The position numbers and the translations under genes are program-made. From positions 1-64,000 of the IMG/VR virus record IMGVR_UViG_3300025030_000062: a stretch of DNA of 64,000 nt; one strand, 5' to 3'. The notes under the pieces were generated by a model that had not been told where the DNA came from, made no database searches, and worked only from the letters and a program-made list of their open reading frames with translations. The number at the start of each line of letters is the position of its first letter. The stretch's first letter is position 1. Positions 1 to 64,000 of this stretch are shown in pieces. Source of the stretch: a virus.

Positions 1-250
1 AAACAATATATAAAATATAAAATAATAATAATACTAAATACTTACAACCAGTTTTCTTATAACTCTTCTGTAATTTTGATACTATATTTGTATTAATTTT
101 TCGTAAAATCAAATACTTACGATTTTGCACTTTAGGCACTTTCTCAATAATACTAAACAGTTAGCCAATATCTAAAAAATCACGTATTAATTCGTTAAAT
201 ATTAAAGTATTAAATTGCTGTTAACTTTGTTAAAATTAATGTTTGTCAGG
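1..250. other. Very AT-rich non-coding region with IHF-consensus-like repeats (possible replication origin or genome-end region)
   Basis: No ORF. AATCAAATACTTA (107-119) matches WATCARNNNNTTR; near-copies at 32-44, 151-163 and 185-197. Confidence 0.4.
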
Positions 251-251
251 C

Positions 252-280
252 TTGACTCCCGACCTTCATTAGATTAGGAT
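252..280 (+). promoter_or_regulatory. sigma70-like promoter
   Basis: TTGACT-17 bp-TAGGAT upstream of the first + strand gene run. Confidence 0.6.
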
Positions 281-512
281 GCGGCTCAGATTCGCGGTGC
301 CTGAAGCTAGACAACGATGAGGCTAATTGTGGGCATAGCTAAAGGCTGCTGACTGAGCCAGGACCAAGTAGGAGGCCGCTGGCAGGGAGATAAGGTAGTA
401 GCGAAGGGTAAGGGCAAGGGTCGAGGCTAAAGGCGGCTCAGAGGGCATCCTTGGGCGGAGTTTTCGGAAGCTGAGAAGCGGCATTAGAAAATATTAAGAA
501 AGGAGAAATGAA

Positions 513-809
513 ATGCGGAGATACGAGACAAAGCCTGTTGAAATCCAGCAGCGAGAAGTTTTGGTTGAAACTATCTGTGATCTTTGTGGCGTTGTTGCTA
601 AAGGTAGTAATTGGGAAACTTCTAGCTACGAAACTGCTGAATCTGAAATAGAAGTTAAAGTTAGGTGTAAAACCGGTTTTGATTGCCCTGAAGGTGGTAA
701 TGGTGACGAAATCATTGTTGATATTTGTCCTAAGTGTTTTAAAGAGAAGCTTGTTCCGTTTCTTAAGTCTCAGGGTGCTGACATTAAAACTATCAATTAT
801 TATTGGTGA
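513..809 (+). CDS. Hypothetical protein, two CxxC motifs (putative Zn-binding)
   Basis: RBS AAGGAG; CDLC and CPKC. Confidence 0.7.
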   Translation: MRRYETKPVEIQQREVLVETICDLCGVVAKGSNWETSSYETAESEIEVKVRCKTGFDCPEGGNGDEIIVDICPKCFKEKLVPFLKSQGADIKTINYYW

Positions 810-820
810 GGTGAAATGAA

Positions 821-1084
821 ATGGGAATGTACGATGAGGTAAGTATTAGATGCCCTAATTGCAAACAATACTTTATATTCCAAAGCAAGTGCGGTCCTAA
901 ACGACTTGAAAGCTTTAGTTTAGACAACGCGCCTTTGTTTGTGATTGCCGATATAAACGAAGACGGCGAAAATGGAAAGCTTTGGTGTGAACATTGTGAT
1001 TCACAAATTAAAGTAAAAGTTCGCTTCACTGTGAAAGTTGAATCGCCTGATTGTCTGGAAGCAGAAGATTACAGGGAAGTTTAA
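821..1084 (+). CDS. Hypothetical Zn-ribbon protein
   Basis: CPNC and CEHC; tight spacing with neighbours. Confidence 0.7.
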   Translation: MGMYDEVSIRCPNCKQYFIFQSKCGPKRLESFSLDNAPLFVIADINEDGENGKLWCEHCDSQIKVKVRFTVKVESPDCLEAEDYREV

Positions 1085-1603
1085 ATGACCATCTTCTCAG
1101 CAACCGGCCATAGACCAAACAAGCTTTACGACGCCTACCCTGAACGTCATGGTTATGATTTGCTTGTTAGCTACGCTGAGTATTGCTTGAAACTGAATAA
1201 CGTTTTGATCATGGGAACTGGCATGGCTCTTGGTTGGGATATGGCTGTTGCTCAAGCTTGTTCTAATCTGCGAATTCCTTATGTTGCTTGCATTCCGTTC
1301 CAAGGCCAAGAATGCCAATGGTCGAAGCGCAGTCAGGAGTATTACAAGTTCTTAGTTTCGCTTGCGTGTCAAGTTGTTTATGTTTGTGATCCTGGTTATG
1401 CTCCTTGGAAGATGCAGAGAAGAAATGAATACATGGTTGATAATTCAACTAAGCAACTTGCGTTGTGGAACGGTACTAGCGGCGGTACTGGTAACTGTGT
1501 TAAGTATGCTAAGAGTAAGAAGGTTAAAGTTGTGAATTGTTGGGATGGTTATATTTTGGGATTGAGAGCGATGGGGATTGAATTTAAGGGAGGTAGAGAA
1601 TGA
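1085..1603 (+). CDS. SLOG-superfamily YspA/DUF1273-like nucleotide-binding protein
   Basis: Motifs TGHRP, GMALGWD, IPFQGQ, MQRRNEYMVD, WNGTSGGTGNCVKYA. Confidence 0.85.
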   Translation: MTIFSATGHRPNKLYDAYPERHGYDLLVSYAEYCLKLNNVLIMGTGMALGWDMAVAQACSNLRIPYVACIPFQGQECQWSKRSQEYYKFLVSLACQVVYVCDPGYAPWKMQRRNEYMVDNSTKQLALWNGTSGGTGNCVKYAKSKKVKVVNCWDGYILGLRAMGIEFKGGRE

Positions 1604-2694
1604 TTAAACAAGCACACATATACGCCGAAGTTCTTGAAGATTCAGCAAGAGAACAATTTGAAGATGCAATGAAGCAACCGTTTGTTGTGAAAGGTGCTCT
1701 CATGCCTGACGCGCACCAGGGCTACAGCTTGCCAATTGGCGCTGTTGTTGCAACTAAAGATGTAATAGTTCCTGCTTATATTGGCTACGACATTGGCTGC
1801 GGCGTTTGCGCTGTACCTACAACCTTTAAGCGTGCTGATGTTGAAGCAAATGCTAAAGCTATTTACGAAATGATTTACAAAGTTGTCCCTGTTGGATTTG
1901 CCCACAATCAGAAAGATTCGGTTTGGGATGTAACTTTGCCTTGTTCGCCTACTCTCGGTGATATCTTTGCAAAGAACGGACTGAAACAACTCTGTTCACT
2001 CGGCGGTGGAAATCATTTCATTGAGATTGGTTATGACGAAAGCGATGTGATCTGGATTACTGTCCATTCCGGTTCGCGTGGTATTGGTCATGCTGTTGCT
2101 ACTCACTACATGAAACTTGCTTCAGGCGACGGTAAAGCGCGTGAAGGTCATTTTGGGTTTGATGTTAGTTCGCGTGAAGGTCGGGATTACATTACTGATA
2201 TGAACTTTTGCTTGGCGTTTGCTTTGGAGAATAGGATTCAGATTGCAAATCGTGTTGCGCGAGCAATTAAAGAATTCTGTGACGGTTATTGTGAACCAGG
2301 AGAGCTTATCAACCGCAACCACAATCACGCTGAACTGAAAGATGGTCTTTGGATTCATCGCAAAGGTGCTACTCATGCTGAAGCGGGAATGATGGGCGTG
2401 ATCCCTGGTAATATGCGTGACGGTTCGTTTATCGTGCGTGGTAAAGGTAATCCTGACGCTCTTTGGTCTAGTTCGCATGGTGCAGGCCGTGTTAAAGGTC
2501 GGAAGCAAGCTCAGCGCGAAGTTAAGCTTGAGGATTTTGCTGAAACGATGATTGGCATAACTGCTAATGTGGGTAATAATACTTTGGATGAATCGCCTTT
2601 TGCTTATAAGAATATTTATGATGTGATGAAGCAGCAGAGCAATATGGTTGAGGTTATTCATCATGTTAAGCCTATTGTTAATTGTAAAGGATAA
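1600..2694 (+). CDS. rtcB: RtcB-family RNA ligase (2',3'-cyclic phosphate/5'-OH)
   Basis: MPDAH, DIGCG, GGGNHFIE, HSGSRG, HNH, HRKGAT, SHGAGR and DESPFAYK motifs all present. Confidence 0.95.
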   Translation: MIKQAHIYAEVLEDSAREQFEDAMKQPFVVKGALMPDAHQGYSLPIGAVVATKDVIVPAYIGYDIGCGVCAVPTTFKRADVEANAKAIYEMIYKVVPVGFAHNQKDSVWDVTLPCSPTLGDIFAKNGLKQLCSLGGGNHFIEIGYDESDVIWITVHSGSRGIGHAVATHYMKLASGDGKAREGHFGFDVSSREGRDYITDMNFCLAFALENRIQIANRVARAIKEFCDGYCEPGELINRNHNHAELKDGLWIHRKGATHAEAGMMGVIPGNMRDGSFIVRGKGNPDALWSSSHGAGRVKGRKQAQREVKLEDFAETMIGITANVGNNTLDESPFAYKNIYDVMKQQSNMVEVIHHVKPIVNCKG

Positions 2695-2703
2695 GGAGGC
2701 TAT

Positions 2704-2922
2704 GTGATTAAGGATATGACGAACAAAGAAACAGCAGAACATATGCGAAATTTTATTACAAGAAATCACGGTCCTTTTGCTTGGCCTACTGACGCTTGTG
2801 GTTATGATCAGCATATTAAGTTTGTTAAATACAGAAACGAATTTTGGAATACAAGCTATTCTGGTGACTGGAAACAGTTTGTTAACGAGTACGCAGATAA
2901 GCTTGAGCAGGAGGCTGTGTGA
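2704..2922 (+). CDS. Hypothetical protein
   Basis: RBS AAGGAGG, GTG start, overlaps the next start. Confidence 0.6.
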   Translation: MIKDMTNKETAEHMRNFITRNHGPFAWPTDACGYDQHIKFVKYRNEFWNTSYSGDWKQFVNEYADKLEQEAV

Positions 2923-3677
2923 CAAACCCCTACATACTCTCCAATGACATATTCAAGTCCAGTGAACTAATGGCAATGAAGCTCAAAGAGCGAAAGAGCG
3001 CGGGTTTACCTTTCGACGCGCTTAGACCTGGATACAGTTTCTATGTCAAGATAACAGATATGTCAGAAGCTGCTTTTCGTAGTATGGTAAGTGCTACTTC
3101 TACTCGACATAGAAGGGCGTACAAATGTATCAAGCATAAAGAGCGAGATGTGTTTGAAGTGACTGTTGTTAGTGATGTTGAAATTGAATCGAAACTTGAA
3201 ATGTACGAATCGTCGGCTAAAGCTAAGAACTTGGTCAGACTAGGTAAGCAAGGCCGAAAGATTTATCATTTTGATGTTCTCGAAGAAGGTTACAGTTTCT
3301 CTTATTCTATTGAGGGTAATAGCGAAACTGCTCTTAGGACCGCTTGTAGTTTGTGGTCTAAGAAATTAGGTGTTAGATTCAATTTGTTCAGGCATGATGA
3401 ACTTGGTATCTTCGAGGTTGCGCGGCTTAAACCTTCTCAGCTTACGCATGATCAGCCTATTCCTAGTTCAGCGCGTGCTCTTGCTTATAGAGGTAGGTAT
3501 GATATACCTGAACCTAAACCTAAGCCAGAAATAAAGTTTGAGTATAAATCAGGGCCGTCTCCTATGCTTGTGCCTCTTGTGCCTGAACCGAAGGTTGAGC
3601 CTGAACCACCTCCTGTAGTAAAGCCTGAACCACCACCCAAACCCATGCCTGCTGTTGAATTTTGGAGTGATAAATGA
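2919..3677 (+). CDS. Protein with two PFDxLxxGxSF (DUF7303-like) domains and a Pro-rich tail
   Basis: Internal repeats PFDALRPGYSFYV and YHFDVLEEGYSFSY; PEPKP repeats. Confidence 0.7.
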   Translation: MTNPYILSNDIFKSSELMAMKLKERKSAGLPFDALRPGYSFYVKITDMSEAAFRSMVSATSTRHRRAYKCIKHKERDVFEVTVVSDVEIESKLEMYESSAKAKNLVRLGKQGRKIYHFDVLEEGYSFSYSIEGNSETALRTACSLWSKKLGVRFNLFRHDELGIFEVARLKPSQLTHDQPIPSSARALAYRGRYDIPEPKPKPEIKFEYKSGPSPMLVPLVPEPKVEPEPPPVVKPEPPPKPMPAVEFWSDK

Positions 3678-4120
3678 ACCAGATACCTTACATAGAATTC
3701 TTTAATGGACTTAGTGAAGGTCAATGCTTTTTGATTCCCTGTGAGCAACTTGATGCATTAGAACTTGCAAATATTTGTAATAATGCTGGCGAACACTTGA
3801 AAAAGGAATTCGTTTGTGTTAAAAATGGCGGCAACTTTGAGATATCGCTGAAGTCTCAAGCTGAAATTAGTTCTCCTACATTTGGAATTATTAATATTGT
3901 TGATTCGACGCCGTTGATGCTTGCGAATAACACGGCTCGAATAAGCAATAGAAAGTTTCCTTTCGACACGCTTGAAGTAGGTAAAAGTTTCTTCGTCGCT
4001 TTGAGTGAAGAAGGTAATCTAAGAACTCAGGCTAGCCAGTACGGTAAGAAGCTAGGCCGAAAGTTTAGGTGTGTTAAGCATAAAGAACAGGGCTTAATTG
4101 AGGTAGGAAGAATATCTTAA
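3674..4120 (+). CDS. Protein with two DUF7303-like domains
   Basis: FFNGLSEGQCFLI and FPFDTLEVGKSFFV repeats. Confidence 0.7.
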   Translation: MNQIPYIEFFNGLSEGQCFLIPCEQLDALELANICNNAGEHLKKEFVCVKNGGNFEISLKSQAEISSPTFGIINIVDSTPLMLANNTARISNRKFPFDTLEVGKSFFVALSEEGNLRTQASQYGKKLGRKFRCVKHKEQGLIEVGRIS

Positions 4121-4142
4121 TGTGGCTAAATAGGAGAGAAAG

Positions 4143-4433
4143 ATGTGTTTATTCTGTGCTGATAAGATGAAGCATGTAAGAGTGCTTCTAGCCGCTAAAG
4201 CGATAGGTTGGTTGCCTAAAGAAGATGACACCGATTTAGAATCTGTTGTTGAGAAAGTGATATGGGATCATGCCAAATTGCACTACAGGTTAAATGAGGA
4301 TGAAGCTGTTGAAGTATATAGATGTTCTGTAATTAGAGCTAATTTGTGCAAAGGAATTCGCAAAGTTTTACCTTCAATTTCAATCGAAGACAGGTTTAGG
4401 CTTGCGTTGCAAGCAGGCGCGGTGAAGCTATGA
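4143..4433 (+). CDS. Hypothetical protein
   Basis: RBS AGGAG; ATGA coupling to the next gene. Confidence 0.6.
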   Translation: MCLFCADKMKHVRVLLAAKAIGWLPKEDDTDLESVVEKVIWDHAKLHYRLNEDEAVEVYRCSVIRANLCKGIRKVLPSISIEDRFRLALQAGAVKL

Positions 4434-4756
4434 CTGTTATTAACATTAATAAAGCACCTAAAGACTGGCGAAATAACCCTGAATATGCTTACATTGGGCG
4501 AACCGGTTACGGGATTGAAGGTTACTTTGGTAATCCGATTGACCACAAAGCACCTTGCTTAATATGTGGGCAAATTCACGGTCTTCCTGGATTAACTTTA
4601 CTTTGCTACGAGACTTGGTTGCAGAACAAGCTTAAGTTTGATGCTGTGTTCAGCGAACGCTTCTATAGGGAACTAAGCGGCAAGATATTGGTTTGCTTCT
4701 GCAAACCTAAGCCTTGCCATGGTAATATTATATTGAAGTATTTGGAAAGGAGATGA
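4430..4756 (+). CDS. DUF4326-domain protein
   Basis: YIGR...FGNP...LSGKILVCFCKPKPCHG. Confidence 0.85.
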   Translation: MTVININKAPKDWRNNPEYAYIGRTGYGIEGYFGNPIDHKAPCLICGQIHGLPGLTLLCYETWLQNKLKFDAVFSERFYRELSGKILVCFCKPKPCHGNIILKYLERR

Positions 4757-4759
4757 TGA

Positions 4760-5050
4760 ATGCAACACATTGATGCTTTGATAGATAAGTTTTATTCATC
4801 GAAACCTAAAGTTCTTTGGCGAATGAGTAAGAAGATTAGGAGTACAATCGGTCAGTGGAAAGCGGATAATGGAGCGTATTTGCTTTATATTGCTAACGAT
4901 GAAGAATTGAAGCCTTTCACTTTGTTAGGTCATCCTATTCAAATTATTGAAGAAGATAAGTTGATTTTGCTGTATGTGTTTGCAAATGGAGCAGTCGAAA
5001 TGTTCGACATGACAGACGTGTTAAAGGAGACAACAAATGCAAAGCGTTGA
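4760..5050 (+). CDS. Hypothetical protein
   Basis: RBS AAGGAG; within the gene run. Confidence 0.6.
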
Positions 5051-5264
5051 ATATTACAAAAACGGTGAACTTGTACGAGCAATGGAATTCTTTAACGGTG
5101 ATTCTTACCAGGAAGTACAGAGCAAAATGAAAGATAGGCTTAATGGACTCGAAAACGAATTTGAAGTTGTGAGTATGAAGCGTGAAAAAATCGGTCGCAA
5201 TCAAATGTGTCCTTGCGGTAGCGGCGTTAAGTTTAAGAAATGTTGTATCAATAAGAGTCTGTAA
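5037..5264 (+). CDS. SEC-C motif (Zn-binding) protein
   Basis: [20 protein letters not shown]. Confidence 0.9.
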
Positions 5265-5538
5265 GGAGAAACTATGAGCGCAAGTAAATTTAACGGAACC
5301 TATGACAATCAAAAAGCACAATGCCGCGAATGGTGGCTGGACGGCATGATGATCTATTGGCAGAGCGCCAAGCTAATAGCCGATATGGGTCGTACCGAGT
5401 TCGGCGGCTTCCCTGACCTTCCGAAGCAGGATAACGAAGCGCGAGGTTGACCTACAGAGGCCGAACGGCGGCAAGGTGAGGCTTGGGTATAGGCCAGGGT
5501 TGAGCTGTCGCTGTTGGCGACATTAGGAGATATTAATA

Positions 5539-5937
5539 ATGGATACGAGCGTCGGTCTGACAGTTGAGGGTTTGGTTGAATTGAAGCGCAAAATGGACGA
5601 ATTAAACAAAGGCTGTCGCCATGAAGCACCGATTTACGGTCATAGCCTTTTGCCTAGTTTGTTTGGTGGCATAGACATCATCAAAAGCAATTACTTGCCT
5701 ACAAGAACCGAAACATACGAAGAAGAGGTTGAACTGACTTTTAGAGAACGCTGGATCGAACCACTGTTGCATGGTGCTACGTTGCCGTTTGAGCCTTGGG
5801 TTAAGACAAAGTGGGTTACTAAGACGCGCCAAGTACCTGAACCGGTGTGCTATATGGTTGGTAATCAGCTTCTTATGAGTAGCTTTGCGTATGGCAGGCT
5901 GCGTAACTCAGGAATTATTTCAAATATTGTTTACTAA
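5539..5937 (+). CDS. Hypothetical protein
   Basis: RBS AGGAG, 132-aa ORF. Confidence 0.6.
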   Translation: MDTSVGLTVEGLVELKRKMDELNKGCRHEAPIYGHSLLPSLFGGIDIIKSNYLPTRTETYEEEVELTFRERWIEPLLHGATLPFEPWVKTKWVTKTRQVPEPVCYMVGNQLLMSSFAYGRLRNSGIISNIVY

Positions 5938-5940
5938 TCG

Positions 5941-5969
5941 TTGACAAGCTGAAGTTTGTAATGTATAAG
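5941..5969 (+). promoter_or_regulatory. sigma70-like promoter
   Basis: TTGACA-17 bp-TATAAG. Confidence 0.6.
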
Positions 5970-6001
5970 AAATGAAACTTCAAGTTAAGGAGGTAAACAG
6001 C

Positions 6002-6301
6002 ATGGACGAAATGAAAATGCAATTTAAGCTCCGAGAACCTAAGATCGGAATGCAGATTGTTAGCAAAGGTGATAGATGTTGTTTTGGTATGCCGAAAGGC
6101 GACGTTGGAACGATTGTTGAGATTGAGCCTAACGGATTAGAGTTTACTGTTACGAACTGGTACGGTAAGCGGGAATCTCATTGTGTTCAGTGTGCTTTGG
6201 AGTTACGTGAGGTGACTAAGAAGACTTGGCTTGAAATGTGTGATAAGGAAGCTAAGAGGGTGCGAGGAAATGACAAAAGCTGTACAACGCCGCAATGTTG
6301 A
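6002..6301 (+). CDS. Hypothetical protein
   Basis: AAGGAGG RBS before ATG 6002. Confidence 0.6.
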   Translation: MDEMKMQFKLREPKIGMQIVSKGDRCCFGMPKGDVGTIVEIEPNGLEFTVTNWYGKRESHCVQCALELREVTKKTWLEMCDKEAKRVRGNDKSCTTPQC

Positions 6302-6914
6302 TTTAATTGAGCTTGCAATGATTCAAACCCTATATCCTAGCTTAAGAGTAAAAGAGCGCAAGATACTTCACGGCTTGCTGAAAGAGAAAGACATTGCGCT
6401 TTTCAATGTCGAGCAAGTTTATCCTGTAACTGATAACTTGCTTGGCAGCATCATTCGCCACAAAGAAACAAACTATGAGCAGTTGGTTGCTCACACTGAG
6501 AAGTATAAAGCCAGGGCTATTCTCGGTCCTGTTGTCAGTCAGCGACTCGCTCTTGCTAAGTCCGGTAAAACTTCGATAAACCTTTCCATTGAAACTGGTA
6601 CGCAGGTTAAGGTTGTTGAGGATCGTGAGCCTGAGATTAAGTCATGCGTTGTTTTGGGCCATAATCCTCAATACAGTAACGCTATGTTTAGGGTTAAGAT
6701 GTTGACCAAAGCTGTTCTAAATAGTGATACGTTTATTGATCATAGTGGTGCTAAATTCGGCAAGTTTATAGTGATAGGTTTGTCTGCTCACAGTAAAGGA
6801 AGGTGGGTTGTACGTTGCGAGTGCGGCGAACATGAATTTAGGACTACCAAAGCCATTAAGAATCCGGCGAACACTCAGGATGCTTGTGCTAAGTGTAAAG
6901 GAGGTAAGTTGTGA
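6270..6914 (+). CDS. Hypothetical protein with C-terminal Zn-binding module
   Basis: GKFIVIG...WVVRCECG...CAKC; GAGG RBS before ATG 6270. Confidence 0.6.
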   Translation: MTKAVQRRNVDLIELAMIQTLYPSLRVKERKILHGLLKEKDIALFNVEQVYPVTDNLLGSIIRHKETNYEQLVAHTEKYKARAILGPVVSQRLALAKSGKTSINLSIETGTQVKVVEDREPEIKSCVVLGHNPQYSNAMFRVKMLTKAVLNSDTFIDHSGAKFGKFIVIGLSAHSKGRWVVRCECGEHEFRTTKAIKNPANTQDACAKCKGGKL

Positions 6915-7071
6915 AACTGAAAGAAACTAACGGCAAAATTGAAGCTCTTGATAATCGTTGGATGTTCATGCACTTTCTGAGCGGCCAAAATGAGCTATTT
7001 TCCGAACCCTGGAACTGGAAATTTATTGAACAAATGTGTGCTGCTCACAATGAGCCGTTTGAGAGGGTGAG

Positions 7072-7473
7072 ATGAAACCGGAAGACTTCACCAAGTCAGG
7101 TAGCGAAAGCGGTGAGCAGCGTGCTTTGATGGCATGGGCTGCAATGAATGTGGGTAAATATCCTGAATTACGTTGGCTATTTCATATTCCTAATGGCGGT
7201 ATGCGAGGTAATGATGCAAGAACTAGAGCTGTTATGGGTAACGCACTTAAGGCTGAGGGGGTCAAAACTGGTATAGCTGACCTAATGCTTCCATACCCTA
7301 GAGGCGGTTATCATGGCTTATGGATTGAGATGAAAAAGAAGGGTGAAAAGGTGAAGAAAGGTTCTGACCAGGATAAGTTTGGTAAAGAAATGCTAGCTCA
7401 AGGTTATGGTTGGTGTGAGTGCGATAGCTACGAGAAAGCACGCGACGTACTAATTCAATATCTATCTCAATGA
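7072..7473 (+). CDS. VRR-NUC (PD-(D/E)XK) nuclease
   Basis: ESGEQ...LFHIPNGG...GVKTGIADL...LWIEMK...Q. Confidence 0.9.
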   Translation: MKPEDFTKSGSESGEQRALMAWAAMNVGKYPELRWLFHIPNGGMRGNDARTRAVMGNALKAEGVKTGIADLMLPYPRGGYHGLWIEMKKKGEKVKKGSDQDKFGKEMLAQGYGWCECDSYEKARDVLIQYLSQ

Positions 7474-7629
7474 AAGGAGAAACAAAATGAGTAACACTGA
7501 TCCGAACAAAGGCAATAACTGCGGCAACTGTAAACGTGGAAGCAAACCTATGACTGAGCCTGAGTGTGTTGTTTGCGGCAATGTTGAGAACGAGACTAAG
7601 GTTAAGTTTTCGCAATGGGGGGCGAAAGA

Positions 7630-7851
7630 ATGAAAGTTTATGTATTTGAATCTGTTGTGTTACTGATAAGTTCAATTTTCTTATTCTCGTCTATTATAGC
7701 TTTTGGTTGTTCGTTTAAATGCGGAGGTTATGACGAAGATGAAAAGTTGAAAGCTCTTTGGTATTTTGCTGCATCAGGAGCCTTTGCGTTGATCTTCGGC
7801 GCTAGAATGATTTATTTGCTTGCTGTAGAAGCTGGAATGAATTTATTTTAA
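7630..7851 (+). CDS. Small two-TM membrane protein
   Basis: Two hydrophobic stretches. Confidence 0.55.
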   Translation: MKVYVFESVVLLISSIFLFSSIIAFGCSFKCGGYDEDEKLKALWYFAASGAFALIFGARMIYLLAVEAGMNLF

Positions 7852-7865
7852 TCTAAGGAGGATTC

Positions 7866-8405
7866 ATGATTTTAAGAAACCGATTTAAGCGAAAACGCTC
7901 CGTTAACGAAATGTTAATCTTCACTTTAGCTATTATGATTGCGGTAGCAATGTTCTCTTCAGCAACTGTATGGCTCACTAAGCGGCCAACTCCGCAATTA
8001 AAGAAATGTCACGGCCCTGGGCTTTCGATAGAAACTCTTAAGTATCAGGCTTACTTTTTCGAGGCTAATGCGGGTATTCATGCGTTAGAAGTTGCTAAGG
8101 CTGTGCAGCAGTCGAAGCGTAAACGGCTTACCGCTGCTATCTGCATGGTTGAATCAGGCGGCAAGAAAACGGCGTATAATCGCAGAACTAAGGTTGATGG
8201 GATGTATCAAGTTAACCCTGCTTTTTGGGGTAAGGTAAACACCAAATCAGCTCTTGCTATGACTGCTCAGCACGACGCTATAATGGATGAACTTTTAGCC
8301 GCTTCTAACGGAAACTTGAAGGTTGCATTGAATCGATACGGCGGCGATTCAACTAAAAAGGTCTACGCTCAAAATATATTGAAAGAAATGGAGCGCACCC
8401 CTTGA
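7866..8405 (+). CDS. Membrane-anchored SLT-type lytic transglycosylase
   Basis: N-terminal TM; ICMVESGG (catalytic Glu), GMYQV, ALNRYGG. Confidence 0.75.
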   Translation: MILRNRFKRKRSVNEMLIFTLAIMIAVAMFSSATVWLTKRPTPQLKKCHGPGLSIETLKYQAYFFEANAGIHALEVAKAVQQSKRKRLTAAICMVESGGKKTAYNRRTKVDGMYQVNPAFWGKVNTKSALAMTAQHDAIMDELLAASNGNLKVALNRYGGDSTKKVYAQNILKEMERTP

Positions 8406-8430
8406 CATTGGAATTAAGTTTTGCTAGATT
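8402..8430 (+). promoter_or_regulatory. Strong sigma70-like promoter with extended -10
   Basis: TTGACA-17 bp-TAGATT, with TG one base upstream of the -10. Confidence 0.75.
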
Positions 8431-8472
8431 GCACTCACCGATTAACGAACCAACTAAAAGGAGGAATTAAAA

Positions 8473-9078
8473 GTGGTACTGGAAAACAAAGCTCAGAAGC
8501 TGAAGCGTGAATCTCTCGAAGGTCTTCCGGCAATCGTCGCTGCTACTCAGAGTGAGATTGGTTACATGTTTGCTCCGCTTGAGAACGCGGAATGGCTGAA
8601 TAAGAACGGTCTTGTTGAATTTGATGTAAGTATCACTAACGAAGCGGGATTCATTGCAACCCGCGCAACCACAAAGGGGATTGAAAAAGTTATGAGTGAA
8701 AATGTTCAGGTTGAAGCAGCAGCACCGGTAGCGTCTGGTTATGTGATCGAAGACATCGCAGTTGAAGTAGTTTCCAAGCGTCGTGGTGGTGGTAGGGCTG
8801 GCGTTTCCTACCCGTTTGATGCACTTCAGGTAGGCCAGAGCTTTGTTGTCCCGGCTACTGAGAAGAAGCCGAATCCGGTGAAGTCTATGGCGTCTTCGAT
8901 TACCGCCGCTAATGCTCGTTACGCTACTCCGCTGACTAACGAAGATGGTTCTCCGAAGATGAAAACCATTACCGTTCCGCGTACCGGCGAAAAACGCGAT
9001 GTCCAGGCTACTCAGCTGGTTCGCAAGTTTACTGTTGTTGCTTGCGAAGGTGGTGCAAGGGTGGGGCGCGTGCTGTAA
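8473..9078 (+). CDS. DUF7303-like putative nucleic-acid-binding protein
   Basis: KRRGGGRAG followed by YPFDALQVGQSFVV; AGGAGG RBS. Confidence 0.75.
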   Translation: MVLENKAQKLKRESLEGLPAIVAATQSEIGYMFAPLENAEWLNKNGLVEFDVSITNEAGFIATRATTKGIEKVMSENVQVEAAAPVASGYVIEDIAVEVVSKRRGGGRAGVSYPFDALQVGQSFVVPATEKKPNPVKSMASSITAANARYATPLTNEDGSPKMKTITVPRTGEKRDVQATQLVRKFTVVACEGGARVGRVL

Positions 9079-9187
9079 TAGGTAATAACGGTACACTCAA
9101 AGGCCCAAGTTGAGTGTTTAAATGAAGTAAGATTATTTGCCTATACTTCGGCCAAATTATTTAACCTTTAATTGGAGATAAAACCCA

Positions 9188-9346
9188 ATGAAAACCGAAA
9201 TTAAAAACGCAATCAAGCTGTTGGCTCAGAAGATTACTGGTGATGTGAAGGCTGATGAAGCATTGAAGTTCACGCAAGCTGCATTGAATCTTGCTCATGT
9301 AAGTCAGCTTGTTGTTCAGACCAAGATTGTTGAAGGAAAGAACTGA
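9188..9346 (+). CDS. 52-aa hypothetical protein (not in the ORF track)
   Basis: GGAG RBS; MKTEIKNAIKLLAQKITGDVKADEALKFTQAALNLAHVSQLVVQTKIVEGKN*. Confidence 0.7.
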   Translation: MKTEIKNAIKLLAQKITGDVKADEALKFTQAALNLAHVSQLVVQTKIVEGKN

Positions 9347-9476
9347 GTCAGCACGGAAGGACGTGCGAGATAGCCTTGTGAAAAGACCTCAACCGGATAA
9401 AGCCGTTGGATGGTTCAGTAAACAAGGGTAGCATGTTTGAACAACACGGAACAGGTATCAAGCCCTGTACTCAGTT
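9341..9476 (+). ncRNA. tRNA-like element 1, with an 84-nt insert in place of the anticodon/variable arms
   Basis: AACTGAGT/ACTCAGTT closing stem; D-like arm GCACG-GAAGGA-CGTGC; T-like arm ACAGG-TATCAAGC-CCTGT. Confidence 0.6.
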
Positions 9477-9486
9477 TAAGCTTTAA

Positions 9487-9660
9487 ACGCCTCGCCGAAC
9501 CTTGAAGATGCTGGTGTTGTTTGGTGCTGTAGGCTTGACCTACAGAGGTAAGGTAGCCGTTTCGCGTTGCGGTCTTATCTGAATATGTAGCGCGGGGCTG
9601 AAAGCCGGGTCACTCGTAAGAAGGCTTGACTTTGCCAGTTTCAGAGTAAATTGGTTGTAG
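9487..9660 (+). ncRNA. Putative structured RNA (multi-hairpin)
   Basis: No ORF; stems GCCGAAC/GTTTGGT, CTGTAGG/CCTACAG, TTCGCGTTGC/GTAGCGCGGG, GGC-TGAAA-GCC, GCCAGTTT/AAATTGGT; many G-U pairs on the + strand. Confidence 0.45.
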
Positions 9661-9664
9661 TTTG

Positions 9665-9765
9665 ATTTGCAGCAAGTAGCTCAGCGGATAGAGCGTTCGG
9701 CAATTCGTTTTTACGAATGCAGTAATCTGAAAGGTCGTTGGTTCAAATCCAATCTTGCTGCAAAT
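9665..9765 (+). ncRNA. tRNA-like element 2 (pseudo-tRNA with a 26-nt anticodon loop, no CCA)
   Basis: CAGCAAG-TA-GCTC-AGCGGATA-GAGC-G-TTCGG-[26 nt]-CTGAA-AGGTC-GTTGG-TTCAAAT-CCAAT-CTTGCTG; acceptor stem extends to 12 bp. Confidence 0.8.
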
Positions 9766-9958
9766 TGTTCAGGTTGCGCGGATTCATTAAAGGAAGATCA
9801 GAGCAGTCTTCGCCTGAATAGTAACAGAAGTTAGTTGAAGGTGTTTGCCGCAACGATTTACTGTTTCAAATCGCTAGTACAGTGAGGGCATGATTCGAAG
9901 TTTGAAATATAACCAAATAGCCGAAAAGCCTTTGCATGAGCGACCTGACTACTAGCAA
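9765..9958 (+). ncRNA. Putative structured RNA
   Basis: No ORF; TTGTTCAGG/CCTGAATAG and GCTAGTA/TACTAGC long-range stems. Confidence 0.4.
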
Positions 9959-9960
9959 CG

Positions 9961-10005
9961 AACCCGCTTTGACAGATTAAAACCTGTTAAAGCGGGTTTT
10001 CTTTT
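9961..10005 (+). terminator. Rho-independent terminator
   Basis: AACCCGCTTTGACAG...CTGTTAAAGCGGGTT followed by TTCTTTT. Confidence 0.85.
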
Positions 10006-10014
10006 GCCGAACTC

Positions 10015-10044
10015 TTGACATTCATGATTAAGATTTGTTAGAGT
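10015..10044 (+). promoter_or_regulatory. sigma70-like promoter for the lysis/packaging genes
   Basis: TTGACA-18 bp-TAGAGT with extended TG. Confidence 0.55.
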
Positions 10045-10197
10045 GTTGCCGCAAGCTCCAAAACTTTAGTTTAAGGAGATTCTAATGCAAGAAAGCAAGT
10101 TAACCTGTCCGGTACTGCGTTGGTACGGTCATTGTTACATGAGCGTTGAATGCAAATCTTGTGGAAGATTGCGCTAACCAGTTGTCAGGAGGTATAA

Positions 10198-10389
10198 ATG
10201 CCGCCGCAAACTGAAGAATTTAGTCGTGAAAGTGTTAATGCTCTTGTATGTCCTGCTCTTAATATTCTTAGAGCTATTGAACTTGATTTAGCGGGTTGTG
10301 ACTGTATTTATAAGCCGAAGATTCGCAATGCTACTGATAACTTGCTTAAGCTAATGACTCTTGCTAAACGAGGTGATTTGAATGGCTAA
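10198..10389 (+). CDS. Hypothetical protein
   Basis: AGGAGG RBS. Confidence 0.55.
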   Translation: MPPQTEEFSRESVNALVCPALNILRAIELDLAGCDCIYKPKIRNATDNLLKLMTLAKRGDLNG

Positions 10390-10807
10390 GATAGATACTC
10401 TTGAACCGGATTTTAAGGTTCGAGTTGAAGAACTGATCAAACGAACCGAAGCGGCTACCAACCGCCAATGGGCTATTAGTGACGCTCGCCGCACTATGGC
10501 TCAGCAGCGTGATATTTACGCTCAAGGCCGAACTAAGCCGGGAAAGGTAGTATCGAACGCTAAGCCTGGACAATCGGCGCATAACTTTGCCTTAGCGATT
10601 GATCTATGGCCGCTTAAAGCCGATGGTAAGAACTTTGATTGGGGTGCTAGCCAAGCTTTGTTTAAAGTGATGGCCGACATTGCTGTTGAAATGGGTCTTA
10701 CTTCAGGTTTCTACTTTAAGAGTATTCACGATGCTCCTCATGTTGAACATCCGCGTTGGCGTCAGCAGCAAGCTAAATGGAAAGCTGGTGAGATTCAAAT
10801 TGCGTAA
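10382..10807 (+). CDS. Endolysin, peptidase M15 (L-Ala-D-Glu peptidase type)
   Basis: RTMAQQRDIYAQGRT, SAHNFALAID (His/Asp Zn ligands), DAPHVE. Confidence 0.9.
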   Translation: MAKIDTLEPDFKVRVEELIKRTEAATNRQWAISDARRTMAQQRDIYAQGRTKPGKVVSNAKPGQSAHNFALAIDLWPLKADGKNFDWGASQALFKVMADIAVEMGLTSGFYFKSIHDAPHVEHPRWRQQQAKWKAGEIQIA

Positions 10808-11060
10808 CGTAGCTTTGCTTATAGTTGTATTAATGCTAACCGGCTGTGCTATATTAGGTCAGCGTGAATCTTCAGTACAATTGTCTAATGGCGAAATAGT
10901 AACTATACGATGCCCACATGACGGTAAGGTAGAGTTTAAGCAAGGTGAAACGCAGATTAAAGTTGATCTTCAAGGTAAGCCTGGGCCGATTGATTCATTG
11001 GTAGCTTTAATGTCTTTAGGGTTTGCGAGGCTGTTTACAACAACTGAGGTGGTTAAATGA
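10788..11060 (+). CDS. Lipoprotein (possible spanin-like)
   Basis: Signal peptide with lipobox LTGC; hydrophobic C-terminal segment; overlaps the endolysin end. Confidence 0.6.
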   Translation: MRFKLRNVALLIVVLMLTGCAILGQRESSVQLSNGEIVTIRCPHDGKVEFKQGETQIKVDLQGKPGPIDSLVALMSLGFARLFTTTEVVK

Positions 11061-11602
11061 TAAAGCTTTGTGAACAGCTTTGTTATGAGAGCTATTCTGA
11101 CAGCAAAAACTTTACAGAAGTAGGGGATTTGGCCTACGGTTTGTTCTACACACCTTACGGTAAAATTCTATGCATCAGAGGCTCCGAGAATGCCTTGAAT
11201 TGGCTTCGTAACGTCAGGGCCGTACCTTGGCGCACCTGCGGCGGTCATATTGCCCACAAGGGGTTCATACGAGCTTTCCAGGCGCTTTGTAGCGGCGGGA
11301 TGCCTACCGGAGCAGGCGCGTGTGACATCGTGACAGGACATAGCCTTGGCGGGGCCATAGCGACCCTCTACGCTGAGCAGGCCGGATGCAAGGTAGTCAC
11401 CTTTGGCTCGCCTAAAGTGTACTTCAGATTCGCTCCTGCGCCGGTTCTGGATCACATTCGAATAGTGCGTGACGACGATCCTGTTCCCTGGATTCCTGGT
11501 ATGTTCTACAGCCATAGAACTGAAGCTACGGTGAGGAAAGATGACGATCATCATTTGCTTCAGATTGAAGACCACTTTATGAAAGGATACTTGACCAAAT
11601 GA
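11057..11602 (+). CDS. Class-3 lipase (alpha/beta hydrolase)
   Basis: IRGS, HKGF, VTGHSLGGA nucleophile elbow, TFGSP, DPVP, C-terminal DH. Confidence 0.9.
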   Translation: MIKLCEQLCYESYSDSKNFTEVGDLAYGLFYTPYGKILCIRGSENALNWLRNVRAVPWRTCGGHIAHKGFIRAFQALCSGGMPTGAGACDIVTGHSLGGAIATLYAEQAGCKVVTFGSPKVYFRFAPAPVLDHIRIVRDDDPVPWIPGMFYSHRTEATVRKDDDHHLLQIEDHFMKGYLTK

Positions 11603-11795
11603 GAACTTTAGCTTTGCTGGTTTGGATAGTGATTCTGTTGACTAGTTCTATTGTGGGTAAATAAGAGGATAAATTAAATGGCAAGAGATAAGTGTATTTA
11701 CAATCGTCATATCGAATGTGTTAACTGTGAACTTTGTGACAGATACAAGAAATGATGAACTTATTAGGCTGTTGATTCTATTGTTGGGGTGAGTA

Positions 11796-12191
11796 ATGCC
11801 TATTGCGCCTAGAAGACCTTGTTTACAACCTGGATGTGGTGCACTTGGTAATACGCCTTATTGCGAGAAGCACACTATTCAAAAGAAAGAAGAAGTTCGT
11901 ATTAAAGATCGGTATCGTGGTTCTGCTGCTTCAAGGGGCTATACGCACGAATGGAATAAATTTAGTAAAAGATATAGAGAACAAAACCCTTTATGTGTGA
12001 TGTGTGAAAAGGAAGGTAAGTTAGTTTTAGCTCAATGCGTTGACCACATCATTCCTCATAAGGGTGATCAGAAATTGTTTTGGGATTTGAATAACCTACA
12101 GTCGCTATGCCACTCGCACCATTCAGAGAAAACTGCGCGTGAAGATAACGGTTACGGTAATGCAGCAAAAGAACGAGAAAGATTCATCTAA
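11796..12191 (+). CDS. HNH endonuclease (HK97 gp74-like packaging cofactor)
   Basis: PLCVMC...VDHIIPHKGD...NLQSLCHSHH; directly upstream of terS. Confidence 0.9.
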   Translation: MPIAPRRPCLQPGCGALGNTPYCEKHTIQKKEEVRIKDRYRGSAASRGYTHEWNKFSKRYREQNPLCVMCEKEGKLVLAQCVDHIIPHKGDQKLFWDLNNLQSLCHSHHSEKTAREDNGYGNAAKERERFI

Positions 12192-12200
12192 GGAACTAAA

Positions 12201-12653
12201 ATGGCGAACACAAGTCTGAAACCCGCGCATTTGAAAGTAGTGGACAAAGCACATGCTCACATGTACGACTATGACAATCCTGAACCGTCTAAGGATTGGC
12301 CTGTTACACCATCTCGCTTGTCACCTAAAGCAGCAGGTATCTTTGAGCGAATGGTATTGCGTATTGCTGAACTTTATCCTCCTTCAGCTTCTCATACCGA
12401 AATTTTAGCAATTTACGCCGAGGCCGAGGAAGATTATCTTGAACTGTCTGCTTACATTAAGTGGAATGGCCGAACTTTCACTACTGAAAATGGACAAATC
12501 AAACCTTATCCTGAAGTAGCAATGAGGAATGAAGCTAAGAATACGATGGAAAAGATACTTAAGGAGTTTGGTCTAAGTCCTGCTTCGTCGCGTAATGTAA
12601 AAGTAACCAAGCGTCAAGAGAAGCGTAACAGCTTTGCGGATTTGGATGATTGA
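12201..12653 (+). CDS. terS: Terminase small subunit, P27 family
   Basis: KPAHLKVV, IKPYPEV, KEFGLSPASSR; position. Confidence 0.85.
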   Translation: MANTSLKPAHLKVVDKAHAHMYDYDNPEPSKDWPVTPSRLSPKAAGIFERMVLRIAELYPPSASHTEILAIYAEAEEDYLELSAYIKWNGRTFTTENGQIKPYPEVAMRNEAKNTMEKILKEFGLSPASSRNVKVTKRQEKRNSFADLDD

Positions 12654-12654
12654 T

Positions 12655-12813
12655 ATGGCTAAGTGCGAACTGGTTATTAGAGTCGAAGTTAAATGGTGGC
12701 TGAAGCTGTATCTTAGCGGCTTGAGTATGGTTTGCTGGATTACTGGCAATGAGCCTGATTGGGATAAGGTTAATGCCTGGGTTAAGCGAGGTATTAAATT
12801 TGAACAGGTATAG
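12655..12813 (+). CDS. 52-aa hypothetical protein
   Basis: MAKCELVIRVEVKWWLKLYL...; starts 1 nt after the terS stop. Confidence 0.5.
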   Translation: MAKCELVIRVEVKWWLKLYLSGLSMVCWITGNEPDWDKVNAWVKRGIKFEQV

Positions 12814-12924
12814 AATGCCCACACCTTTACCTCAGTGGTTAATCGAACTGATTGAGCGTTGCAAGCGCGAAAAGGAGAATGGAAAGGTTAACTTAAACTA
12901 ATTTAAGGTTAAGGGTTGCTTATC

Positions 12925-12953
12925 TTGACTTTAAGAACTAATTCAGGTAGGGT
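12925..12953 (+). promoter_or_regulatory. sigma70-like promoter
   Basis: TTGACT-17 bp-TAGGGT. Confidence 0.55.
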
Positions 12954-12971
12954 GTCGTGCAAATACAGAAT

Positions 12972-13060
12972 GCACTCCGCCAAGTGCTAATGAGATAGGA
13001 TACGGGATACATCTCGTTCCTTAAATCCCCTTATCAGATGGCGGTCTGATAAGGGGATTT
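12972..13060 (+). promoter_or_regulatory. Structured 5' leader with a potential kissing loop
   Basis: GCACT-CCGCCA-AGTGC and AAATCCCCTTATCAGA-TGGCGG-TCTGATAAGGGGATTT; the two loops are complementary. Confidence 0.6.
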
Positions 13061-13077
13061 CTAGTTTAGGGGTTTTT

Positions 13078-14010
13078 ATGAATGAAGACTTCAAGTTAAA
13101 AAGTACAAAATGTAAAGATAGACCTACTTATATTTATATTTGTTGTGATCCTAACACTTCAGAATGTAGATACGTTGGTAAAACCATTCGTTCTGTGGAT
13201 TACAGAATCAAAGCTCATGTTAAAGACCTATCTTTAAATCATAGAGCTAATTGGTTTAGACATGTTGGTTTTCCTGACTATTTTGTAGTTGAAATTGTTC
13301 CTCCTGGTGGTGATTGGATCGAAGCCGAGCAATTTTGGATTGCCTATATGAAGAGTTTAGGAGCAAATCTTGTTAATATGACAATAGGGGGTGAAGGTCT
13401 TTCTGGTTGGAATCATTCTGACAAAACTAAACACAAAATCAGGTTAGGCCATTTAGGTAAAAAGAAAGGTCCTATGCCCGATTATCATAAATTTAAAATT
13501 AGTTTAGGAGGTAAAGGTAAAAAACGTTCGGCTGAGACATGCACCAAACTAAGTATTGTTAACACAGGAAAAAAGATAGCTCCTGAAGTTATAGCTAAAA
13601 TAAAAGCCAGTAAAAAAGGTAAAGTTCCTGTGCTGTCGGAAGAGGGACGTGCTAAAATTGTAGCCGCAGGTAGAGCTAGAAAAGGAGTTGCTTTATCTGA
13701 AGAAAGAATAGCAATTATTGCAGAAACTAATCGAAGAAGATGTACCGGTGTGAAGCAGACGCCTGAACACGTTGCTAAATGCGCAGCGGCTAGAACAGGC
13801 CATGAGGTTTCACAAGAAACGCGTGATAAAATAAGTCGCGCTAACAAAGGTACTAATCATAGAGAAGGTACTCGCCATAGCGAAGAGACTTTGGCTAAAA
13901 TGTCACAGTCTGCGAAAAAGAGAGGTGCTTTACAAAGAGCCAAAAGGGAAGCAGAGCTTTTAGCTTTTTTCAGCATGACCGAACCTATTGAATGGTGCGA
14001 AAATGAGTAG
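13078..14010 (+). CDS. Free-standing GIY-YIG homing endonuclease with NUMOD3 repeats
   Basis: YIY...RYVGKT...R...EAEQFWI...NMTIGGEG; repeats HSDKTKHKI, SQETRDKIS, HSEETLAKMS. Confidence 0.9.
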   Translation: MNEDFKLKSTKCKDRPTYIYICCDPNTSECRYVGKTIRSVDYRIKAHVKDLSLNHRANWFRHVGFPDYFVVEIVPPGGDWIEAEQFWIAYMKSLGANLVNMTIGGEGLSGWNHSDKTKHKIRLGHLGKKKGPMPDYHKFKISLGGKGKKRSAETCTKLSIVNTGKKIAPEVIAKIKASKKGKVPVLSEEGRAKIVAAGRARKGVALSEERIAIIAETNRRRCTGVKQTPEHVAKCAAARTGHEVSQETRDKISRANKGTNHREGTRHSEETLAKMSQSAKKRGALQRAKREAELLAFFSMTEPIEWCENE

Positions 14011-15733
14011 GGACTATACCGCTATTTCATATCAATACTGCTTAGATGTCGTCAACGATACACTTCCCAACAGAATAGCATGTAAATTGGAAAAGCTTGC
14101 TTGCCAGCGTCAACTTCGTGATTTGGAACGTCAGCACGATCTTTCATTTCCTTATACGTTTGATGCTTCAAAAGGAAACAGGCATTGCCGTTTCATGGAA
14201 AAATTACCTCATGTTAAAGGGTCGCAACGTGGTGAATTGCTCACATTGGAGCCACATCAGGTTTTCATGCATCATACCTTGTTCGCATGGGTCAAGAAGG
14301 AAACTGGTTTCAGACGTTATACAAAGGTGTACTTCGAGCTTCCCCGTAAGAACGGCAAAAGTTTCAGCTCAGCAGGAATAGGATTATATTGTGCATTTGC
14401 CGAAAAAGAGAAAGGTGCAGAAGTATTTGCTGGCGCAACTTCACTCAGGCAAGCCATGATGGTATTTGAACCAGCGTGGCAGATGGTTTCAATGAGTGAT
14501 GATCTTAAAGACGCATTTGGTTTAACATTAGCTGGTACAGCACGTAACCCTACTTCAATCTACAGAATGGATGACATGAGTCGTTTTGAGCCAATTGTAG
14601 GCAAGGCTTCAGACGGAAACAATCCAACATGTTCAATAATAGACGAATACCATGAACATTCTGATAGTTCATTACCTGATTCACAACTTACTGGTATGGG
14701 AAGTAGACAACAGCCGCTTCTTTTATTTATCACAACAGCCGGATTTGACACTTCATCGCCTTGTTACGAAGAACATTTAGAAGCAATTAAAGTTTTAGAA
14801 GGAACGATAGAGAAGGAAAATACATTTTGCATCATATTCGGAATTGATCCTACAGATGAATGGTCTGATTGGGAGTGTTGGCGTAAGGCCAACCCCAACT
14901 ACGGTGTGAGTATCACAGCCGATTCGTTGAAAGAAACATATCACAACGCAATGACTAGCTTAAAGGATCGTTCGACGCTACTTACAAAGCATCTTAACGT
15001 TTGGATGAACGGCGGTCAAACTGCATTTGATATGTTGGCTTGGGATAAGTGTAAAGATACTTCTTTGAAGTTGGAAGACTTCAAGGGTCAGCGTTGTTTC
15101 GTCGGTATGGACTTAGCTTCAAAGCTGGACCTTTGCGCCGTGATGTTTTTATTTCCGGTAGGCAAGGAAGTCGTTGTATTTGGTAAATATTATTTGCCTA
15201 GTGATACAGTAGATCGTCCAGAGAATAAACATTGGCAATTATGGCGAGACGAAGGTTTGCTTACTGTTACACCAGGAGCTAGAACTGACTACAGGCAAAT
15301 AGAAGAGGATTTGATTCAGGCTGATAAAGAGTTTAAAATCATAGAACTCGCATTTGACCAAAAAGAAGCGTCTTACTTAGTTTCAAATCTTCAGACAGAA
15401 TGTTCATTTGAATGCGTAGAAATTAATCAGTCACCCGCCATGATTTCGGAGCCAATGAAAGAGCTTGAGGCTATGATAATGGAAGCGGAGATTAAACACA
15501 ATGGAGATAAGCTATTAACTTGGTGCATGTCGAACGTCATTAAGAAAACAGCTCGTTCAGGAGGTGATACAAAGCATTATTTTCCAACCAAGCAAAACAA
15601 TTCAATGAAAATTGATCCCGCAGTCGCTATCATAATGGGTCTTAGCAGATTGAAAGTTCATTGCGAAGACGATAAAGATTCATACAACGCTAGAGCAGCA
15701 AGAGGCGAAGAGAATATATTGAGGGTGCTTTAA
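14003..15733 (+). CDS. terL: Terminase large subunit (HK97/Terminase_1 type)
   Basis: Walker A PRKNGKS, Walker B IIDEYH, ITTAG, GMDLAS, KIDPAVA. Confidence 0.95.
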   Translation: MSRDYTAISYQYCLDVVNDTLPNRIACKLEKLACQRQLRDLERQHDLSFPYTFDASKGNRHCRFMEKLPHVKGSQRGELLTLEPHQVFMHHTLFAWVKKETGFRRYTKVYFELPRKNGKSFSSAGIGLYCAFAEKEKGAEVFAGATSLRQAMMVFEPAWQMVSMSDDLKDAFGLTLAGTARNPTSIYRMDDMSRFEPIVGKASDGNNPTCSIIDEYHEHSDSSLPDSQLTGMGSRQQPLLLFITTAGFDTSSPCYEEHLEAIKVLEGTIEKENTFCIIFGIDPTDEWSDWECWRKANPNYGVSITADSLKETYHNAMTSLKDRSTLLTKHLNVWMNGGQTAFDMLAWDKCKDTSLKLEDFKGQRCFVGMDLASKLDLCAVMFLFPVGKEVVVFGKYYLPSDTVDRPENKHWQLWRDEGLLTVTPGARTDYRQIEEDLIQADKEFKIIELAFDQKEASYLVSNLQTECSFECVEINQSPAMISEPMKELEAMIMEAEIKHNGDKLLTWCMSNVIKKTARSGGDTKHYFPTKQNNSMKIDPAVAIIMGLSRLKVHCEDDKDSYNARAARGEENILRVL

Positions 15734-15763
15734 TTGTGGGTAATGACTAAAAGGAGAAAATAA

Positions 15764-16000
15764 ATGGAAATGCAATTTCTAACACTGCTTAACGATAACA
15801 ATGATTGGATTGATTGGGCTGAACTTTGGTTTGGTGAACTAGAGGGCTTAGAGACTCCTGTAGAGTTTCCTTGCTACGCTTCACATGAATGCATTGGCTT
15901 TGATGACCTGGAAACTGAAGGTGATTGCATGGGCGATGCTTTGTTCTGGCCTACGTTTCTGTATGAGAAGGATGTTCGTGAGATGTTGGAAAGGATGTGA
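15764..16000 (+). CDS. Acidic hypothetical protein
   Basis: AAGGAG RBS. Confidence 0.6.
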   Translation: MEMQFLTLLNDNNDWIDWAELWFGELEGLETPVEFPCYASHECIGFDDLETEGDCMGDALFWPTFLYEKDVREMLERM

Positions 16001-16004
16001 TGTT

Positions 16005-16217
16005 ATGGAACTAGAACCTATTGTCAAAGTAGGCGATCAATATAGAATTTATTATGGTGAAGATAATCTTAATAACGTTCAGCGTTTGCATATTCTTGCA
16101 ATCATAGAACGGCAAGTAATGTTTAAATATTGGACTAGACGTGGTTGGCGATATTGTTTAGAAAGTTCACATTGGTTTAAATTGCTGAATGAAAAAGGTT
16201 ATCTTATTAAACTCTAA
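16005..16217 (+). CDS. Hypothetical protein
   Basis: In-frame ATG 16005 after the previous stop. Confidence 0.55.
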   Translation: MELEPIVKVGDQYRIYYGEDNLNNVQRLHILAIIERQVMFKYWTRRGWRYCLESSHWFKLLNEKGYLIKL

Positions 16218-16233
16218 AAGGAGAAACCAAGAA

Positions 16234-16524
16234 ATGGCAAAGTACAGAAAGAAACCGGTTGAGATTGAAGCAATCACGTTTGATGAACTTGTTGAGCATG
16301 GTAAAGCTAATTGCGGCGGCAACATTGTCAACGGAATGCCTTGGTCGTTTACTTACGAAGGACAAGCAATTAGCCATGAAAATGATGAATGCTATTTGAT
16401 TCCCACACTTGAAGGGACTATGAAGTTCACGCCTGATGATATGTTGATTACTGGCATTAAGGGTGAGATTTATCCATGTAAGAAAGAGATATTCTTTGCT
16501 AGCTATGATTGTGTGGAGGGATGA
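16234..16524 (+). CDS. Conserved phage protein of the 'KYRKKPV...TLEG...YPCK' type
   Basis: KYRKKPVEIEA, IPTLEG, GEIYPCKKEIF; AAGGAG RBS. Confidence 0.75.
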   Translation: MAKYRKKPVEIEAITFDELVEHGKANCGGNIVNGMPWSFTYEGQAISHENDECYLIPTLEGTMKFTPDDMLITGIKGEIYPCKKEIFFASYDCVEG

Positions 16525-16829
16525 TGAACAGAACTGAGCATCTTTTAACATGCGCGGCTGAAGAATGTAACGAAATTGCTCAACGTGTAAGTAAAGCTTT
16601 GCGCTTTGGACTTGATGATATGCAAGTAGGGCAAGGACTAAGCAATGCCGAGAGAATTGTTCAAGAGTTTCGAGATTTGCAGGCTGTGATGGAAATGCTT
16701 GAAGATGAGTTTATTGTCGAACCTTGTGTTTGGATTCGTGATGTGCAAGCTATTGAAGAAAAGAAAGCAAAGGTTGAAAAGTATCTAAGGTACGCTGAAT
16801 CTACTTGCGGAACTTTAAAGGAGAACTAA
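16521..16829 (+). CDS. MazG-like NTP pyrophosphohydrolase
   Basis: AEECNEIAQRVSKALRFG...EFRDL (EExxE...ExxD). Confidence 0.7.
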   Translation: MMNRTEHLLTCAAEECNEIAQRVSKALRFGLDDMQVGQGLSNAERIVQEFRDLQAVMEMLEDEFIVEPCVWIRDVQAIEEKKAKVEKYLRYAESTCGTLKEN

Positions 16830-17021
16830 ATGCAACCATTTCAAGAAAGAGTTGTTCAAGAGAAAGCTGAATTGGATGAAAAGATTGATAAGCTTGTTTC
16901 TTTTATGAATTCTGCGTTAGCTGTCGTTCCTTTTGAAGAATGGGAAAGATTAAAGCGCCAATACGTTGCTATGACTGAGTATTCTTTAATCTTGGGCGAG
17001 CGCATTGCGGCGTTTGAATAA
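16830..17021 (+). CDS. crAss001_48-like helical-hairpin protein
   Basis: QERVVQEKAELDEKIDKL...LKRQYVAMTEYSLILGERI. Confidence 0.75.
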   Translation: MQPFQERVVQEKAELDEKIDKLVSFMNSALAVVPFEEWERLKRQYVAMTEYSLILGERIAAFE

Positions 17022-17057
17022 TTTTAGTACGTACATATTTTCATATTTCGAGGAATT

Positions 17058-17279
17058 ATGACTCACGGTGGCGCAAGACAGGGAGCCGGTGCGCCGGAAG
17101 GCCCTCGGCCTGGAACGGCAACAGAGAGGCACGAAATCCGGCTTACAACGCATGAGAAGCAGGTTCTGAGGCGTCGTGCGGCGGCTCGCGGCATGACTGT
17201 TAGCGAGTTCATCAAGGTGCAGTGCTTGAGCGGGAAGGAGGATTGTGATGTTGTTCTCTATGACACATCTTTACTTTGA
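17058..17279 (+). CDS. Ribbon-helix-helix DNA-binding protein
   Basis: GGARQGAG arm; EIRLTTHEKQVLRRRAAARGMTVSEFI. Confidence 0.75.
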   Translation: MTHGGARQGAGAPEGPRPGTATERHEIRLTTHEKQVLRRRAAARGMTVSEFIKVQCLSGKEDCDVVLYDTSLL

Positions 17280-18253
17280 TTCTGATCCAGAAGTGTTTGA
17301 TGATACTACACCGCCTGCGTGGTTAGTAAGCACAGCGTTTAAATGGTGGTTTGACGACTACGTATGTAAACTACCGGTAGGAGGTAGTATATCTTCAGAC
17401 TTTCGGTTAATAAGCAGAGTGAAGTAACTAAAAGGAGAAACAAATGACTCATCACAAATGCAACTGGATAGCGAACAGTGGTAGAGGCGGCAAACCTGAA
17501 TTTAGGTACAACGCTCAAATGAGCAATCAACCAATTATGCATGTTAATTGTTCTGTTTGTAATGCTAGAACTTGGCTTACTGAAGAACAGTGGGAGGCGT
17601 TGAAGAAATGAGCGAGCTTAAATGGTGGAATGATCCTGAAGTAAAGAAGATGTATGCTGTAGGCCAGAACATGCGAGGTGTTGCCGATGATGGGCAAGTT
17701 AATGGCTGGATGTTAGAAGGTTTGTTTGAGACTGAACAAGAAGCTGTTGAGCATTGCTTGAATGATTGCTATTTTGTAGTTCCCGTTCCTATAGGTTTAA
17801 TGACTGGTACTCAATTGCCGGATGGCATTTGGTGGCCGCGTTTGCAGACTAAAGAAGAAGGTCAAGTTGAGCTTGAATTGTTTAGAGCTAAAGGTCATGA
17901 AATTGAATATGTTAAACCTTTGAACGAATGTAAGGAGAACACAAATGACTAGACCTGAAGCTCACGTTTTACTAGGTTATCTGAAACGCTACAGAACTGA
18001 GCATATCACTTGTGCTCGCAAGTATGATGTTGCTTCTGAAATGATTGCTGAAGTAATGGATATGTTGAACCAGCAAGGCGGGTTAGCTACTGGTAATTAT
18101 TGCGATAAAGAAACTGTTGAAACATTCGCTTTTAATGTTCAAGGAACTGTGACTAAACGATTAGGTGATATGACTGAACCTCAACTTGCTGAGTTCATCG
18201 TTAAAACAGTACAAGAAAGCATCGCCCGTAACGCTCTGCATCCTGACTTCTGA
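17248..18253 (+). CDS. Run of four small hypothetical ORFs (17248-17427, 17444-17611, 17608-17952, 17945-18253)
   Basis: RBS motifs and overlapping start/stop coupling. Confidence 0.55.
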
Positions 18254-18395
18254 ATTAAAATCCTCCAATGCTCAATAATATCTAATAAAGCCCTTGACTC
18301 TAGATAGCTGCATGTGATATTTACACTCACAATAGCAACAAAGGCTTTCTCGCATGTCGGGGAGAAAGCCTTAAGACGGTAAACCCAAAAGGTGT

Positions 18396-18596
18396 GTGAC
18401 CGCATTGACAAAAGAAAAACTCCTTTCATTTCTGCCTAGTTTTAGCGACGTACTGTTTTTCATCGGTGCTGCGCTACTCTTCTACGGTACCTACCTTCTT
18501 AGTCCTGCTATCGCATTTATCCTTTTAGGTTGCATATTTATGGCTCCTGGTGTTGCAGGAGTTGTTAGAACTGTTAAGCCAGTGGTGCCTGAATGA
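18396..18596 (+). CDS. Small two-TM protein preceding the portal
   Basis: Two hydrophobic helices; coupled to the portal start. Confidence 0.65.
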   Translation: MTALTKEKLLSFLPSFSDVLFFIGAALLFYGTYLLSPAIAFILLGCIFMAPGVAGVVRTVKPVVPE

Positions 18597-19912
18597 AATG
18601 GCTCAATCGGCTCTTTGAAACACGTTCGTCTGTTCAGCCGTCTTTGCTTGTCGGTGATCCTGCACTATCAGGTTACTTCGGCGGTTCACCTAATACTGCT
18701 TCTAGTCAGACCGTTAACGCTGAAACAGCCGTAAAGATTTCTACGGTGTCTGCTTGTGTTAATCGTAAAGCACTGACTCTTGCAATGCTTCCTTTGCACG
18801 TAATGCAGGAATTACCTGAAGGTGGTCATAAAGTAGCTAAGAATCATCGGCTTTATAAGCAAATGCATGATAAGCCTAATGATTGGCAAACGTCTTTTGA
18901 TTGGCGTTATATGGGCCAAGCTCATAAGATGTTGCGTGGTAACTTTTATAACTACATTCAGTCTACGCCTGGGCGTGGCATTAATCAGTTAATCCCTTTG
19001 CACCCTGATAGAGTGTTTCCGTTTGTGATCACTCCTGAAGGCGCAACGTACTTTATGTATGATAATTCGCCTACTCCGCCGCGTGGTTCAAAACTTTACT
19101 ATCAGTATTTCCCGGTAACAGGACAAAGCGAGATATTCACTGCGAAAGAGATTTTGCATATTAAAGGCTATAGCGACAATGGTATTGTGGGCAAAACTGT
19201 AGTCAAATTGATGGCTGAATCTGTCGGCCTTGCAATGGCAATGGAAGAGCAAGCAGCAAGGCTATTTACTAATGGTGCTCAAATAGCAAAAGTATTTAAG
19301 CACCCGGCTAAACTTGATGATCCTGCTTTTGATAGATTGAAAGCTCAGTTGGATAAATACACTGGTGTTGGAAATACTGGTAAAACTATTATCCTTGAAA
19401 ACGGCATGGACATAAGTAGTTTGAGTATGACTATGCAAGACAGTCAGTTTTTAGAGAATCGAAAGTTTCAGGTAGAAGATATTTGTAGCCATTTGGACGT
19501 ACCGATGATGCTGATTCATCGTTCCGGTGATAAGAATCAAACCTTTGCAAGCGCCGAAGTAGTAATGCAAATGTTTATTACTTTGAACATGCAACCGGAG
19601 TTTGAGAATTGGGAACAACGTCTGAAAATGGATTTGATGTACGACTCTGAAAAGGATTATTACTTCAACTTTGACTTTAATGCTTTGATGCGCGGCGACA
19701 TGGCTGCACAGGCTGCTTACAACAAGTCGAGGTTTGAAACTGCTTCTTGGTCGCCTAATGATATTCGCCGTAACAGTGGTGAAAGTCCTGACAATAGACC
19801 TGAATCCAATGAGGTATATGTTCCGTCAGGTATCTTCCCTGCGAGGTTGGCAGGTAGTCAGTTTAATAAAGGGCCTACAGAACCTAAAGAACCTTCCGCA
19901 ACAAAGGAGTGA
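18593..19912 (+). CDS. Portal protein, HK97 family
   Basis: KPNDWQTSFDW, LRGNFY, LIPLHPDRV, EILHIK, ILENGM, DSQFLENRKFQVEDI. Confidence 0.95.
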   Translation: MKWLNRLFETRSSVQPSLLVGDPALSGYFGGSPNTASSQTVNAETAVKISTVSACVNRKALTLAMLPLHVMQELPEGGHKVAKNHRLYKQMHDKPNDWQTSFDWRYMGQAHKMLRGNFYNYIQSTPGRGINQLIPLHPDRVFPFVITPEGATYFMYDNSPTPPRGSKLYYQYFPVTGQSEIFTAKEILHIKGYSDNGIVGKTVVKLMAESVGLAMAMEEQAARLFTNGAQIAKVFKHPAKLDDPAFDRLKAQLDKYTGVGNTGKTIILENGMDISSLSMTMQDSQFLENRKFQVEDICSHLDVPMMLIHRSGDKNQTFASAEVVMQMFITLNMQPEFENWEQRLKMDLMYDSEKDYYFNFDFNALMRGDMAAQAAYNKSRFETASWSPNDIRRNSGESPDNRPESNEVYVPSGIFPARLAGSQFNKGPTEPKEPSATKE

Positions 19913-19915
19913 TAT

Positions 19916-20683
19916 ATGGAAATTGAAAGACGAACTAATACTGTTGAACTCCGCGTTGCTGTCAAGGCTGATAAACCTGTAATTGAAGGTTACGGTGCTA
20001 AGTTTAGAACTCTTAGCGAGCCTATGCCGATTATCAGGGACGGGGAGAAGATTGGTACTTTCCGTGAGCAACTTATGCCTGGATGCTTTGCTAGTGCAAT
20101 TCCTGTGTCTGATATCCGCTCGCTGTTTAACCATGACCCGAACCTGATCTTAGGCCGTACCGCTTCCGGTACTATGGTTGTTAGTGAAGATGAAACTGGA
20201 CTTTGTTTTGAAGTTGATCCTCCTGATACAACTTATGCTCGTAATTTACAAGTTTCAATGAGTAGAGGGGATATCACACAATGTTCGTTCGGTTTCAACG
20301 TTGCTGAAGGTGGTGATACTTACACCAAAGATACTGCAAATCCTGGCGCTTGGATTAGGTCTATTCATCGTGTAGCAAAGCTTTATGACGTTTCTCCTGT
20401 AACGTATCCGGCTTATGTTGATACTCAGTGTGCAGTGCGCTCGCTGCTCAATGAAATTAAGACTGAAGAAACTGAGCATGAAAAGCGCGTTGCTGCTGAA
20501 CTGGCTGAAGAACAACGCAAAGCCGACGAAGCAACTGCCGCACTTGAAGAAGAACAGCGTGTCGCTGCTGAACTTGCCGAAAAAGAAGAAGTTGAGCGCG
20601 TAGTTGAAGAACAAAGAAAAGCTCAGATTGAAACTGATAATGCAAAAGCAAGATTGAGACTGCTTGAACTGGAAATGAATTAA
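19916..20683 (+). CDS. HK97-type prohead protease with a charged C-terminal tail
   Basis: FREQLMPGCF, LFNHDPN, CSFGF, DVSPVTYPAY. Confidence 0.95.
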   Translation: MEIERRTNTVELRVAVKADKPVIEGYGAKFRTLSEPMPIIRDGEKIGTFREQLMPGCFASAIPVSDIRSLFNHDPNLILGRTASGTMVVSEDETGLCFEVDPPDTTYARNLQVSMSRGDITQCSFGFNVAEGGDTYTKDTANPGAWIRSIHRVAKLYDVSPVTYPAYVDTQCAVRSLLNEIKTEETEHEKRVAAELAEEQRKADEATAALEEEQRVAAELAEKEEVERVVEEQRKAQIETDNAKARLRLLELEMN

Positions 20684-20750
20684 CAAGGCTGTGTAAGCCC
20701 AAACCCCGCAACACGCTACCGACAAAGACCGGAGCGAAAGGAGAAGCAAA

Positions 20751-21971
20751 ATGGCTAAGAATCTGAAAGAACTCCGCGATCTTCGTGGAAAGGCGTTTGC
20801 CGACGCAAGGGCTATTCTTGACCGCGCTGAAAAGGAAAATCGCGCAAGGAATGAAGATGAAATTCGTCAGTATGACGCTTTCATTGCCGATGTGGACCGT
20901 CTGAAGAAAGACATTGAAGACGAAGAACGCGCACAGGAGCTTGAGCGTGAAATGGCCGCTGAAGCTGTTAGAAACACTCCTGAGCAGCGTCAGGGTAATC
21001 CTGGTGAAGAAGCTCGCTCTGCTGCTTTCCGCAAATTTGTGCTGAACGGTAATGGTGGTCTGAACGCTGAAGAGACTCGTGCGCTGACTGCCGGTACTGA
21101 CACTCAGGGCGGTTTCATCATGACTCCGCAAACCTTCATTGCTCAGTTGATTGCCAACGTGAAGGATATGGTTTTCATGCGTAAGCTGGCAACCATCATT
21201 CCGCTGAATGAAGCGGCATCTTGCGGCGTTCCCACCCTGGATTCCGATGTTGGCGATTCTGATTGGACTCCTGAAGTCAAGACTGTGACTGAAGACACCG
21301 GGCTTGCTTTCGGTAAGCGTGAACTGTCTCCCCACATGCTTACCAAGCTGGTGAAAATCAGTAATAAGCTGCTTCGCAATGCCGCTCTGAATCCTGAATC
21401 CATTGTCAATGATCGTATGGGTTATAAGTTTGGTATTGCAATGGAGAAAGCTTACCTTACTGGTGATGGGGTAGGCAAACCTCTCGGCGTGTTCACAGCT
21501 TCTGCTGATGGTATTCCGACTTCCAGGGACGTTGCAATGGCTGCTGGTAACACTACTGCAATGACCGCAGATGGTCTTATTGCTACCAAGTACAGCCTGA
21601 AAGCTCCTTATATGACTAAAGCACAGTGGCTGTTCCATCGTGACGCAATTTCTCAGATTGCTCAGCTGAAAGATGGTAACGGTAACTACATTTTCAAATT
21701 GGCTGAAAAAGCAGATGTCCCTGATATGCTGCTTGGTAGGCCGCTGATTATGTCTGAGTACGTGCCGAATACCTTTACTGCTTCTCAGTATGTGGGCATG
21801 TTCGCTGACTTCTCGAATTACTGGATTGCTGATTCGCTTGCACTTCAGTTCATGCGTCTGAATGAACTGTATGCTGTGAACAATCAGGTTGGTTTTATTG
21901 CTCGCCTTGAAACTGACGGTATGCCGGTACTGGCTGAATCCTTCTCCCGTATCAAACTGGCTGCTTCCTAA
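20751..21971 (+). CDS. Major capsid protein, HK97 fold, with N-terminal delta domain
   Basis: Coiled-coil N-terminus; GGFIMTPQ, ISNKLLRN, LTGDGVGKPLG, LKDGNGNYI, LLGRP, FADFSNY. Confidence 0.95.
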   Translation: MAKNLKELRDLRGKAFADARAILDRAEKENRARNEDEIRQYDAFIADVDRLKKDIEDEERAQELEREMAAEAVRNTPEQRQGNPGEEARSAAFRKFVLNGNGGLNAEETRALTAGTDTQGGFIMTPQTFIAQLIANVKDMVFMRKLATIIPLNEAASCGVPTLDSDVGDSDWTPEVKTVTEDTGLAFGKRELSPHMLTKLVKISNKLLRNAALNPESIVNDRMGYKFGIAMEKAYLTGDGVGKPLGVFTASADGIPTSRDVAMAAGNTTAMTADGLIATKYSLKAPYMTKAQWLFHRDAISQIAQLKDGNGNYIFKLAEKADVPDMLLGRPLIMSEYVPNTFTASQYVGMFADFSNYWIADSLALQFMRLNELYAVNNQVGFIARLETDGMPVLAESFSRIKLAAS

Positions 21972-22039
21972 TCGAAGCAGTAATGAACTGACAACTTAAC
22001 TTAAGCCCCTCTTAACCGAGGGGCTACAAGGAGAAAGCT

Positions 22040-22489
22040 ATGAATCTTAGCAAAAACGTGAAAGTCACTCAGGTGCTCGGCTACTACGCTGCCGGTACTA
22101 CTGCGCGAAAGGCCGATATCATTGATATGGCTAACTATGATGGTGTCATGTTCATCTACGAACTTGGCACTACCATTGAAAACGGCACTGTCGATTGCTT
22201 TGTTAGCGGTGATGCTGCTAATAGCACTTCCGCTATGACTAGGCTGAAAACCACTACCGCTCACACCATTACTGCCGCTAACGCGGCTCTTGCAAAGTCC
22301 TGCATTGTGGTTGATGTGTTTCAGCCTGATCCGGTGCTTCATCGGTATCTCGAAGCACAGCTTACCCCGGCTGTGAGCAACGCTGTAATCCTGGGTATTA
22401 CTGCTATCCAGTACAACGGGCGCGTACATCCTGATACTCAGCCTGCTTCCACTCTGAAATCCACCTTCCTTCAGTCTCCTGAAGAGTAA
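22040..22489 (+). CDS. Putative capsid decoration/virion protein
   Basis: Follows the MCP; IDMANYDGVMF; capsid-like codon usage. Confidence 0.6.
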   Translation: MNLSKNVKVTQVLGYYAAGTTARKADIIDMANYDGVMFIYELGTTIENGTVDCFVSGDAANSTSAMTRLKTTTAHTITAANAALAKSCIVVDVFQPDPVLHRYLEAQLTPAVSNAVILGITAIQYNGRVHPDTQPASTLKSTFLQSPEE

Positions 22490-22537
22490 TCTGAACTGAC
22501 AGGGGCGGTGTAACAGCCGCCCCTTAAAGGAGAACTT

Positions 22538-23147
22538 ATGTCTTACAATGCTAAGGTTTACATGAAACAGGGCGGCAATGAGCTTGTTGTGAAAGCAGGT
22601 GGCAAGATTACTGCTAACGGCACTCAGGCGACTCACCTCACTGCTCTCAAAGTTGATTATACAACTGGTGATCTTGACGCTGAATCTGAAGTTATTACGG
22701 CGATTAATGCTACTAATACTCGAATTAACGCCATTGTTGCCGCGCTAGAAGGTGTTGGTATTTACGCTGCTAGCTAATTCGTTCTGAAAGGACTTTGAAA
22801 TGCGAATCCGAATGAACACAACTAAGTGCGGTCCTGTTACAACAGAAAACTGGAACGAAGGTGAGATTAAGAACGTAAGCGTTGAGGAAGCTCGCGCTTA
22901 CGTTACCTCACACCTTGCGACGGTTCTTGAGCCGTTTCCTGAAACTGCTATGCTTCGGCCTCCTGAGACTGCCGTTGTCACGTCTCCTCAGAAAGCCGTT
23001 TCTGGTCCTCCTGAGATTGCAGGGCAGGGCAAGGGTCCAGTCGCCGCGCAAACGCCGCCTGTAGGTCAACCTGCTTCGCCGGTTGCGGCTCCTGGTGCTC
23101 CGGTTGCTGGTAATCTGACTCAGCCGCCGACTTGGGGCAAGAAGTAG
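22538..23147 (+). CDS. Two small head-region ORFs (22538-22777, 22800-23147)
   Basis: RBS motifs; position in the structural operon. Confidence 0.6.
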
Positions 23148-23224
23148 AATAATGCTGAACTTACAGGCAAAGCTTCACGGTTTCGCCTGTAACTTTATCA
23201 TTGCTCTAACAATAGGAGTTTATA

Positions 23225-23482
23225 ATGATTGATAGCTATTCTTCATTCGGCAAAACACCAGTCTCGCCAATCAGAACCGCCGTTGCTGTAACGCCTCATG
23301 ACACGAATGAACTTGCTCAAGTCAGTAGAATCTTTGTTGGTGTTGCAGGTAACATCTCAGTTATTCTCGCCGATGATAGTTCAGCCGTAACATTCAAAGG
23401 TGTTCAAGGCTTTCTCCCAATGCTAGTTAAACAGGTTAGAGCTACAGGAACTACAGCAACTGATATTGTCGCTTGTAGGTAG
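23225..23482 (+). CDS. Head spike base protein (RcGTA Rcc01079-like)
   Basis: AVTPHDTNEL...RIFVGVAGNISV...VTFKGV...VKQVRATGTTATDIVA. Confidence 0.75.
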   Translation: MIDSYSSFGKTPVSPIRTAVAVTPHDTNELAQVSRIFVGVAGNISVILADDSSAVTFKGVQGFLPMLVKQVRATGTTATDIVACR

Positions 23483-23577
23483 CATTAGAAAATTGTAAGA
23501 AACCACTTTCGCCTTGATTATTACCATTCTTTTATGTTACAGAAGACCGCAGCAAGCAGCTTTCAGGGGTAAACCGA

Positions 23578-24204
23578 ATGGTACTTAAACAAATCACAGC
23601 GCCTTTGACTGAACCAGTGACTATTGAAGAGGTTTGTGGTCAGATTCGCATTGGTGATTTGTCTGAAGAAGTTGCTACGGTTAACCTTTTTATTGCTGCT
23701 ATTAGAGAGCAAGCGGAAGCTATGACTAGGCGAGCACTGATTACTCAGGAATGGGAACTTGTTCTTGACGGCTTTCCTGGCGGTCGAATTCCTATCACCT
23801 TACCTAAAGCACCGGTTCAAAGCATAACCTCAATTAAATATATTGATGTGAATGGTGTTGAGCAGACTCTTGATTCGATAGCTTATAGGCTGTTAGCTGA
23901 TTGTGAACCTTCTGATGTAATTCCTGCTTACGGAATAAGCTGGCCTGCTACTCGTTGTGATAAAGCTGTTGTGCGTGTTAGATTTAAGTGTGGATACGGG
24001 CCGCTTGCTTCAGATGATCCTGAAGACCCTGATAAAGTGATGCCTAACAACGTTCCTAATGGGATTAAACAATGGATGTTGTTGAATATCGGCTCACTTT
24101 ATAGCAACAGAGAAAGTGTAATCGTTGAAGGTAAGCTTAGCCTTATTGAACTAACTACGCTTGCTGACGGGCTGATTGTTAATTACAGGTTGCCTAGACT
24201 ATGA
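23578..24204 (+). CDS. Head-tail connector (adaptor)
   Basis: PLTEPVTIEEV, RALITQEWEL, PVQSITSIKY, VPNGIKQWML...YSNRE. Confidence 0.9.
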   Translation: MVLKQITAPLTEPVTIEEVCGQIRIGDLSEEVATVNLFIAAIREQAEAMTRRALITQEWELVLDGFPGGRIPITLPKAPVQSITSIKYIDVNGVEQTLDSIAYRLLADCEPSDVIPAYGISWPATRCDKAVVRVRFKCGYGPLASDDPEDPDKVMPNNVPNGIKQWMLLNIGSLYSNRESVIVEGKLSLIELTTLADGLIVNYRLPRL

Positions 24205-24527
24205 GAGCCGGAAACAGGCGACATCTTATTTCAATCGAACAACCGATTGTAACCAAAGATAAGTTCGCGGCTAATTCAGTAGAATGGCAATTGTTCAATA
24301 AAGTGTGGGCAAGCATAGAATCGCTCAAAGGGTATGAGAAAACGGTCGCTAAAGCTTCCTGGCCTACAGCGACGGTTAAGATCGGCTTTCCTTATATCAA
24401 AGGTGTATTGCCCACAATGCGAGTGACTTACGAAGGTGTAATTTACTCAATTCTTGATGTTGATGATGTTGATTTGAGGCATCGAGATATCTTTTTGGTT
24501 TGCGAAACTGGTATGAAGGGAGCTTAA
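24201..24527 (+). CDS. Head closure (stopper) protein
   Basis: MRAGNRRHLISIEQ, VWASIE, MRVTYEGVIYSI. Confidence 0.9.
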   Translation: MRAGNRRHLISIEQPIVTKDKFAANSVEWQLFNKVWASIESLKGYEKTVAKASWPTATVKIGFPYIKGVLPTMRVTYEGVIYSILDVDDVDLRHRDIFLVCETGMKGA

Positions 24528-24770
24528 ATGTCATCGGGTTTTGATGTTAAAAGAGATGTGAAAGCTACCGACAAGCAAATTAGTGTGGAAGAACTCGGGC
24601 GAAAGCTTTGCAAGTTATTCCATTTGCCTAAGAATACTACATCGTTTGAGCTTAAAGTTGAGTATGCCAAACCGATAATCATCAAATGTGAATACTACCC
24701 TGAAGATAAAGATTTGCAAGGTATTGGACTGGTTACTGCTGAGTTTGAACTTATTGAGCGTGTTAAGTGA
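24528..24770 (+). CDS. Hypothetical protein
   Basis: Coupled between neck genes. Confidence 0.55.
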   Translation: MSSGFDVKRDVKATDKQISVEELGRKLCKLFHLPKNTTSFELKVEYAKPIIIKCEYYPEDKDLQGIGLVTAEFELIERVK

Positions 24771-25192
24771 CAGTCGAAGAAAAAATAGCAGCAATTCTAA
24801 CGCCTGTGTTTGGTGATGAACTATATCCTGTAGTTCATCCTGATCCAGATGGCTTAGAAAACAGCGTGTCTAACCTTTACGCTGTTTATACCAAGATTGG
24901 CGGTAGAAGATTCGGTAGCTTAGAAGGTGATGGGAGTTTAAGGCGAACTAGAGTTCAGGTTTCGATTTACTCTACTAGCTACGGTGAGTTGAAAGCTAAA
25001 GAATCTGAAATAGAAGCTGCTATGCTGGCTGCAAATGTTCTAGCTGGTCAGACTATTGATGCCGGTAATGATCCTCTCGAAGTTTTGTTGGCTCTGCCGA
25101 ATGTTGCTGTTGCTGAGCCGACTGATGATTATGAACCTGATACAAAGCGATTTGCGCTTCATTCGGAGTGGTATTGTTGGTGTCGTTCGTAG
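24767..25192 (+). CDS. Tail terminator (DUF3168-like)
   Basis: YAVYTKIGG, RVQVSIYSTSY, DYEPDTKRF; position. Confidence 0.8.
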   Translation: MTVEEKIAAILTPVFGDELYPVVHPDPDGLENSVSNLYAVYTKIGGRRFGSLEGDGSLRRTRVQVSIYSTSYGELKAKESEIEAAMLAANVLAGQTIDAGNDPLEVLLALPNVAVAEPTDDYEPDTKRFALHSEWYCWCRS

Positions 25193-25223
25193 AATAAACC
25201 TATTTGTTCACCAGGAGGTAACG

Positions 25224-25448
25224 ATGCCAGAAATCGGTGCTGTTGTATGGGCAGGAATAGCCGGATTAATTTTAGTTATGCTTACTATCATTGGCTATTT
25301 GATTAAAACTGGTTTCGATGGAATTATGGCTGAATTAAAGACAATATGGGCTAAGATTGAGGCACATCAAGTAGCAGCAACCGAAAATGCATTGGCTATC
25401 AGAGAAATTAATGCTAGGTGTGAGGAACGGCATAAACAACATCACTGA
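25224..25448 (+). CDS. Small single-TM protein (holin/antiholin candidate)
   Basis: AGGAGG RBS; N-terminal TM plus coiled coil. Confidence 0.5.
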   Translation: MPEIGAVVWAGIAGLILVMLTIIGYLIKTGFDGIMAELKTIWAKIEAHQVAATENALAIREINARCEERHKQHH

Positions 25449-25514
25449 TTCATTAACAATCAATAGTTTGAGCAAAGGGTTCAAACTTCATAAGTTCAAA
25501 AAGGAGAACAAACT

Positions 25515-26168
25515 ATGTCTATCAACGCTCAGTTGGCTCAGTTGACCAAATTCTACATCGCCGGAACTGCTAGTGGTGCAAAGACCATTACAGCCGGTGC
25601 CGCAGGATTCCCCACAATTCTTACTTCGGCTGCTCATGGGCTTGCCAATGGTGACGTGGTAGCAATTGCTTCCATTACCGGCACTATGGGTACTGATGCA
25701 ACGAACGGGCTTAATAGTAAAACCTTTGTTGCTCAGAACGTAACTACCAACACCTTCTGCATTCAGGCTAACACTACAGGTCTTACTTACACCAGTGGTG
25801 GTACAGCAACTCCTAATGCTTGGACGCAGATCAAAGAGGTTAAGGGGCTCAAGCCGTCCGGCGCAAGCTCGTCTAAGATCGATGTCACGGATTTGGATTC
25901 CGTAGCCAAAGAGTACAGAACTGGTCTCGTTGATCATGGTACATTTGGTGCTGAAATTAACATTCTTGAAAGTGATGCAGGACAGACTGCCGTACTTGCT
26001 GCGTTCACTAACTCCACTACCAATAACTACAAGATTGTTACTCCTGCTAAAACTAGAACTTTCAATGCAACTTGCACTAAGTTCCCGACTACGCCTGATG
26101 CTAGTGTAGACAACGTTCAGGTAGGCAGCATGGAGTTTCAGATTAACGGTCTGATTACCGTTTCGTAA
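25515..26168 (+). CDS. Major tail tube protein with an N-terminal beta insert
   Basis: KIDVTDLDSVAKEYRTGLVDHG; AAHGLANGDVV insert. Confidence 0.9.
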   Translation: MSINAQLAQLTKFYIAGTASGAKTITAGAAGFPTILTSAAHGLANGDVVAIASITGTMGTDATNGLNSKTFVAQNVTTNTFCIQANTTGLTYTSGGTATPNAWTQIKEVKGLKPSGASSSKIDVTDLDSVAKEYRTGLVDHGTFGAEINILESDAGQTAVLAAFTNSTTNNYKIVTPAKTRTFNATCTKFPTTPDASVDNVQVGSMEFQINGLITVS

Positions 26169-26176
26169 GTTCATTT

Positions 26177-26212
26177 AGCGGTTGCGAGTTCCAGTTAGCT
26201 CGCAACCGCTTC
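26177..26212 (+). terminator. Hairpin (terminator/stabiliser) after the tail tube gene
   Basis: AGCGGTTGCGAG...CTCGCAACCGCT. Confidence 0.6.
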
Positions 26213-26254
26213 AACTTAGTAGTTCACTCTAACAAAGAAAGGAACACAAAACAA

Positions 26255-27009
26255 ATGGTACTCGACCGTAACAGTTTGATCAATGAGGCTAGGCTTAAAA
26301 CTGAACTTGTAAAGCTTGATGAAGGTGAAGTAATTGTTTCAGAGCTTTCCGGTCCTGATTACATGAAGCTTTACACCGATCCTGCAAACAGGAAAATGGT
26401 TGACGGTGTTGAAACAATGGAAATGGGACGTTTCCAGGCCGCGCTGATTGTCTATGGCGCTGTTGATGAAAAGAATGAGCGTATCTTCAAGGACGAAGAC
26501 ATTGATGCTGTAATGCGTATGTCCAACACCGTGTTCTTTAAGTTGGCTGAAGCTGCTCGTAAAGTCAACGGTATGAGCGGCGAAGAGATAAAAAACTCCA
26601 ACGAGACGGAAGCCGACGATTCCTCTTCCGTCTCTGCTTAGAACTTGGTATAAGACATCCCGACGAACTAATTGTGGGTACGCCTATAACGCTTCTCAGG
26701 ATGCCTCTAGGGACGTGGTTTGGCAAGCCTCGGTGCCTTACCCTTACCTTACCAGGAAAAGCCGGTTTAACAGCCTCGCAGATTAACGATTGGCTTGCTT
26801 ATGATCAGATTGAACCGTTTGGTGAAATGCGAGAAGAGTTGCGGCATGGTCAAATGCTTGCATTACATCTTAATCTGAATCGTGACAGCAAGCAACGAAG
26901 TGAACCGTGGACTGCTTTGGAGTGCATGAATTATGTAGTCAAACCTCCTGAGAAGATTTATACGGTTGAAGAGTTAGAGGCTTACGCAGATAAGATATTT
27001 GGAAAGTAG
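26255..27009 (+). CDS. Tail assembly chaperone G (26255-26641) and -1 frameshift product GT (to 27009)
   Basis: Slippery A-AAA-AAC at 26590-26596; -1 frame open and reads KLQRDGSRRFLFRLCLELG...WLAYDQIEPFGE. Confidence 0.85.
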
Positions 27010-27025
27010 TGCAAAGGATTAAACA

Positions 27026-27196
27026 ATGGATAGCTTTAGTTTTTGGTTAGGTGTGTTAGCTTGTTATGTTGGGTTTGCGTTGTACTTTGTGTTTAAAAAG
27101 CGCAAGCTTAAGAGTTTTGTCATTGACGCTCGCGTTATGCAACCTGATTCTAAGTTAGCTAAGATGTTTAATAAGAGCCGCGCAAAGGTGAAGTAA
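27026..27196 (+). CDS. 56-aa membrane protein
   Basis: AAGGA RBS; N-terminal TM followed by KKRK. Confidence 0.5.
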   Translation: MDSFSFWLGVLACYVGFALYFVFKKRKLKSFVIDARVMQPDSKLAKMFNKSRAKVK

Positions 27197-27216
27197 AATG
27201 GAAGGTTAAGACGCGG

Positions 27217-27255
27217 AAATCCCGTTAGCATTAGGTTGCTAACGGGATTTGTTGT
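27217..27255. terminator. Terminator between convergent genes
   Basis: AAATCCCGTTAGCA-TTAGGT-TGCTAACGGGATTT. Confidence 0.8.
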
Positions 27256-27513
27256 TTACAGCAATTCTAGCTCAGCTTCTAGCTTGGCAATGTCTTTTTC
27301 GGTTTGAGCGATTAAGATTTGCTTTACTAGGTTAAATTCGTGTTCGGAGTCGAATTCAATAGCTTGTACGCCATCAAACACAGTTTGTATTGCAAGAGGT
27401 CTTAATTCATCGGTTTGTGTCATACCTGCTTTTTTCAATGCTCTTAAGACTTCCTTTTTACTGTATATAAGTGAGCAATATTTCTTAGCATGTTCTAAAT
27501 TTTCATATTTCAT
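27256..27513 (-). CDS. Hypothetical protein
   Basis: AAGGAG RBS; last gene of the reverse cassette. Confidence 0.65.
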   Translation of the reverse strand: MKYENLEHAKKYCSLIYSKKEVLRALKKAGMTQTDELRPLAIQTVFDGVQAIEFDSEHEFNLVKQILIAQTEKDIAKLEAELELL

Positions 27514-27707
27514 TTAGCGTCTCCTTTACGTTATTCATACACTCTGAGCCGCACTTCAAACATTCGTAATCAGGTTCTCGCAAGTCTGTGGTACTACCAG
27601 TAACCGCAACGGCTATTAGTTGAGCAGGCACATTTAGTAAAGAATCCTATTTGCTTCAGCTTTCGGTGCGGAGTACCGGTTTTGCAGTTCTGGCAATAGC
27701 GGATCAT
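27503..27707 (-). pseudogene. Frameshifted Zn-ribbon ORF
   Basis: MIRYCQNC...PH... stops early; the +1 frame continues VPAQLIAVAVTG...YECLKCG. Confidence 0.45.
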
Positions 27708-27913
27708 TTCTGAGTAAGATAAGGAACGTTAGGTACTTCGCCTCTGGCTTTAGCATAAGCCATTTGAGTGTTAAGTGATCCGATGATTTTGCCTAATGCT
27801 CCGCTACCTGCGTTAACTTTAGCTACAGTGGTTTCTTCAGAAAACAGTTTCCTGGTTTCGGCGTCAAGGGCTTCTCTTAGGGTGTCAAGTTGACTTACTT
27901 TAACTTTGCTCAT
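27704..27913 (-). CDS. Small helical protein, partner of the upstream ORF
   Basis: AGGAG RBS; LREAL...GKIIGSLNTQMAYAK. Confidence 0.65.
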   Translation of the reverse strand: MSKVKVSQLDTLREALDAETRKLFSEETTVAKVNAGSGALGKIIGSLNTQMAYAKARGEVPNVPYLTQK

Positions 27914-28625
27914 TTAATTCTCCTTTTAGGTATGCACGTACTGTGCGGTTTGCTTTTATTATTGAGCGTTTAGCTTCGATAATCTGAGGGTGAAGGTCTG
28001 AAGTTGGCGTTTTAAATATTGTCGCAACATAGGATGATATTAAATCTTCCCTATCCTTTTTATGTCTAATTGCTTGTTTAGCTTTGACTTCAGTTTGACT
28101 ACGATAAAGTTTAGCTTTGTGTTTGTAGTATTCAGGGTCTTGTGAATAATTTTCTTTCATTTTTGCAAGTATTGAATCTTTATTAATAACATATCTTTCG
28201 GTAACGCAAAGTTTACAGCCTCCTGTATTATTTAAATTTTCAGGAGTTCTTTTATGACCGTTTATGCAAATGTTGCGCTTTTTAATTCGTTTCCCTTCAA
28301 GTCTTCGTTTTTTAGCCGCTTGCTCATTAGAGCATATCTTGCATCTGTTTCTACTTAGCGTGTTTTCAGGAGTTTTCAAATGACCGTTTACGCAAGTATT
28401 TTTGATGATTCCTTTGCGCTGATGTCCTGCTATATATCTATAAGGTTCACCTTTTACTAAGTTTTGACTTGGTATGTTTTGAGAAATAATGTTAGTCTTC
28501 TCACCACACCCACAATGACAGTAACCGTAAGGGATCATTTTTGCAGCCTCAACCTTTTCTTGCAGTTCGGGCATTCCTTCGGGTTCTCCACTCTCGGTTG
28601 CCATTCGTAGTTGCATTTTGGACAT
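27900..28625 (-). CDS. Cys/His-rich putative DNA-binding protein (endonuclease-associated modules, no clear catalytic HNH)
   Basis: YCHCGCGE; two CxNGHxxTPEN...CKxC repeats; GGAGG RBS before ATG 28625. Confidence 0.65.
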   Translation of the reverse strand: MSKMQLRMATESGEPEGMPELQEKVEAAKMIPYGYCHCGCGEKTNIISQNIPSQNLVKGEPYRYIAGHQRKGIIKNTCVNGHLKTPENTLSRNRCKICSNEQAAKKRRLEGKRIKKRNICINGHKRTPENLNNTGGCKLCVTERYVINKDSILAKMKENYSQDPEYYKHKAKLYRSQTEVKAKQAIRHKKDREDLISSYVATIFKTPTSDLHPQIIEAKRSIIKANRTVRAYLKGELNEQS

Positions 28626-28662
28626 TTCATTTATTCCTCCTGTATTGATTAAGTCGGTCGGA

Positions 28663-28691
28663 ATTGTATCGGAATAGGAGGAACAAGTCAA
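28663..28691 (-). promoter_or_regulatory. sigma70-like promoter of the reverse cassette
   Basis: TTGACT-17 bp-TACAAT on the - strand. Confidence 0.75.
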
Positions 28692-28849
28692 GACTTTGCT
28701 GATTATATACTTTTAATAATCCATTGGATATTTGACATTGGACCTATGAATGTGTTAAAGCTAATCATAAATTGCCAATTTACAGGAGCCTTGCTAGATA
28801 TTATCGGAATATCAATACCAGCAAGGCTTTATTAGTGTTTGAGGATTGT

Positions 28850-29308
28850 ATGTCTAACGACGGTTTTTCCCTAACAACTAAAGGAATAAACGAACTAGGT
28901 GCTAGGCTGATGGCTTTTTCTGAAAAAGTTAGCCATAAAGTTATCAGAGACGCTGCTAACGAAGCTGCTACTGTTTTCAAAAAGGAAGCTATAAACAACA
29001 TACTAACTACATGCACAAATGATAAAGTACATAATCTGAAAGTTAGAGGTGTTTATATTAAAATTAAACCTCGAAACTTGTCTAAAAACATAAGAATTAA
29101 AACTTTGAAAAAGATGAAAGACAGAACTATTGAAATGGAAGTGTATTTGAAAAAAGAACATGCCTGGTATGGCATTTTTGTGGAAAGGGGGCGTAGTAAT
29201 ATGGCTGCTAATCCATACATGTCCAGGGCTTTTGAAGCTAAGCGTGATGAAGTTCCTGAAATATTTAAAGATCGAATAGCGTTAGCTTTACGCGAAGGTG
29301 GGTTCTAA
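28850..29308 (+). CDS. HK97 gp10-like tail completion protein
   Basis: KGINELGARL...WYGIFVERGRSNMAANPYMSRAF; GAGG RBS. Confidence 0.85.
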   Translation: MSNDGFSLTTKGINELGARLMAFSEKVSHKVIRDAANEAATVFKKEAINNILTTCTNDKVHNLKVRGVYIKIKPRNLSKNIRIKTLKKMKDRTIEMEVYLKKEHAWYGIFVERGRSNMAANPYMSRAFEAKRDEVPEIFKDRIALALREGGF

Positions 29309-32300
29309 TGGCTGATGATATCAAGATTAGTATTGGTGCAAATACTGATAACTTTCAAACTGGTATTGACAAGGCGTTTAAAACAGTAAGTGAATTTGGA
29401 AATAAGAACAAAGAATTAGCCTCCCTTACAGATGTTGCTTTTAGGCAGTTGTCTAAAATAGCAGCGTCTACGGCGGGTAGTGTTCAAGCCTCGTTTAACG
29501 AGCTTAGTGTTAAATCCGACGCTTCTATGAAAGCTATGGAAGTTAGTTTAAACAAAGCAAGTGCTGCGTTTAACGTCGCATTTAATAAAATAGTTGCTGA
29601 TGCTAACACTAGTAGTAATGATGTTGAAAGAGCGTTTAGAAAACTAGGCGAACTGAACGCTACCTTGGATGCTTCAACGCTTAAGAATGAGTTTAAGACT
29701 TTAGGTATTGAGTCGGCTGCGTCTATTGAAGCTGCTAAACTCAAGATTCAGAACGCATTCGAAGAAATTAAACTGAGCGGTACTAAATCCCCACAAGATG
29801 TAACTCGCGCTCATGAAGCAATGGTTGCAAAGATTACTGAGCTTGACAATTTATTAGTAACGTCTGCCGAGAAAGTTGCTGCTGCTAGAAAGCTGTCTCT
29901 TCAAGAAATGAAAGCTACTGAGCAAGCCTTGTATGCAACTCAAGGTATGCAAGGTGAATTTGCTGCTAGCAAGTTGATAGGTCAACAGCAAGCAGGTTCT
30001 TCGTTCGCTAACGAACTTAAAGCTCAGATGGAAAGCAACGCTCAGTTTGCAAAACTCGCTGCTGAGAAAGTTAATATTGCTCATGATGAAGCTTTAGCTG
30101 AAATCAAGGTATATGAGCAAGCTGCACAAATGAATCAGAAGTTTGATTACGATAAGATTCGTTCGGCAAAAGCTGTCGCTGATGCGAAGATAAAAGCTTT
30201 GCATGACACAATGCTGGTTGAAAAAGCTGCTTATGCTTCACAGACAATGAGTAGTGCTGACGCGGCTGCTAAATTAATTGGTCAACCGTTAGCAGGTTCT
30301 GGTTTTTCCAATACCTTGAAAACTCAGATGGAAGAAGCTGCTAGATTAAACGAGCTTATGGTTCGTGAAATGGCTTCTTACGCTGCTGCTGCGATGCAGG
30401 GTGAAGCTGCTGCTGCAAAGCTCACAGGTCAATTACAAGCAGGTTCTGGCTTTGCAGCACAGTTGAAAGCTCAGATGGAAGGTGTTGCTCAAGAAACCGA
30501 ACTGAGTGCAAAACGCTTTAAAGAACTCGCTGCTGCTGAAGAATACGCACTTAGAAACAAGGGTGCGAACACCGACAGACTTCAAGGCTCCTTTGACGTT
30601 CTCGGCCTGAAATCCTCGCTGAACATTGAAGCTGAACGTGCTAAGGTTATTGCTGCATTCGATAAGATTAAAGTTTCTGGTGTGGCAAGTGCAAATGAAA
30701 TCAAGCAAGCTCATGTCGCAATGAAGCGTAAGCTTGATGAAATTGAGGGTGTGAAACCTCCTGCTGATAAACATGCTCACAGCATCAATCTTTTAAGTTT
30801 AGCTTCCATTGCAGCAATCGCTAAAGTTCAAATTTTATACTCGTTAATCAATCAGACAATGAGTTTGATTGGTAGCTTACCTAGCACTGCTATAGATGCT
30901 ATTGAAACTTTCCAGTCTTCAATGATCAAAAACGCTGCTGTTATTACCTCTATGGGCGGTGGTGTAGCTGATATTGGTAAAGCTTACCAGGAGAACAAAA
31001 AGTACGCCGAAGCTGTTCAGAACGTGCTTGTTAAGATGGATGCTCACACTATAGCATCTTATAAACAACTTCAATTGATGAATGACGCCTTTGTTAATCA
31101 AGGTGTGTTCATTGACATTAATAACAAGAAACAACTTCAGGGTTATCAGAACACTGCTAACGCCTTGGCTACTATTTCTGCTGGTATGTCAAACCCTGAT
31201 ATGCAGTTCAGCCAGGAAATACGCGGCCTGCTGAACGGTGAAGATAAGCCTACTAACATGCTGTTCAGGCAATTGAAGGCCATTGATCCGCTCTTGAAGG
31301 ATCACTTGGCTGATTGGAAGAAGATTGCTGCTGAAACCGGTAATGCGGGTTACGTGCTTGAGAAGCTTGGGCCGCTGCTTGTTGGTTATGCTGCTGCGTC
31401 CGGTGATATTGATTCGCTTTGGACTACTGTTAAATCTACCATGAGCACTATCAGGGATGAAGTGCTGCGTGGTGGATTGAAAGAAGGGTTTGAAGAGATA
31501 GTTGTTCAGATGAAGGAGATTGCTAAGCAAGCAAATGATAACAAAGAAAAGATTCAAGCAATGCTTAAAGATGGCTTCGGTTGGGCTAAAGTAGCAGCAG
31601 AGTACTTATGGAATGTGGGCAAAGCGGCTGCTTATCTCGCTGAGCCTGCAATTTGGTTAGGTATATCTGCTGGTATTATTAAAGTAGCTACGTCTATGAC
31701 AACGCTTACTTCTGAAATTACTTTAGCTACTGCTGGTTTGAACATATTGGTTGCTGGTTTGATTGCGGCTGCTGCTTATACAGGTAAAGAATATTTTAAA
31801 GCTGAAGAAATGGAGTCGCGGCTTAATAATATTAAATCAATGTCGGTTGATGGTACTAAAGGTTCGCTTGCTGCTGGTTTGCAGCGTGAACGAGTAGATC
31901 GTCTTACTACAACTGATTTAGAAAAGATTCTTAAGTCTAATCCTTTAGCTTCTGATGCAGAAATTGCAGAGTGGGTCAAAGCTGGTGCGATTAAGAAGTC
32001 TTCGTTAGGGGATAAAGGTGACGCTGCTACTATTCTAGGCTCTGTTGGTTTATCTGTAGACCAAAGAGCTATAGAAGCAATGAAAGATGACGCTATTGCC
32101 GCTAAAGCGCCTAAGATTCCTAAAGCGCCGAAAGGCGGCGGTGACGTTACTGATCTTAAAAACAACGCTACATCTGCTGACAATGCATATCTTGCTTACT
32201 CCAAAGCGTTTGATGAAAGAGTTGCGACGCAAACTGAGATTGCTAACAACAATCTTATTGAGATTAACCGTCAAAGTTACGAATGGGGCTTGATTGACCT

Positions 32301-33789
32301 TAAGACTTACTTGAATGAGAAAGCAAGACTTACCGAGTCTTCGCTTCAAGCTGACGTTGAGGCTAAAAGAAGTGAACTTAAAGATGCCGAAACTCATCAG
32401 AAAGAGGCATATTCTAAAGAAATAACTAACAAAAAAGGTGTTAGGAACTTTGACGCTGAAGCTTTAGCACAAACTAAAGCTGATACTAAAGTAGAGCAAG
32501 CTCAAAAGGCGCTTATTGAGGTTGAAGGAAAGCTTGCTGATACTAAGATTAAGAATGCTGATTCTGGAAAGCTTGCTACTATAACTTCTATTCGCGGTTA
32601 TCAGGAAGAACGAATCGCTTTCCTTGAAATGCAGAACGATTTCACAGGTGCTACTGCGATTCGTAAGAAGCTGATGGAAGAAGATGTTCGCAGACTCCAG
32701 ATGGTGGCTGATACTTATAGTGAGAATGATGAAATAAGATTAGTTGCTATTGCTGCACTTGCGGCTGCTAAAGCTTTGGATGCTAATGATACCGATGTTG
32801 CTATTTATAAACAGACTGAAGGTTATAAACAGCTTCAGATTCAAATTCTTGAGATGACTGGACAGTATGAAAAAGCTGCTATTGCAAGGCGTGCTTTTGA
32901 ACAGTCTAGCCCCACTTACAATAACTTAACACCTGAAGAACAAGCAGAGCGCGATAAGCTTTCCGCTTTTGATGTGTCGCAAGGTCAAGCGAAAGATAAG
33001 CAACGTATTTGGGATAACGCTTCTAAAATGCAATCGGCTTTTGGCGGTGCTAACTACGGCTCTCAGATTGCTGGTATTGATAGCGAATACGATGCAGAAA
33101 GTCAGAAGTTGCGTGATACGTATGCAACACAGCTTATTGACAAGAAAAAGTTCGACGAAGAAATGCTTCAACTTGATAAGCAATACGCGGCTCAGAAAGC
33201 AGCGTTAGGTCTGTCTATTGTTGAAAATTCTTTAAACATCGCAAAGCAAGGTTTTGCTGATAGTAAGGCAATGCAAGTTGTTATCTTAGCAATGGAAACT
33301 TCAATTGCAATTGCAAGAATAATGATGAATTCTGCTGTTGCTAAGAGCGCAGCAATCGCATCTGCTCAGATGGCTGGTCCTTTAAGTCCTGCAATGGAAG
33401 CTGCTGCGATATCGCGTATTAGTGCTTACGAAGCAATGTCAATCGGCTTAGTTATGGCCGGTGGCGCGATCCAGGGAATGCAAATCGCAGGAGGCCGCGC
33501 CAACGGTGGATCGGTAATCGCGGGTCAAACTTACGTTGTCAACGAAAATCGTGCGTCTCAGGGTCCAGAATACTTTACTCCCGGTGTAAATGGTGTTATA
33601 ACACCGGCTAGCAAGCTTGGTGGCTCTACTTACGCGCCGGTTTATAACATTGATGCTCGTAACTCTACATTAAATGAGCAACAGATTACTTCAATAGTTA
33701 AAAGAGCGAACGAAACAACCAAAGCTGAAATACTTAATTCAATGAATCGTGGTGGAGAGTTTGCACTTGCTTCAGGGAGGGTACGTTGA
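29308..33789 (+). CDS. Tape measure protein
   Basis: 1493 aa, Ala/Lys-rich helical; C-terminal GGRANGGSV...YVVNE...PEYFTP. Confidence 0.95.
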   Translation: MADDIKISIGANTDNFQTGIDKAFKTVSEFGNKNKELASLTDVAFRQLSKIAASTAGSVQASFNELSVKSDASMKAMEVSLNKASAAFNVAFNKIVADANTSSNDVERAFRKLGELNATLDASTLKNEFKTLGIESAASIEAAKLKIQNAFEEIKLSGTKSPQDVTRAHEAMVAKITELDNLLVTSAEKVAAARKLSLQEMKATEQALYATQGMQGEFAASKLIGQQQAGSSFANELKAQMESNAQFAKLAAEKVNIAHDEALAEIKVYEQAAQMNQKFDYDKIRSAKAVADAKIKALHDTMLVEKAAYASQTMSSADAAAKLIGQPLAGSGFSNTLKTQMEEAARLNELMVREMASYAAAAMQGEAAAAKLTGQLQAGSGFAAQLKAQMEGVAQETELSAKRFKELAAAEEYALRNKGANTDRLQGSFDVLGLKSSLNIEAERAKVIAAFDKIKVSGVASANEIKQAHVAMKRKLDEIEGVKPPADKHAHSINLLSLASIAAIAKVQILYSLINQTMSLIGSLPSTAIDAIETFQSSMIKNAAVITSMGGGVADIGKAYQENKKYAEAVQNVLVKMDAHTIASYKQLQLMNDAFVNQGVFIDINNKKQLQGYQNTANALATISAGMSNPDMQFSQEIRGLLNGEDKPTNMLFRQLKAIDPLLKDHLADWKKIAAETGNAGYVLEKLGPLLVGYAAASGDIDSLWTTVKSTMSTIRDEVLRGGLKEGFEEIVVQMKEIAKQANDNKEKIQAMLKDGFGWAKVAAEYLWNVGKAAAYLAEPAIWLGISAGIIKVATSMTTLTSEITLATAGLNILVAGLIAAAAYTGKEYFKAEEMESRLNNIKSMSVDGTKGSLAAGLQRERVDRLTTTDLEKILKSNPLASDAEIAEWVKAGAIKKSSLGDKGDAATILGSVGLSVDQRAIEAMKDDAIAAKAPKIPKAPKGGGDVTDLKNNATSADNAYLAYSKAFDERVATQTEIANNNLIEINRQSYEWGLIDLKTYLNEKARLTESSLQADVEAKRSELKDAETHQKEAYSKEITNKKGVRNFDAEALAQTKADTKVEQAQKALIEVEGKLADTKIKNADSGKLATITSIRGYQEERIAFLEMQNDFTGATAIRKKLMEEDVRRLQMVADTYSENDEIRLVAIAALAAAKALDANDTDVAIYKQTEGYKQLQIQILEMTGQYEKAAIARRAFEQSSPTYNNLTPEEQAERDKLSAFDVSQGQAKDKQRIWDNASKMQSAFGGANYGSQIAGIDSEYDAESQKLRDTYATQLIDKKKFDEEMLQLDKQYAAQKAALGLSIVENSLNIAKQGFADSKAMQVVILAMETSIAIARIMMNSAVAKSAAIASAQMAGPLSPAMEAAAISRISAYEAMSIGLVMAGGAIQGMQIAGGRANGGSVIAGQTYVVNENRASQGPEYFTPGVNGVITPASKLGGSTYAPVYNIDARNSTLNEQQITSIVKRANETTKAEILNSMNRGGEFALASGRVR

Positions 33790-34394
33790 CCATACTAAGT
33801 TTGCCCACATTTAGTAGAACAGCACCGTCCTTTCAGACATTTTCATTGATGCCTAATACGGCTAGTTTCACTTCTCCGCTCAACGGTGCAGTTCAGACTT
33901 CTGAACTTCCTGGTGCAAGGTGGGTGTCAACATTTGGTTGGAATGGTTTGACTGATTTAGATGTTCGTATTTTGAAAGCATGGCTCAACAAGCTCTCAGG
34001 GCGAGCAGGCCGCTTCTACCTCACCGACTATACGCACAAAACACCGTCAGGAACGGCCCAAGGTTCGCCTGTAGTCAACGGGGCGAGCCAGACAGGTCGT
34101 ACCCTTGTCACGTCAGGATGGACGCCAAATCAGACCGCCTTGCTCCTTCCTGGCGATTATTTTAGTGTTGGCTCTCAGCTTTGCGTGATTACCGAAACTG
34201 CTTCGGCTGACGGTAGTGGTAATGCTACGCTGACTTTTGAACCTCCGCTTAGGTTAAGTCCTAGCAATGCGCTTACTGTCGTAACCGCTTCCCCTAAATG
34301 TATAATGATGCTTGAAGATGATAAACAAGACAACTTTCCGTTTCAGGAAAAGAATAACTCTTCCGTCTCAATCAAATGCTTGGAGATGTTCTAA
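33786..34394 (+). CDS. Distal tail protein (Dit-like)
   Basis: FTSPLNGAVQT...GARW; VNGASQTG; PGDYF; FEPPLR; follows the TMP. Confidence 0.75.
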   Translation: MTILSLPTFSRTAPSFQTFSLMPNTASFTSPLNGAVQTSELPGARWVSTFGWNGLTDLDVRILKAWLNKLSGRAGRFYLTDYTHKTPSGTAQGSPVVNGASQTGRTLVTSGWTPNQTALLLPGDYFSVGSQLCVITETASADGSGNATLTFEPPLRLSPSNALTVVTASPKCIMMLEDDKQDNFPFQEKNNSSVSIKCLEMF

Positions 34395-35477
34395 GTGCGA
34401 AGCTTAACTGCATCAGCGAAAAACGCATTTTCACAACTGAACTTTCCATCTTTGGCTCTAGTTGAACTAGACTTTGCTGATGGGTTTGTGAGAGTTTGTA
34501 ATGCTGCTTATACTTTTAATTGGGATTCGAAGGGCAATTTAATTACAGATACTGAAGCTCTTTCTTCTCATACTTTATATACGGTAGGTTTGTCGTCTGA
34601 AATAACTGATTTAGGTTCTAGTATTTCAAACGGCGTTGCTCATGTTTATTTTTCTCGTACCGGTACAAGCGGCTCTGATCGAAGAATAAGAACATCAAAT
34701 GGAAGTTATTCTATATCAGTTGATAAGACTCAAGTTTCCACGCTCACATTTGATTTTAAACAAGTACAGGGTTTTGTTGATTTTTATGCACTAGGTTCTG
34801 CTGTTGACGATCAAGCTAATTCACACTCCCGAATTTTTACGATTGCTTCAAACGGAACAATAACCGCTTATTCAGGGTGCTTGATTTCGGATCAAATTGT
34901 TCTTGAAAATGGATTTACACGCATTTCTGTGAAGATTCCAGCTTCTTTTTGGACAGGTTCGGGTGCAACTTTTTATATTTTTGTAGGTGGTGGTTGGACT
35001 ACTGTTGAGACAAAAGAATATTACTACACTAATCCGACGTTTGTTCAAGACGGAACTCAGTGGCTCGGTATCGGTACGCTAGGTTCAATTGAAGCAATTA
35101 CTGAAGGAACTGCGTTACAAATGTACGGTTGTCAATTAACTCTTTCTGGTATTCCTCCTGAAGTTATCAGTGAGGCATTTACCCAAACTTATCAGGGCCG
35201 TTCTGCTACAATCTGGCTTGCACCTTTGACCGAAGATTATGTTATAATTGCCGATCCTGTTGTAGTGTTCAAAGGTAGAATGGATACAATGGATATTGCT
35301 TTAGGTGAGACTTGTACTGTAACCGTTAGTGTTGAAAGTCGCCTTGTTGATTGGGAGCGTCCTAGAATTAGACGTTTTAACGATGAAGATCAGCGTAGCG
35401 AATATCCGAATGATCGTGGATTTAGATATGTTGATCAGATGATACAGAAAGATTTGAAATGGAACCGGAGTAATTAA
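34395..35477 (+). CDS. Tail tip/hub protein (gpL-like) with an inserted beta domain
   Basis: LVELDFADGFVRV...[insert]...WLGIGTLGSI, LSGIP, FKGRMD, DQRSEYPNDRGF. Confidence 0.75.
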   Translation: MRSLTASAKNAFSQLNFPSLALVELDFADGFVRVCNAAYTFNWDSKGNLITDTEALSSHTLYTVGLSSEITDLGSSISNGVAHVYFSRTGTSGSDRRIRTSNGSYSISVDKTQVSTLTFDFKQVQGFVDFYALGSAVDDQANSHSRIFTIASNGTITAYSGCLISDQIVLENGFTRISVKIPASFWTGSGATFYIFVGGGWTTVETKEYYYTNPTFVQDGTQWLGIGTLGSIEAITEGTALQMYGCQLTLSGIPPEVISEAFTQTYQGRSATIWLAPLTEDYVIIADPVVVFKGRMDTMDIALGETCTVTVSVESRLVDWERPRIRRFNDEDQRSEYPNDRGFRYVDQMIQKDLKWNRSN

Positions 35478-35882
35478 ATGAGACATCAAGATTGGCCTAA
35501 AAGGTTTAATGCTTTGGTTCAATCAGCTTCAAACAGGCCTTTTGTGTGGGGAAAACACGATTGCTGCTTGTTTGCAGCTGATGTTGTTTATGAATTAACT
35601 GGTATTGATCATGCTCAGTTTTTGCGCGGTAGATATAAAACTCATCTAGGTGCAGCCAGAATTGTAAAGAAACTAGGTGGTGTTAAAGCTATTGCTGTAA
35701 ATGCTCTAGGTGATGAAATTCAGCCGTTGTTAGCCCAAAGAGGTGACATTGTGCTTATAAAAACTAAAGAGTTTGGTGATACTTTGGCTGTGTGTGCCGG
35801 TGAATACTGCCTTGCACCTGGATATGATGGCTTAGCTAAGGTTTCTATTAAAGAAGCTGTTGATGCGTGGAGGGTTGTTTAA
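35478..35882 (+). CDS. NlpC/P60-like tail protein (DUF6950-like)
   Basis: PFVWGKHDCCLFAAD, AQRGDIV. Confidence 0.85.
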   Translation: MRHQDWPKRFNALVQSASNRPFVWGKHDCCLFAADVVYELTGIDHAQFLRGRYKTHLGAARIVKKLGGVKAIAVNALGDEIQPLLAQRGDIVLIKTKEFGDTLAVCAGEYCLAPGYDGLAKVSIKEAVDAWRVV

Positions 35883-38800
35883 TGCCTCCTTTAGCGGCGG
35901 CTGTTGCTGCTTATCTATCAGTTTCTACAGCAATGGCATATATGGTAATAGTCAGTGCTGTTCTGACGCTAGCCTCTGTAGCTTACTCAGCTTATATGAT
36001 GGCTACAATGGAAGCGCCTGCTCAACCTGACGCTTCTAAACGCTTGCAAACTGTGCGTTCATCTGTACAGCCTCATAGGGTTATCTACGGCGAGTGCATG
36101 ACAAGCGGGGTGCTCGTCTATGCTCAGACTCATTCAATTGATCCTTCTACTGGCGAACTGGACAACGAAGGTGAGAACAAATACATATCACTAGTTGTTG
36201 CTTTTACTGGTCATGAAGTTGAAGAAATAAAAGAAGTTTGGTTTAACGATAAAATTTCTTCAGATTCTGTGTTCATTAAACATGTTAATGCTGTTCCGGC
36301 TGAAGGATATTTTGTAGGAGGTAGTGATTCTGATCCTATAGGAACTTTTGTCGAAACTAAAGCCGCTATTCCTGAACACGATGAAGTTTACGCTACTGTT
36401 TTCAAATACACTGGTACTGCAACTCAAGAAGCAAATGATTTTCTTATAAGTCTTCCGGCTAAACCTTCTAATATTGTTTCTAAAAACCCAACGTCAGGTT
36501 TAAATGATCTAGTTATTAATAATTTTGATGGTTCTCCTTTAGGTCCTTATAATCAGCAAGGAATGTGTTCTATAACTTTAACTGTTACTGATACAGACCC
36601 TTCAGGCGATACAGTTAGTTGGGTTCAAGATATCTATACTTCAGAAGGACTGGTAGCAAATAACGCTTCTGGTACGTTTGTAATGCCTGGACCTGATACA
36701 GCAATTTCATTGGCTAATGGAATTGTTTTATGGTTCGGTTCTTATGACGGTAGCGGAAACGGCATTAGAAACAATACAGGTCACAGTATCGGTCAAATTT
36801 GGGAAATTCGAGCCTTTGACGGCGCTCCTTGGACTTCGGAATGCAGATTACAAGGAAGATCGTATGTTGTCGCTACTTTGGAGTACAGTGATAAAGCATT
36901 TCCTACAGGCTTGCCTAATATCAAAGCTTTGATAAAAGGTAACAATCAAATTTATGATCCTCGTACTGATACAACAGGTTATAGTGACAATTGGGCTTTG
37001 TGCGTTCGTGATTATCTTACAAAACCTTATGGTTTAAATGCGCCTGTTTCTGATATTAATGAAACAACTGCTATTGCAGCGGCTAACATTTGTGATGAAT
37101 CTATTGAACTTGCTAATAGCGGTAGTCAGAATCGTTATACTATAAACGGTTCATTCACTTTAGATAAAACGCCTACCTCTATCATGAACGAGATTTTAGC
37201 TACTGCTTACGGGGCTATTACTTGGACGCAAGGACAGTACAGAATCCTTCCAGCAGCGTTTTACGCGCCTGATTTGACGTTTCATGGCATGAATGCCAGC
37301 GTACCAGGGCTGACTGAATCTGATCTAAGAGGGCAACTTAAGGTTCGTCCTGCGCCGTCATTGAAAGATAAATTTAATGCCGTTAAAGGAACTTACGTTT
37401 CGCCTGAAACTTGGCAAATGGTGGACTTTCCTAAAGTTGGCAATGAGTTTTATCAGGATCAAGACGGTTATGAAATAGTAAAAGATGTTCAACTTACTTA
37501 CGTTACCAATTCTGTTAGAGCGCAGCGTATTGCTAAAATAATGCTTGAGAAAAGCAGACAAGGAATAATGGTTGATTTCCCTGCTAAATGGTCTGCATTT
37601 CCTTTAGCGGTGGGCGACGTTGTTCCTATTACCATTGCAAAACTCGGTTGGGATCAAAAGCTTTTTACTATAAGAGACTGGAAAATGCATTCTGAAGGAG
37701 GCGTTGACCTTAGTTTACAGGAAGAAGCTGAAGAGTGCTATGATTGGAATTTTGGCGAGGAAACAACTACTGATTTAGCGCAAGATACCTTATTGCCCGA
37801 TCCTAGATACGTTTCATTAGTTACAGGATTGGTGGTAGGAGAAGAGTTATACGCTACCAATGTGGGCAGCATTGTTAAGTCTCGTGTAATTTTAACTTGG
37901 AACAACATGGGACTTAGACAATACGAAGCTAATTACAAACCTTCTAATAATACTATTTGGACTCCACTTCCTTTAACTTTGGATACAACTTGTGTTGTTG
38001 ATGATACGATTCCCGGAACTTATAATTTTAGAGTTAGAGGAATGAACTTTTTAGGCGTATGGGGTGATTGGTCAACTATTAGTTATTTGGTGAAAGGCAA
38101 ACTTGCTCCACCTCCTAATGTTGATAGCTTTTTGATCACACCTCAACAAGACGGTACTAGAACACTAAGTTGGCTGATGCATAACGCTCCTTTAGACTTG
38201 GCTGGTTGGAGAATTAAGTTTAGACGTGGCACTGATGCTGGTTTGTGGTCTACTATGACTGCTTTGCATAGCGGTTTGCTGATATCTTCTCCTTTTGAAA
38301 GTAATCAATTGTCGGCAGGTGATTATGTTTTCGGCATTGTTGCTGTTGATACAACTGGTAACGAATCACTAAATCCGCTCTATATTCAAACTACGCTTCC
38401 TGATCCCCGAATGACAAATGTGTGGACATCATCTTTGAATATGGATGGAGATTGGCCTGGAATAAAGATAAACTGTTATGTAAATAGTGAAGGTGCTTTA
38501 GAAGCAAACGATATTTCTTCTTGGAATACAATACCTGCAACCTGGGCTGAATGGACTAGATGGAATTGGAATTCTTTTACAAGCTTTGTTTATGAAACTT
38601 CGTCTATAGATTTAGGTCATTCTTTATATTTTACACCTCAAGTCACAGCCTTTGGAGTAGGAAATATAACAATAGAAATGATTACTTCTTTGGACAATTC
38701 TTCTTGGAATAGTTGGAGTGTTTTAGAAAAAACGCAAGCTCGCTATGTTAAGTTTAAAGCGTCTGTAATTAGCAATGACGCTGAGTTATTTATTAACTTA

Positions 38801-39616
38801 TTTGCAAATTCAAGAGAATTTAACAACGCAACTTGGGCCAAAGCGCGCAGCTCTATTACGACCAATGCCGCTACCGCTCCTGACGGTACTGTTACCGCTG
38901 AAAAGCTAATTGCTGATACACAAGTAGAGCTTGCACATCATGTAAATCAGAGTGTTTCAGTCACTGCTGGAACATCGTACATTTTGGATGTGTGTGCAAA
39001 AGCCGGAGAATATCAGTATTTAGCGTTGCAGTTTTTGAACACTAACGGAGCATACGCAGGCAGTTTGGCTTATTTTGATTTATTGGCAGGAACGTTCACA
39101 AACTCTTCGTGTGATGCAGCGGGAATTGAGAATTTAGGTGACGGATGGTATCGCTGTTGGGCATCAGAAACAGCGATAGCAACCGTATCCGGTCTTCACT
39201 TGATAATGGTATGTAAGGATTATGCTGATGTATCTTTTACTGGCGACGGTACATCCGGGATATTTATATGGAACGGTCAACTACAAGTAAAACCATCTTC
39301 TGTTAGTACAACCAATCTGATAAATCTGTCTGAACTATCTGCGTACTTGATAGTAAAGCCGGTAATTGAAGAAGTTAACGATTTACCAACATCAAGTTTG
39401 ACTGGTTCGTATCGTATTGGAACCGGTGATGTTAGAATTCCTCTAACTGGTGATTATGATATCTTGAATCAGGTAAGTGTTACACTGCAAAATGTTGGGC
39501 CTGGGTGGAGTTGGCAGTTAATTGACAAAGATACGACATTAGGACCGCGGATTAAGATATTTGACGGACTTGCTGCTGCGGACTGTAATATCGATGCTTA
39601 TATTAAAGGGGTTTGA
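35882..39616 (+). CDS. Central tail fibre/tip protein (gpJ-like) with FN3 domains
   Basis: VIYGE, GHEVEEI, YDPRT, RDYL, FNAVKGTY, GTYNFRVRG. Confidence 0.9.
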   Translation: MPPLAAAVAAYLSVSTAMAYMVIVSAVLTLASVAYSAYMMATMEAPAQPDASKRLQTVRSSVQPHRVIYGECMTSGVLVYAQTHSIDPSTGELDNEGENKYISLVVAFTGHEVEEIKEVWFNDKISSDSVFIKHVNAVPAEGYFVGGSDSDPIGTFVETKAAIPEHDEVYATVFKYTGTATQEANDFLISLPAKPSNIVSKNPTSGLNDLVINNFDGSPLGPYNQQGMCSITLTVTDTDPSGDTVSWVQDIYTSEGLVANNASGTFVMPGPDTAISLANGIVLWFGSYDGSGNGIRNNTGHSIGQIWEIRAFDGAPWTSECRLQGRSYVVATLEYSDKAFPTGLPNIKALIKGNNQIYDPRTDTTGYSDNWALCVRDYLTKPYGLNAPVSDINETTAIAAANICDESIELANSGSQNRYTINGSFTLDKTPTSIMNEILATAYGAITWTQGQYRILPAAFYAPDLTFHGMNASVPGLTESDLRGQLKVRPAPSLKDKFNAVKGTYVSPETWQMVDFPKVGNEFYQDQDGYEIVKDVQLTYVTNSVRAQRIAKIMLEKSRQGIMVDFPAKWSAFPLAVGDVVPITIAKLGWDQKLFTIRDWKMHSEGGVDLSLQEEAEECYDWNFGEETTTDLAQDTLLPDPRYVSLVTGLVVGEELYATNVGSIVKSRVILTWNNMGLRQYEANYKPSNNTIWTPLPLTLDTTCVVDDTIPGTYNFRVRGMNFLGVWGDWSTISYLVKGKLAPPPNVDSFLITPQQDGTRTLSWLMHNAPLDLAGWRIKFRRGTDAGLWSTMTALHSGLLISSPFESNQLSAGDYVFGIVAVDTTGNESLNPLYIQTTLPDPRMTNVWTSSLNMDGDWPGIKINCYVNSEGALEANDISSWNTIPATWAEWTRWNWNSFTSFVYETSSIDLGHSLYFTPQVTAFGVGNITIEMITSLDNSSWNSWSVLEKTQARYVKFKASVISNDAELFINLFANSREFNNATWAKARSSITTNAATAPDGTVTAEKLIADTQVELAHHVNQSVSVTAGTSYILDVCAKAGEYQYLALQFLNTNGAYAGSLAYFDLLAGTFTNSSCDAAGIENLGDGWYRCWASETAIATVSGLHLIMVCKDYADVSFTGDGTSGIFIWNGQLQVKPSSVSTTNLINLSELSAYLIVKPVIEEVNDLPTSSLTGSYRIGTGDVRIPLTGDYDILNQVSVTLQNVGPGWSWQLIDKDTTLGPRIKIFDGLAAADCNIDAYIKGV

Positions 39617-40818
39617 TGATGGAAGAACTTAATATAGGAACAGTTGAAGGGGATGGAACAGGTGATACTTTTTACGATTTGATGCTGAAAACTAAGGATA
39701 ACTTTGTTGAAATAGCTAATGATTTAAACGGTATTGTGAATGTTCGTAATTTTGGTGCAGTATGTAATGGAGTGACCGATGATACTACTGCGGTGCAAGA
39801 TGCTTTAGATGCATCGTTGTACGTGTTAATTTCAGGATGGTGTAAGATTTCAGCTTCTCTCACATTGCGTGAAGGTCATCGTATTTTTGGGATTTGCCCG
39901 TTAACTTCAGGATTTATAAAAACTAATTTTAACGGCCCTGTGTTGTTAGGTGTTGATACAGATTGGGTTTATCTTGCTGATTTTGGGATAGACGGTCCTG
40001 GTCAGTGGACTGGAACCGGAAATAAAGGTATTGATATTCATGTTAACTCCCAAGAAATATTAACTAACCTAACTGTTAGAAATGTTCATCTTAGATATCT
40101 TAATGACATATCGCTGTACGTAGGCACTGGGGCTTTTTGTACTTATGACCAAGTTAAAGTTTTTCAGGGCGGTTATGCTGGGATTTATATAGATGGTGGC
40201 GATGGTCATACTTTCATTAGTCCAAGTGTGCGAGACATTATTTTGGGAGTTTATTTACATGGGCCTACGACTGTTAACGTAATCGGTGCTTATGTAGAAC
40301 AAGCAGGGTTAGGTTTTTGGTTGGATGGTGCTAATGCTGTTACGATAAGCGGAAGTGGTGTAGAGGCGAATATTAATAGGTCTACTGACTTCCCTGGTAG
40401 AAGTTATCGAATCTCCGGTGGGGAAGGCAACAGTATTATTTCAGGTATGTCAAGGCAGGACACTATTGGTGCAGCAGCTGCTGCAAATGCTCAACACTTA
40501 TTGATTGATGATAATGCTTCACGAACTACTATATTAAGTTTTCGCAAGGTTAATTCTGCTACATACATCCCTACTACAGAAGTCGATGTTTCGGGAGCTT
40601 TAGATACTGTTTTAATGGGGCCTCATAATTTTGATCCTTCAAAGGTCGTAGGCGGGGCAAAGTTTGGTGATTATGGCACTACAGCTTTTCCTCCATCATC
40701 AACAACTCCTGTTTTAAATGGTCAGATGGTTTTTGAATTAACCTCTAACACTTCGTTGACGATAAAAGTAAAAGGTTCGGATAGCGTAGTAAGATCGACA
40801 ATTCTAACTTTGTCTTAA
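39613..40818 (+). CDS. Tailspike 1, pectate-lyase-like beta-helix
   Basis: NIGTVEGDGTGDT N-terminal motif; NVRNFGAVCNGVTDDTTAVQ. Confidence 0.85.
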   Translation: MMMEELNIGTVEGDGTGDTFYDLMLKTKDNFVEIANDLNGIVNVRNFGAVCNGVTDDTTAVQDALDASLYVLISGWCKISASLTLREGHRIFGICPLTSGFIKTNFNGPVLLGVDTDWVYLADFGIDGPGQWTGTGNKGIDIHVNSQEILTNLTVRNVHLRYLNDISLYVGTGAFCTYDQVKVFQGGYAGIYIDGGDGHTFISPSVRDIILGVYLHGPTTVNVIGAYVEQAGLGFWLDGANAVTISGSGVEANINRSTDFPGRSYRISGGEGNSIISGMSRQDTIGAAAAANAQHLLIDDNASRTTILSFRKVNSATYIPTTEVDVSGALDTVLMGPHNFDPSKVVGGAKFGDYGTTAFPPSSTTPVLNGQMVFELTSNTSLTIKVKGSDSVVRSTILTLS

Positions 40819-40828
40819 GGAGAATAAA

Positions 40829-42766
40829 ATGGACCCTCTTCAGCCGATACCCACAACTAACCTAGATGCAGGTAGTGATAGCCCTTTATCCGCTCAGACT
40901 GATTTACTTGAGGTTGTTCAGCGAATGAATGGTATAGGACTTGTACCTTGTTCGCAATATGGAACGCTAAATCAAGCTGTTATTGCAATCGGGTCTTTGA
41001 AGCGAACATTAGCTTACGGGGCTGATGTTACAGTTTCTGCTAATATTACAATTCCTTCTAATATTGAATTGTTACCTTACAACGATGCTGTTATTAATCA
41101 TTCTACTTATACAATTTCGTATTCAGGTAGCACTGAAAGATGGAACATGAGTAAAAAATTCAACGGTACAGGAGCTATTACTGGATTTAGCGAGGTTCGC
41201 CCTGAATGGTTTGGGGCAAAAGGCGATGACTCTACTGATGACCGACAGGCGTTTATTTGTGCAGCTGCTTCTGGTGGTGAAATAGTTTTAAGAAGCAAAA
41301 CTTATTGGGTGAGCAGTAATATTCCAGTAACCGGCATTTTGCGAATAAGGGGTGTTGGAGAAAATTCTTCTATTCGGTGCAACGGATACGCGTTTACAGT
41401 TACCAACGGTCATTATTCTCATTTGGATAATTTCGCGTTTTTGGCTCCTACTGGCGCGTATATGGTAAACAGATGGGCTGCTAACGGTGATTGGCTCGGT
41501 ACACCTGTTTACGGATATAATTTGACTGAAGGTTATCAAATGACCGGGAATGATCCTGAATGGGAAGGGTTGACAGCGCCTCAAAAGACGTATGTAGTCA
41601 CCGGAATTAAGTTCATTACGTCTAACAAAGTTAAAGTTTCGCGCATATACGGGCGATTTGTGAGTTTGTGGCTAAGTGATAGTAACGATTCTTCAGTGGA
41701 GCGTTGCAGGTTTCATGGTGGAGCTACCACTTACGGAGGTATTTATTTTGGGGCTACCGCTGCTACAAAATTACAAGGAAATAAAGCTCACGGCAATACG
41801 GTCATGTATTCATCTAATTGCGGGATAACTTATGAAGGTCAAGATGGAATAAGCATTACAGGAAACACAATCAGAATGTGTGGTGAATCTGGCATTAAAC
41901 AGATGCAGAATACTTACTCTAGTCTGTATTCGTTAGTATCGGATAATATCAGTAATTCTAACTATTATGACGGCATAGATTTATTAACCAACTTTCCCGT
42001 TACAGGTTCGGCTTCTCCGTCAGCTTGTGTTGTAAGCAACTGTGCTAAAAACAATAGATTGTCGGGTATTAATATAGAAGGTACTGGAAATTTAATACAA
42101 GGAGGTGTTATCTCAGGTAATGGTGCTTTTGGAATATGGGGTATTGTGTCATACTCTACGATCATGGGCGTAATGTTACCTAATAATAATAAAATCGCTA
42201 CGGCCGGATACGCTTCTTTGTATGTAGAAGGTAATAACAATACAATAGCAACTAACAGCATAAATAATACTGCCGCTGGTTATTTAGTAAACAACTGCAT
42301 GTTTGTTAAGGGTAATAATAATAAGTATTACAATAACGATTTGTATACCAGTAATACTACGTCCCTTTATGTAGAAGGAACTAATAACATCGGTTGGGCC
42401 AATAAAGGGCTAAAAGCGGTTAACGGAACCTCTCTTGATAGGTATAACCGGCTTATAGTTGATAATATGGAGCAAGCAGGTGATGATGTGGGTATTGACT
42501 TTGTAGTGAGATGGGGTATGCGAAAACCTACAGGTAGTATTAAGTCATTGTTGACTAATGGTGTTCCTGGTAGCGAATATTCCAATATGTATTTTTATAC
42601 ATTAGGTAACGGTACTGAAATCAATCCTCTTATTTTAGGCGGTGACGGTTATATTAGTATGCCAGCTATGCCTGTTTATGCCGATAATGCAGCTGCTGTT
42701 GCTGGTGGCAGAGCAGCGGGTAACTTGTATCGAACTGCCGCAGGGGATTTGCGAATAGTGTATTAA
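40829..42766 (+). CDS. Tailspike 2, right-handed beta-helix
   Basis: PEWFGAKGDDSTDDRQAF; Asn-ladder repeats. Confidence 0.85.
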   Translation: MDPLQPIPTTNLDAGSDSPLSAQTDLLEVVQRMNGIGLVPCSQYGTLNQAVIAIGSLKRTLAYGADVTVSANITIPSNIELLPYNDAVINHSTYTISYSGSTERWNMSKKFNGTGAITGFSEVRPEWFGAKGDDSTDDRQAFICAAASGGEIVLRSKTYWVSSNIPVTGILRIRGVGENSSIRCNGYAFTVTNGHYSHLDNFAFLAPTGAYMVNRWAANGDWLGTPVYGYNLTEGYQMTGNDPEWEGLTAPQKTYVVTGIKFITSNKVKVSRIYGRFVSLWLSDSNDSSVERCRFHGGATTYGGIYFGATAATKLQGNKAHGNTVMYSSNCGITYEGQDGISITGNTIRMCGESGIKQMQNTYSSLYSLVSDNISNSNYYDGIDLLTNFPVTGSASPSACVVSNCAKNNRLSGINIEGTGNLIQGGVISGNGAFGIWGIVSYSTIMGVMLPNNNKIATAGYASLYVEGNNNTIATNSINNTAAGYLVNNCMFVKGNNNKYYNNDLYTSNTTSLYVEGTNNIGWANKGLKAVNGTSLDRYNRLIVDNMEQAGDDVGIDFVVRWGMRKPTGSIKSLLTNGVPGSEYSNMYFYTLGNGTEINPLILGGDGYISMPAMPVYADNAAAVAGGRAAGNLYRTAAGDLRIVY

Positions 42767-42781
42767 ATATTTTTAACCTTC

Positions 42782-42810
42782 TTGACTTGAGAACTTTTTA
42801 ACTATATTAT
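42782..42810 (+). promoter_or_regulatory. sigma70-like promoter
   Basis: TTGACT-17 bp-TATTAT. Confidence 0.7.
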
Positions 42811-42839
42811 GTGCCGCGAGAAGGGAATTAGGAGCGCCT

Positions 42840-43184
42840 ATGCCAGCACTTGAACACGATGTAACAATAGAGCAAGGCGCTGATTTTCAGCGGGAATACA
42901 CCGTTACTAACCTTGACGGTTCAAACGTAACCGATTTAGGTTCGTTTCAATTCAGCGGTCAACTCAGAACTAATTACGGAACACTGGTAGCTGATTTTAC
43001 AATTACACCTACTAGTGTTAAAACCGTACTTGCTGCGTTAACTGCCGCTCAGACGACTTTAGCAAAAGCTTCAACTTGTTATTCCCACAATTATGACATA
43101 GAAGGTGTTTCACCTCAAGGTATTGTTTATCGTATAGCAAAAGTACGCGCTAAAATTTCAGCAGAACAAACTAAAACAGCTTAG
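42840..43184 (+). CDS. Putative virion adaptor (BppU-like Ig fold)
   Basis: IEQGADF...LTAAQT...YDIE. Confidence 0.55.
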   Translation: MPALEHDVTIEQGADFQREYTVTNLDGSNVTDLGSFQFSGQLRTNYGTLVADFTITPTSVKTVLAALTAAQTTLAKASTCYSHNYDIEGVSPQGIVYRIAKVRAKISAEQTKTA

Positions 43185-43225
43185 GCTAAGAACTTAAGCT
43201 CTCAGTTCACAAAGGAGAACTAACA

Positions 43226-43633
43226 ATGGCTAACAATCTTAAACTCAGTAACGCAACGGTAGATGTTCAGGGTGATGCAACTGCAACTCTGTTCGACAAC
43301 GGTTATCTTCGTATCTATGATGGTAGTCAGGCTGCAACTGCTGATACCGCCGTAGGCGCACAGGTTCTGCTTGCCGAGCTTCGTTTTGCGGCTACCGCAA
43401 TGAGTTCCAGCACTAACGGTGTGCTTACTGCTGCTGCGCTTACCGCTGATTCTTCGGCCAATGCTACCGGTACCGCCTCTTGGTATCGTTGCCTGAAGTC
43501 TGACGGTACTACGGTTATTTGTGACGGCTCTGTGGGTACTTCTGCTGCTGATCTTATCCTTAACTCTGTTGCTATTAGTTCCGGCGCAGCTGTTTCGGTT
43601 TCCTCGTTCACTCACACTATTCCTAAAGCGTAA
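43226..43633 (+). CDS. Putative virion structural protein
   Basis: LRIYDGSQ...LLAEL...GTASWYR...DGSVG; AGGAG RBS. Confidence 0.65.
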   Translation: MANNLKLSNATVDVQGDATATLFDNGYLRIYDGSQAATADTAVGAQVLLAELRFAATAMSSSTNGVLTAAALTADSSANATGTASWYRCLKSDGTTVICDGSVGTSAADLILNSVAISSGAAVSVSSFTHTIPKA

Positions 43634-43642
43634 GGAGCTGTT

Positions 43643-45301
43643 ATGGCGCTCCACCATCTAACTGAATACAACGTCGATGGTGGAGCTTGGATACAGGCTT
43701 ACGCCGACGAAGAAGCAGGGCCGGGGAAGTCGCTTGTTATTAGCGGCTTAGCGCCTGGAACCTACCAAGTCAGACTCAGGATCACTCCCTTAACCGGGGG
43801 TGGTCCTGCTGTCGTTTCTAACCCTGTTGAAGTGGTTATTACACAAGACGTTGTAAATCAAACCCAAATCAAACAAATTCAAGCCATTGAATCTGCTTTA
43901 CAGTTTATCGCTTCAGGTGCTCAAGTGGCGGCTGTTCAGGTAGGTTCTGTGCTTGGTTCAATGTTATTCTCTGGTGTCGTTGAACAAACTCAGCCAATTC
44001 AGGTTGAACTTTCGTCTGCTTCTGGTGTTAATACAGGTGATTTGGCAGAAACTCAGATTGTTCAAAGCAATAGTTCTACTGGCTTACTTGAATTTGTTGG
44101 CGTAGTTGATAATTATCAAACATTGCAAAGTTCGGTTATTAACAGTATTGTTGAGTTTATGGGTACTTCTGTTCAAACTCAAACAGTACAGTCTGAAGCA
44201 ATTTCAGGCGGCGATGTTATAACCGGTAGTGTGTTGGCCTCACAGGTCATTCAGGCTAATAACATTGCAGCAATTATTGAGTTTGTAGGTAGTGCAGCAA
44301 TTCAACAGCTTGCTCAAAATGAATTGGTTGAAGGCGAACAGTCTGTTCCAATTTCAGGTACAGTTGTTGTGAATCAAGCAGTGCAGAATGAAGCTAACTC
44401 TGCTACGTTAGTGTTCTATGCGACTTCGGAACAGAATCAATCTGTGCAGAGTGAAGTGAATAGTGGAACATTGTCCTTTAGCGGTAGTATTACAGAGAGC
44501 CAAATAAAGCAGATTGAAGCTATTAGCGCAAGTGTTAGCGAACCGTCACCCGCCCAAGTGACAGGACTCTCGGTATCCAACTCCCCCGCCCAACTCACTG
44601 CCACATGGGCTGACCTTTCCGACGAGACTAGCTATGAGCTGTTCTACTCGACCGACCCCGACCTGGACGAGACCACGGACGGTCTGACGGGTTACGTTAG
44701 CACGGTTGCCTATCCCTCGGCTCCAACTTCCGCCGTTTCTGGGCACATCACAGGGATTTCGGTGGGACAACTGGCGTACACGCTTAACGGGATGTTAACG
44801 GCAGGGGTCACCTACTATGTCAGGGTGGCTGGCAGAAACGCCGCTGGGCTTGGAACGCTTTCTGCCGCCGCTGCTGCGTCTCTCAATTATTACACGCAAG
44901 GTTGGGAGGCTGGAGTTGACACAGATGGGTTGATTGCTGTAGCAGGCGGGGGGCATACAGGAGATTGGTTTGGGGTCAAGGCTGGGGACCACGTAAGTAA
45001 TCAGTATACTGTAGCTTTTACAAAAACACTCACCGTAGCTGATGGAACTGGCGAGTTTTACTATTCAATAGAGGTTGAGCATAGCTCCACAGAGATCAGG
45101 GTGTACCAAGGTGCTACTTTACTACATGCTGAGAACTCAATCAATGACAATACCTGGCATAAGATGGAATTTGTGACAGCTTCGGAGAGTGATGTAGAAA
45201 TCAAAATAGGTAGAGTATCTGGTGCGTATGACTATGGTGGGGGCGACATCGGTTCGTCTGCTAGTATGAGCATAGATGATGTAAAGATAAGGATACCGTG
45301 A
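43643..45301 (+). CDS. FN3-containing, Gln-repeat fibre-like protein
   Basis: GLAPGTYQVRLR; ~22-aa QxQxxQ repeats; PAQVTGL...YYVRVAGRN. Confidence 0.7.
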   Translation: MALHHLTEYNVDGGAWIQAYADEEAGPGKSLVISGLAPGTYQVRLRITPLTGGGPAVVSNPVEVVITQDVVNQTQIKQIQAIESALQFIASGAQVAAVQVGSVLGSMLFSGVVEQTQPIQVELSSASGVNTGDLAETQIVQSNSSTGLLEFVGVVDNYQTLQSSVINSIVEFMGTSVQTQTVQSEAISGGDVITGSVLASQVIQANNIAAIIEFVGSAAIQQLAQNELVEGEQSVPISGTVVVNQAVQNEANSATLVFYATSEQNQSVQSEVNSGTLSFSGSITESQIKQIEAISASVSEPSPAQVTGLSVSNSPAQLTATWADLSDETSYELFYSTDPDLDETTDGLTGYVSTVAYPSAPTSAVSGHITGISVGQLAYTLNGMLTAGVTYYVRVAGRNAAGLGTLSAAAAASLNYYTQGWEAGVDTDGLIAVAGGGHTGDWFGVKAGDHVSNQYTVAFTKTLTVADGTGEFYYSIEVEHSSTEIRVYQGATLLHAENSINDNTWHKMEFVTASESDVEIKIGRVSGAYDYGGGDIGSSASMSIDDVKIRIP

Positions 45302-48249
45302 TGCTAGTCATCTATTGTTCCCCCAACGGTATCGGGGATGGGCAACTGACCAGTCCTTGCTCATTTCTAGCCGCGAAGCAGATGGTTATCGACTCCGCTC
45401 ATGATGGCGACATCGTGGTACGTATGTTTGGGGGCGTCTACGAATTTGACGCCACGGTGACGTTTACCTCCGCCGACTCGGGAAAGAATGGTCATAAGGT
45501 ATATTGGGTGGCCCATGATCCAGCTAATCCACCGGTTATCTCCGGCGGCAGAGCTATAACTGGTTGGGAGCTGGATACTAGCGCAAGGGCGACTGGTAAG
45601 AATATCTGGAAGGCTCCAGTCCACGTGGACGCAGCCAAAAATTTTTGCGTCAATGACCACCAAGCGAAGATAACCAGCAGGTTTGTGCAGCCTCAATACA
45701 CTATACCTTACATCGATGGCTTACACGAATTCATCTTCACCATAAACGACGCCTCGTTCCCGGAACTGTCACGTCCCACAGATGCCTCGCTTTGTGTCTG
45801 GACCATGGTATGGAGCAGATCGACAGCAGCTCTCACAACATATAGCAGATCGGGAGACGTGACCACGTTCCGGGTGGACCGGGGCTTCTCCACCAATATT
45901 GCGGAGAACGTGGACGGGATAGACGAAAACGTCCCTCTTGATGCCGCCAACCGCACAGCCATAGAAAATGCTTTCGAGTTTCTTTCCGCTGACACCAAAG
46001 GGTATGGCTACATAGACACCACCGATCACGTGGCCTACTACGTACCTCTGGACGGCGAGGACATGACTCAGGCGACAGCCCATGCAGGTATCCGGGAGAA
46101 AGCCTTAACCTTGAATGGGGCAGTGGGTGTCTTCTTTGGCGGAGTGCAGTTTGCCCACACTAAATGGAATCCTTCGGCGTGGTTTGGGGGAGTGGGAAAC
46201 CCTACCGTGCCACTTGACGGGCCTCTCTGGGCGGAACTGTTCTTTGAGTTAGGTTACACGGCTGATCTTATGCCACCTGCTGTTGTGGAATGTAGATATT
46301 CGGAACATATTGGATTTCAGAACTGCCGTATTAAACACGGCGGCGGCGACGGTTTGGCAATTCTTGAGGGGTCCAAACACGTAGACCTGAGACATTCCTT
46401 AGTGACCGAGATATCTTCCAATGGCATTACTGTGGGAACACGCCTCAGCACCACCCCTCAGACATCTGACCAGGTTAGTTTCATAGCAATTGCGGATAAT
46501 ATCGTCACTAAAACCGGTTATGGCTATCTCGGTGCTCTCTCCATCTTCACAACTGTTATGGACCACGTGACTATACTTCGTAACGAGGTATCTTACGCAC
46601 CGTACAGTGGGATTGGATGGGGCCAGGGCGGGCCGGTCTGTTATACCAACAACATCGAAATAGCCTACAACAAGATACATCATATATTTGACCACCCCAC
46701 CATAGCTGACGGCGGGGCCATATATGGCAATAGTCAAACGGATGCTGTGGCTATCCATGACAATTACCTGTACGACAACTTTGCCATCTCGGAATATCAG
46801 TTCGGAAATGCGTTGTATTTCGATGAAGATGCATCTGGCGTCACCTACTACAACAACGTCATAGTAGAATCAGCCGCCATCGCAGCCATAGCGCCTGTGG
46901 GGGAGCACGTCTGGCTGGGCGGAAACAGCGCGGGGGTGATAGCGTACAACAACTATGCCTCGAACCATATGATCCTTAACTGGCCTCCGTGGGTAGGGGA
47001 AGTTCCGACCGCCGACGAGGCTATCCAATTAACGGGTATTGATCCCGCAAACTGGCCTGTGGCAGCACGCAACATTGCTCTTGCCTCCGGCCCGTCGCCA
47101 CTGCCGGAAGTCAGTTTGTTTATCCTTCCCGATTCCGCCACTACCCTAACCGTCCCTGCCACTTCGTTCACCGCCACGGACGATGTGGCCGTGACAGGCT
47201 ACTTGATAACCGAGAGCAGCACCCCGCCGCTAGTTACCGATCCGGGGTGGAGCGCGACTGCACCAACAGAGTTTACTTTCGCAGGTTACGGCAACCGCAC
47301 CGCATGGGCCTGGGTTAAGGATGGCGATGACAACGTGTCGGCGGGGGTGAGTGCGAGCACAACTATAACTTCATCGCCTTATACAATAGCTTTTGCTCAA
47401 CAACCAACAATTCAATATATCGTTGATGATATCGTAACATTAAGCTATGATACTATTACTTTAGGTGCTGAACAAGTTCAAAGTATTCAAACTCAAGTCA
47501 CAACAGCAACTCAAAGCTTTATTGGAACTTTAGCACAATCGCAAGCTAAACAAACTGAAGCTGTTGTAAGCTTGCAAAGTATTGCGGGTTATGTTGCCAC
47601 AACTCAAGCTAAACAATCCGTTACAATAGCAGGAACACCACAATTTAACGGAGTTATTGCCCACAATCAACCTATACAAATAACACAAGCTTCAACTCAA
47701 CAAACTATAACAGGCTCAGTTACAACAGTTCAACCAATAGCTTCACAAACAGCAAACGGTTCTTCAGCCGCTGAGCCGACATTAGCTTTCGGCCAACAGC
47801 CTGTTTTCAGCAACGGTATTATTTATTACGGCACTGAGGATTTATTTGCTGGTTTTGAAGGTACGATAATTCAACTTACGCCGGTTCAGCAGCAGATAGT
47901 TGAAGCAAGCTTAGGATTTACCGGAACCGTCGCTGAAAGCCAGAAATCAGCCGCTCAGAATGCCCTAGGGAGCCAAGTTTTTACCGGAGCCTTATCAGGG
48001 TATCAGCTAATTCAGGAGCAAGCGGCCTTGGCGCTGCCTGAAGCCGTAACGCAAGCGCAGCCGACTCAGCAGCAAGCAGTAATTAGCACTTTGAGCTTTA
48101 TGGGAGTTGTGAGCCAAGGTCAAGCGGTTCAATTGCAGCGGATTACCAGGATTGCTGAAGCTTTAGACTTGAAGATTAGCGTTCGTGATCCATTAACGTT
48201 GAAGATTTCTGTTCGTGATCCATTACAGCTTAAGATAACAGTGAATTAA
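45298..48249 (+). CDS. Large beta-helix glycoside-hydrolase-like protein (GH141-like) fused to Gln repeats
   Basis: GGVYEF...ADSG...PVISGG; NEVSYAPYSGIGWG; DGGAIY; LYFDE; C-terminal Gln repeats. Confidence 0.75.
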   Translation: MMLVIYCSPNGIGDGQLTSPCSFLAAKQMVIDSAHDGDIVVRMFGGVYEFDATVTFTSADSGKNGHKVYWVAHDPANPPVISGGRAITGWELDTSARATGKNIWKAPVHVDAAKNFCVNDHQAKITSRFVQPQYTIPYIDGLHEFIFTINDASFPELSRPTDASLCVWTMVWSRSTAALTTYSRSGDVTTFRVDRGFSTNIAENVDGIDENVPLDAANRTAIENAFEFLSADTKGYGYIDTTDHVAYYVPLDGEDMTQATAHAGIREKALTLNGAVGVFFGGVQFAHTKWNPSAWFGGVGNPTVPLDGPLWAELFFELGYTADLMPPAVVECRYSEHIGFQNCRIKHGGGDGLAILEGSKHVDLRHSLVTEISSNGITVGTRLSTTPQTSDQVSFIAIADNIVTKTGYGYLGALSIFTTVMDHVTILRNEVSYAPYSGIGWGQGGPVCYTNNIEIAYNKIHHIFDHPTIADGGAIYGNSQTDAVAIHDNYLYDNFAISEYQFGNALYFDEDASGVTYYNNVIVESAAIAAIAPVGEHVWLGGNSAGVIAYNNYASNHMILNWPPWVGEVPTADEAIQLTGIDPANWPVAARNIALASGPSPLPEVSLFILPDSATTLTVPATSFTATDDVAVTGYLITESSTPPLVTDPGWSATAPTEFTFAGYGNRTAWAWVKDGDDNVSAGVSASTTITSSPYTIAFAQQPTIQYIVDDIVTLSYDTITLGAEQVQSIQTQVTTATQSFIGTLAQSQAKQTEAVVSLQSIAGYVATTQAKQSVTIAGTPQFNGVIAHNQPIQITQASTQQTITGSVTTVQPIASQTANGSSAAEPTLAFGQQPVFSNGIIYYGTEDLFAGFEGTIIQLTPVQQQIVEASLGFTGTVAESQKSAAQNALGSQVFTGALSGYQLIQEQAALALPEAVTQAQPTQQQAVISTLSFMGVVSQGQAVQLQRITRIAEALDLKISVRDPLTLKISVRDPLQLKITVN

Positions 48250-48287
48250 ACTAAAGCCCTCGCTAAGCATTAGGAGGGCTTTAGTTT
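48248..48287. terminator. Terminator between the convergent genome arms
   Basis: AAACTAAAGCCCTC...GAGGGCTTTAGTTT. Confidence 0.85.
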
Positions 48288-48564
48288 ATGCAAAGTATTC
48301 GCCTTTCTCGTAGAACATTTCTCCCTCATATTGTCCTGCGCCATTGGACGGAAACTGTATTGCTGTTGGATCGCAAATGCTTCCGTCAGGTCTAACTGTC
48401 CACCAATGAGGTTGTGGTTCATCGTCCCAAACAGGACAAACATAATAACCCCAAACCAAAGCTAATGTAGCGTCGTTTTGCACTGCTTTGTTTGAGTATT
48501 CGAAGCATTTGCCAGTGAAGAACAACGCTTCTGGTAGTACAATTCCGTTGTCATTTATTAGCAA
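48286..48564 (-). CDS. Hypothetical Cys-His-Asp (transglutaminase/papain-like) protein
   Basis: GKC...PHWW...DPT; paralog of 59537-59890. Confidence 0.6.
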   Translation of the reverse strand: MLINDNGIVLPEALFFTGKCFEYSNKAVQNDATLALVWGYYVCPVWDDEPQPHWWTVRPDGSICDPTAIQFPSNGAGQYEGEMFYEKGEYFA

Positions 48565-48573
48565 AGCTTACTC

Positions 48574-50625
48574 CTAAAAGAACTTGATTTGTTGCTCACG
48601 TTTGTAAAACCCAATATCGAAAAGTATGCCGTTAGTAATGCTTATATACTTCTCGTAATCAACATCCGTAGGAAACTCTTCAGGTAAATCCATACAAGGT
48701 CTACCGCCTTCTGAATTTGCTACTTTGTTACCGTTAGAAATGTAGCTTATACAGCCTTGCTGATATTTAGCGTAATAATATCTTACAACCTTGCCTAAGT
48801 AAAAACCATCTTTCTCAGCACCGCCTTTTACGTTCATAAGTGAAATAAACCGTCTGATATCAGTACAACTTTTAATAGTTTCCTCTACAGGTATATTGTG
48901 GGTAAGCAAAGCTATTACTGCGTCAGAACAAACTAAATGTTGCGGGTTTTTAGATAACACGCTATTTAAAGCTGAACCGCGTTCGGCGTAGCGGCCTTTG
49001 ACCTTACAACCCATTCTATCGTCAAAGAATTCAGCCTTAGCATCACCTTTCTCCTTAATTGCGAGATAATTGTTAACATCAGCTGAATATATGGCTTTAT
49101 AGCGCGTTTCTTCTGTTTCAAAACCAGTTTCTTGTTCCCATTGTTTAATAACTTGAAGTAGTTCGTCATACTTTTCAACAGGACATTTCATTACTATTCC
49201 ATCTGTATTTCCAGACACTACAGGTATGCCTACAAGTTCGATCATTTCAATTAGCATTAATAACGAAAGTTGACCAGTAAGCGTTACTGTGATCATAAGC
49301 TTCGGTGAATAGAAACGCGAATATTTAGAACCTAAAAGACCGAATCCTGCATTGATTACAATTTTCTTGGAATCTGTTTCAACCTTAGCTTTCTTCAACT
49401 CAGCTTTTATAGTTTGGTTCTGTTCTATTATCTTTTTAAGCTTGCCGACTTTATCTTTAGCATCTAACCTTTGTCTAACAATCGAACTGTAAACTGTAAG
49501 AAAGGGAAGACCCATGTTTTCAGGAAACAATTTCAGATTCAGAACTATATTAGGATAAAAGCTTGCAGCGTCAACGTCAAGAAGCAACACTTCTTCAGTA
49601 GCCACATGAGATGCGGAACTTTCAGTGCTATGAAGACCGCCTATCGTTAAGTTGTAATTCGATATTCCTATTGATAATTGCAAATTATCAATGCTTTGTG
49701 GAATTAAAACTTTACCTGTATCTCTTACTACAAATTCGGCATCGCGTACAACTTCAAGCATATGCTGCAATACCGGAGTTTTGTATTTAATAAAGCCGGG
49801 AATGTCATATTTGAAAGTAGTTCCAGGTTCAACTGTTTGACGTTTAGGATTGCGTCCGGTGATTTTAGCAACTTCTGAACACACGACAGTTTCCGAAATC
49901 TGTGCGTCACCTTTCGATCTTAAATCCATTCCGTAATAAAGACTAAGTTCTGCTCTAAGTTCCAATTGTGGGCACAATTCTTTAAGCAAAAGCGAAGTAC
50001 ATTCAAGATCGTTTATGCAATAAAGGCGTACTGTATCACGCTGAGCTTGAGTTAGATAAGTGTTAGGATTATAAGGAAGGTCTTGCAATCTAGGTGCATG
50101 TAAACGTCCAGCGTATGTTTTCAAAGAAGCCGAAAGAGGGGCTACTTCAATAAGGTCGATATGGTTGATTTTGCCGCATTTGAATGAATATGCTTGTTCA
50201 ATATCTCTTATGCGCCAATTACCTTTAATTATAAAATCAGTTACGTTTTTAAGTGCCTCGTTATTAGCACCTTGGAGCGCAAGCCATAATAAGGGTAAGT
50301 CGAAATTAGCTGAGTTAAAACCTACATGACATCCATTGTGCAATAGCCAAAGCAACTTGTGTTTATCAAAATCTTTTTCAGGAGTTCGTTCGAAATAAAC
50401 AACTTGTTTAGTGGCGTAGCATTGAAAAGCTGCTAGGAAATACCCCGGATAAATTTCAAGGTCGTAAACAAACACGTTTCCTTTTGCTTCGTATAACTTT
50501 TCATCTGTAAATTCAGTAAAGTTTATTTCTTTACGCTCTAATGCAACTGTTAGTGTTTTACCTTGTCTTTTAATAGGAACAAGTTCTTCATCGGTAAAGA
50601 ACTTGTTAGGAGCTAATCGGTTCAT
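48574..50625 (-). CDS. Family-B DNA polymerase with 3'-5' exonuclease
   Basis: YDLEIY, GFNSANFD, YCIND; DAASFYPN, KIVINAGFG, NTDG. Confidence 0.9.
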   Translation of the reverse strand: MNRLAPNKFFTDEELVPIKRQGKTLTVALERKEINFTEFTDEKLYEAKGNVFVYDLEIYPGYFLAAFQCYATKQVVYFERTPEKDFDKHKLLWLLHNGCHVGFNSANFDLPLLWLALQGANNEALKNVTDFIIKGNWRIRDIEQAYSFKCGKINHIDLIEVAPLSASLKTYAGRLHAPRLQDLPYNPNTYLTQAQRDTVRLYCINDLECTSLLLKELCPQLELRAELSLYYGMDLRSKGDAQISETVVCSEVAKITGRNPKRQTVEPGTTFKYDIPGFIKYKTPVLQHMLEVVRDAEFVVRDTGKVLIPQSIDNLQLSIGISNYNLTIGGLHSTESSASHVATEEVLLLDVDAASFYPNIVLNLKLFPENMGLPFLTVYSSIVRQRLDAKDKVGKLKKIIEQNQTIKAELKKAKVETDSKKIVINAGFGLLGSKYSRFYSPKLMITVTLTGQLSLLMLIEMIELVGIPVVSGNTDGIVMKCPVEKYDELLQVIKQWEQETGFETEETRYKAIYSADVNNYLAIKEKGDAKAEFFDDRMGCKVKGRYAERGSALNSVLSKNPQHLVCSDAVIALLTHNIPVEETIKSCTDIRRFISLMNVKGGAEKDGFYLGKVVRYYYAKYQQGCISYISNGNKVANSEGGRPCMDLPEEFPTDVDYEKYISITNGILFDIGFYKREQQIKFF

Positions 50626-51415
50626 AATCAACTCCTTTATTGTCTCTATTTCCTTTGCTAACGTTGCAACCTAAGTGCGCAAGCTGAACGTTTTCCGCGC
50701 AGTGCAACCCGCCTTTAGATAAAGGAATTATATGGTCGATTGAAGGGGATAATGGATTTGGAAACTTAAAACTAACATCAACTTGTTTGCCACATAGTTT
50801 GCAGATAAATCCATCACGTTCGTAAATTTTATTGTGATTTATGTTTTCAACGAATTGAGCTTTACGTTTAGCTCTACGTTCAGCGGAATATTGCGCGAAC
50901 TTTAAAGCATTAGCGATTCTATAGTTCTTACCTTTAGTTTTAATCTTATCAGGATGTTTAGCACAAAATCTTTTTTCTTTAGCTTTAACTTTTTCAGGGT
51001 TTTCTTTATTCCATTTTACAATTCCGGCTTTTACTTTTTCTTTGTTTTCATCTCTATACTTTTTAGCTTGCGCTCTGGATTTTTCTGGATTTTCTTTTCT
51101 ATATTTTTTACTATATTCTGAAGCATAATTTGGATTCAGTTCTCTATAACGTTTGTTGCGTTCGTTATACTCTTCGAGTTTATTCAATCTACGTTCTCTT
51201 GCTTTGACTGAACATTCTTCTTTATTAAGTTCGTAATGTTTTTTACGGTATTGTTTTAATTTTTCTTTATTATTTTCTCTATGCTTCTTTGCTTTTTCTG
51301 CATTGCGAATTTTACATTTTTCACATACAGTTATTCCTGGCAAAGCTTCGTTTTTGCATCTGGTACATTTACGAAATACTAATTCAACTACTGGAATATC
51401 TTCGATTTTGAACAT
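50606..51415 (-). CDS. Free-standing HNH endonuclease
   Basis: RDGFICKLCG...DHIIPLSKGGLH...NVQLAHLGCNVSK; overlaps the polymerase start. Confidence 0.9.
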   Translation of the reverse strand: MFKIEDIPVVELVFRKCTRCKNEALPGITVCEKCKIRNAEKAKKHRENNKEKLKQYRKKHYELNKEECSVKARERRLNKLEEYNERNKRYRELNPNYASEYSKKYRKENPEKSRAQAKKYRDENKEKVKAGIVKWNKENPEKVKAKEKRFCAKHPDKIKTKGKNYRIANALKFAQYSAERRAKRKAQFVENINHNKIYERDGFICKLCGKQVDVSFKFPNPLSPSIDHIIPLSKGGLHCAENVQLAHLGCNVSKGNRDNKGVDYEPISS

Positions 51416-51432
51416 AAAGCGCCTCTTTTGAA

Positions 51433-51636
51433 TTAAATTGAAAGTTTAACTGGACTTAAATAGTTGTATAGAGTTACAATTTTGTCAGAACCTGAATCTT
51501 TATCATTACCTCTTTGTAAAAATGAACGCAGCCATTCTACTTGTAATCCGGTATCTATGGCTATTTGAGTTAGTTTTAAACTAATATGTCTATTTTTTAG
51601 TAATGACCAAGTTTTAAGACGAAGTTCTATATTCAT
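51433..51636 (-). CDS. Small HTH-like regulator
   Basis: LTQIAIDTGLQVEWLRSF...KIVTLYNYL. Confidence 0.65.
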   Translation of the reverse strand: MNIELRLKTWSLLKNRHISLKLTQIAIDTGLQVEWLRSFLQRGNDKDSGSDKIVTLYNYLSPVKLSI

Positions 51637-51658
51637 AAATATTCTCCTTTAAAATGAA

Positions 51659-51698
51659 ACTGAGGCGTATCCTAGCATAAACAGGACGCCTCAGTCAA
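51659..51698 (-). promoter_or_regulatory. Promoter embedded in an inverted repeat
   Basis: TTGACT-18 bp-TAGGAT on the - strand, overlapping ACTGAGGCGT/ACGCCTCAGT. Confidence 0.55.
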
Positions 51699-51740
51699 TG
51701 AGATTTTACTGATATTGATGAAAAGTTACGTTAAAATATT

Positions 51741-52784
51741 TTAAGCACGAACCCCCATTAAAGCCCCGCGCACCTTAATGCTATTTGCTTCACCAAAGAA
51801 CATAGCGTAGTTATTAGAATAGAAATCAACAACCTTAATACAACTTTCAATACGTTTCAATTGCTTGATGTTAAAGCAAGGACCGAAATGTATTCCAGGT
51901 ACATCGAACACAGCACCTTCGCCCTTGTCTCTATGTGATTGCAAGCAGTTCTCGCCAAAGTACACATTACCTGATTTGCTGAACGGCTCAATAGCAACTA
52001 GAGCTTTATAAAAGCCTATAGGTAGCGGTTGCGGATTACAAGCTACGTTTAAGATATTGTCAATGTTAGGATAAGCTTCTTCGTAAAGCTGCGTTTTGAC
52101 CCATGAGTTATCGTCGTAGAAAAAGGTAACAGAGTTGTTAGAAAATCCTAATTCCTTGAGCGATTTATCGGTGTCGAGCACAGCTGAGATGAATGACTTT
52201 GGCAACAAGAGGGTAGGCAGGTTCATACCGTGCCATACTTCCATGATTACAACAGCATCAGTGCTGATTAGAGAATTCTGACGCAACAATACAGAGCCAA
52301 GGATGACTTTCTTGGCGTCTTCTTTGCTGAAGGGTGCTGCGATATCCATTCCTGCCTTAATCGCGTCAGAAACGGCAGCACAGGGCGCGTCCGGTGCGAA
52401 TCCCGGCGACTCTTCCGGTAAACAAGGAATCGCGGCTGAGAACTTGTCTGCTTTAACAAAAAGCTTGCCAGGATCAACCTGAGTCATGGCAAACTCGGTA
52501 GGACAGTTGCGAATAGCCTCAAGCAGATGCATGATATGCGGCCTAGAGTTCAAATCAACATCAGTCCTAATGCCAGCTGAGATGACGTTGTTTGAAGCTG
52601 TCAATCGTCCGTTATTAAAGCAACAATGTTGTTGTTGGGGCGTACCTGATTTATCAAAGACAACGGAGATAAATTCAAGTTCCTCAAACAGCTTGACAGA
52701 GCGGTTAGCTTTCGGCTTTTGAGTCTTAGTTTGCTTGACTGGCTTAGGCTGCTTAATTGATTTGGAGATAACTCTAGCTGGCAT
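51741..52784 (-). CDS. DNA sliding clamp (beta-clamp-like)
   Basis: 347 aa; LTASN, ISTDA, YPNIDNIL, FNIKQL, RGALMGVR; next to the polymerase. Confidence 0.75.
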   Translation of the reverse strand: MPARVISKSIKQPKPVKQTKTQKPKANRSVKLFEELEFISVVFDKSGTPQQQHCCFNNGRLTASNNVISAGIRTDVDLNSRPHIMHLLEAIRNCPTEFAMTQVDPGKLFVKADKFSAAIPCLPEESPGFAPDAPCAAVSDAIKAGMDIAAPFSKEDAKKVILGSVLLRQNSLISTDAVVIMEVWHGMNLPTLLLPKSFISAVLDTDKSLKELGFSNNSVTFFYDDNSWVKTQLYEEAYPNIDNILNVACNPQPLPIGFYKALVAIEPFSKSGNVYFGENCLQSHRDKGEGAVFDVPGIHFGPCFNIKQLKRIESCIKVVDFYSNNYAMFFGEANSIKVRGALMGVRA

Positions 52785-52793
52785 TTTAATACC

Positions 52794-53726
52794 TCACAGG
52801 TTGCGTAGCAAATCGGTTTTGTCAATCAAACGCCGTAACAAGATAGCAATATTGCTTCCACATAAACAACCGCGATCAACTTGTTCAACATGTGTAGTAT
52901 TACTTACTCTGAATCTATCACCTCTCCAAGTGAACCTAATTGCGTCAGGTTCACTTACATCTATATCTTTAATTTGCTCAGGATAAGGAAGTGACGTAAT
53001 AACAAGTTCAAGAAGTTCTTCGTTTTTCATATAAAATCTCCTTCAATCAAAGCTTCAGTTGCGATACAAACAGGGCAATCACAGTTCTTGTTGCTTACGC
53101 CAAGTCCGTTACATTCGCAATCGCGGTCTGTTATGCGTTCTAGGGCGATTTTGTAGATAGAGAGTTTAGCAGCCATCGATTTATACTCTTCAACTGTTCT
53201 AGCGGTCATTGAGCGCATAGGAGGTTGACCGTTGATTTCTAATGTTTCTTCTAAATCCATTGCCTAACCTCCTTCGGCCTATCAGACACATCTTCGCCAT
53301 TAGCAAGCTTATGTTTGTAAATCTTATACAAGCTGTCGCTTACTACCCATTTGGGGATCATCGGACCTAGTTCGCAATCCATACATTGTTCAGCAAGATA
53401 TTGCCCACAATTTGTACAGTTCATTCTAAACATCCTCCGCAAAGGTCACAAACTTTGTTCTCAGTGTCGCACATCTCAGCATCTTCGTCGTGTAACTCAG
53501 GATCAACCATTTCAACAACCTTGTTAAGCTCAGCGGCAGCTGCTTCGTATTTGGCTTTAGCAAGGTCGTAAGCAGCTTGAGCTTCAGTTTTCAGGAAAGC
53601 GTGCGCTTCGGTCCAGGTGTTGAACCATTTACACCACTTAGTATTAATAGCTCCAAATCCATAATTAAATTCTTCCTTAACTATTTCAGGCGTGTAAGTC
53701 CCAAGCATTGCGCCGTACTTTATCAT
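52794..53726 (-). CDS. Four small hypothetical ORFs (52794-53030, 53027-53260, ~53251-53424, 53421-53726)
   Basis: Coupled start/stop codons and RBS motifs. Confidence 0.55.
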
Positions 53727-53754
53727 TTCATTTCTCCGCTAGAGGGAACTAGAG

Positions 53755-54183
53755 TTAAATTAGAAACAAGTATTCGGAGTGATCTCTTGCGTGATGCAAT
53801 GCACAATACCACTTAACCTCAAGAGGTTTGCTGTAGTCTTCGTGGTGCGCCAATACAGGCGTAGCTCCGCAAATTTCACAAGGTAATTTTATTAATTTGC
53901 CTGTTTTAACGGCATATTGGACGGCTCTATGCGCTTCGTGCTTTTCAGGATTACGTCTGCGCCAATCAGCAGTTCTCTCAGTTTTGTTCTCTTTACGTTT
54001 AGGGTCTTCCCGATAGCGTCTCGTATCATATTCTCTAACACTATCGTTGTTAATGCGATGAACTCTGACATCTTTCTTAGTACAATCTTTACACTTATTA
54101 AGATGACCGTCTCCCATTTGAGGATGTTTGTAGAATTCGGAAAGCGGTAGATGCCTATTACATTTAAAGCATGTCTTGCGCAT
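53755..54183 (-). CDS. HNH-type endonuclease
   Basis: KTCFKC...EFYKH...CKDC; PCEICG...AHHEDYSKPLEVKWYCALHH. Confidence 0.8.
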   Translation of the reverse strand: MRKTCFKCNRHLPLSEFYKHPQMGDGHLNKCKDCTKKDVRVHRINNDSVREYDTRRYREDPKRKENKTERTADWRRRNPEKHEAHRAVQYAVKTGKLIKLPCEICGATPVLAHHEDYSKPLEVKWYCALHHARDHSEYLFLI

Positions 54184-54193
54184 AATTAACCTC

Positions 54194-55046
54194 TCAAAAG
54201 GGACATTCCGCGTAACTCCAATCACCACAAGCCTTAACTATTATCCTAACAGGAGGTCTAGCATTAAAAGCTTTACATAATTCAGCTTGTTCATCAAATT
54301 TCTCGCAATTTAAACACGAACGCATGTTCTTGTCAAGGATATCTATCACTTGAATGCATAATTGATCAGCCAGCTTGTTAATTGCTTCTTGTCTTGATAC
54401 GTATGTATTGTGGGAACGGTCATGCATTTCGGTTGCTGTCATTCCTTCGCTCATAATTGCTCCTTCGTGGGTCGGTAGTTCGTAATTAGGTGCTCTAAGA
54501 CTTGATCAAAGGTTTCATTCTCAAGAGTTAAAATTGAGATTGGCTTAACCGTGCCTGCGAAAGTCTTAAGTCTATATTCAACCACATCAACTTTAGGGTA
54601 AGTATGAAATTCGACAACACCAGGCTCAGGTTCATTTAATACAAGAACTCTTAAGTATGTCCCGTTAATCATGACCCGTTGACCATCCAGTGGTCCGCCT
54701 ACGCACATGTAGCCTTTCAACATAATATCCTCTCCAATCGCTCCATATCCGAACGAGCGTTATTTAAGAAATCCCAAGGTTCCGTTAGGGCAAGGTATCC
54801 AAGCTGTACCAATAACTTGCTCAACGTAGTACATGCCTTTAATCTTCCTGATTCTAAGCTTCTTGCTCTTAGAATACTCAATACCTTCTTTCATATTGCC
54901 AAACCTCGCATTACAAATTTATTCAGTTCTTTGTCGAGAATGTAAGTGTAAGTACGGCAATTAATAGAAGAGGTGAACGAGCTTATTTCAGAACTAAACT
55001 CAACTTCTTGATTGTCAAGTGGACCGCCTATGCAGAGTAGTTTCAT
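54194..55046 (-). CDS. Small ORFs 54194-54454, 54451-54723 and 54891-55046 (the last two share C[VI]GGPLD)
   Basis: ORF track plus manual translation. Confidence 0.55.
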
Positions 55047-55058
55047 TTGTTGGCTCCT

Positions 55059-55703
55059 TTATTCAGCTATAAACACGCAGAGTTTGTTATTAACAGTTTC
55101 GGTTCTTAGTTCAGGAATCACAGTACCTATAAAGCCGCGCAAGCACGATTTTGCACTAGATAAACTGCTATAATGATGGTCAAGCACCTTAATAAGTTCG
55201 TTGAATTCAACTCCTGGTTTAGCGCGTACTAGATTAACCAACTCTCGGCAAGTACGTTTGAAAGGAGTCCATTGACCACCTTTACTCGATCCCGCCTCGC
55301 AAAACGTTTTCTGTTCTTCGTGCAATTTCAGCAAGTGCGGTTTGCGATTGAGTTTAGGTTTAACGCTTTCTTCAACTAAATCTCTATCTATTTCAATCCT
55401 AATAACACCAATTCCGTAATCTTTGCACACATTCTTAGCTAAACCTCTGTAGCCTGCTGATTTCCAAGGAACTGCTACTGAACTGTAATGGCAATGTCTA
55501 CGCCAATTGTAAGCTTGTTCGATAACAGGAAAGCCAAATGAAAGCTTAGCTTCAATTGCCCATTGAATCTTGTCGCGGGTAGCAACGATATCAACTCTAC
55601 CACCTGGACCTTCAACCTCTTGATAGATCGTCCAGCCCCATTCCTGAAGGTTCTTTATCAAGCATTGAGCTAGTTCTTGTTCGGTTATTTTAGGTTGTTT
55701 CAT
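55059..55703 (-). CDS. PD-(D/E)XK nuclease (MmcB-like)
   Basis: YQEV...RVDIVA...AIEAK. Confidence 0.75.
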   Translation of the reverse strand: MKQPKITEQELAQCLIKNLQEWGWTIYQEVEGPGGRVDIVATRDKIQWAIEAKLSFGFPVIEQAYNWRRHCHYSSVAVPWKSAGYRGLAKNVCKDYGIGVIRIEIDRDLVEESVKPKLNRKPHLLKLHEEQKTFCEAGSSKGGQWTPFKRTCRELVNLVRAKPGVEFNELIKVLDHHYSSLSSAKSCLRGFIGTVIPELRTETVNNKLCVFIAE

Positions 55704-55712
55704 ATTGTTCCT

Positions 55713-56242
55713 TTACACAAATTCAATTTCAGTTTCAAAGGGAATTGTGCAGCCGTTAGTTAGTTCAGGTCCGAATACATGCATAACTTCATGCATTTGC
55801 ATTTTAAATCTTCCGTCGCGTTGCAAATACATTTCAACGTAAGGCGACGGGTCAAGTCCTAGTTCTTTGTAATACTTATTAAATATCTCTTCGCCGCGCT
55901 TAGTTACTTTTATCAAAACTTGGTCATTAACGTTAAATCTCACGCTCATTGTTCAGTCTCCTTTAACGCCGTAGCTAGATACTCAGACTTAATTTCAAGT
56001 ATCTCAGCTTCTAACTCTTTAACTTTCTCTTTCAACTCTTTGTTAATATAGTCAAGTTCTCGAATCTGATCTTCCTTGCAACTAATCTGATTCTGAAGAT
56101 CATCCCATTCCTCAGAGCAATTACCTTCAAGCACCTCAATAACTCGCAATACAGCTTCATCAGTTATCGTGTGCTTGTAAGCTTCAAGCCAATCTTTTAC
56201 GTCTTCGTAAGTTTCAATTAAAGCTTCGTCGCGCCTAGACAT
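55713..56242 (-). CDS. Two hypothetical ORFs (55713-55949, 55946-56242)
   Basis: Coupled ORFs with RBS. Confidence 0.55.
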
Positions 56243-56246
56243 TACA

Positions 56247-56915
56247 CTACCTCCCTATTTCCACGTTAGCCGGAATAACCCTTTGCAGTTCACCAGCAAG
56301 CAGATATCTAACAAGCTGTTCTATATCAGAAGTACTCACTTCAGCTTCTTTAATAGCGTTGTACTCAGCATCGGTAAAGGAAAGAGTGATTGCAGTAGGC
56401 GCTTTAGGAGGGTGAAGCAGTTTTGCAAGAGTATCTTTAGGCATAATTTCCTCGCTAGGTGTTTGGTTAAAGACGAATAAAGGACGATTCTTAATTTCAC
56501 ACACGCTGCATCTCGGTCCTGCTCCGCGTACATTAACAGTACATCTTTCGCTGTTTTCAAGCATTGCTTCACATTGTTTACTTATTTTCATATTTTCCTC
56601 CAAAGTTTCAATAGCTCCCAAAGAGCATTGTCTATTTAGAAGCACTACAGGATCAATAACCTCTCCGCATAGTGGACATTGCCAAGCGTCAAAGTGTCTT
56701 ACAAAGTCATAAAATCTTTCCTGGCGCATAGGCGCTTTGCAGCGAGGACATTTCATTATTCTTCCTTGATAAACTTCGCAAAGTTGAGCATTCATCATCC
56801 TGATATTATCAGACTCACATAACCCTTCTTCGTCCATGCAAACGTATCTCTTGGTTAACTTGTAAGTAACACAGTCGATCATTAAAGCAGCAGGTCTTTC
56901 AGTGTCAGCAAACAA
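56247..56915 (-). CDS. Composite Zn-finger ORF with internal starts at 56756 and 56591
   Basis: MKCPRC...AWQCPLCGEVID; GGAGG before ATG 56591. Confidence 0.55.
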   Translation of the reverse strand: MFADTERPAALMIDCVTYKLTKRYVCMDEEGLCESDNIRMMNAQLCEVYQGRIMKCPRCKAPMRQERFYDFVRHFDAWQCPLCGEVIDPVVLLNRQCSLGAIETLEENMKISKQCEAMLENSERCTVNVRGAGPRCSVCEIKNRPLFVFNQTPSEEIMPKDTLAKLLHPPKAPTAITLSFTDAEYNAIKEAEVSTSDIEQLVRYLLAGELQRVIPANVEIGR

Positions 56916-56941
56916 ATCAGTTAGCTTAATAGGGTTTTCAT

Positions 56942-57391
56942 TTACCTCTCATAGTTATAAACATGAATATCAATTTGATGCTCGTTGCTAACATGTTCAA
57001 GAATCTGTAACACTATATTCCAATCACCACCAGCGTTATTGCAGCCCATTCCTAGCGGCAAGCCAAGCTTAAAAGGTTGTTGCAATTGCTCTGCTAAGGA
57101 ATGTAAAGCATTGTGAAGTGCATCATAATCTGTATAGCGTTTATCCCTACCGTAGCGAAATTGGCCGTACAAGTGAGTTACCTTCTTGCTCCCTAGTTCA
57201 TGACCTATCAAGCACGTTCCAAGGCGCTCGTTTACAGGCCTTTTGTCTTCGAAGTAGGGTAGACATGCCCTTGGAAAGAGTTTACTGATTCTGAGGGCAA
57301 TTCCGGCTCCCATTTTCGCTTGACAGTTGACTTGGTGAGCGATCACCGTGCAGTCACTGGCTAGAAGGTCTTCGTTGTGGTAGATGATCAT
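56942..57391 (-). CDS. Macrodomain ADP-ribose-processing protein (Poa1p/DarG-like)
   Basis: DLL...IAHQVNCQAKMGAGIA...HLYGQ...P.GMGCNNAGGDW. Confidence 0.9.
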   Translation of the reverse strand: MIIYHNEDLLASDCTVIAHQVNCQAKMGAGIALRISKLFPRACLPYFEDKRPVNERLGTCLIGHELGSKKVTHLYGQFRYGRDKRYTDYDALHNALHSLAEQLQQPFKLGLPLGMGCNNAGGDWNIVLQILEHVSNEHQIDIHVYNYER

Positions 57392-57788
57392 ACCAGCTTC
57401 TCAATTTGTTCGATAATCTCTTCAAGAGCAAAGCAAACATCACAAATATAATTAACTTCTCTATCACATTTGCATTGTTTATCGTTGCTATAACTGTAGA
57501 TTATTTCAAGAATTTGCTTTTTAGCCGCGTTATATCCTTCGTTGCAAGCTCTAACTTCTATCTGTTGTTTACTAAACATATTACCTCCTTACCCAACCTC
57601 TCACACAACTCAACAGCCTCCTGTTCGCTGAACTCACCTGAACCAGCGGCAACCAATGTTACAGGACCGACGCAAATGGACTTAATTGAAGCATCACAAC
57701 CTCTCAACTGTTCGAACAGTAGTATTTGATTCTTAGCAAACTGTTTGGTATTCATGTTAAGGTACTTGTACTCAACAAGCTCACTCAT
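57388..57788 (-). CDS. Two small hypothetical ORFs (57388-57579, 57558-57788)
   Basis: RBS motifs. Confidence 0.5.
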
Positions 57789-57804
57789 TTATGTCTCCTT
57801 TGAG

Positions 57805-59517
57805 TTAATCCCACTCAACACCAGTAACTTCATAATACTGACCGGTTTTCATTACCTTGATTCGCTTTGGCACACGTAACTGAGATACGTAAAGTAAAGC
57901 TTCGTCAGTGCTAGTAGGCGGTTCTGATGCATGGCGTTGACGCCACCAGTTTTTGAATCTTGTTAGAGCAAATCCCTTGTGTTGTGGGCATTGCCACTCT
58001 GAAAACTTTTGCAGTCCTGAGTAATACGAAACTTTGATACTAGGTTCTGAGCCAATCTTAGTATGCTTGTGGTAGATAACCCTTGTTACTTCTTTGATTT
58101 CTTCTGTTGGAACTTCACCGGCAAGCACAGGTGCTGTTCCTGATGTACTAAGTAACTTTGTTTTGAATATAAACTCTGCGCCACAACCTTCATCAGAACG
58201 ATATGGTTTACCGCCGCAATAACGAGCTGAAGGATGGTTGTATATTCCACATATAACACCATCATGAACAGCTTCGCATGTTTTGATTGGCATTTCACCA
58301 ACCTTATCACCTTTCTTGCGAGGTAAACGTGGATCATTTATTGGACCCAACCGCTTAGTGTTCGCTGCGAAGTCTAAAATACGACAATTTCGCTTAGTAT
58401 ATTCGAATCCTGCTATGTACTGTTCAGGATTATTGCAATCATAAGGTCTAGTTCCCCTTCCGTATTTCTGAACATGGTTGCCGGTTGAAACGGTAGGGTA
58501 AAGATCAATAATCATGTCAATTGGAGGGTGATCAAACCCTTTAACAAGAACCTTGTAGCCAACCAATGCTTTAATCTTAGCCGTTTTAAATGCTTCGAGC
58601 CGTTCCTTACGTTGTTCCTTGGTGATCTTCGAATGAACAAATGTAGCAGATATGCCTAAGCTTTGAAGCATTTCGGCAATGTGTTCGCAATGTTCTACAC
58701 CTGAAGCGAAAACTAACCAGCAATGTCTGTTATCTTCATAGCCAATCTGAACCGACTCGCGCAGTGCTGCAAAGGTAATTTCTTGTTTATCAACAGCTTT
58801 TTGCAATGTACCTTGAGCGAAATCACCTTTGCTCATGCCCACATTAGAAACATCCAACTCAAAGGATGTGGGGCGCGCTATCGGCGGCGACAAGTATCCT
58901 TCTGCAATAAGCCTGTTGAACGGGTGAAGCTGTGTAATGTCAAAGCAAACGTCATCAAATAGCCTGTTATCGCCCTCAGTGAGCAATCCTTGACCCATTC
59001 TGTAGATCGTCGCGCTAAGACCAACTACGCGAAGGTTTGGATTAATTTCGTTCATCTGACTAACTATTTGACGATAACCTGTTTCTTCATCAGGAGAAAC
59101 ACCCTGAACTTCGTCTATGATGATAATGTGACGAAACCCGAACGCTGGAATATTGTTTCTAACGCTACCTAGCGAACCAAAGATAATAGGATAAGCTATT
59201 TCCTTTTTATCTAATCCTGCGCAATAAACACCAGCAGGAGCATTAGGCCAAAGCTGAAGAAGTTTCTTATGGTTCTGTTCAACTAGCTCTTGACTATCTA
59301 CCAATTGCATGATTCGCATATGTGGAAAGTAGCTAAGCAATAACTGGATTAGACCAGCTATTACAATCGCTTTGCCACTACCTGTGGGCATGGCTGCGAT
59401 TGTGTTTCCTGTCTCATTTTCATAGAGATAATTCAAGAAAGCATAAATGCATTCAATTTGATAGTCACGCGGAACTAACGCTGGTTTTTCAAATGAAGTT
59501 CTTTCTGAAGCTGACAT
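57805..59517 (-). CDS. SF2 DNA helicase (RadD/YejH-like)
   Basis: PRDYQ, MPTGSGKA, IIDEVQ, GLSAT, GFDHP, QKYGRGTR. Confidence 0.9.
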   Translation of the reverse strand: MSASERTSFEKPALVPRDYQIECIYAFLNYLYENETGNTIAAMPTGSGKAIVIAGLIQLLLSYFPHMRIMQLVDSQELVEQNHKKLLQLWPNAPAGVYCAGLDKKEIAYPIIFGSLGSVRNNIPAFGFRHIIIIDEVQGVSPDEETGYRQIVSQMNEINPNLRVVGLSATIYRMGQGLLTEGDNRLFDDVCFDITQLHPFNRLIAEGYLSPPIARPTSFELDVSNVGMSKGDFAQGTLQKAVDKQEITFAALRESVQIGYEDNRHCWLVFASGVEHCEHIAEMLQSLGISATFVHSKITKEQRKERLEAFKTAKIKALVGYKVLVKGFDHPPIDMIIDLYPTVSTGNHVQKYGRGTRPYDCNNPEQYIAGFEYTKRNCRILDFAANTKRLGPINDPRLPRKKGDKVGEMPIKTCEAVHDGVICGIYNHPSARYCGGKPYRSDEGCGAEFIFKTKLLSTSGTAPVLAGEVPTEEIKEVTRVIYHKHTKIGSEPSIKVSYYSGLQKFSEWQCPQHKGFALTRFKNWWRQRHASEPPTSTDEALLYVSQLRVPKRIKVMKTGQYYEVTGVEWD

Positions 59518-59536
59518 GTTTAGCCTTTAAATGAAG

Positions 59537-59890
59537 TTAAATCCCAACACACCGACAAACGCACTCGCCTGAACAGAAAGCAAAGTTACCATAAAACGTA
59601 GCGTCATCTTCATGAACTTCTTTACCGCATTGCTCGCAACTAACAGTTCCATTGAACGGAACGTATTCGCCGATACCTTTAGAGGAAAACTGGTTCTTAG
59701 TAGGGTCATAAACAGTACCGTCCTGGCGCGTAGTCCACCAATGCGGCTGCTTGCCCCAAAGAGGACAGTGATAGTGACCGCGAACCAAAGTAAGGCTAGG
59801 ATCGGCTGCTACGGCTGCTTCTGACATCTCCTTGCACTTGCCGCGATACTTTAAGTAGTCGTTTAGTTCAGTGGCGTTTAGTTCAGTCAT
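59537..59890 (-). CDS. Cys-His-Asp protein with a C-terminal Zn finger
   Basis: GKC...PHWW...DPT; CEQC...FCSGEC; GAGG RBS before MTELN. Confidence 0.6.
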   Translation of the reverse strand: MTELNATELNDYLKYRGKCKEMSEAAVAADPSLTLVRGHYHCPLWGKQPHWWTTRQDGTVYDPTKNQFSSKGIGEYVPFNGTVSCEQCGKEVHEDDATFYGNFAFCSGECVCRCVGI

Positions 59891-61239
59891 TTCAACACCT
59901 CGCCTACAACTACGCCGCATTTGCATTGTGCTTTAGGTCTATGATCCAGTTCACGGTAGAGTTTAAGCAGACAGTAAATACAAAGATCATCTACATAACT
60001 AATTTCAACTTTAACTTTCTTGTATTGTCTGCTAGCATCAGACTTGAATTCCTGGTTAGCGTTAGTGTCTGTTGTAATCTCAGTATCGCAAATATCGCAA
60101 AAGCGTTTAATCATCTCAGTTCTCCTTTATGATGTGTTTACCAAAGCTAACTAGCATCAGCGCAATACGCATTTCATCTTCGCTCATAAGGCTAAGTTCC
60201 TCAACAGAAAGCTCACCCTTAGAAGCTTTAAGGCTTCTTTCTCCTAAAGGGCTACCAAGGAATTCGACAACTTCAACAAGCATTTGGTTGAGCTTTTCGT
60301 TCATCATTCCTTCACCTCAGACATAAGGTTATCTAACTCAAGCAAGCGTAGAAACGTTTCAGGCGTATCTTCACCTTTAGTGATAGTTTCTTCGATAGCT
60401 TTCAGTTCTTCGTATATTTCGGTGCGGGTCATGTTTAGTTCTCCTTACAAGCCGGTGCCGCGTGATAAACAGGTCGATCTGCACCACCAGCGGCTGAACA
60501 TGCTCGACAACAAACTGTGTCAAACGGTACGCACTCGCTAACACCTTCCCATTCTCTTTCAAGATCATCAATCAATTCTTCAGCGGAATGAGCACCGTAT
60601 GCTTGTTCTTCATTATCTTCATCCTTAACAGTTAAATCCCAACCACCAGTTTCATATTTAATTGCGGGATTGTAAGTAAGACTGATGATTTGCAAGCCTA
60701 GTTCTTTGCATTTTTGTTCAATCTTGTTTCGGTTGCTTACCATTCTTAACCTCCTATTTAATTAAAACTACGACTAATCTTAGGAACGTCTACAGGACTC
60801 GGTTTTTCTTTCTGGCTGGCTTGTATTTCTTCCTTTGTCAACACAGGAATAGCATCGCCTTTCAGTCTACGAATGTCAAAGTCACAGAACTCAATAGCAG
60901 CACCAGTTTTCTCTAGCTTGCCGCTAGGCTGAACATCGACATGAACGCAACCGCTTATATGCAGGCACAAAGACACGGCAGTTCCAGTAAAACCGGTAGC
61001 GATGTCAGTAACCTGAGTACCTAACACATTCAGCGGCAAATCAGGTTCGGGTATCCTAGTTCCACCTTCAAGGCGTTCTTCAACAACCCATATCTTTTTG
61101 ACAGGATGACCGGTTTCAGGGTTAATACCTTGCGGTTGAAACAGGTAAAGGCGGTTGTTGTTAATTTCAACTTGCATGTGAGTAACCATACCTTTAGAGC
61201 CGGTTGCCTTTTCAAACACAATAGAGCCGAGTTCAATCA
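59887..61239 (-). CDS. Small hypothetical ORFs (59887-60114, 60116-60307, 60435-60743, 60758-61239)
   Basis: RBS motifs; 60758-61239 has an internal two-fold repeat (LGxxVxxxATGxxG). Confidence 0.55.
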
Positions 61240-61302
61240 TTTGTTTCTCCTTTACGTGAATAGGTGCGGGGTTATATGCATTAGTTGTCATTCGGTTACT
61301 CC

Positions 61303-62310
61303 TTAAATGATAGATTCCCACATACTACAAGCATTAGGTATAGCTTCCTTCGGTACTATAGCATTCCATTGTTCACAGAACCAATTAGCATCTTCGACAG
61401 GTCTGCATTTGATACAACTACGACAATTGACATCAGCAGGTTCGTTAAAGAAGCAAGGATTACGATGATCACAATAAGTACATTCAAAGAACGCAGGACT
61501 CATGCTAATACCACTCGGCGGCGTTTGAGAAAAGATTATCATCCCCGCTTTGCGTTCCAAGGCCTCACCTAGCGCGTGATCTAGCTTAAGCACTTCGATA
61601 TGCAATTCATCATCGTTCTTGTTCACAGCCATGTAAATACCGTAGTTCAAGTTCAGCTTATACCCGTAAATTGACATTTGCCGATAGTGCTGAGCTTTCT
61701 TTACCTGCATTCCCTTAGCTACAAGTTCATCAAAGTTCTTACCTTTCTTGCCAACTCCGTTAGTCTTAAATTCGTCCAAGAAAACAACATCTTCGCTAAT
61801 ACCGTATTGTGCGGGTAACGTACACATTCCATCAATAGAGCCGCCGAAATGACCTTGACAGGCTGATATACGAATTTGCCGCTTCCCTTTGTCTAGGATT
61901 ACTCCGCGTTTCTCAGCTTCAACTTCGTGAACAGCAATACCTTCAACAAGATCAGCTTCAATGGCTTGGTTAGGGTTAGCATAAAAATATTCGTCACTAG
62001 GAGCATGATAAAAAAGCACCTTATCAAACATCGTAACCTTGCAACCAATCCCCTCAAGGTAACTCACAAAGCGAGGTTCTTCAAAGTGACCGCGCTGAAA
62101 CAGCCGATATTGCCTACCGTCATGAACAGTGTGCTTAATCCAGCGAAAGCTGTACCATAAATGGCGGCAACAGTCGTGACCGATTAAGCTAGCTCCAAGA
62201 TGCGAACGCGGCCCTTCGTTGTAGCGTTTGACACAATAATCATCAATATCAGACTTAATGCGCCGTGCTAGTGCCGGTAGTGCGCCTGGGGATTCGAGGT
62301 TGAGGGTCAT
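61303..62310 (-). CDS. PD-(D/E)XK exonuclease (Cas4/RecB-like)
   Basis: RSHLGAS...C.RHLWY...FQRGH..E; GSIDG, DEFKT, QMSIY, CTYCDH...C. Confidence 0.85.
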   Translation of the reverse strand: MTLNLESPGALPALARRIKSDIDDYCVKRYNEGPRSHLGASLIGHDCCRHLWYSFRWIKHTVHDGRQYRLFQRGHFEEPRFVSYLEGIGCKVTMFDKVLFYHAPSDEYFYANPNQAIEADLVEGIAVHEVEAEKRGVILDKGKRQIRISACQGHFGGSIDGMCTLPAQYGISEDVVFLDEFKTNGVGKKGKNFDELVAKGMQVKKAQHYRQMSIYGYKLNLNYGIYMAVNKNDDELHIEVLKLDHALGEALERKAGMIIFSQTPPSGISMSPAFFECTYCDHRNPCFFNEPADVNCRSCIKCRPVEDANWFCEQWNAIVPKEAIPNACSMWESII

Positions 62311-62628
62311 TTACTCACCGGTTCAATAAAGCGAACGTCTGTAGTTTCAATATCGGTGACTATATACTGCTTACCTTCCATTTGACTAACATCAGTCCAG
62401 CGAATGTTAAGCGCATAAATAACAACACCATGCTTCGCAGCAATGTTCTCTAAACAAGTAGCAAGTTCCTCGTTGATGCTGTTCATCCTTTACTCCTTTC
62501 CAGCCCAACCAAAGCAAGCGCAATTGGACCGTTCTCGTAGCTATCAACAAGCTCGTTCAGCTTGGTAACACATTCGTTAATTGCAGCTTGATCTTCAGGA
62601 GACATCATTGAAATAGCGCCTTTGAGCA

Positions 62629-63937
62629 TTAGGATTTGGTTTTGCATTTGCATTCTCCGTTTTCCATGTTGTTAGCCAATTGTCGTAACGCCGCTATTAT
62701 GTTAGCAGCGTAGCCTGAATTCGTGCGTTCGTTAGTATTCGTGTCATATAAAGCAACACAAATAAGATTTGAATCTTTGCATTTGTAAAGATCAAGAGCC
62801 AGTTCTTTACCTTTAAGGTTGATCACGTTTAACCCTCCTCAATAGGAACCCAACCGTCGCCAATACTGTAAGCAAGGTCAAGTTCTTCTATGGTATGACC
62901 TCTAGGAATCTTTACTTTGATGCTAAATCCTTCACACTGAATATAAACTTCTTCAGTCCACATTTCAGATTGATGATAGGTAGGCGTTTGCATCCTCAAC
63001 CCTCCTTCAAAAGTTTAGCCAACTCAGTCTCAGCAATCTTAACTTCAGCCTTGTTAGCTTGACGAATCAGAACAGTTTCACCTTTGTTAATAGCGTGTCT
63101 GATAAACTGCCAATCGCGCCTACCGCCTTTGGTATCGTAGAATTCACCGATACGCGAGCCGCTTTCCTGGTAGTATTTCGGGCCTAGGTAGAAGAGTTCT
63201 ATTGACATATCAAACCCCGCTTAAGCATTTCAGCTTCAAACACTTTAACCATTTCGGCGCAATATTCAACGCCGAATCTCCCAGCTTTGCTTGCTGCTCC
63301 ATCAGGTAAGAAAGAGTTTCGAGCTTCAACTAAGCGTATATCACCTAGCTCGGATATCTTAACTTTATTGATCTTCATTCAGCTTTCCTTTCTTGCAACT
63401 TCACAACCGCTAACACTTCATCGTCGCTGACATAATAGCAAGCCGAAATGTGTTCACCTAGTTGAATACCGTCTTTAACATATACGTTATAAATTGAGCC
63501 ATCAGCATCGCGCTTAACTATCATGAATTCGGCTTCCATCGCATTGCCTCCTTATAATTGTGGGTAAATTAATGATCAGGTTCGGCGTTTTCATCAATTC
63601 GAGCACCTTCAGGCAAAGCGATATCATCAAATTGCTCAGCAAACGCACAAGCTTCCTGATAAGTTTCAGCAGTAGGACAAGCACCGTCATGTTCATCCAT
63701 CCACATGACACAAAGACCATCTAAAGCATTCTGCAAAGGGCAATCATTACAACCAACTTCGTCATTACCGGCAAATTCAGGATTTTCAACTTTCATTCGG
63801 TTTCTCCTTTGGGGGTTAAAGTAGCCTACTGGAATTGGTTCAAGGTCAGGAGCGCCACATTCTCTGCACTCAGTAGCATCAGCGTCGTTATCAGCTTCAC
63901 ACCATTCGCAAACTTTAAAGTCAATTTCCGGTTGCAT
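62629..63937 (-). CDS. Small hypothetical ORFs (62629-62826, 62996-63208, 63569-63937 and shorter ones)
   Basis: ORF track; RBS motifs. Confidence 0.5.
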
Positions 63938-64000
63938 AACTTCTCCGCTCCTTCATCTTAAACTTTTGCCCCTCAGTACAAGGACCGCAATGTTCGCCAA

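Follow-up and report, generated by a model that had tools for sequence, protein, structure and literature searches.

The phage genome studied here carries a short word, the 8-mer TGTGGGYA, as a dispersed DNA-level signal that is under selection and is not a coding artefact. The word belongs to the phage lineage and not to the host, and sequence comparison suggests that the phage's own primase-helicase probably recognises it on the template, as an extended site. The record is that of an uncultured phage of 94,899 bp, and the window, the whole stretch of DNA analysed, is its positions 1 to 64,000. A first-pass annotation had listed 25 copies of a longer motif, WTGTGGGYA, with about two expected; all 25 proved exact in position and strand, and dinucleotide shuffles give 1.71 ± 1.37 copies with a maximum of 6. 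TGTGGGYA is the information-bearing part of this motif, bordered by weak preferences for A at −2, for W at −1 and for A at +9, and it occurs 30 times in the window, 19 times on the + strand and 11 times on the − strand. Five of these copies (12816−, 24304+, 43531+, 46152− and 59383+) were missing from the earlier list because they have no W prefix. The sites, in window coordinates, are:

328..335, + strand, TGTGGGCA site, intergenic
1899..1906, − strand, TGTGGGCA site, antisense in RtcB gene
2568..2575, + strand, TGTGGGTA site, in RtcB gene
4565..4572, + strand, TGTGGGCA site
7149..7156, + strand, TGTGGGTA site, in VRR-NUC gene
10911..10918, − strand, TGTGGGCA site
11251..11258, − strand, TGTGGGCA site
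11652..11659, + strand, TGTGGGTA site, intergenic
12816..12823, − strand, TGTGGGCA site, no W prefix, absent from earlier list, conserved in G005
15735..15742, + strand, TGTGGGTA site, intergenic, after TerL gene
19186..19193, + strand, TGTGGGCA site, portal gene, kept in 6 of 6 relatives with position 7 toggling C/T
21791..21798, + strand, TGTGGGCA site, major capsid gene, kept in 5 of 6 relatives
24304..24311, + strand, TGTGGGCA site, no W prefix, absent from earlier list, conserved in G005
24409..24416, − strand, TGTGGGCA site, divergent pair with 24304
26673..26680, + strand, TGTGGGTA site
31614..31621, + strand, TGTGGGCA site, tape-measure gene
33802..33809, − strand, TGTGGGCA site
37861..37868, + strand, TGTGGGCA site
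40848..40855, − strand, TGTGGGTA site
42487..42494, + strand, TGTGGGTA site
43531..43538, + strand, TGTGGGYA site, no W prefix, absent from earlier list
46152..46159, − strand, TGTGGGYA site, no W prefix, absent from earlier list
47658..47665, − strand, TGTGGGCA site
48897..48904, + strand, TGTGGGTA site, antisense in PolA gene
49967..49974, + strand, TGTGGGCA site, antisense in PolA gene
53402..53409, − strand, TGTGGGCA site, conserved in G003
57983..57990, + strand, TGTGGGCA site, antisense in helicase gene
58836..58843, − strand, TGTGGGCA site, sense in helicase gene
59383..59390, + strand, TGTGGGYA site, no W prefix, absent from earlier list
63559..63566, + strand, TGTGGGTA site, intergenic

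Genes and other features referred to in the text, in window coordinates unless given for the record, are:

7072..7473, + strand, VRR-NUC nuclease
48574..50631, − strand, family A DNA polymerase (PolA), shared replication module
51741..52784, − strand, sliding-clamp-like processivity factor
57805..59517, − strand, SF2 helicase (ResIII, Helicase_C)
61303..62310, − strand, Cas4-domain exonuclease
72308-72616 of the record, HTH-like small ORF, head of the primase operon
76055-78646 of the record (12 kb past the window), + strand, primase-helicase, 863 aa
92870 and 92882 of the record, canonical DnaA boxes TTATCCACA
93387/93434 of the record, inverted pair of word sites, ~500 bp from the two DnaA boxes

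In the whole record TGTGGGYA occurs 47 times (27 on the + strand and 20 on the − strand), compared with about 2.5 expected. The first-pass annotation had proposed to check the enrichment with a Markov model and with a codon-preserving shuffle, and it survives both. Under an order-3 Markov model of the whole record, TGTGGGCA is found 33 times against 1.08 expected (z ~31) and ranks first among the 8-mers, and TGTGGGTA is found 14 times against 1.39 expected. In 300 synonymous-codon shuffles, which preserved every protein and the codon pool, the number of genic copies was 5.7 ± 2.1 with a maximum of 11, compared with the observed 33. The enrichment of the site is 20- to 100-fold. As had been described, copies lie on both strands in genic and in intergenic DNA; they occupy all six frames, and 14 of the 47 are outside genes by crude gene calls. 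Most variants that differ from TGTGGGYA by one base are at or under expectation. The base 5' of GTG in the word is always T, and the most frequent change at position 5 gives the GTGA form TGTGAGCA (10 copies), which is the second most over-represented single-base variant overall.

The sites are also spaced more evenly than at random, in agreement with the even spread noted at first. With both strands pooled, the spacing has a CV of 0.67 (P = 0.002) and the sites leave a largest gap of 5.1 kb (P = 0.005); taken by strand, the CV is 0.46 on the + strand (P < 2×10−4) and 0.60 on the − strand (P = 0.013). Shuffling the strand labels shows each strand to be evenly spaced in its own right (in this phage P = 0.0007), with an identical direction in 16 of 16 genomes tested (Fisher 5×10−26). 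The interval per strand is ~3.5–5 kb in this phage and 1.7–6 kb in relatives, and long gaps are few. Sites are found on both strands along the entire genome with no switch at a presumed origin, so that a reading of the word as a primase site would need forks in both directions or re-priming on both strands.

This strand-by-strand spacing counts against a duplex binder that is blind to orientation. The DUF7303-like, RHH and HTH proteins, at first named as candidate binders, are moreover not common to all word-bearing phages, and we did not retain them. It is very unlikely that the word is the duplex site of a small phage DNA-binding protein serving in compaction, transcription control or protection. 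The candidate for such a protein would be the HTH-like ORF that opens the primase operon; homologues of it occur in Halfdan, RcTitan, Eidolon, G003 and G006, its counterparts in phage 73 and Loki are annotated as DNA-binding, and the intergenic position of 14 of the 47 sites would suit it. However, this ORF has no detectable Pfam domain, no homologue of it was detected in Queuovirinae, Bhz55 or S144, and the sites have no fixed position relative to gene starts and lie in both orientations with respect to transcription.

Conservation in relatives, a further check proposed at the outset, is likewise found: in six relatives, the site stays in its place in 23 of 28 cases, where the empirical background for 8-mers is 29% (P = 1×10−8), and the only variation among the kept sites is a C/T toggle at position 7. 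In Pseudomonas phage 73 (19 copies, 0.26 expected), Escherichia phage Halfdan (20 copies, 0.20 expected), RcTitan (17) and Eidolon (24), TGTGGGCA ranks first among the 8-mers. It is also strongly enriched in Loki (13 copies, 0.95 expected) and Axy19 (11 copies, 0.59 expected), in both of which it is outranked by overlapping words of this motif. The same word is carried by phages whose hosts are E. coli, Pseudomonas, Acinetobacter, Achromobacter, Rhodobacter and Sphingomonas, and its range covers phages of Alpha-, Beta- and Gammaproteobacteria. In E. coli K-12 it is at chance, with 91 copies in 4.64 Mb compared with 104 for a control word. The original proposal of a dispersed site for a phage or a host protein can therefore be narrowed: a phage replication or primase protein is favoured, and a host protein is not, because the word spans phages of many hosts and is at chance in K-12.

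The word had also been called DnaA-box-like, and TTRCCCACA does match the DnaA box TTATCCACA at 7 of 9 bases, differing mainly at position 4. This likeness is coincidental. Position 4 is always C here, TTWTNCACA is matched by none of the 47 sites, the record's two canonical boxes lie elsewhere, and the sites are dispersed, organised by strand and independent of the host, and are not clustered at an origin. That the phage has gathered variant DnaA boxes (TTGCCCACA), or sites of another host factor (host Chi, for instance, or an uptake sequence), is extremely improbable for a word that is evenly spread and shared by phages of six host genera. Host Chi was rejected in its own right, as E. coli Chi (GCTGGTGG) is a different word, TGTGGGCA is at chance in K-12 and the word spans those six genera.

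In a panel of 33 records, a TGTGG-type word is found in 17 of the 17 that encode a primase-helicase with archaeo-eukaryotic-type (AEP), helix-bundle and DUF3987 parts, and is absent from 10 phages without this fusion. Six phages whose AEP + helix-bundle primases carry D5_N/DUF5906 do not have it. The lytic phages Sasha, Carvaje and BcepB1A, whose AEP + helix-bundle primases are D5-type, have no such word, so a helix-bundle primase alone does not predict it. Nor is the word found in phiHSIC and Ssp-JY40, where the primase is represented by its C-terminal half alone and this AEP domain is missing, or in three phages with an SF2 helicase and a Cas4 nuclease (two also with SSB) in which the primase is missing. 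PolA is not required, since S144 has the word and no PolA match. The presence or absence of the word tracks the primase, and the word varies with the primase clade; this link is a correlation within a replication module whose parts are inherited together, and labels are shared between related phages.

Chi-type signals are asymmetric G-rich 5- to 8-mers of which one strand is read, and the word resembles them as a short, over-represented word of this kind; Chi, however, follows host RecBCD or AddAB, whereas TGTGGGYA follows the phage primase lineage across hosts. A Chi-like signal owned by the phage, for its SF2 helicase and Cas4-type nuclease in end resection or recombination-dependent replication, is quite unlikely. 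The two genes adjoin and are conserved in the module, and one-strand reading would fit the strand-specific spacing, but Mcat18, XX1924 and Ssp-JY40 have helicase and Cas4 without the word (Ssp-JY40 also has SSB and Sak4), the SF2 helicase thus occurs in phages without it, and no Cas4 homologue was detected in the word-bearing Axy19. The nick consensus sites of T5, phiKMV and tf-type phages are also short strand-specific words, and the present phage encodes several nucleases (VRR-NUC and multiple HNH). Programmed single-strand nicks of this type in virion DNA are nevertheless highly improbable, as no nuclease is common to all word-bearing phages: VRR-NUC is present in TGTGGGYA-type phages and RHph_N17 and is missing from Queuovirinae, Bhz55 and S144. 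Literature searches directed at other subjects turned up no account of nicks in these genera.

The 863-aa primase-helicase consists of an AEP prim-pol, a putative helix-bundle domain and a DUF3987 ATPase. Residues 17–270 match the staphylococcal primase-helicase 7OLA (E = 8×10−28) and the NrS-1 prim-pol 6A9W (E = 1.5×10−11), and the AEP motifs D-x-D and S-G-x-G-x-H are present, aligned as D-M-D and S-G-F-G-L-H. The Pfam domain NrS1-1_pol-like_HBD matches residues 244–274 at 23.4 bits, below the cut-off of 27.9 bits, and the match exceeds the cut-off in the orthologues of phage 73 (34.8 bits), NP1 (31.0 bits) and Bhz55 (28.8 bits). The recognition site of pRN1 ORF904 is 5'-GTG. This site is bound via the helix-bundle domain, through which the NrS-1 prim-pol also reads template 5'-GTGG or 5'-GTGA and an 8-nt site, 5'-TTTGGTTA, starting its primer at the first base that lies upstream of the recognised site (PMC8718748). 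The core T-GTGG-GYA includes GTGG, GTGA is tolerated in the TGTGAGCA variant, and initiation at the first upstream base agrees with the invariant T 5' of GTG. Since template 5'-GTG(G/A) is what the homologous primases of NrS-1 and pRN1 read, the best reading of the word is an extended primase recognition site; and because the word or a close variant occurs in phages of many hosts with one type of primase-helicase, it is most likely the start signal of their own primase. Both steps, recognition of the word by the primase and priming as its result, are our inference. The present site differs from those of NrS-1 and pRN1 in being a sharply defined 8-mer that is enriched, conserved in position and evenly spaced per strand, and the helicase partner is DUF3987 and not D5/SF3.

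The word could instead be a loading or assembly site for the DUF3987 helicase part, marking dispersed, oriented replisome entries (many small origins) and not primer starts. This is unlikely, although the word does track the DUF3987-type fusion and not the AEP + helix-bundle part alone, and an oriented site would also yield strand-by-strand spacing. The title of one paper describes related staphylococcal primase-helicases as self-loading helicases, and the inverted pair at 93387/93434 lies close to the two DnaA boxes. On the other hand, phiHSIC and Ssp-JY40 lack the word, the GTGG core and GTGA variant correspond to template reading by homologous helix-bundle primases, and ~20–27 origins per strand would be unusual.

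If the word is a primase recognition site, the helix-bundle domain would read 5'-T-GTGG-GYA-3' on the single-stranded template after the duplex is unwound, and primer synthesis would begin at the invariant T or just 5' of it, with A as the first base of the primer. Because the site would be read on a single-stranded template, each strand would need its own row of sites, and selection would maintain one roughly every 3.5–5 kb per strand, the scale of lagging-strand fragments. The site would also largely confine the primase to phage DNA, as host DNA has few copies of the 8-mer (only ~1 per 100 kb per strand). A similar dependence is known in T7, whose gp4 primase-helicase starts lagging-strand primers only at specific template sequences with a 5'-GTC core (GGGTC, TGGTC, GTGTC), the cryptic 3' base included. 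T7 sites, however, are 3–5 nt long and need no genome-wide enrichment or spacing, and gp4 is of Toprim/DnaG type, in contrast to AEP here.

Sequence-specific priming is known, with short recognised sites that need no genome design; the present word is a sharply defined 8-mer whose copies keep their positions and are evenly spaced along each strand, and we found no paper in the literature describing it. It ranges over a very broad set of phages, namely Septimatrevirus, Lokivirus, Titanvirus, Queuovirinae, Loughboroughvirus and the uncultured 95-kb groundwater clade of the present phage. If the word is read by the primase, replication mechanics visibly shape the phage genome sequence, synonymous sites included, fragment length and replisome specificity could be tested by simple oligonucleotide assays, and the word would be a marker for assigning metagenomic contigs to a replication type, whatever the host.

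In Queuovirinae and Bhz55, TGTGGTYA is the top 8-mer and replaces TGTGGGYA, and the primases of these phages form one clade (support 99/99). As a tentative and rather speculative extension, chains might start only at the 8-mer, so that lagging-strand starts would be written into the genome as an even row per strand; the word might then act as a self-address that keeps the replisome off host DNA, and the G-to-T switch at position 6 between clades might reflect co-evolution of an enzyme with a genome-wide code. GGYA and GTYA form a natural pair for mapping how the helix-bundle domain reads DNA. The word takes further forms in S144 (TTGTGGGT) and in RHph_N17 (CTGTGGTC).

The overrepresented motif WTGTGGGYA reported in the first-pass annotation was confirmed: all 25 copies are present at the positions and on the strands assigned to them, compared with 1.71 ± 1.37 (maximum 6) in dinucleotide shuffles. 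The window covers the first 64 kb of an IMG/VR virus record of 94,899 bp and 41.5% G+C. In an unbiased scan for k-mers over the full record, TGTGGGCA ranks first among all 8-mers, with 33 copies versus 1.08 expected under an order-3 Markov model, and the Shine-Dalgarno word ranks far behind it; TGTGGGTA occurs 14 times (1.39 expected under the same model). Throughout the record, every GTGGGCA has a T immediately 5′ and every TGTGGGC has an A immediately 3′. Because the flanks are only weakly informative (A at −2, A or T at −1, A at +9) and one-off variants do not exceed expectation, except for C→T at position 7 and G→A at position 5, the core of the motif is the 8-mer TGTGGGYA. This word occurs 47 times in the record (27 on the + strand and 20 on the − strand) and 30 times in the window, where five copies had been overlooked because they are without the W prefix. 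The same DNA is present in groundwater metagenome runs, and a megablast search found no close cultured phage for the record.

The word is a DNA-level signal. Genes contain 33 copies, versus 5.7 ± 2.1 (maximum 11 in 300 shuffles) when synonymous codons were shuffled within each gene so that the proteins and the codon pool were preserved. Copies fall in all three sense and all three antisense frames, and 14 of the 47 lie outside the gene calls, which are crude. In the alignable DNA of six related IMG/VR contigs, 23 of 28 sites are kept against an empirical background of 29%, taken from 8-mer windows of the same alignments (P = 1×10−8), and the sole change tolerated at kept sites is C/T at position 7; in the four distant ones among these relatives, 7 of 9 sites are kept (background 7–15%). 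In the portal (19186) and capsid (21791) genes, the site lies in frame xxT-GTG-GGY-Axx, with its synonymous third positions preserved in nearly all relatives. Three results rule out a coding artifact: the codon shuffle, the spread over frames, and the synonymous-site conservation. Since the enrichment persists with codons preserved and synonymous positions are conserved in relatives, the two points on which the first-pass annotation had staked the motif, a real signal is favored.

The nearest cultured phages with shared replication genes are Pseudomonas phage 73 and Escherichia phage Halfdan, each of 54% G+C, and TGTGGGCA is the top 8-mer in both (19 and 20 copies, respectively, per 43 kb; 0.2–0.3 expected). 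It is also the top 8-mer in Rhodobacter phage RcTitan (17 copies) and Sphingomonas phage Eidolon (24 copies, strikingly periodic); Acinetobacter phage Loki (17 TGTGGGYA) and Achromobacter phage Axy19 (11 TGTGGGYA plus TGTGGGCG) are strongly enriched, with overlapping words of the same motif ranking higher. The word is top or enriched in uncultured relatives of this phage (38–42% G+C) and absent from two distant capsid relatives (60–66% G+C). Escherichia coli K-12 bears 91 copies in 4.64 Mb versus 104 of a reversed control word, which is the level of chance. Because the same word is found in phages of several hosts and is at chance level in K-12, it is owned by the phage lineage and not by the host. 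A host Chi site, an uptake sequence, and a DnaA site were all rejected on its top rank in phage 73 and Halfdan and its frequency in K-12. The earlier interpretation is supported in part: it stands as far as it proposed a dispersed site for a phage replication or primase protein, and is not supported for DnaA or another host factor. The clade of this phage is uncultured, of low G+C and 95 kb or more, with a different structural module. In the literature searched (on these words and the spacing of primase sites), the word is not described in phages; the sole phage match is an incidental string within a table of KL1 genes.

Every gene common to this phage, phage 73, and Halfdan belongs to replication or repair; the set comprises PolA, a clamp-like factor, an SF2 helicase, a Cas4-type exonuclease, a DUF669 SSB, MazG, VRR-NUC, and a large primase-helicase. 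As readers of the word, structural and packaging proteins were rejected because neither phage 73 nor Halfdan shares TerL or the capsid protein, and PolA and the clamp because Salmonella phage S144 carries a word without a match to either. The SF2 helicase and the Cas4 nuclease are disfavored, since Mcat18, XX1924, and Ssp-JY40 hold both without the word and Axy19 has the word with no Cas4 match. In these three phages, neither the word nor a primase combining an archaeo-eukaryotic-type prim-pol (AEP) domain, a helix bundle, and DUF3987 was found; Mcat18 and Ssp-JY40 also have the SSB, and Ssp-JY40 has Sak4. An N6/N4 DNA methyltransferase (75158–76006 of the record) was rejected because it is absent from the cultured word-bearing phages. 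The primase operon (72308–78646 of the record) is headed by a small ORF shared with Halfdan and with no match in phage 73. It includes the methyltransferase gene and one for a protein of 424 aa that weakly matches metallophosphoesterases; neither of these two is represented in phage 73 or Halfdan.

In a panel of 33 records, a TGTGG-type word is present in all 17 that hold the AEP + helix-bundle + DUF3987 fusion (weakly in Rhizobium phage RHph_N17) and in none of 10 phages without it, an association that involves few independent contrasts because it lies within a co-inherited module; four further word-bearing relatives in the panel are fragments without the primase region. All primases scanned from word-bearing phages that have a Pfam-detectable C-terminal domain are of this fusion. 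The word is absent from all six phages in which AEP and helix bundle are fused to D5_N/DUF5906 (LP-030-2, Sasha, Carvaje, BcepB1A, yong1, and phiadh), and from phiHSIC and Ssp-JY40, whose similarity to the primase is confined to its C-terminal half and which lack this AEP domain. A longer repeat built around GCACGAGCGGAA occurs about 14 times in Sasha (KX987158.1). The related contig G006 (IMGVR_UViG_3300020045_001610) has 22 copies of the word and a second overrepresented family, GGCTACGG, GGCGACGG, and GCCGTCGC, with 15–18 copies each versus 1–2 expected.

Phages whose primase is merely 25–36% identical have a sister word, TGTGGTCA or TGTGGTTA, as their top 8-mer, with 34–45 copies per 47–66 kb evenly spaced on each strand. 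These are the Queuovirinae NP1, GottfriedDienst, JenP1, pVco-14, and VspDsh_1 (one word per ~1.8–2.0 kb on each strand) and the Beaumontvirinae Bhz55. S144 has TTGTGGGT (32 versus 1.7 expected) and RHph_N17 a weaker CTGTGGTC (14 versus 1.1 expected). In a tree of primase N-terminal domains, phages with TGTGGTYA form a single clade (support 99/99); those with TGTGGGYA form an unresolved backbone containing a clade of this phage with contigs G003 and G006, and S144 and RHph_N17 are on long, uncertain branches.

The primase-helicase (863 aa; 76055–78646 of the record, + strand) matches over residues 17–270 the staphylococcal primase-helicase 7OLA (E = 8×10−28) and the NrS-1 phage primase-polymerase 6A9W (E = 1.5×10−11), and has the catalytic D-x-D and S-G-x-G-x-H motifs. 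The helix-bundle Pfam model aligns at residues 244–274 below threshold, and above threshold in the phage 73, NP1, and Bhz55 orthologs. The recognition site of pRN1 ORF904 is 5′-GTG. According to published work (PMC8718748), NrS-1 prim-pol recognizes template 5′-GTGG or 5′-GTGA and, separately, an 8-nt site; recognition-site binding is by the helix-bundle domain, as it is in ORF904, and synthesis by NrS-1 prim-pol starts at the first upstream base. The word here, T-GTGG-GYA, contains GTGG; GTGA corresponds to the change it tolerates at position 5, and T is invariably the base 5′ of GTG. The word is probably read by the phage primase-helicase as an extended recognition site. Once the template is unwound, the helix-bundle domain would read the 8-mer, the primer would start with A opposite T, and each strand would require its own row of sites at fragment-length intervals. 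A stricter reading, in which the sites would form a hard-wired grid of start points, is given a low probability. Because lytic D5-type phages do without the word, the extended specificity would be confined to DUF3987-type enzymes. Sequence-specific priming is known; a conserved 8-mer laid evenly on each strand would be a new form of it. The word might instead serve helicase loading by the same primase-helicase, which we regard as rather unlikely.

Sites are more evenly spaced than random when pooled (CV 0.67, P = 0.002; largest gap 5.1 kb, P = 0.005) and on each strand (+, CV 0.46, P < 2×10−4; −, CV 0.60, P = 0.013). Shuffling strand labels with positions fixed abolishes the per-strand regularity (P = 0.0007), and the same direction is seen in 16 of 16 genomes, some of them related (Fisher 5×10−26), so the signal appears to be read in a strand-aware manner. 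The sites might also be programmed nicks in virion DNA, which we consider highly improbable. Under recognition by the primase-helicase, the occurrence of sites on both strands throughout the record with no orientation switch would require either bidirectional forks or re-priming of both strands. Seven same-strand gaps exceed 6 kb.

Same-strand gaps longer than 6 kb (record coordinates)
1899–10911, − strand
12816–24409, − strand
24409–33802, − strand
33802–40848, − strand
87281–93387, − strand
31614–37861, + strand
49967–57983, + strand

All seven hold at least one same-strand near-cognate, TGTGAGCA, TGTGGGGA, or TGTGGGAA, and 11 of 16 minus-strand variants lie within gaps spanning 45% of the genome (a hand count and a weak excess). 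This is only suggestive of near-cognate words being weaker sites that fill long gaps.

A gene-poor block of ~1 kb (92600–93600 of the record, beyond the window) may be a replication origin. The only canonical DnaA boxes in the record lie here, as two direct repeats of TTATCCACA (92870 and 92882), and ~500 bp from them is an inverted pair of the word 37 bp apart (TTGCCCACAA at about 93386 and TTGTGGGCAA at about 93433). Near the contig end, non-coding DNA at 94040–94700 of the record is crowded with short direct repeats, among them a tandem pair of TTGCCGGTCATCCGC and numerous GCTCGTT, CCATTAC, and TTGCCGTC units, and could contain iterons or a packaging region. A tRNA-Thr(CGT) at 9669–9762 of the window (ARAGORN) is unusually long at 94 nt. 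The record also has at least five homing-endonuclease-like genes (NUMOD3, HNH, HNH_3), one adjoining the terminase large-subunit gene and another adjoining PolA.

Homing-endonuclease-like genes
13078–14010, window
50606–51415, window
65202–65954, record
69330–69809, record
82675–83214, record

Finally, a YpsA/SLOG-family protein is encoded next to an RtcB RNA ligase (1085–2694 of the window) and a weak Macro-domain protein elsewhere (56942–57391 of the window); possible roles of these proteins are RNA repair or anti-defense.

Follow-up and report, generated by a model that had tools for sequence, protein, structure and literature searches.

A promoter-to-terminator unit with a 3' array of conserved, apparently undescribed structured RNAs in a groundwater siphovirus

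Through analysis of a 64,000-nucleotide stretch of DNA (the window) from an uncultured groundwater siphovirus, whose 94.9-kb record is 81%-complete, support has been obtained for a single promoter-to-terminator unit at 8402-10005, the 3' part of which (~660 nt, without conserved ORFs) is formed by conserved structured RNAs that are apparently undescribed. The elements of this array are real, are encoded on the + strand and covary, and their conservation exceeds that of the neighbouring protein genes. The best explanation overall, although it is held tentatively and at somewhat below an even chance, is that the array would be a cassette set of small structured RNAs in which processed tRNA-shaped bodies act as scaffolds. 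The original prediction of an undescribed operon with an RNA array stands as regards conserved structured RNAs without a match in Rfam, but not as regards a fixed alternation of elements, a link to the encoded proteins or the identity of its first unit as a tRNA.

All parts of the unit are located on the + strand. The unit begins with a sigma-70-type promoter with an extended -10 element at 8402-8430 (TTGACA-17-TAGATT with TG, 10/12 consensus matches); the copy in contig L043 is identical, and the diverged L042 retains the -35 and -10 elements as TTGACT-17-TATAAG. The promoter is followed by the gene of a 201-aa DUF7303 protein (8473-9078, Pfam E 2.4e-43), an almost invariant intergenic leader (9079-9187) containing an 8-bp hairpin (9093-9117), and a 52-aa ORF (9188-9346), whose 16 relatives in IMG/VR are 48-78% identical and whose TGA stop is placed inside the closing stem of the first RNA unit. 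The leader is near-identical across the window, L040 and L041, compared to ~89-94% identity of the coding flanks, the exceptions being a small number of substitutions and one 8-nt indel immediately 5' of the ribosome-binding site of the 52-aa ORF. No conserved ORF was found at 9347-9958, where the sole ORFs, of 40 and 55 aa, start with TTG and are located in segments missing from sister contigs. The unit is closed by an intrinsic terminator at 9960-10005, built of a 16-bp stem and a T run, in which the stem changes are compensatory and the loop is conserved in L041 and L044. The near-consensus promoter, the DUF7303-like protein downstream of it, the 52-aa ORF as a gene, the long ORF-free stretch and the strong terminator, all proposed in the original prediction, are thereby borne out. 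A subsequent promoter is present after the terminator, at 10015-10044. TTGACT at 9624 was rejected as an internal promoter, being without a usable -10 element in the window, L041 and L044.

The tRNA-like unit 2 (9665-9765) is a genuine member of the tRNA family, possessing an intact L-shape core with a hairpin wedged in the anticodon loop. Its tRNA body, at 9670-9761 inside a 12-bp extended stem, reaches 48.5 bits with the Rfam tRNA model (RF00005; cut-off 29 bits), is also called by ARAGORN, and constitutes the sole tRNA match across the 94.9-kb record, in agreement with the earlier description of a tRNA body with an enlarged anticodon arm. The core nucleotides are canonical: U8, A14, G18G19, A21, G26, G15-C48, G53-C61 and the T-loop UUCAAAU. 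The anticodon loop comprises 26 nt (9701-9726) and includes a 19-nt hairpin insert (9703-9721) with GCA repeats on both sides; the Rfam alignment places a 25-nt insert in this loop. Direct reading confirmed that CCA is encoded in neither tRNA-like unit, as had been claimed; the discriminator of unit 2 is C, followed by AAA. No CCA-adding enzyme was found in the phage record. Unit 2 with its insert is also carried by wastewater run X6, derived from another study and another habitat, filed as RNA-Seq cDNA, flagged as probably DNA, and covering only 9547-9796 together with an unrelated-phage piece at 9171-9217. Over 9686-9796, X6 differs from the window by 2 substitutions and by one T added in the hairpin loop, versus 10 substitutions and 3 gaps in the flank 9547-9685. 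No further copy of the inserted hairpin was found in the genome, and blastn with the unit 2 tRNA alone returned only generic D-arm/T-arm matches.

Instead of a scaffold, unit 2 may represent an intron-containing tRNA-Tyr(GUA) of the "enigmatic intron" kind, from which the hairpin would be excised and the halves rejoined, possibly by the phage RtcB, to give a working tRNA, unit 1 then being a second, more diverged case. When the 19-nt stretch lying between the two GCA repeats is removed, the remaining 75 nt are reported by ARAGORN as tRNA-Tyr(gta), the loop then having 7 nt; the phage gene at 1600-2694, 7 kb upstream of the array, encodes RtcB (Pfam E 4.3e-86), which serves as the ligase when tRNAs are spliced in archaea and eukaryotes; the insert is conserved in X6; and short conserved introns are present in tRNAs of Lak phages, one of them in tRNA-Tyr(GTA) (PMC6784885). 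However, a 7-nt anticodon loop with U33 is never obtained, every notional excision leaving A33 in place of this near-universal residue, and the insert is located 5' of the anticodon, not at the usual intron position 37/38. The bulge-helix-bulge is missing as well (a 5-bp stem, a 2-nt bulge, a 6-bp stem and an 8-nt bulge are found), RNase III would need a longer stem than the 6-8 bp of the hairpin, and no splicing endonuclease was identified. The lack of CCA also speaks against a working tRNA, in contrast to the canonical tRNA-Pro and tRNA-Asn of the sister lineage L044, which encode it. Bacterial tRNA-Tyr is of class II and bacterial TyrRS uses its long variable arm, to which the class I body of unit 2 is mismatched. 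Excision of an intron is an unlikely fate of this hairpin on balance; if it did occur, it would follow a tRNA splicing route not yet worked out in bacteria and their viruses. A group I intron was rejected, as the insert has 19 nt versus the ~200 nt or more needed and no Rfam intron model matches.

Unit 1 (9341-9476) is a 136-nt cloverleaf-shaped RNA; it is tRNA-shaped in topology only and belongs to a cloverleaf-shaped family homologous between phage lineages. The acceptor stem P1 of 8 bp is followed by a 2-nt linker, a D arm formed by a 5-bp hairpin with the loop GAAGGA, a central long arm of 62 nt, a small hairpin with the loop UGAAC, and a T-like hairpin abutting P1; standard D and T loops are missing. 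The cloverleaf (folding z -2.6) was recovered in four independent MFE folds of homologues, including L040:815-927 and L044:2064-2199, and P1/P2 show 4 compensatory pairs versus 0-1 in slid controls. Unit 1 is 97.8% identical in L041, compared to 94% for the adjoining coding DNA. In a variant from runs X1/X3/X5 the stems are compensatory, with altered pairs in the D-like hairpin (4/5), the long-arm base (3/6) and the small hairpin (6/6), and the loops and the 42-nt apical core are retained despite these altered stems. Of the tRNA mimic initially proposed here, the described stems and the cloverleaf are thus present, but not the tRNA identity: Rfam gave no tRNA match at E<=10, and ARAGORN, also with its thresholds lowered, recognised neither the native sequence nor any of 2,526 single-deletion versions.

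Both units contain a tyrosine-type half loop without U33, CAGUAA (C32 A33 G34 U35 A36 A37), encoded as CAGTAA at 9416 in unit 1, where it directly precedes the 3' strand at the base of the long arm, and at 9720 in unit 2. In L040 and L044A, GUAA is located 0-2 nt from the equivalent helix; the motif was spotted post hoc and occurs frequently in this stretch (6 times in 612 nt versus 3 expected), and its placement could partly be chance. Enrichment of AGUAA/GUAA in the arrays was dropped as an argument, several other 5-mers being equally enriched or more. Units 1 and 2 are probably non-decoding, because of the 26-nt loop, A33 after notional excision, the lack of encoded CCA and, for unit 1, the missing standard D and T loops.

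Block 1 (9488-9655, core 9524-9654) is a conserved multi-helix RNA module, the terminal hairpin of which (9635-9654) is represented by three different paired sequences in the window, L041 and L044. Block 2 (9762-9872), composed of a three-way junction and a long hairpin, is the most conserved module; its covariance model R1 scores 86-129 bits, only in the window, L040, L041, L044 and L047, and its invariant G-U pairs are compatible with the + strand only. The covariation counts, which rest on few events in a comparative set of effectively 2-4 independent lineages, are 35 pairs for block 1 (92% paired versus 27-50% when slid, 4 double changes) and 36 pairs for block 2 (7 compensatory versus 0-1 in slid controls and 0/500 shuffles). 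The block cores outlast the neighbouring protein: compared to L044, identity is 71% for block 1 and ~80% for block 2, but only 47% for the DUF7303 protein. The variable tail (9873-9958) is the same in L040 and replaced in L041 and L044. The structured spacer blocks originally described therefore hold up in their covarying cores, but their single-sequence folding energy is unremarkable (z -0.9 and -0.2) and 9873-9958 of the second block is variable. The check for covariation proposed at that time, against the possibility of homologues with only decaying tRNAs that do not covary, accordingly turned out in favour of the blocks. A pseudoknot GUUGCG/CGCAAC in block 2 was dropped, not being retained in L044 (by eye), as were likenesses between block 1 and both the 3' end of the 16S and RNase P CR-I, which are not conserved in L044 and are without Rfam support.

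This locus is a hot spot for cassettes, elements being gained and lost between co-existing phage variants. The tRNA slot is occupied by canonical tRNA-Pro and tRNA-Asn in L044/L047 and is empty in L041, where blocks 1 and 2 are adjacent, and in L040, which is without 9365-9761, including block 1, and retains block 2 and the tail. In run X1, L040-like (depth 47) and L041-like (depth 14) forms occur beside the main form (~105), and modules are exchanged as cassettes between phage variants within one groundwater sample. The predicted alternation of tRNA mimics and blocks is correct in its elements but is not a fixed layout, the contents of the tRNA slot being variable. The array family is very rare. 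A blastn search with the entire unit found no match among 50,697 phage records, and exact or degenerate DNA patterns of the tRNA 3' half, the unit 1 apical core and the block 2 core had no true matches in IMG/VR or 185,579 species genomes; one pattern match in each of these two sets was attributed to chance, being unscored by model R1. L024 (89% nucleotide identity) stops exactly at 9966, and therefore the array is absent from it. No IMG/VR relatives were found for the upstream SLT-like protein, and the endolysin relatives L025-L031 have only endolysin/lysis genes in common with the window phage.

The whole 660 nt may also be one large ornate RNA of the GOLLD/ROOL type, with the blocks as its core and the tRNA and cloverleaf units as optional inserts. 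GOLLD and ROOL are often found in prophages and in the vicinity of tRNAs (PMC5737381), the folding of the full stretch is more stable than that of 20 shuffled versions (z -5.0), the blocks are contiguous in L041, where the tRNA is missing, and a 25-nt complementarity joins 9603-9627 with 9926-9950 (-34.6 kcal/mol). However, this long-range pairing, strong in the window, is lost in L041 and L044 and was dropped; L040 has no block 1 yet retains block 2 and the tail expected to pair with block 1; and the modules appear self-contained, each with its own closing stem. Rfam searches over 8300-10200 at E<=10 gave no match for unit 1, the blocks, GOLLD, ROOL or any other large RNA, and the GOLLD and ROOL models had no match in L040, L041 and L044 at E<=5. 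A single large RNA is improbable in view of these results. Among other RNA classes, no tmRNA was found in the window by ARAGORN, and RVT_1, the reverse transcriptase of a retron, was not found in the record.

A dedicated protein-RNA system, in which DUF7303 and/or the 52-aa protein would bind the RNAs and the operon would form one counter-defence module, is less probable still. One promoter and one terminator imply co-transcription, and the array is located 3' of DUF7303 both in the lineage of the window group and in that of L044/L047. The DUF7303 protein is built of an N-terminal winged helix, an RG-rich linker and a beta-rich C-domain (AF2 pLDDT 87.8), and the C-domain recurs in two other proteins of the same phage. 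Against such a system, the N-domain is nearest to HrcA (VIA Z 8.1) and to MarR/PadR-type regulators and other winged-helix chains (Z 5.5-6.9). For the C-domain fold no clear match was found (best VIA Z 4.3, Foldseek E 0.23), a profile search against PDB sequences gave nothing significant, and no mention of DUF7303 was found in the literature. DUF7303 has 833 relatives in a representative library and is carried by 125 cultured phage records; neither a tRNA nor block 2 was found at six examined IMG/VR loci. The array of L044 has no 52-aa ORF, no RNA array was found 3' of the 16 IMG/VR relatives of this ORF, and in other phages it adjoins terminase/portal-like genes (Pfam terminase in L015, a sub-threshold SU10-portal match in L013). 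The ties between the two proteins and the RNAs are weak, because DUF7303 is widespread without the array, its N-domain is a winged helix and the L044 array does without the 52-aa ORF; the partnership of co-transcribed proteins suggested at the outset is weakened accordingly. Evolutionary debris, meaning a tRNA cluster in decay with a long 3' UTR that has no function of its own, would fit a slot that holds normal tRNAs in one sister lineage and is empty in another, a unit 1 unmatched by tRNA models and the rarity of the family, but it is disfavoured and very improbable given the 97.8% versus 94% identity of unit 1 and adjacent coding DNA, block cores better conserved than the DUF7303 protein, compensatory changes in every module and an insert-bearing tRNA conserved across habitats.

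Under the preferred explanation, the ~660-nt 3' part would be a cassette array like those of phage tRNA gene clusters, composed of four modules: a hairpin-bearing tRNA gene, a cloverleaf-family member and two conserved non-tRNA modules. Host tRNA-processing enzymes may cut the polycistronic transcript at the acceptor-like stems, the tRNA-shaped bodies stabilising the inserted arms, a step that has about even odds. The 5' cuts would be made by RNase P and the 3' cuts by RNase Z, RNase E or exonucleases, and the bodies would be natural scaffolds keeping the arms stable. It is further conceivable, as a speculation that is rather doubtful, that both window units titrate a host factor binding tRNA-Tyr, because the tyrosine-type half loop CAGUAA is present in both. 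The most plausible target would be a defence nuclease that acts on tRNA-Tyr, of the type of Septu or Retron-Eco7 PtuAB, with the phage RtcB ligase as a second line against tRNA cleavage. Retron-Eco7 PtuAB and Septu cleave tRNA-Tyr and are both countered by phage tRNA-Tyr; the extra tRNA-Tyr both substitutes for host tRNA-Tyr and partly shields it (PMC11555353, PMC13096335). Against a decoy, Septu/PtuAB cut the variable arm and unit 2 has a class I body without one, and blocks 1 and 2, the best conserved parts, are left unaccounted for. An unlikely extension is a tRNA(Tyr)-derived cloverleaf scaffold with swappable arms 5' of the GUA-A half loop, forming a counter-defence array with RtcB as its repair arm; the mimics and the two new RNA modules would then be a rapidly reshuffled array against tRNA-Tyr-directed immune nucleases.

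Phage tRNA regions are known counter-defence loci, and attention so far has been on complete, decoding tRNAs. The present locus offers three RNA families without an Rfam match, each supported by covariation. Should the RNAs prove to be stable products, it would follow that tRNA look-alikes, too, are deployed by phages and that a tRNA body can act as a natural display scaffold; a ~1.6-kb construct makes a tractable test against tRNA-targeting defences.

Several known systems resemble the array in part. The counter-defence tRNA-Tyr of phages is likewise a tRNA-region product with a tyrosine-type anticodon sequence, but those tRNAs are complete, decoding and of class II, whereas the window units are non-decoding as written and the link to them is inferred (PMC11555353, PMC13096335). 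The Lak megaphage tRNAs likewise combine a tyrosine-type anticodon with a short, conserved insertion into the anticodon region that is not of group I; the difference is between a 540-kb gut megaphage and a 95-kb groundwater siphovirus whose insert lies 5' of the anticodon, with A33 (PMC6784885). GOLLD and ROOL are also conserved structured RNAs of hundreds of nt found in phages and prophages beside tRNAs, but the window modules occur independently, have a much narrower distribution and match no model (PMC5737381). In T4-type tRNA clusters, as here, small ORFs precede tRNA genes and structured RNAs of tRNA size within a single transcription unit, with tRNA content varying between related phages and with processing of a polycistronic precursor that would be expected for the array too. 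The phage T4 tRNA region encodes the stable non-tRNA "species 1 and 2" RNAs. In contrast to these clusters, the only tRNA-family member of the window has a disrupted anticodon loop, and its two conserved modules are not tRNA-shaped. YrlA (RF02553), genomically associated with RtcB in some bacteria, is similarly non-decoding, with a tRNA-like D/T/acceptor architecture and no free CCA, but its acceptor is closed and it opens at an anticodon-like stem, whereas the window units have normal tRNA topology. YrlA had no match in the window at E<=10, its only match being a sub-threshold one of 21.7 bits over the canonical tRNAs of L044, and no Ro60/TROVE gene was found in the 81%-complete record. In tRNA-scaffolded RNAs, as in the array, the anticodon loop of a tRNA body is replaced by a foreign hairpin, an arrangement that would give processing signals and stability. 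The known cases are engineered scaffolds or eukaryotic, the latter being the tRNA-like processing handles of the MHV68 TMERs and mascRNA, and we know of no natural bacterial-virus counterpart described. A tRNA(Tyr)-derived scaffold with swappable arms, if true, would be that natural counterpart of the engineered tRNA scaffolds and, at the same time, an RNA-only anti-defence strategy.

The stretch of interest belongs to a 94.9-kb IMG/VR phage record that is about 81% complete, the window being its first 64 kb. Its terminase and capsid proteins reach a best identity of at most 41–48% to any cultured phage. The runs containing the stretch are groundwater metagenomes, with partial relatives in one sediment and one wastewater run. 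All elements of the layout claimed in the original prediction were located: (i) a sigma-70-type promoter on the plus strand at 8402-8430 (TTGACA, 17 nt with TG, TAGATT); (ii) a DUF7303 gene; (iii) a 52-aa ORF; (iv) a non-coding stretch, hereafter the array; (v) a plus-strand terminator with a 16-bp stem at 9960-10005. No ORF is conserved within 9347-9958. Searching 8300-10200 against Rfam at E<=10 gave no match apart from the tRNA of unit 2.

The key homologues were obtained through a metagenome scan with the DUF7303 protein as query. The contigs L040 and L041 show a DNA identity of ~89–90% to the window, L042 and L043 span the upstream part of the unit, and L044 and L047 represent a more distant syntenic lineage (DUF7303 protein identity 47% and 43%, respectively). 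Public contigs gave two more pieces, a wastewater variant of 9547-9796 and a second diverged copy of unit 1 from groundwater and sediment runs. Among cultured phages, blastn of the whole unit against 50,697 phage records found no relative of the array unit. The sister contig L043 has the 8402-8430 promoter unchanged, and the more diverged L042 retains the -35 and -10 elements. The terminator stems of the window, L041 and L044 differ by compensatory changes, and the loop (A/U)UUAAAA is kept in all lineages, which is unusual for a plain terminator. Ten nucleotides past the terminator, a second near-consensus promoter (10015-10044; TTGACA-18-TAGAGT with TG) opens the next unit; together with its leader it is almost identical in L040, L041 and the IMG/VR relative L024. 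Between the DUF7303 gene and the 52-aa ORF, the 109-nt spacer (9079-9187) exceeds the flanking genes in conservation: the window, L040 and L041 differ there only by a handful of substitutions and one 8-nt indel. An 8-bp hairpin (9093-9117) followed by UUUAAAU lies within this spacer, which may serve for attenuation or processing or give rise to another small RNA.

Unit 2 (9665-9765) contains a tRNA at 9669-9762, detected by both ARAGORN and Rfam, which is the sole tRNA-family match in the 94.9-kb record. Compared with the Rfam model its core, on the plus strand, is complete: an acceptor stem (9670-9676 with 9754-9760), U8, A9, a D arm (GCUC/AGCGGAUA/GAGC), G26, an anticodon stem (UUCGG/CUGAA), a variable loop (AGGUC), a T arm (GUUGG/UUCAAAU/CCAAU) and a discriminator C. 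Five extra pairs lengthen the acceptor stem to 12 bp, and no CCA is encoded 3' of the discriminator. The anticodon loop comprises 26 nt: CA, a hairpin of six perfect base pairs capped by U4, and then GCAGUAAU. The 19-nt insert has a GCA triplet on either side, and after its in silico deletion ARAGORN calls a 75-nt tRNA-Tyr(gta) whose position 33 is A. Removal of the insert as a spliced intron, which would yield such a tRNA, is considered unlikely. The whole of unit 2 is retained in the wastewater variant, which departs from the window there by two substitutions, one T added to the hairpin loop and 2 nt of the D-loop; its left-hand flank is ~9% diverged. The insert is therefore not explained by misassembly or by recent damage.

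Unit 1 (9341-9476) folds by minimum free energy (MFE) into an exact cloverleaf topology. From 5' to 3', a closing stem of 8 bp is joined through a 2-nt linker to a 5-bp hairpin (6-nt loop, GAAGGA), after which come the long arm, a small hairpin (loop UGAAC) and a hairpin abutting the 3' strand of the closing stem; the D and T loops of the unit are non-standard. Independent MFE folds of the copies in the window, L041, L040 and L044 gave the same plan. Aligned over their 5'-terminal 26 nt, the copies of the window and L044 match at 19 positions, which indicates homology beyond likeness of shape. Four compensatory pairs were found in P1/P2, compared to 0–1 in slid controls, and identity to L041 is 97.8% (94% for adjacent coding DNA). 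The diverged variant from runs X1, X3 and X5 coincides with unit 1 only in a 42-nt core at the apex (9380-9421); inspection by eye of consensus ends of 30 letters shows changed pairs in the first hairpin (4/5, loop GAUGGA), at the base of the long arm (3/6) and in the small hairpin (6/6, loop kept). Both units had been predicted as tRNA-like, with a hairpin replacing the anticodon arm and no encoded CCA. For unit 2 these claims hold, the anticodon arm being expanded by the insert, whereas for unit 1 the cloverleaf stands and neither Rfam nor ARAGORN, the latter under any single deletion of the long arm, detects a tRNA.

Both window units carry CAGUAA (9416-9421 in unit 1, 9720-9725 in unit 2) directly 5' of the 3' strand of the helix equivalent to the anticodon stem, a placement matching C32-N33-G34-U35-A36-A37 of tRNA-Tyr. 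At the equivalent site the unit-1 homologues of L040 and L044 have ACGUAAA and CCGUAACC, so that position 33 is A, A, C and C across the four half loops and U in none. The shared tyrosine-type half loop, a pattern spotted post hoc where GUAA is locally common, is a lead of moderate weight.

Single-sequence folding found neither block 1 (9488-9655) nor block 2 (9762-9872) to be unusually stable. Their conserved cores are 71% and 80% identical to L044, respectively. The RNAalifold structure of block 2 comprises a three-way junction and a long hairpin, and in it 7 of 36 pairs are changed on both sides, compared to 0–1 with the partners slid; none of 500 shuffles reached 7. Several invariant G-U pairs, which would be A-C on the other strand, assign this RNA to the plus strand. 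In ~400 kb of related DNA its covariance model matches only five loci, those of the window, L040, L041, L044 and L047, and the genome has a single copy. For block 1, 35 pairs were obtained, 92% of them paired (27–50% when slid), with four double changes; the window, L041 and L044 have, in its last hairpin, CCAGUUU/AAAUUGG, CCGGUU/AACCGG and CUAGAU/AUCUAG, respectively. Compensatory changes among homologous loci were seen in unit 1 and both blocks; with only two to four independent lineages per module, the counts are suggestive, short of statistically secure. The tRNA and block 2 would be enclosed by a 25-nt imperfect long-range complementarity (9603-9627 with 9926-9950, -34.6 kcal/mol), which is not retained in L041 or L044; L040 has the 3' arm without the 5' arm. 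That the array forms one large RNA is an equally improbable reading as the intron.

The relatives' arrays differ by whole modules. The L041 array has both blocks and unit 1 plus ~200 additional nt, and no tRNA. L040 lacks 9365-9761, and its unit-1 slot holds a 113-nt relative sharing the closing stem and first hairpin with a different interior. L044 and L047 lack the 52-aa ORF, and the DUF7303 gene is followed by block 1, a 136-nt unit-1 homologue, tRNA-Pro(UGG), tRNA-Asn(GUU), a closed three-hairpin unit, block 2 and the terminator; both tRNAs are canonical with CCA encoded. Self-closed units with three internal hairpins occur at L040:716-812 (an additional 97-nt unit, folding z -4.5) and L044:2449-2545 (z -1.9), with neither window counterpart nor tRNA signature. 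In run X1, L040-like and L041-like joints occur alongside the main form (depths ~47 and ~14 vs ~105), which indicates that the array varies within one phage population. The closest IMG/VR relative, L024 (IMGVR_UViG_3300025030_000367), ends exactly at the array terminator (its position 1 is window 9966), which fits assembly breakage from co-existing array variants. Judged from these sequences, the array is a cassette hot spot.

AlphaFold models the DUF7303 product (Pfam E 2.4e-43) in three parts (pLDDT 87.8). The predicted N-terminal winged helix resembles HrcA (VIA Z 8.1), MarR/PadR-type and other winged-helix chains (5.5–6.9) and the T4 MotA N-domain (5.6); the middle part is modelled as a disordered RG linker, and the C-domain (8785-9075; motif PFDxLxVGxSFxV) gave no clear match in fold comparison, PDB included. 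Two other proteins of this phage (2919-3677 and 3674-4120) also contain the C-domain, with partial Pfam DUF7303 matches (E 8e-05 and 6e-07). The representative library contains 833 relatives of DUF7303, which is present in 125 cultured phage records; neither a tRNA nor block 2 occurs in the six IMG/VR DUF7303 loci examined. With 16 relatives in IMG/VR, the 52-aa ORF represents a genuine gene family. In other phages it adjoins terminase or portal-like genes (Pfam terminase matches in L015, a sub-threshold SU10-portal match in L013), and in L013, L014, L017 and L021 it is flanked on both sides by ORFs of ~590–660 aa. Its small product probably belongs to a packaging module or associates with the head, rather than being an RNA partner. 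One promoter and one terminator imply co-transcription of both genes with the array, and this part of the predicted operon stands. The functional protein-RNA partnership is unsupported, since DUF7303 occurs without the array, and since the L044 array lacks the 52-aa ORF, which in other phages has packaging-type neighbours; a protein-RNA system is a rather remote prospect. About 7 kb upstream of the array, an RNA-repair pair (1085-2694) consists of overlapping SLOG (YpsA-family; Pfam E 3e-09) and RtcB ligase (4e-86) genes. Ro60, reverse transcriptase and CCA-adding enzyme were not found in the ~81%-complete record.

The array units are self-closed, with acceptor-like stems directly against the T-type hairpin, and lie in a single transcription unit, at a locus holding ordinary tRNAs in sister phages. 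Such anatomy is expected for RNAs freed from a polycistronic precursor by the tRNA-processing machinery, which would release the units; the tRNA-shaped bodies may then act as scaffolds stabilising inserts placed 5' of the retained half loop. Units 1 and 2 are unlikely to decode: the 26-nt loop and the missing U33 speak against it, as do the lack of an encoded CCA, which the sister tRNAs do encode, and, in unit 1, D and T loops of non-standard form. The occurrence of a tRNA-Tyr mimic that does not decode together with the phage RtcB points to a conflict over tRNA integrity, in which, by inference only, these RNAs may take part. As context, Retron-Eco7 PtuAB and Septu both cleave tRNA-Tyr, and an additional phage tRNA-Tyr both replaces and partly shields that of the host (PMC11555353; PMC13096335). 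However, such a conflict leaves blocks 1 and 2, the best conserved parts, unexplained. That the array is mere debris is the least credible of the readings.

Phage tRNA regions with odd tRNA-like genes are a known kind. Short unexplained inserts in phage tRNAs are known from Lak phages (PMC6784885). The new features of the present array are (i) a canonical tRNA core combined with a hairpin 5' of a Tyr-type half loop; (ii) a homologous cloverleaf family on the same plan; (iii) two further covarying modules without an Rfam family; (iv) cassette-level turnover inside one population.

Follow-up and report, generated by a model that had tools for sequence, protein, structure and literature searches.

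A tRNA-shaped phage RNA with a hairpin in its enlarged anticodon loop: a candidate non-decoding tRNA look-alike

Species 1 and 2 of phage T4 (rnaC and rnaD) are small phage RNAs that are co-transcribed with tRNAs or replace them. Their ends resemble those of tRNAs and the tRNA machinery processes them, but they are longer than the RNA described here and lack a complete tRNA body. To our knowledge, their function is still unknown. The YrlA-type Y RNAs of bacteria and phages reportedly carry tRNA-like modules and are often encoded beside rtcB and rsr. Archaeal and eukaryotic pre-tRNAs may carry a short insert in the anticodon loop, with RtcB as the joining ligase; in their bulge-helix-bulge motif, a 4-bp helix with a 3-nt bulge on either side marks the exon-intron borders. 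Carrying ordinary tRNAs is a well-established way for phages to counter defences that destroy tRNA (PMC11555353, PMC11464382). Our literature search returned no description of phage genes in which a perfect tRNA body is combined with a structured module replacing the anticodon loop. We also know of no described decoy with the shape reported below.

We analysed a window of 64,000 nt, positions 1 to 64,000 of an IMG/VR virus record, that holds such a gene at positions 9665-9765. The gene and its parts, a neighbouring RNA, the promoter-like and terminator-like sites and the RtcB gene all lie on the plus strand. The tRNA-shaped body (tRNA positions 1-73) spans 9670-9761, and its length of 92 nt is due to an expanded loop. 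It was recognized by Rfam model RF00005 and by ARAGORN, which set the gene bounds at 9669-9762. The RF00005 match runs end to end (model positions 1-71) at 48.5 bits, compared with a gathering score of 29, and the alignment places a 25-nt insertion inside the anticodon loop. A preliminary description made from the sequence had listed a canonical U8 and A9, D arm, anticodon stem, variable loop and T arm, and we found every one of them. Besides U8 and A9, the body has a canonical D arm, GCTC/AGCGGATA/GAGC at 9679-9694, with A14, G18, G19 and A21. The variable loop AGGTC and the canonical T arm GTTGG/TTCAAAT/CCAAT occupy 9732-9753. The D arm and this segment were read directly and are supported by the Rfam alignment. 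The same alignment pairs TTCGG (9696-9700) with CTGAA (9727-9731) as a basal, anticodon-type stem. All four helices are free of mismatches, with one G-U pair each in the anticodon stem and the T stem.

The acceptor strands CAGCAAG and CTTGCTG (9670-9676/9754-9760) give a C1-G72 pair, and ATTTG/CAAAT (9665-9669/9761-9765) extends this helix to 12 perfect pairs, the number given in the preliminary description. The 5' strand of the closing helix therefore covers 9665-9676 and is paired in every fold, and its 3' strand (CTTGCTG, C73, AAAT) covers 9754-9765, as read directly and from the folds. Position 73 (9761) is a C paired with G-1. Together with four further bases it pairs with the 5' leader, leaving no free discriminator base, and no CCA is encoded. 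A tRNA-His reading of the G-1:C73 pair involves the same pairs as a general extension of the helix.

In place of a 7-nt anticodon loop, the RNA has a loop of 26 nt at 9701-9726 (read directly; fold energy -4.9 kcal/mol). The loop consists of CA, the perfect hairpin ATTCGT-TTTT-ACGAAT already noticed in the preliminary description, and then GCAGTAAT; that is, 2 nt, a 6-bp UUUU hairpin and an 8-nt tail. The hairpin itself (9703-9718) is unique in the genome; pairing of 9700-9702 with 9718-9720 can lengthen it to 8 pairs, leaving one A bulged. The middle arm is thus two-tiered, with a 5-bp basal stem, an asymmetric internal loop (CA/GCAGUAAU) and a 6-bp hairpin. One U before the 3' strand of the basal stem lies the motif CAGUAA (9720-9725), which holds the GUA that had been taken for an anticodon. 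Perfect hairpins of 6 bp with a 4-nt loop occur 22 times in the 94.9-kb genome, or about 2.3e-4 per base, and at this rate a hairpin inside the 26-nt loop is unlikely to have arisen by chance (approximately 0.3%).

ARAGORN called the gene Thr(cgt) when introns were disallowed and Lys(ttt) with a 7-nt intron when they were allowed, and these conflicting identities indicate that there is no normal anticodon loop. We rejected the second, class-II reading (Lys UUU plus a 7-nt intron), because it has to assume an abnormal loop in addition to an insert and brings no gain in folding energy (-29.8 kcal/mol). Nearest-neighbour folding slightly favoured a non-cloverleaf structure (-33.3 versus -30.6 kcal/mol for the cloverleaf), in which GCGUUCG (9693-9699) pairs with CGAAUGC (9714-9720). 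A decoding tRNA has an anticodon loop of 7 nt in which position 33 is U and position 37 a purine; this RNA does not. We conclude that it almost certainly does not read codons.

The record that holds the window is 94.9 kb long, with an estimated completeness of 81%, and represents a tailed phage with terminase, portal, capsid and endolysin genes and several HNH and homing endonucleases. Near-identical DNA is confined to groundwater metagenomes (DNA sequencing runs from groundwater and sediment), and relatives of its DUF7303 protein point to phages of Proteobacteria. The 9665-9765 element is the sole tRNA-like gene that ARAGORN found in the entire record. It sits in a gene-free stretch of about 620 nt at the end of a putative transcription unit that starts at a promoter-like site (8402-8430; consensus scan, 10/12 matches with TG), continues through a DUF7303 gene and a 52-aa ORF, and is closed by a strong intrinsic-terminator-like hairpin at 9960-9999 (consensus/terminator scan). 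A promoter directly upstream of the tRNA-shaped RNA was unsupported by the promoter scan, and the flanking "structured blocks" folded no better than shuffled sequence. A phage RtcB RNA ligase gene at 1600-2694 (Pfam PF01139, 290 bits), 7 kb upstream of the RNA, adjoins a YpsA/SLOG gene. The window encodes three paralogous DUF7303-type proteins (2919-3677, 3674-4120 and 8473-9078) with the repeated motif (Y/L/F)PFD.L..G.SF in common, and two of the three genes lie directly downstream of RtcB. We considered DUF7303 as a partner of the RNA and rejected it, because cultured relatives (Septimatrevirus, Lokivirus) have DUF7303 without an adjacent RNA gene; in these phages the DUF7303 gene is the last before the lysis cassette.

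The same unit contains a second tRNA-shaped RNA (9341-9476), whose long arm, when folded, carries CAGUAA at the equivalent position. Within the family of this neighbouring RNA, the motif is found at that spot in the window (9414-9419) and in the loci L258 and L259, and in each case it makes up the 3' side of an internal loop located immediately above the middle arm's basal stem. The 9665-9765 RNA shows the same trait, with CAGUAA above the basal stem followed by GGU(A/C)G. Three other features of the family are absent from it: the invariant arm core of about 40 nt, the linker GAGAUAGC and the additional hairpin that precedes the T arm. Judged by these comparisons, the 9665-9765 RNA may at most be a short-armed cousin of its neighbour. 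In L258, a 155-kb phage, the homologue of the neighbouring RNA lies on the minus strand among 33 clustered tRNA genes, and the ORF after it has the GS...D.D motif typical of small nucleotidyltransferases. Among 73 distinct expanded tRNA-like genes, CAG(G)UAA lies 0-1 nt from the 3' strand of the arm in three, namely the 9665-9765 gene, L072 and L077, with an extra G in the L072 version (CAGGUAA-type). Shuffling yielded about one CAG(G)UAA anywhere in the sequence, compared with the three of 73 observed beside the 3' strand.

Exact and degenerate scans of viral and genome collections, GenBank phages and the listed metagenome matches found no homologue with the same insert. Exact scans with the 5' and 3' halves of the RNA found nothing in viral contigs, and BLAST against GenBank phages gave only generic D-arm and T-arm matches. 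In relatives identified through the endolysin, DUF7303 or the 52-aa ORF the RNA cluster is absent; the closest contig among them, L010, whose endolysin is 95% identical, stops at window position 9966. Antisense targets of the loop in the phage genome were at chance level. Among the matches listed from the metagenome scan, most were long-armed tRNA-Ile(UAU) genes or archaeal tRNAs with introns. Loci with such tRNA-Ile(UAU) genes, in which the loop of the long extra arm reads CUGAUAA, include L045, L046, L121 and L123-L130, among others. Genes with the same anticodon stem in the genome scan belonged to many isotypes, and the ancestral tRNA identity is therefore unreadable from the body. The nearest strains, from the same groundwater, either diverge at 9609-9820 or are without that stretch. 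In a co-occurring strain (run X1, depth 47), a contig joins 9364 to 9762, one base past the end of the body, which means that this strain is without the core of both tRNA-shaped RNAs (9365-9761) or has it replaced. Divergence or absence in related groundwater strains suggests that the RNA is dispensable or subject to fast turnover.

A structured RNA does occupy the equivalent place in L389, a 42.7-kb phage (93% complete) that is syntenic with window positions 1000-12800 and has the gene order YpsA, RtcB, VRR-NUC, SLT, DUF7303, a 63-aa ORF, esterase, HNH and TerS in common with it. The equivalent non-coding stretch holds a normal tRNA-Pro(UGG) with an encoded CCA, the sole tRNA of the L389 record, followed after 12 nt by a 125-nt RNA (L389:14465-14592) that folds as a four-way junction or cloverleaf (fold z = -4.5). 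Its 13-bp closing stem contains the 8-mer pair GCAGCAAG/CTTGCTGC of the closing helix at 9665-9765, a pair that occurs nowhere else in 3.8 Mb of loci, and in the outer extension of the helix the two RNAs differ by a compensatory T-A to A-T change. The 3' flanks are similar, and the block beyond matches window positions 9763-9870. The middle arm of the L389 RNA is also two-tiered, an internal loop separating the inner hairpin from a basal stem of 5 bp, and its third arm keeps the T stem of the 9665-9765 RNA with one compensatory change. The D-type and T-type loops of the L389 RNA are not tRNA-like. Mimicry of a tRNA may thus not be a conserved trait, since this counterpart has lost the tRNA D and T loops.

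Further look-alike RNAs all came from one pattern scan in which the D arm and the T loop were fixed, and their likeness is partly built in by that scan. L072 scored 59.5 bits against a model of the 9665-9765 RNA. When the insert, the acceptor stem and the positions fixed by the search pattern are set aside, the two agree, by our count, at 23 of 29 positions. L072 has a closing helix of 11 bp, no CCA and the same CA...GUAA frame, placed around an unrelated insert of 18 nt. L078 is an unrelated groundwater phage with no proteins in common with the phage studied here; its RNA gene is found upstream of the terminase genes, with a promoter and a terminator of its own. The L074 RNA is located inside a complete provirus. 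In both L078 and L074 the loop has the layout found at 9701-9726, in which a short spacer precedes a 6-bp hairpin and 8 nt follow it, and no simple deletion yields a standard loop with U33 and a usual anticodon. The hairpin geometry (L078, L074) and CAGUAA (L072, L077) fall on different sets of RNAs.

Several other kinds of expanded tRNA-like genes were observed in viral contigs. Gut phages of crAss size (contigs of about 100 kb; L031:2334-2423, L058, L064, L071, L081, L113 and others) carry tRNA genes with a conserved anticodon-loop insert of 16-19 nt, GATT(WW)TTAAAGGTAGTT, for which we found no precedent in the literature search. In these genes the 5' portion of the loop is variable and pairs in part with bases after the insert. 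A tRNA-like gene in L027 (767-853), present in more than 40 identical or near-identical gut viral contigs, has the middle region GGTACGTACC or GGTGTACACC depending on the subfamily. This region is a palindrome that changes yet stays palindromic, and ARAGORN often misses the gene. Beside expanded tRNA-like genes, two viral contigs gave tmRNA matches, a permuted one at L042:5388-5816 and a standard one at L064:891-1337.

Viral tRNA genes with apparent introns were also found. The genes at L051:6504-6614, L028:955-1072 and L088:2249-2339 begin the loop normally, with C32, U33 and the anticodon, and continue with a hairpin insert of 18-35 nt. Without the insert they would have a standard loop (Arg CCU, Lys CUU, a UUA suppressor), and the inserts look like true short introns. 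The short-intron tRNA genes in our sample keep C32-U33-anticodon-R37 ahead of the insert. Across 731 distinct ARAGORN-predicted tRNAs in the examined loci, position 33 was U in 698 and A in 8. Ordinary tRNA genes accompany related RtcB genes in 20 of 43 phage loci (up to 28 in one locus), whereas none of the four records with look-alike RNAs, one of them a complete provirus, has RtcB. RtcB shows no specific link to RNAs of this kind, and the phage probably uses it for tRNA repair in general rather than for splicing the tRNA-shaped RNA.

The preliminary description had left two options, a mini-intron requiring a nuclease and RtcB or a purpose-built non-decoding mimic. Under the first, a nuclease would remove 19 nt and the phage RtcB would ligate the halves; the resulting tRNA, 73 nt long and with CA-GUA-AU as its loop, would read Tyr codons. 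Several observations favour this: the RtcB gene lies on the same strand, CA repeats bound the 19 nt, whose excision leaves, as had been noted, a 7-nt loop with a central GUA, L072 has the same CA...GUAA frame, and true-looking short introns exist in phage tRNA genes (L051, L028 and L088, with U33 and a normal anticodon before the insert). The C1-G72 pair and the 5-nt variable loop would fit archaeal-type tRNA-Tyr; bacterial tRNA-Tyr has G1-C72 and a long variable arm, and the archaeal and eukaryotic forms have C1-G72 and a short variable loop. The C1-G72 pair, presented earlier as an archaeal or eukaryotic tRNA-Tyr feature, is indeed there but is not exclusive to that tRNA, because it is equally the rule for phage tRNA-Pro and occurs in all phage tRNA-Pro(UGG) genes adjoining related RtcB genes. 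The predicted product, however, would have A33 instead of the near-universal U33, and all eight possible 19-nt deletions leave A33. The insert is not at position 37/38; the hairpin begins at the third base of the loop, 5' of the putative GUA. No bulge-helix-bulge forms in any register of 9696-9731, and the 94.9-kb record has no match to a splicing endonuclease (EndA/Sen, PF01974), for which the controls matched archaea only. A group I intron, whose ribozyme core P1-P9 exceeds about 200 nt, is also not indicated, the insert being 19 nt with no Rfam intron match. An A73 discriminator is required by all TyrRS classes and is violated by C73, the long variable arm needed by bacterial TyrRS is missing, and the acceptor end is buried in the 12-bp helix, with no CCA enzyme gene found in the phage record. 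Relatives of the RtcB adjoin ordinary intron-less tRNAs, and RtcB itself is missing from all four look-alike records. The intron option is therefore disfavoured; a spliced tRNA-Tyr is the least likely reading of the RNA and would surprise us greatly.

A rival account is that the gene is a recently disabled tRNA gene, in which a duplication or insertion in the anticodon loop left a neutral remnant heading for loss. This accords with the normal tRNA-Pro(UGG) in the equivalent stretch of L389, with the inner hairpin TTCG/CGAA that repeats the outer stem TTCGG/CTGAA as a local duplication would, with the missing CCA and A73, with the failure to find a homologue of the same insert, and with the co-occurring strain that is without 9365-9761 or has it replaced. 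A decaying gene would be expected to carry damage elsewhere, but here the helices pair, all tertiary nucleotides are present and the body is intact, which favours a mimic over decay. The 12-bp closing helix is a positive feature whose sequence recurs in the structured RNA of L389, L072 keeps the CA...GUAA frame around a different insert of near-equal length, the loop layout recurs in unrelated phages, and the motif is common to the conserved neighbouring RNA. We consider a disabled gene unlikely, though by no means far-fetched. The tRNA shape could instead act in cis, recruiting RNase P or RNase Z or blocking exonucleases with no role in trans, and so set the 3' end of the upstream mRNA and release the neighbouring RNAs. 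The position at the end of the operon, between structured RNAs and just before the terminator, would suit such an element, as would the L078 RNA between its promoter and terminator, the L389 counterpart that keeps helices but not tRNA loops, and the long closing helix and missing CCA, which argue against a free acceptor end. For this purpose, however, an ordinary tRNA gene or a simple hairpin would suffice, the recurrent CAGUAA and the conserved two-tier arm would go unexplained, and the flanking blocks lack structure beyond that of shuffled sequence; we regard a purely cis-acting element as distinctly unlikely. It is also conceivable that selection acts on the DNA, with the inverted repeat GCAGCAAG...CTTGCTGC serving as a recombination or homing site that swaps RNA cassettes and the interior being cargo. 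The phage studied here and L389 do have the repeat and the 3' flank in common around different interiors, the region varies among co-occurring strains, and the genome is rich in HNH and homing endonucleases. Against this, there are two examples only, no recombinase or endonuclease gene is adjacent, and in both phages the repeat coincides exactly with the helix that closes a well-folded RNA, and the outer extension of that helix differs by a compensatory change, which points to selection on the RNA. We find the DNA-level account barely plausible.

Our preferred, still tentative, reading is that the gene encodes a tRNA-derived, non-decoding small RNA that may act as a tRNA look-alike, its partner being a guess. 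It corresponds to the second option of the preliminary description, and although it is unproven and no homologue with the same insert was found, it fits the comparisons with L389, L072, L078 and L074 and those based on CAGUAA. In support of it are the lack of a usable anticodon loop, as seen from A33 after every 19-nt deletion and from the conflicting ARAGORN calls; the cloverleaf RNA at the equivalent place in L389, with its common closing stem and two-tier arm; and the L072 frame, the L078 and L074 layout and the CAGUAA of the neighbouring RNA family. We propose that the RNA would be transcribed as the final segment of an operon, early or middle, running from the promoter at 8402 to the terminator at 9960-9999, and that host tRNA-processing enzymes would recognize the intact body and excise it. 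Its ends are locked in the 12-bp helix, with no free 3' end. It would use its tRNA scaffold to present CAGUAA as an exposed strand and so occupy a partner that normally acts on the anticodon arms of tRNAs. Our best guess at this partner would be a host tRNA-directed defence nuclease or a tRNA-modifying enzyme that acts on G34-U35-A36-A37 (Tyr-type), and the neighbouring RNA at 9341-9476, with the same motif in the same place, would act together with the 9665-9765 RNA.

If such RNAs are made and stable, they would add a new layer to the tRNA conflict between phage and host, with mimics rather than substitutes, and they would be ready-made natural "tRNA scaffold" RNAs. Genes of this kind also receive arbitrary anticodons from tRNA finders (Thr and Lys here), which distorts inference of phage codon usage and host range. 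A bolder proposal is that the 9665-9765 RNA, the 9341-9476 RNA, L072 and L077 form an undescribed class of phage RNAs that display a Tyr-type strand C-A-G-U-A-A, with A for U33. They would serve as decoys for, or inhibitors of, a host enzyme or nuclease by which GUA-type anticodon arms are attacked or read. We regard this as a long shot. If true, the class would be an RNA-based anti-defence device distinct from the supply of spare tRNAs.

Canonical phage tRNAs (RF00005), such as the tRNA-Pro(UGG) of L389, resemble the 9665-9765 RNA in the cloverleaf body, the D-loop and T-loop nucleotides and C1-G72, and the L389 gene likewise lies at the end of an early operon beside lysis and packaging genes. 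They differ in having a 7-nt loop rather than one of 26 nt with a hairpin, whereas the RNA described here has no U33, no usable anticodon, C73, no encoded CCA and a 12-bp acceptor helix. Intron-containing pre-tRNAs of archaea and eukaryotes have in common with it a short insert in the anticodon loop and RtcB in the genome; in contrast to them, it has no bulge-helix-bulge, no insert at 37/38 and no accompanying splicing endonuclease, and its product would carry A33. YrlA is, like the 9665-9765 RNA, a non-decoding RNA with a tRNA-like module in a genome with RtcB. Its topology is reversed, however, with the RNA ends on the anticodon side instead of the acceptor side, the YrlA/Y RNA model of Rfam gave no match at E values up to 10, and no Ro60/TROVE gene was found in the phage record. 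A further parallel, which makes the 9665-9765 element look like one case of a recurring and apparently undescribed theme, came from phage phiC31 (L441), where an unannotated tRNA-shaped gene at 31424-31510 (Rfam, 53.6 bits) carries the 24-nt insert AACCCGGGACGCGAAAGCGTGCAC in place of the anticodon loop. The phiC31 RNA thus has, like the 9665-9765 RNA, an intact tRNA body with a structured insert for its anticodon loop, although the two inserts are unrelated in sequence and layout, that of phiC31 having CCCGGG plus a GNRA hairpin.
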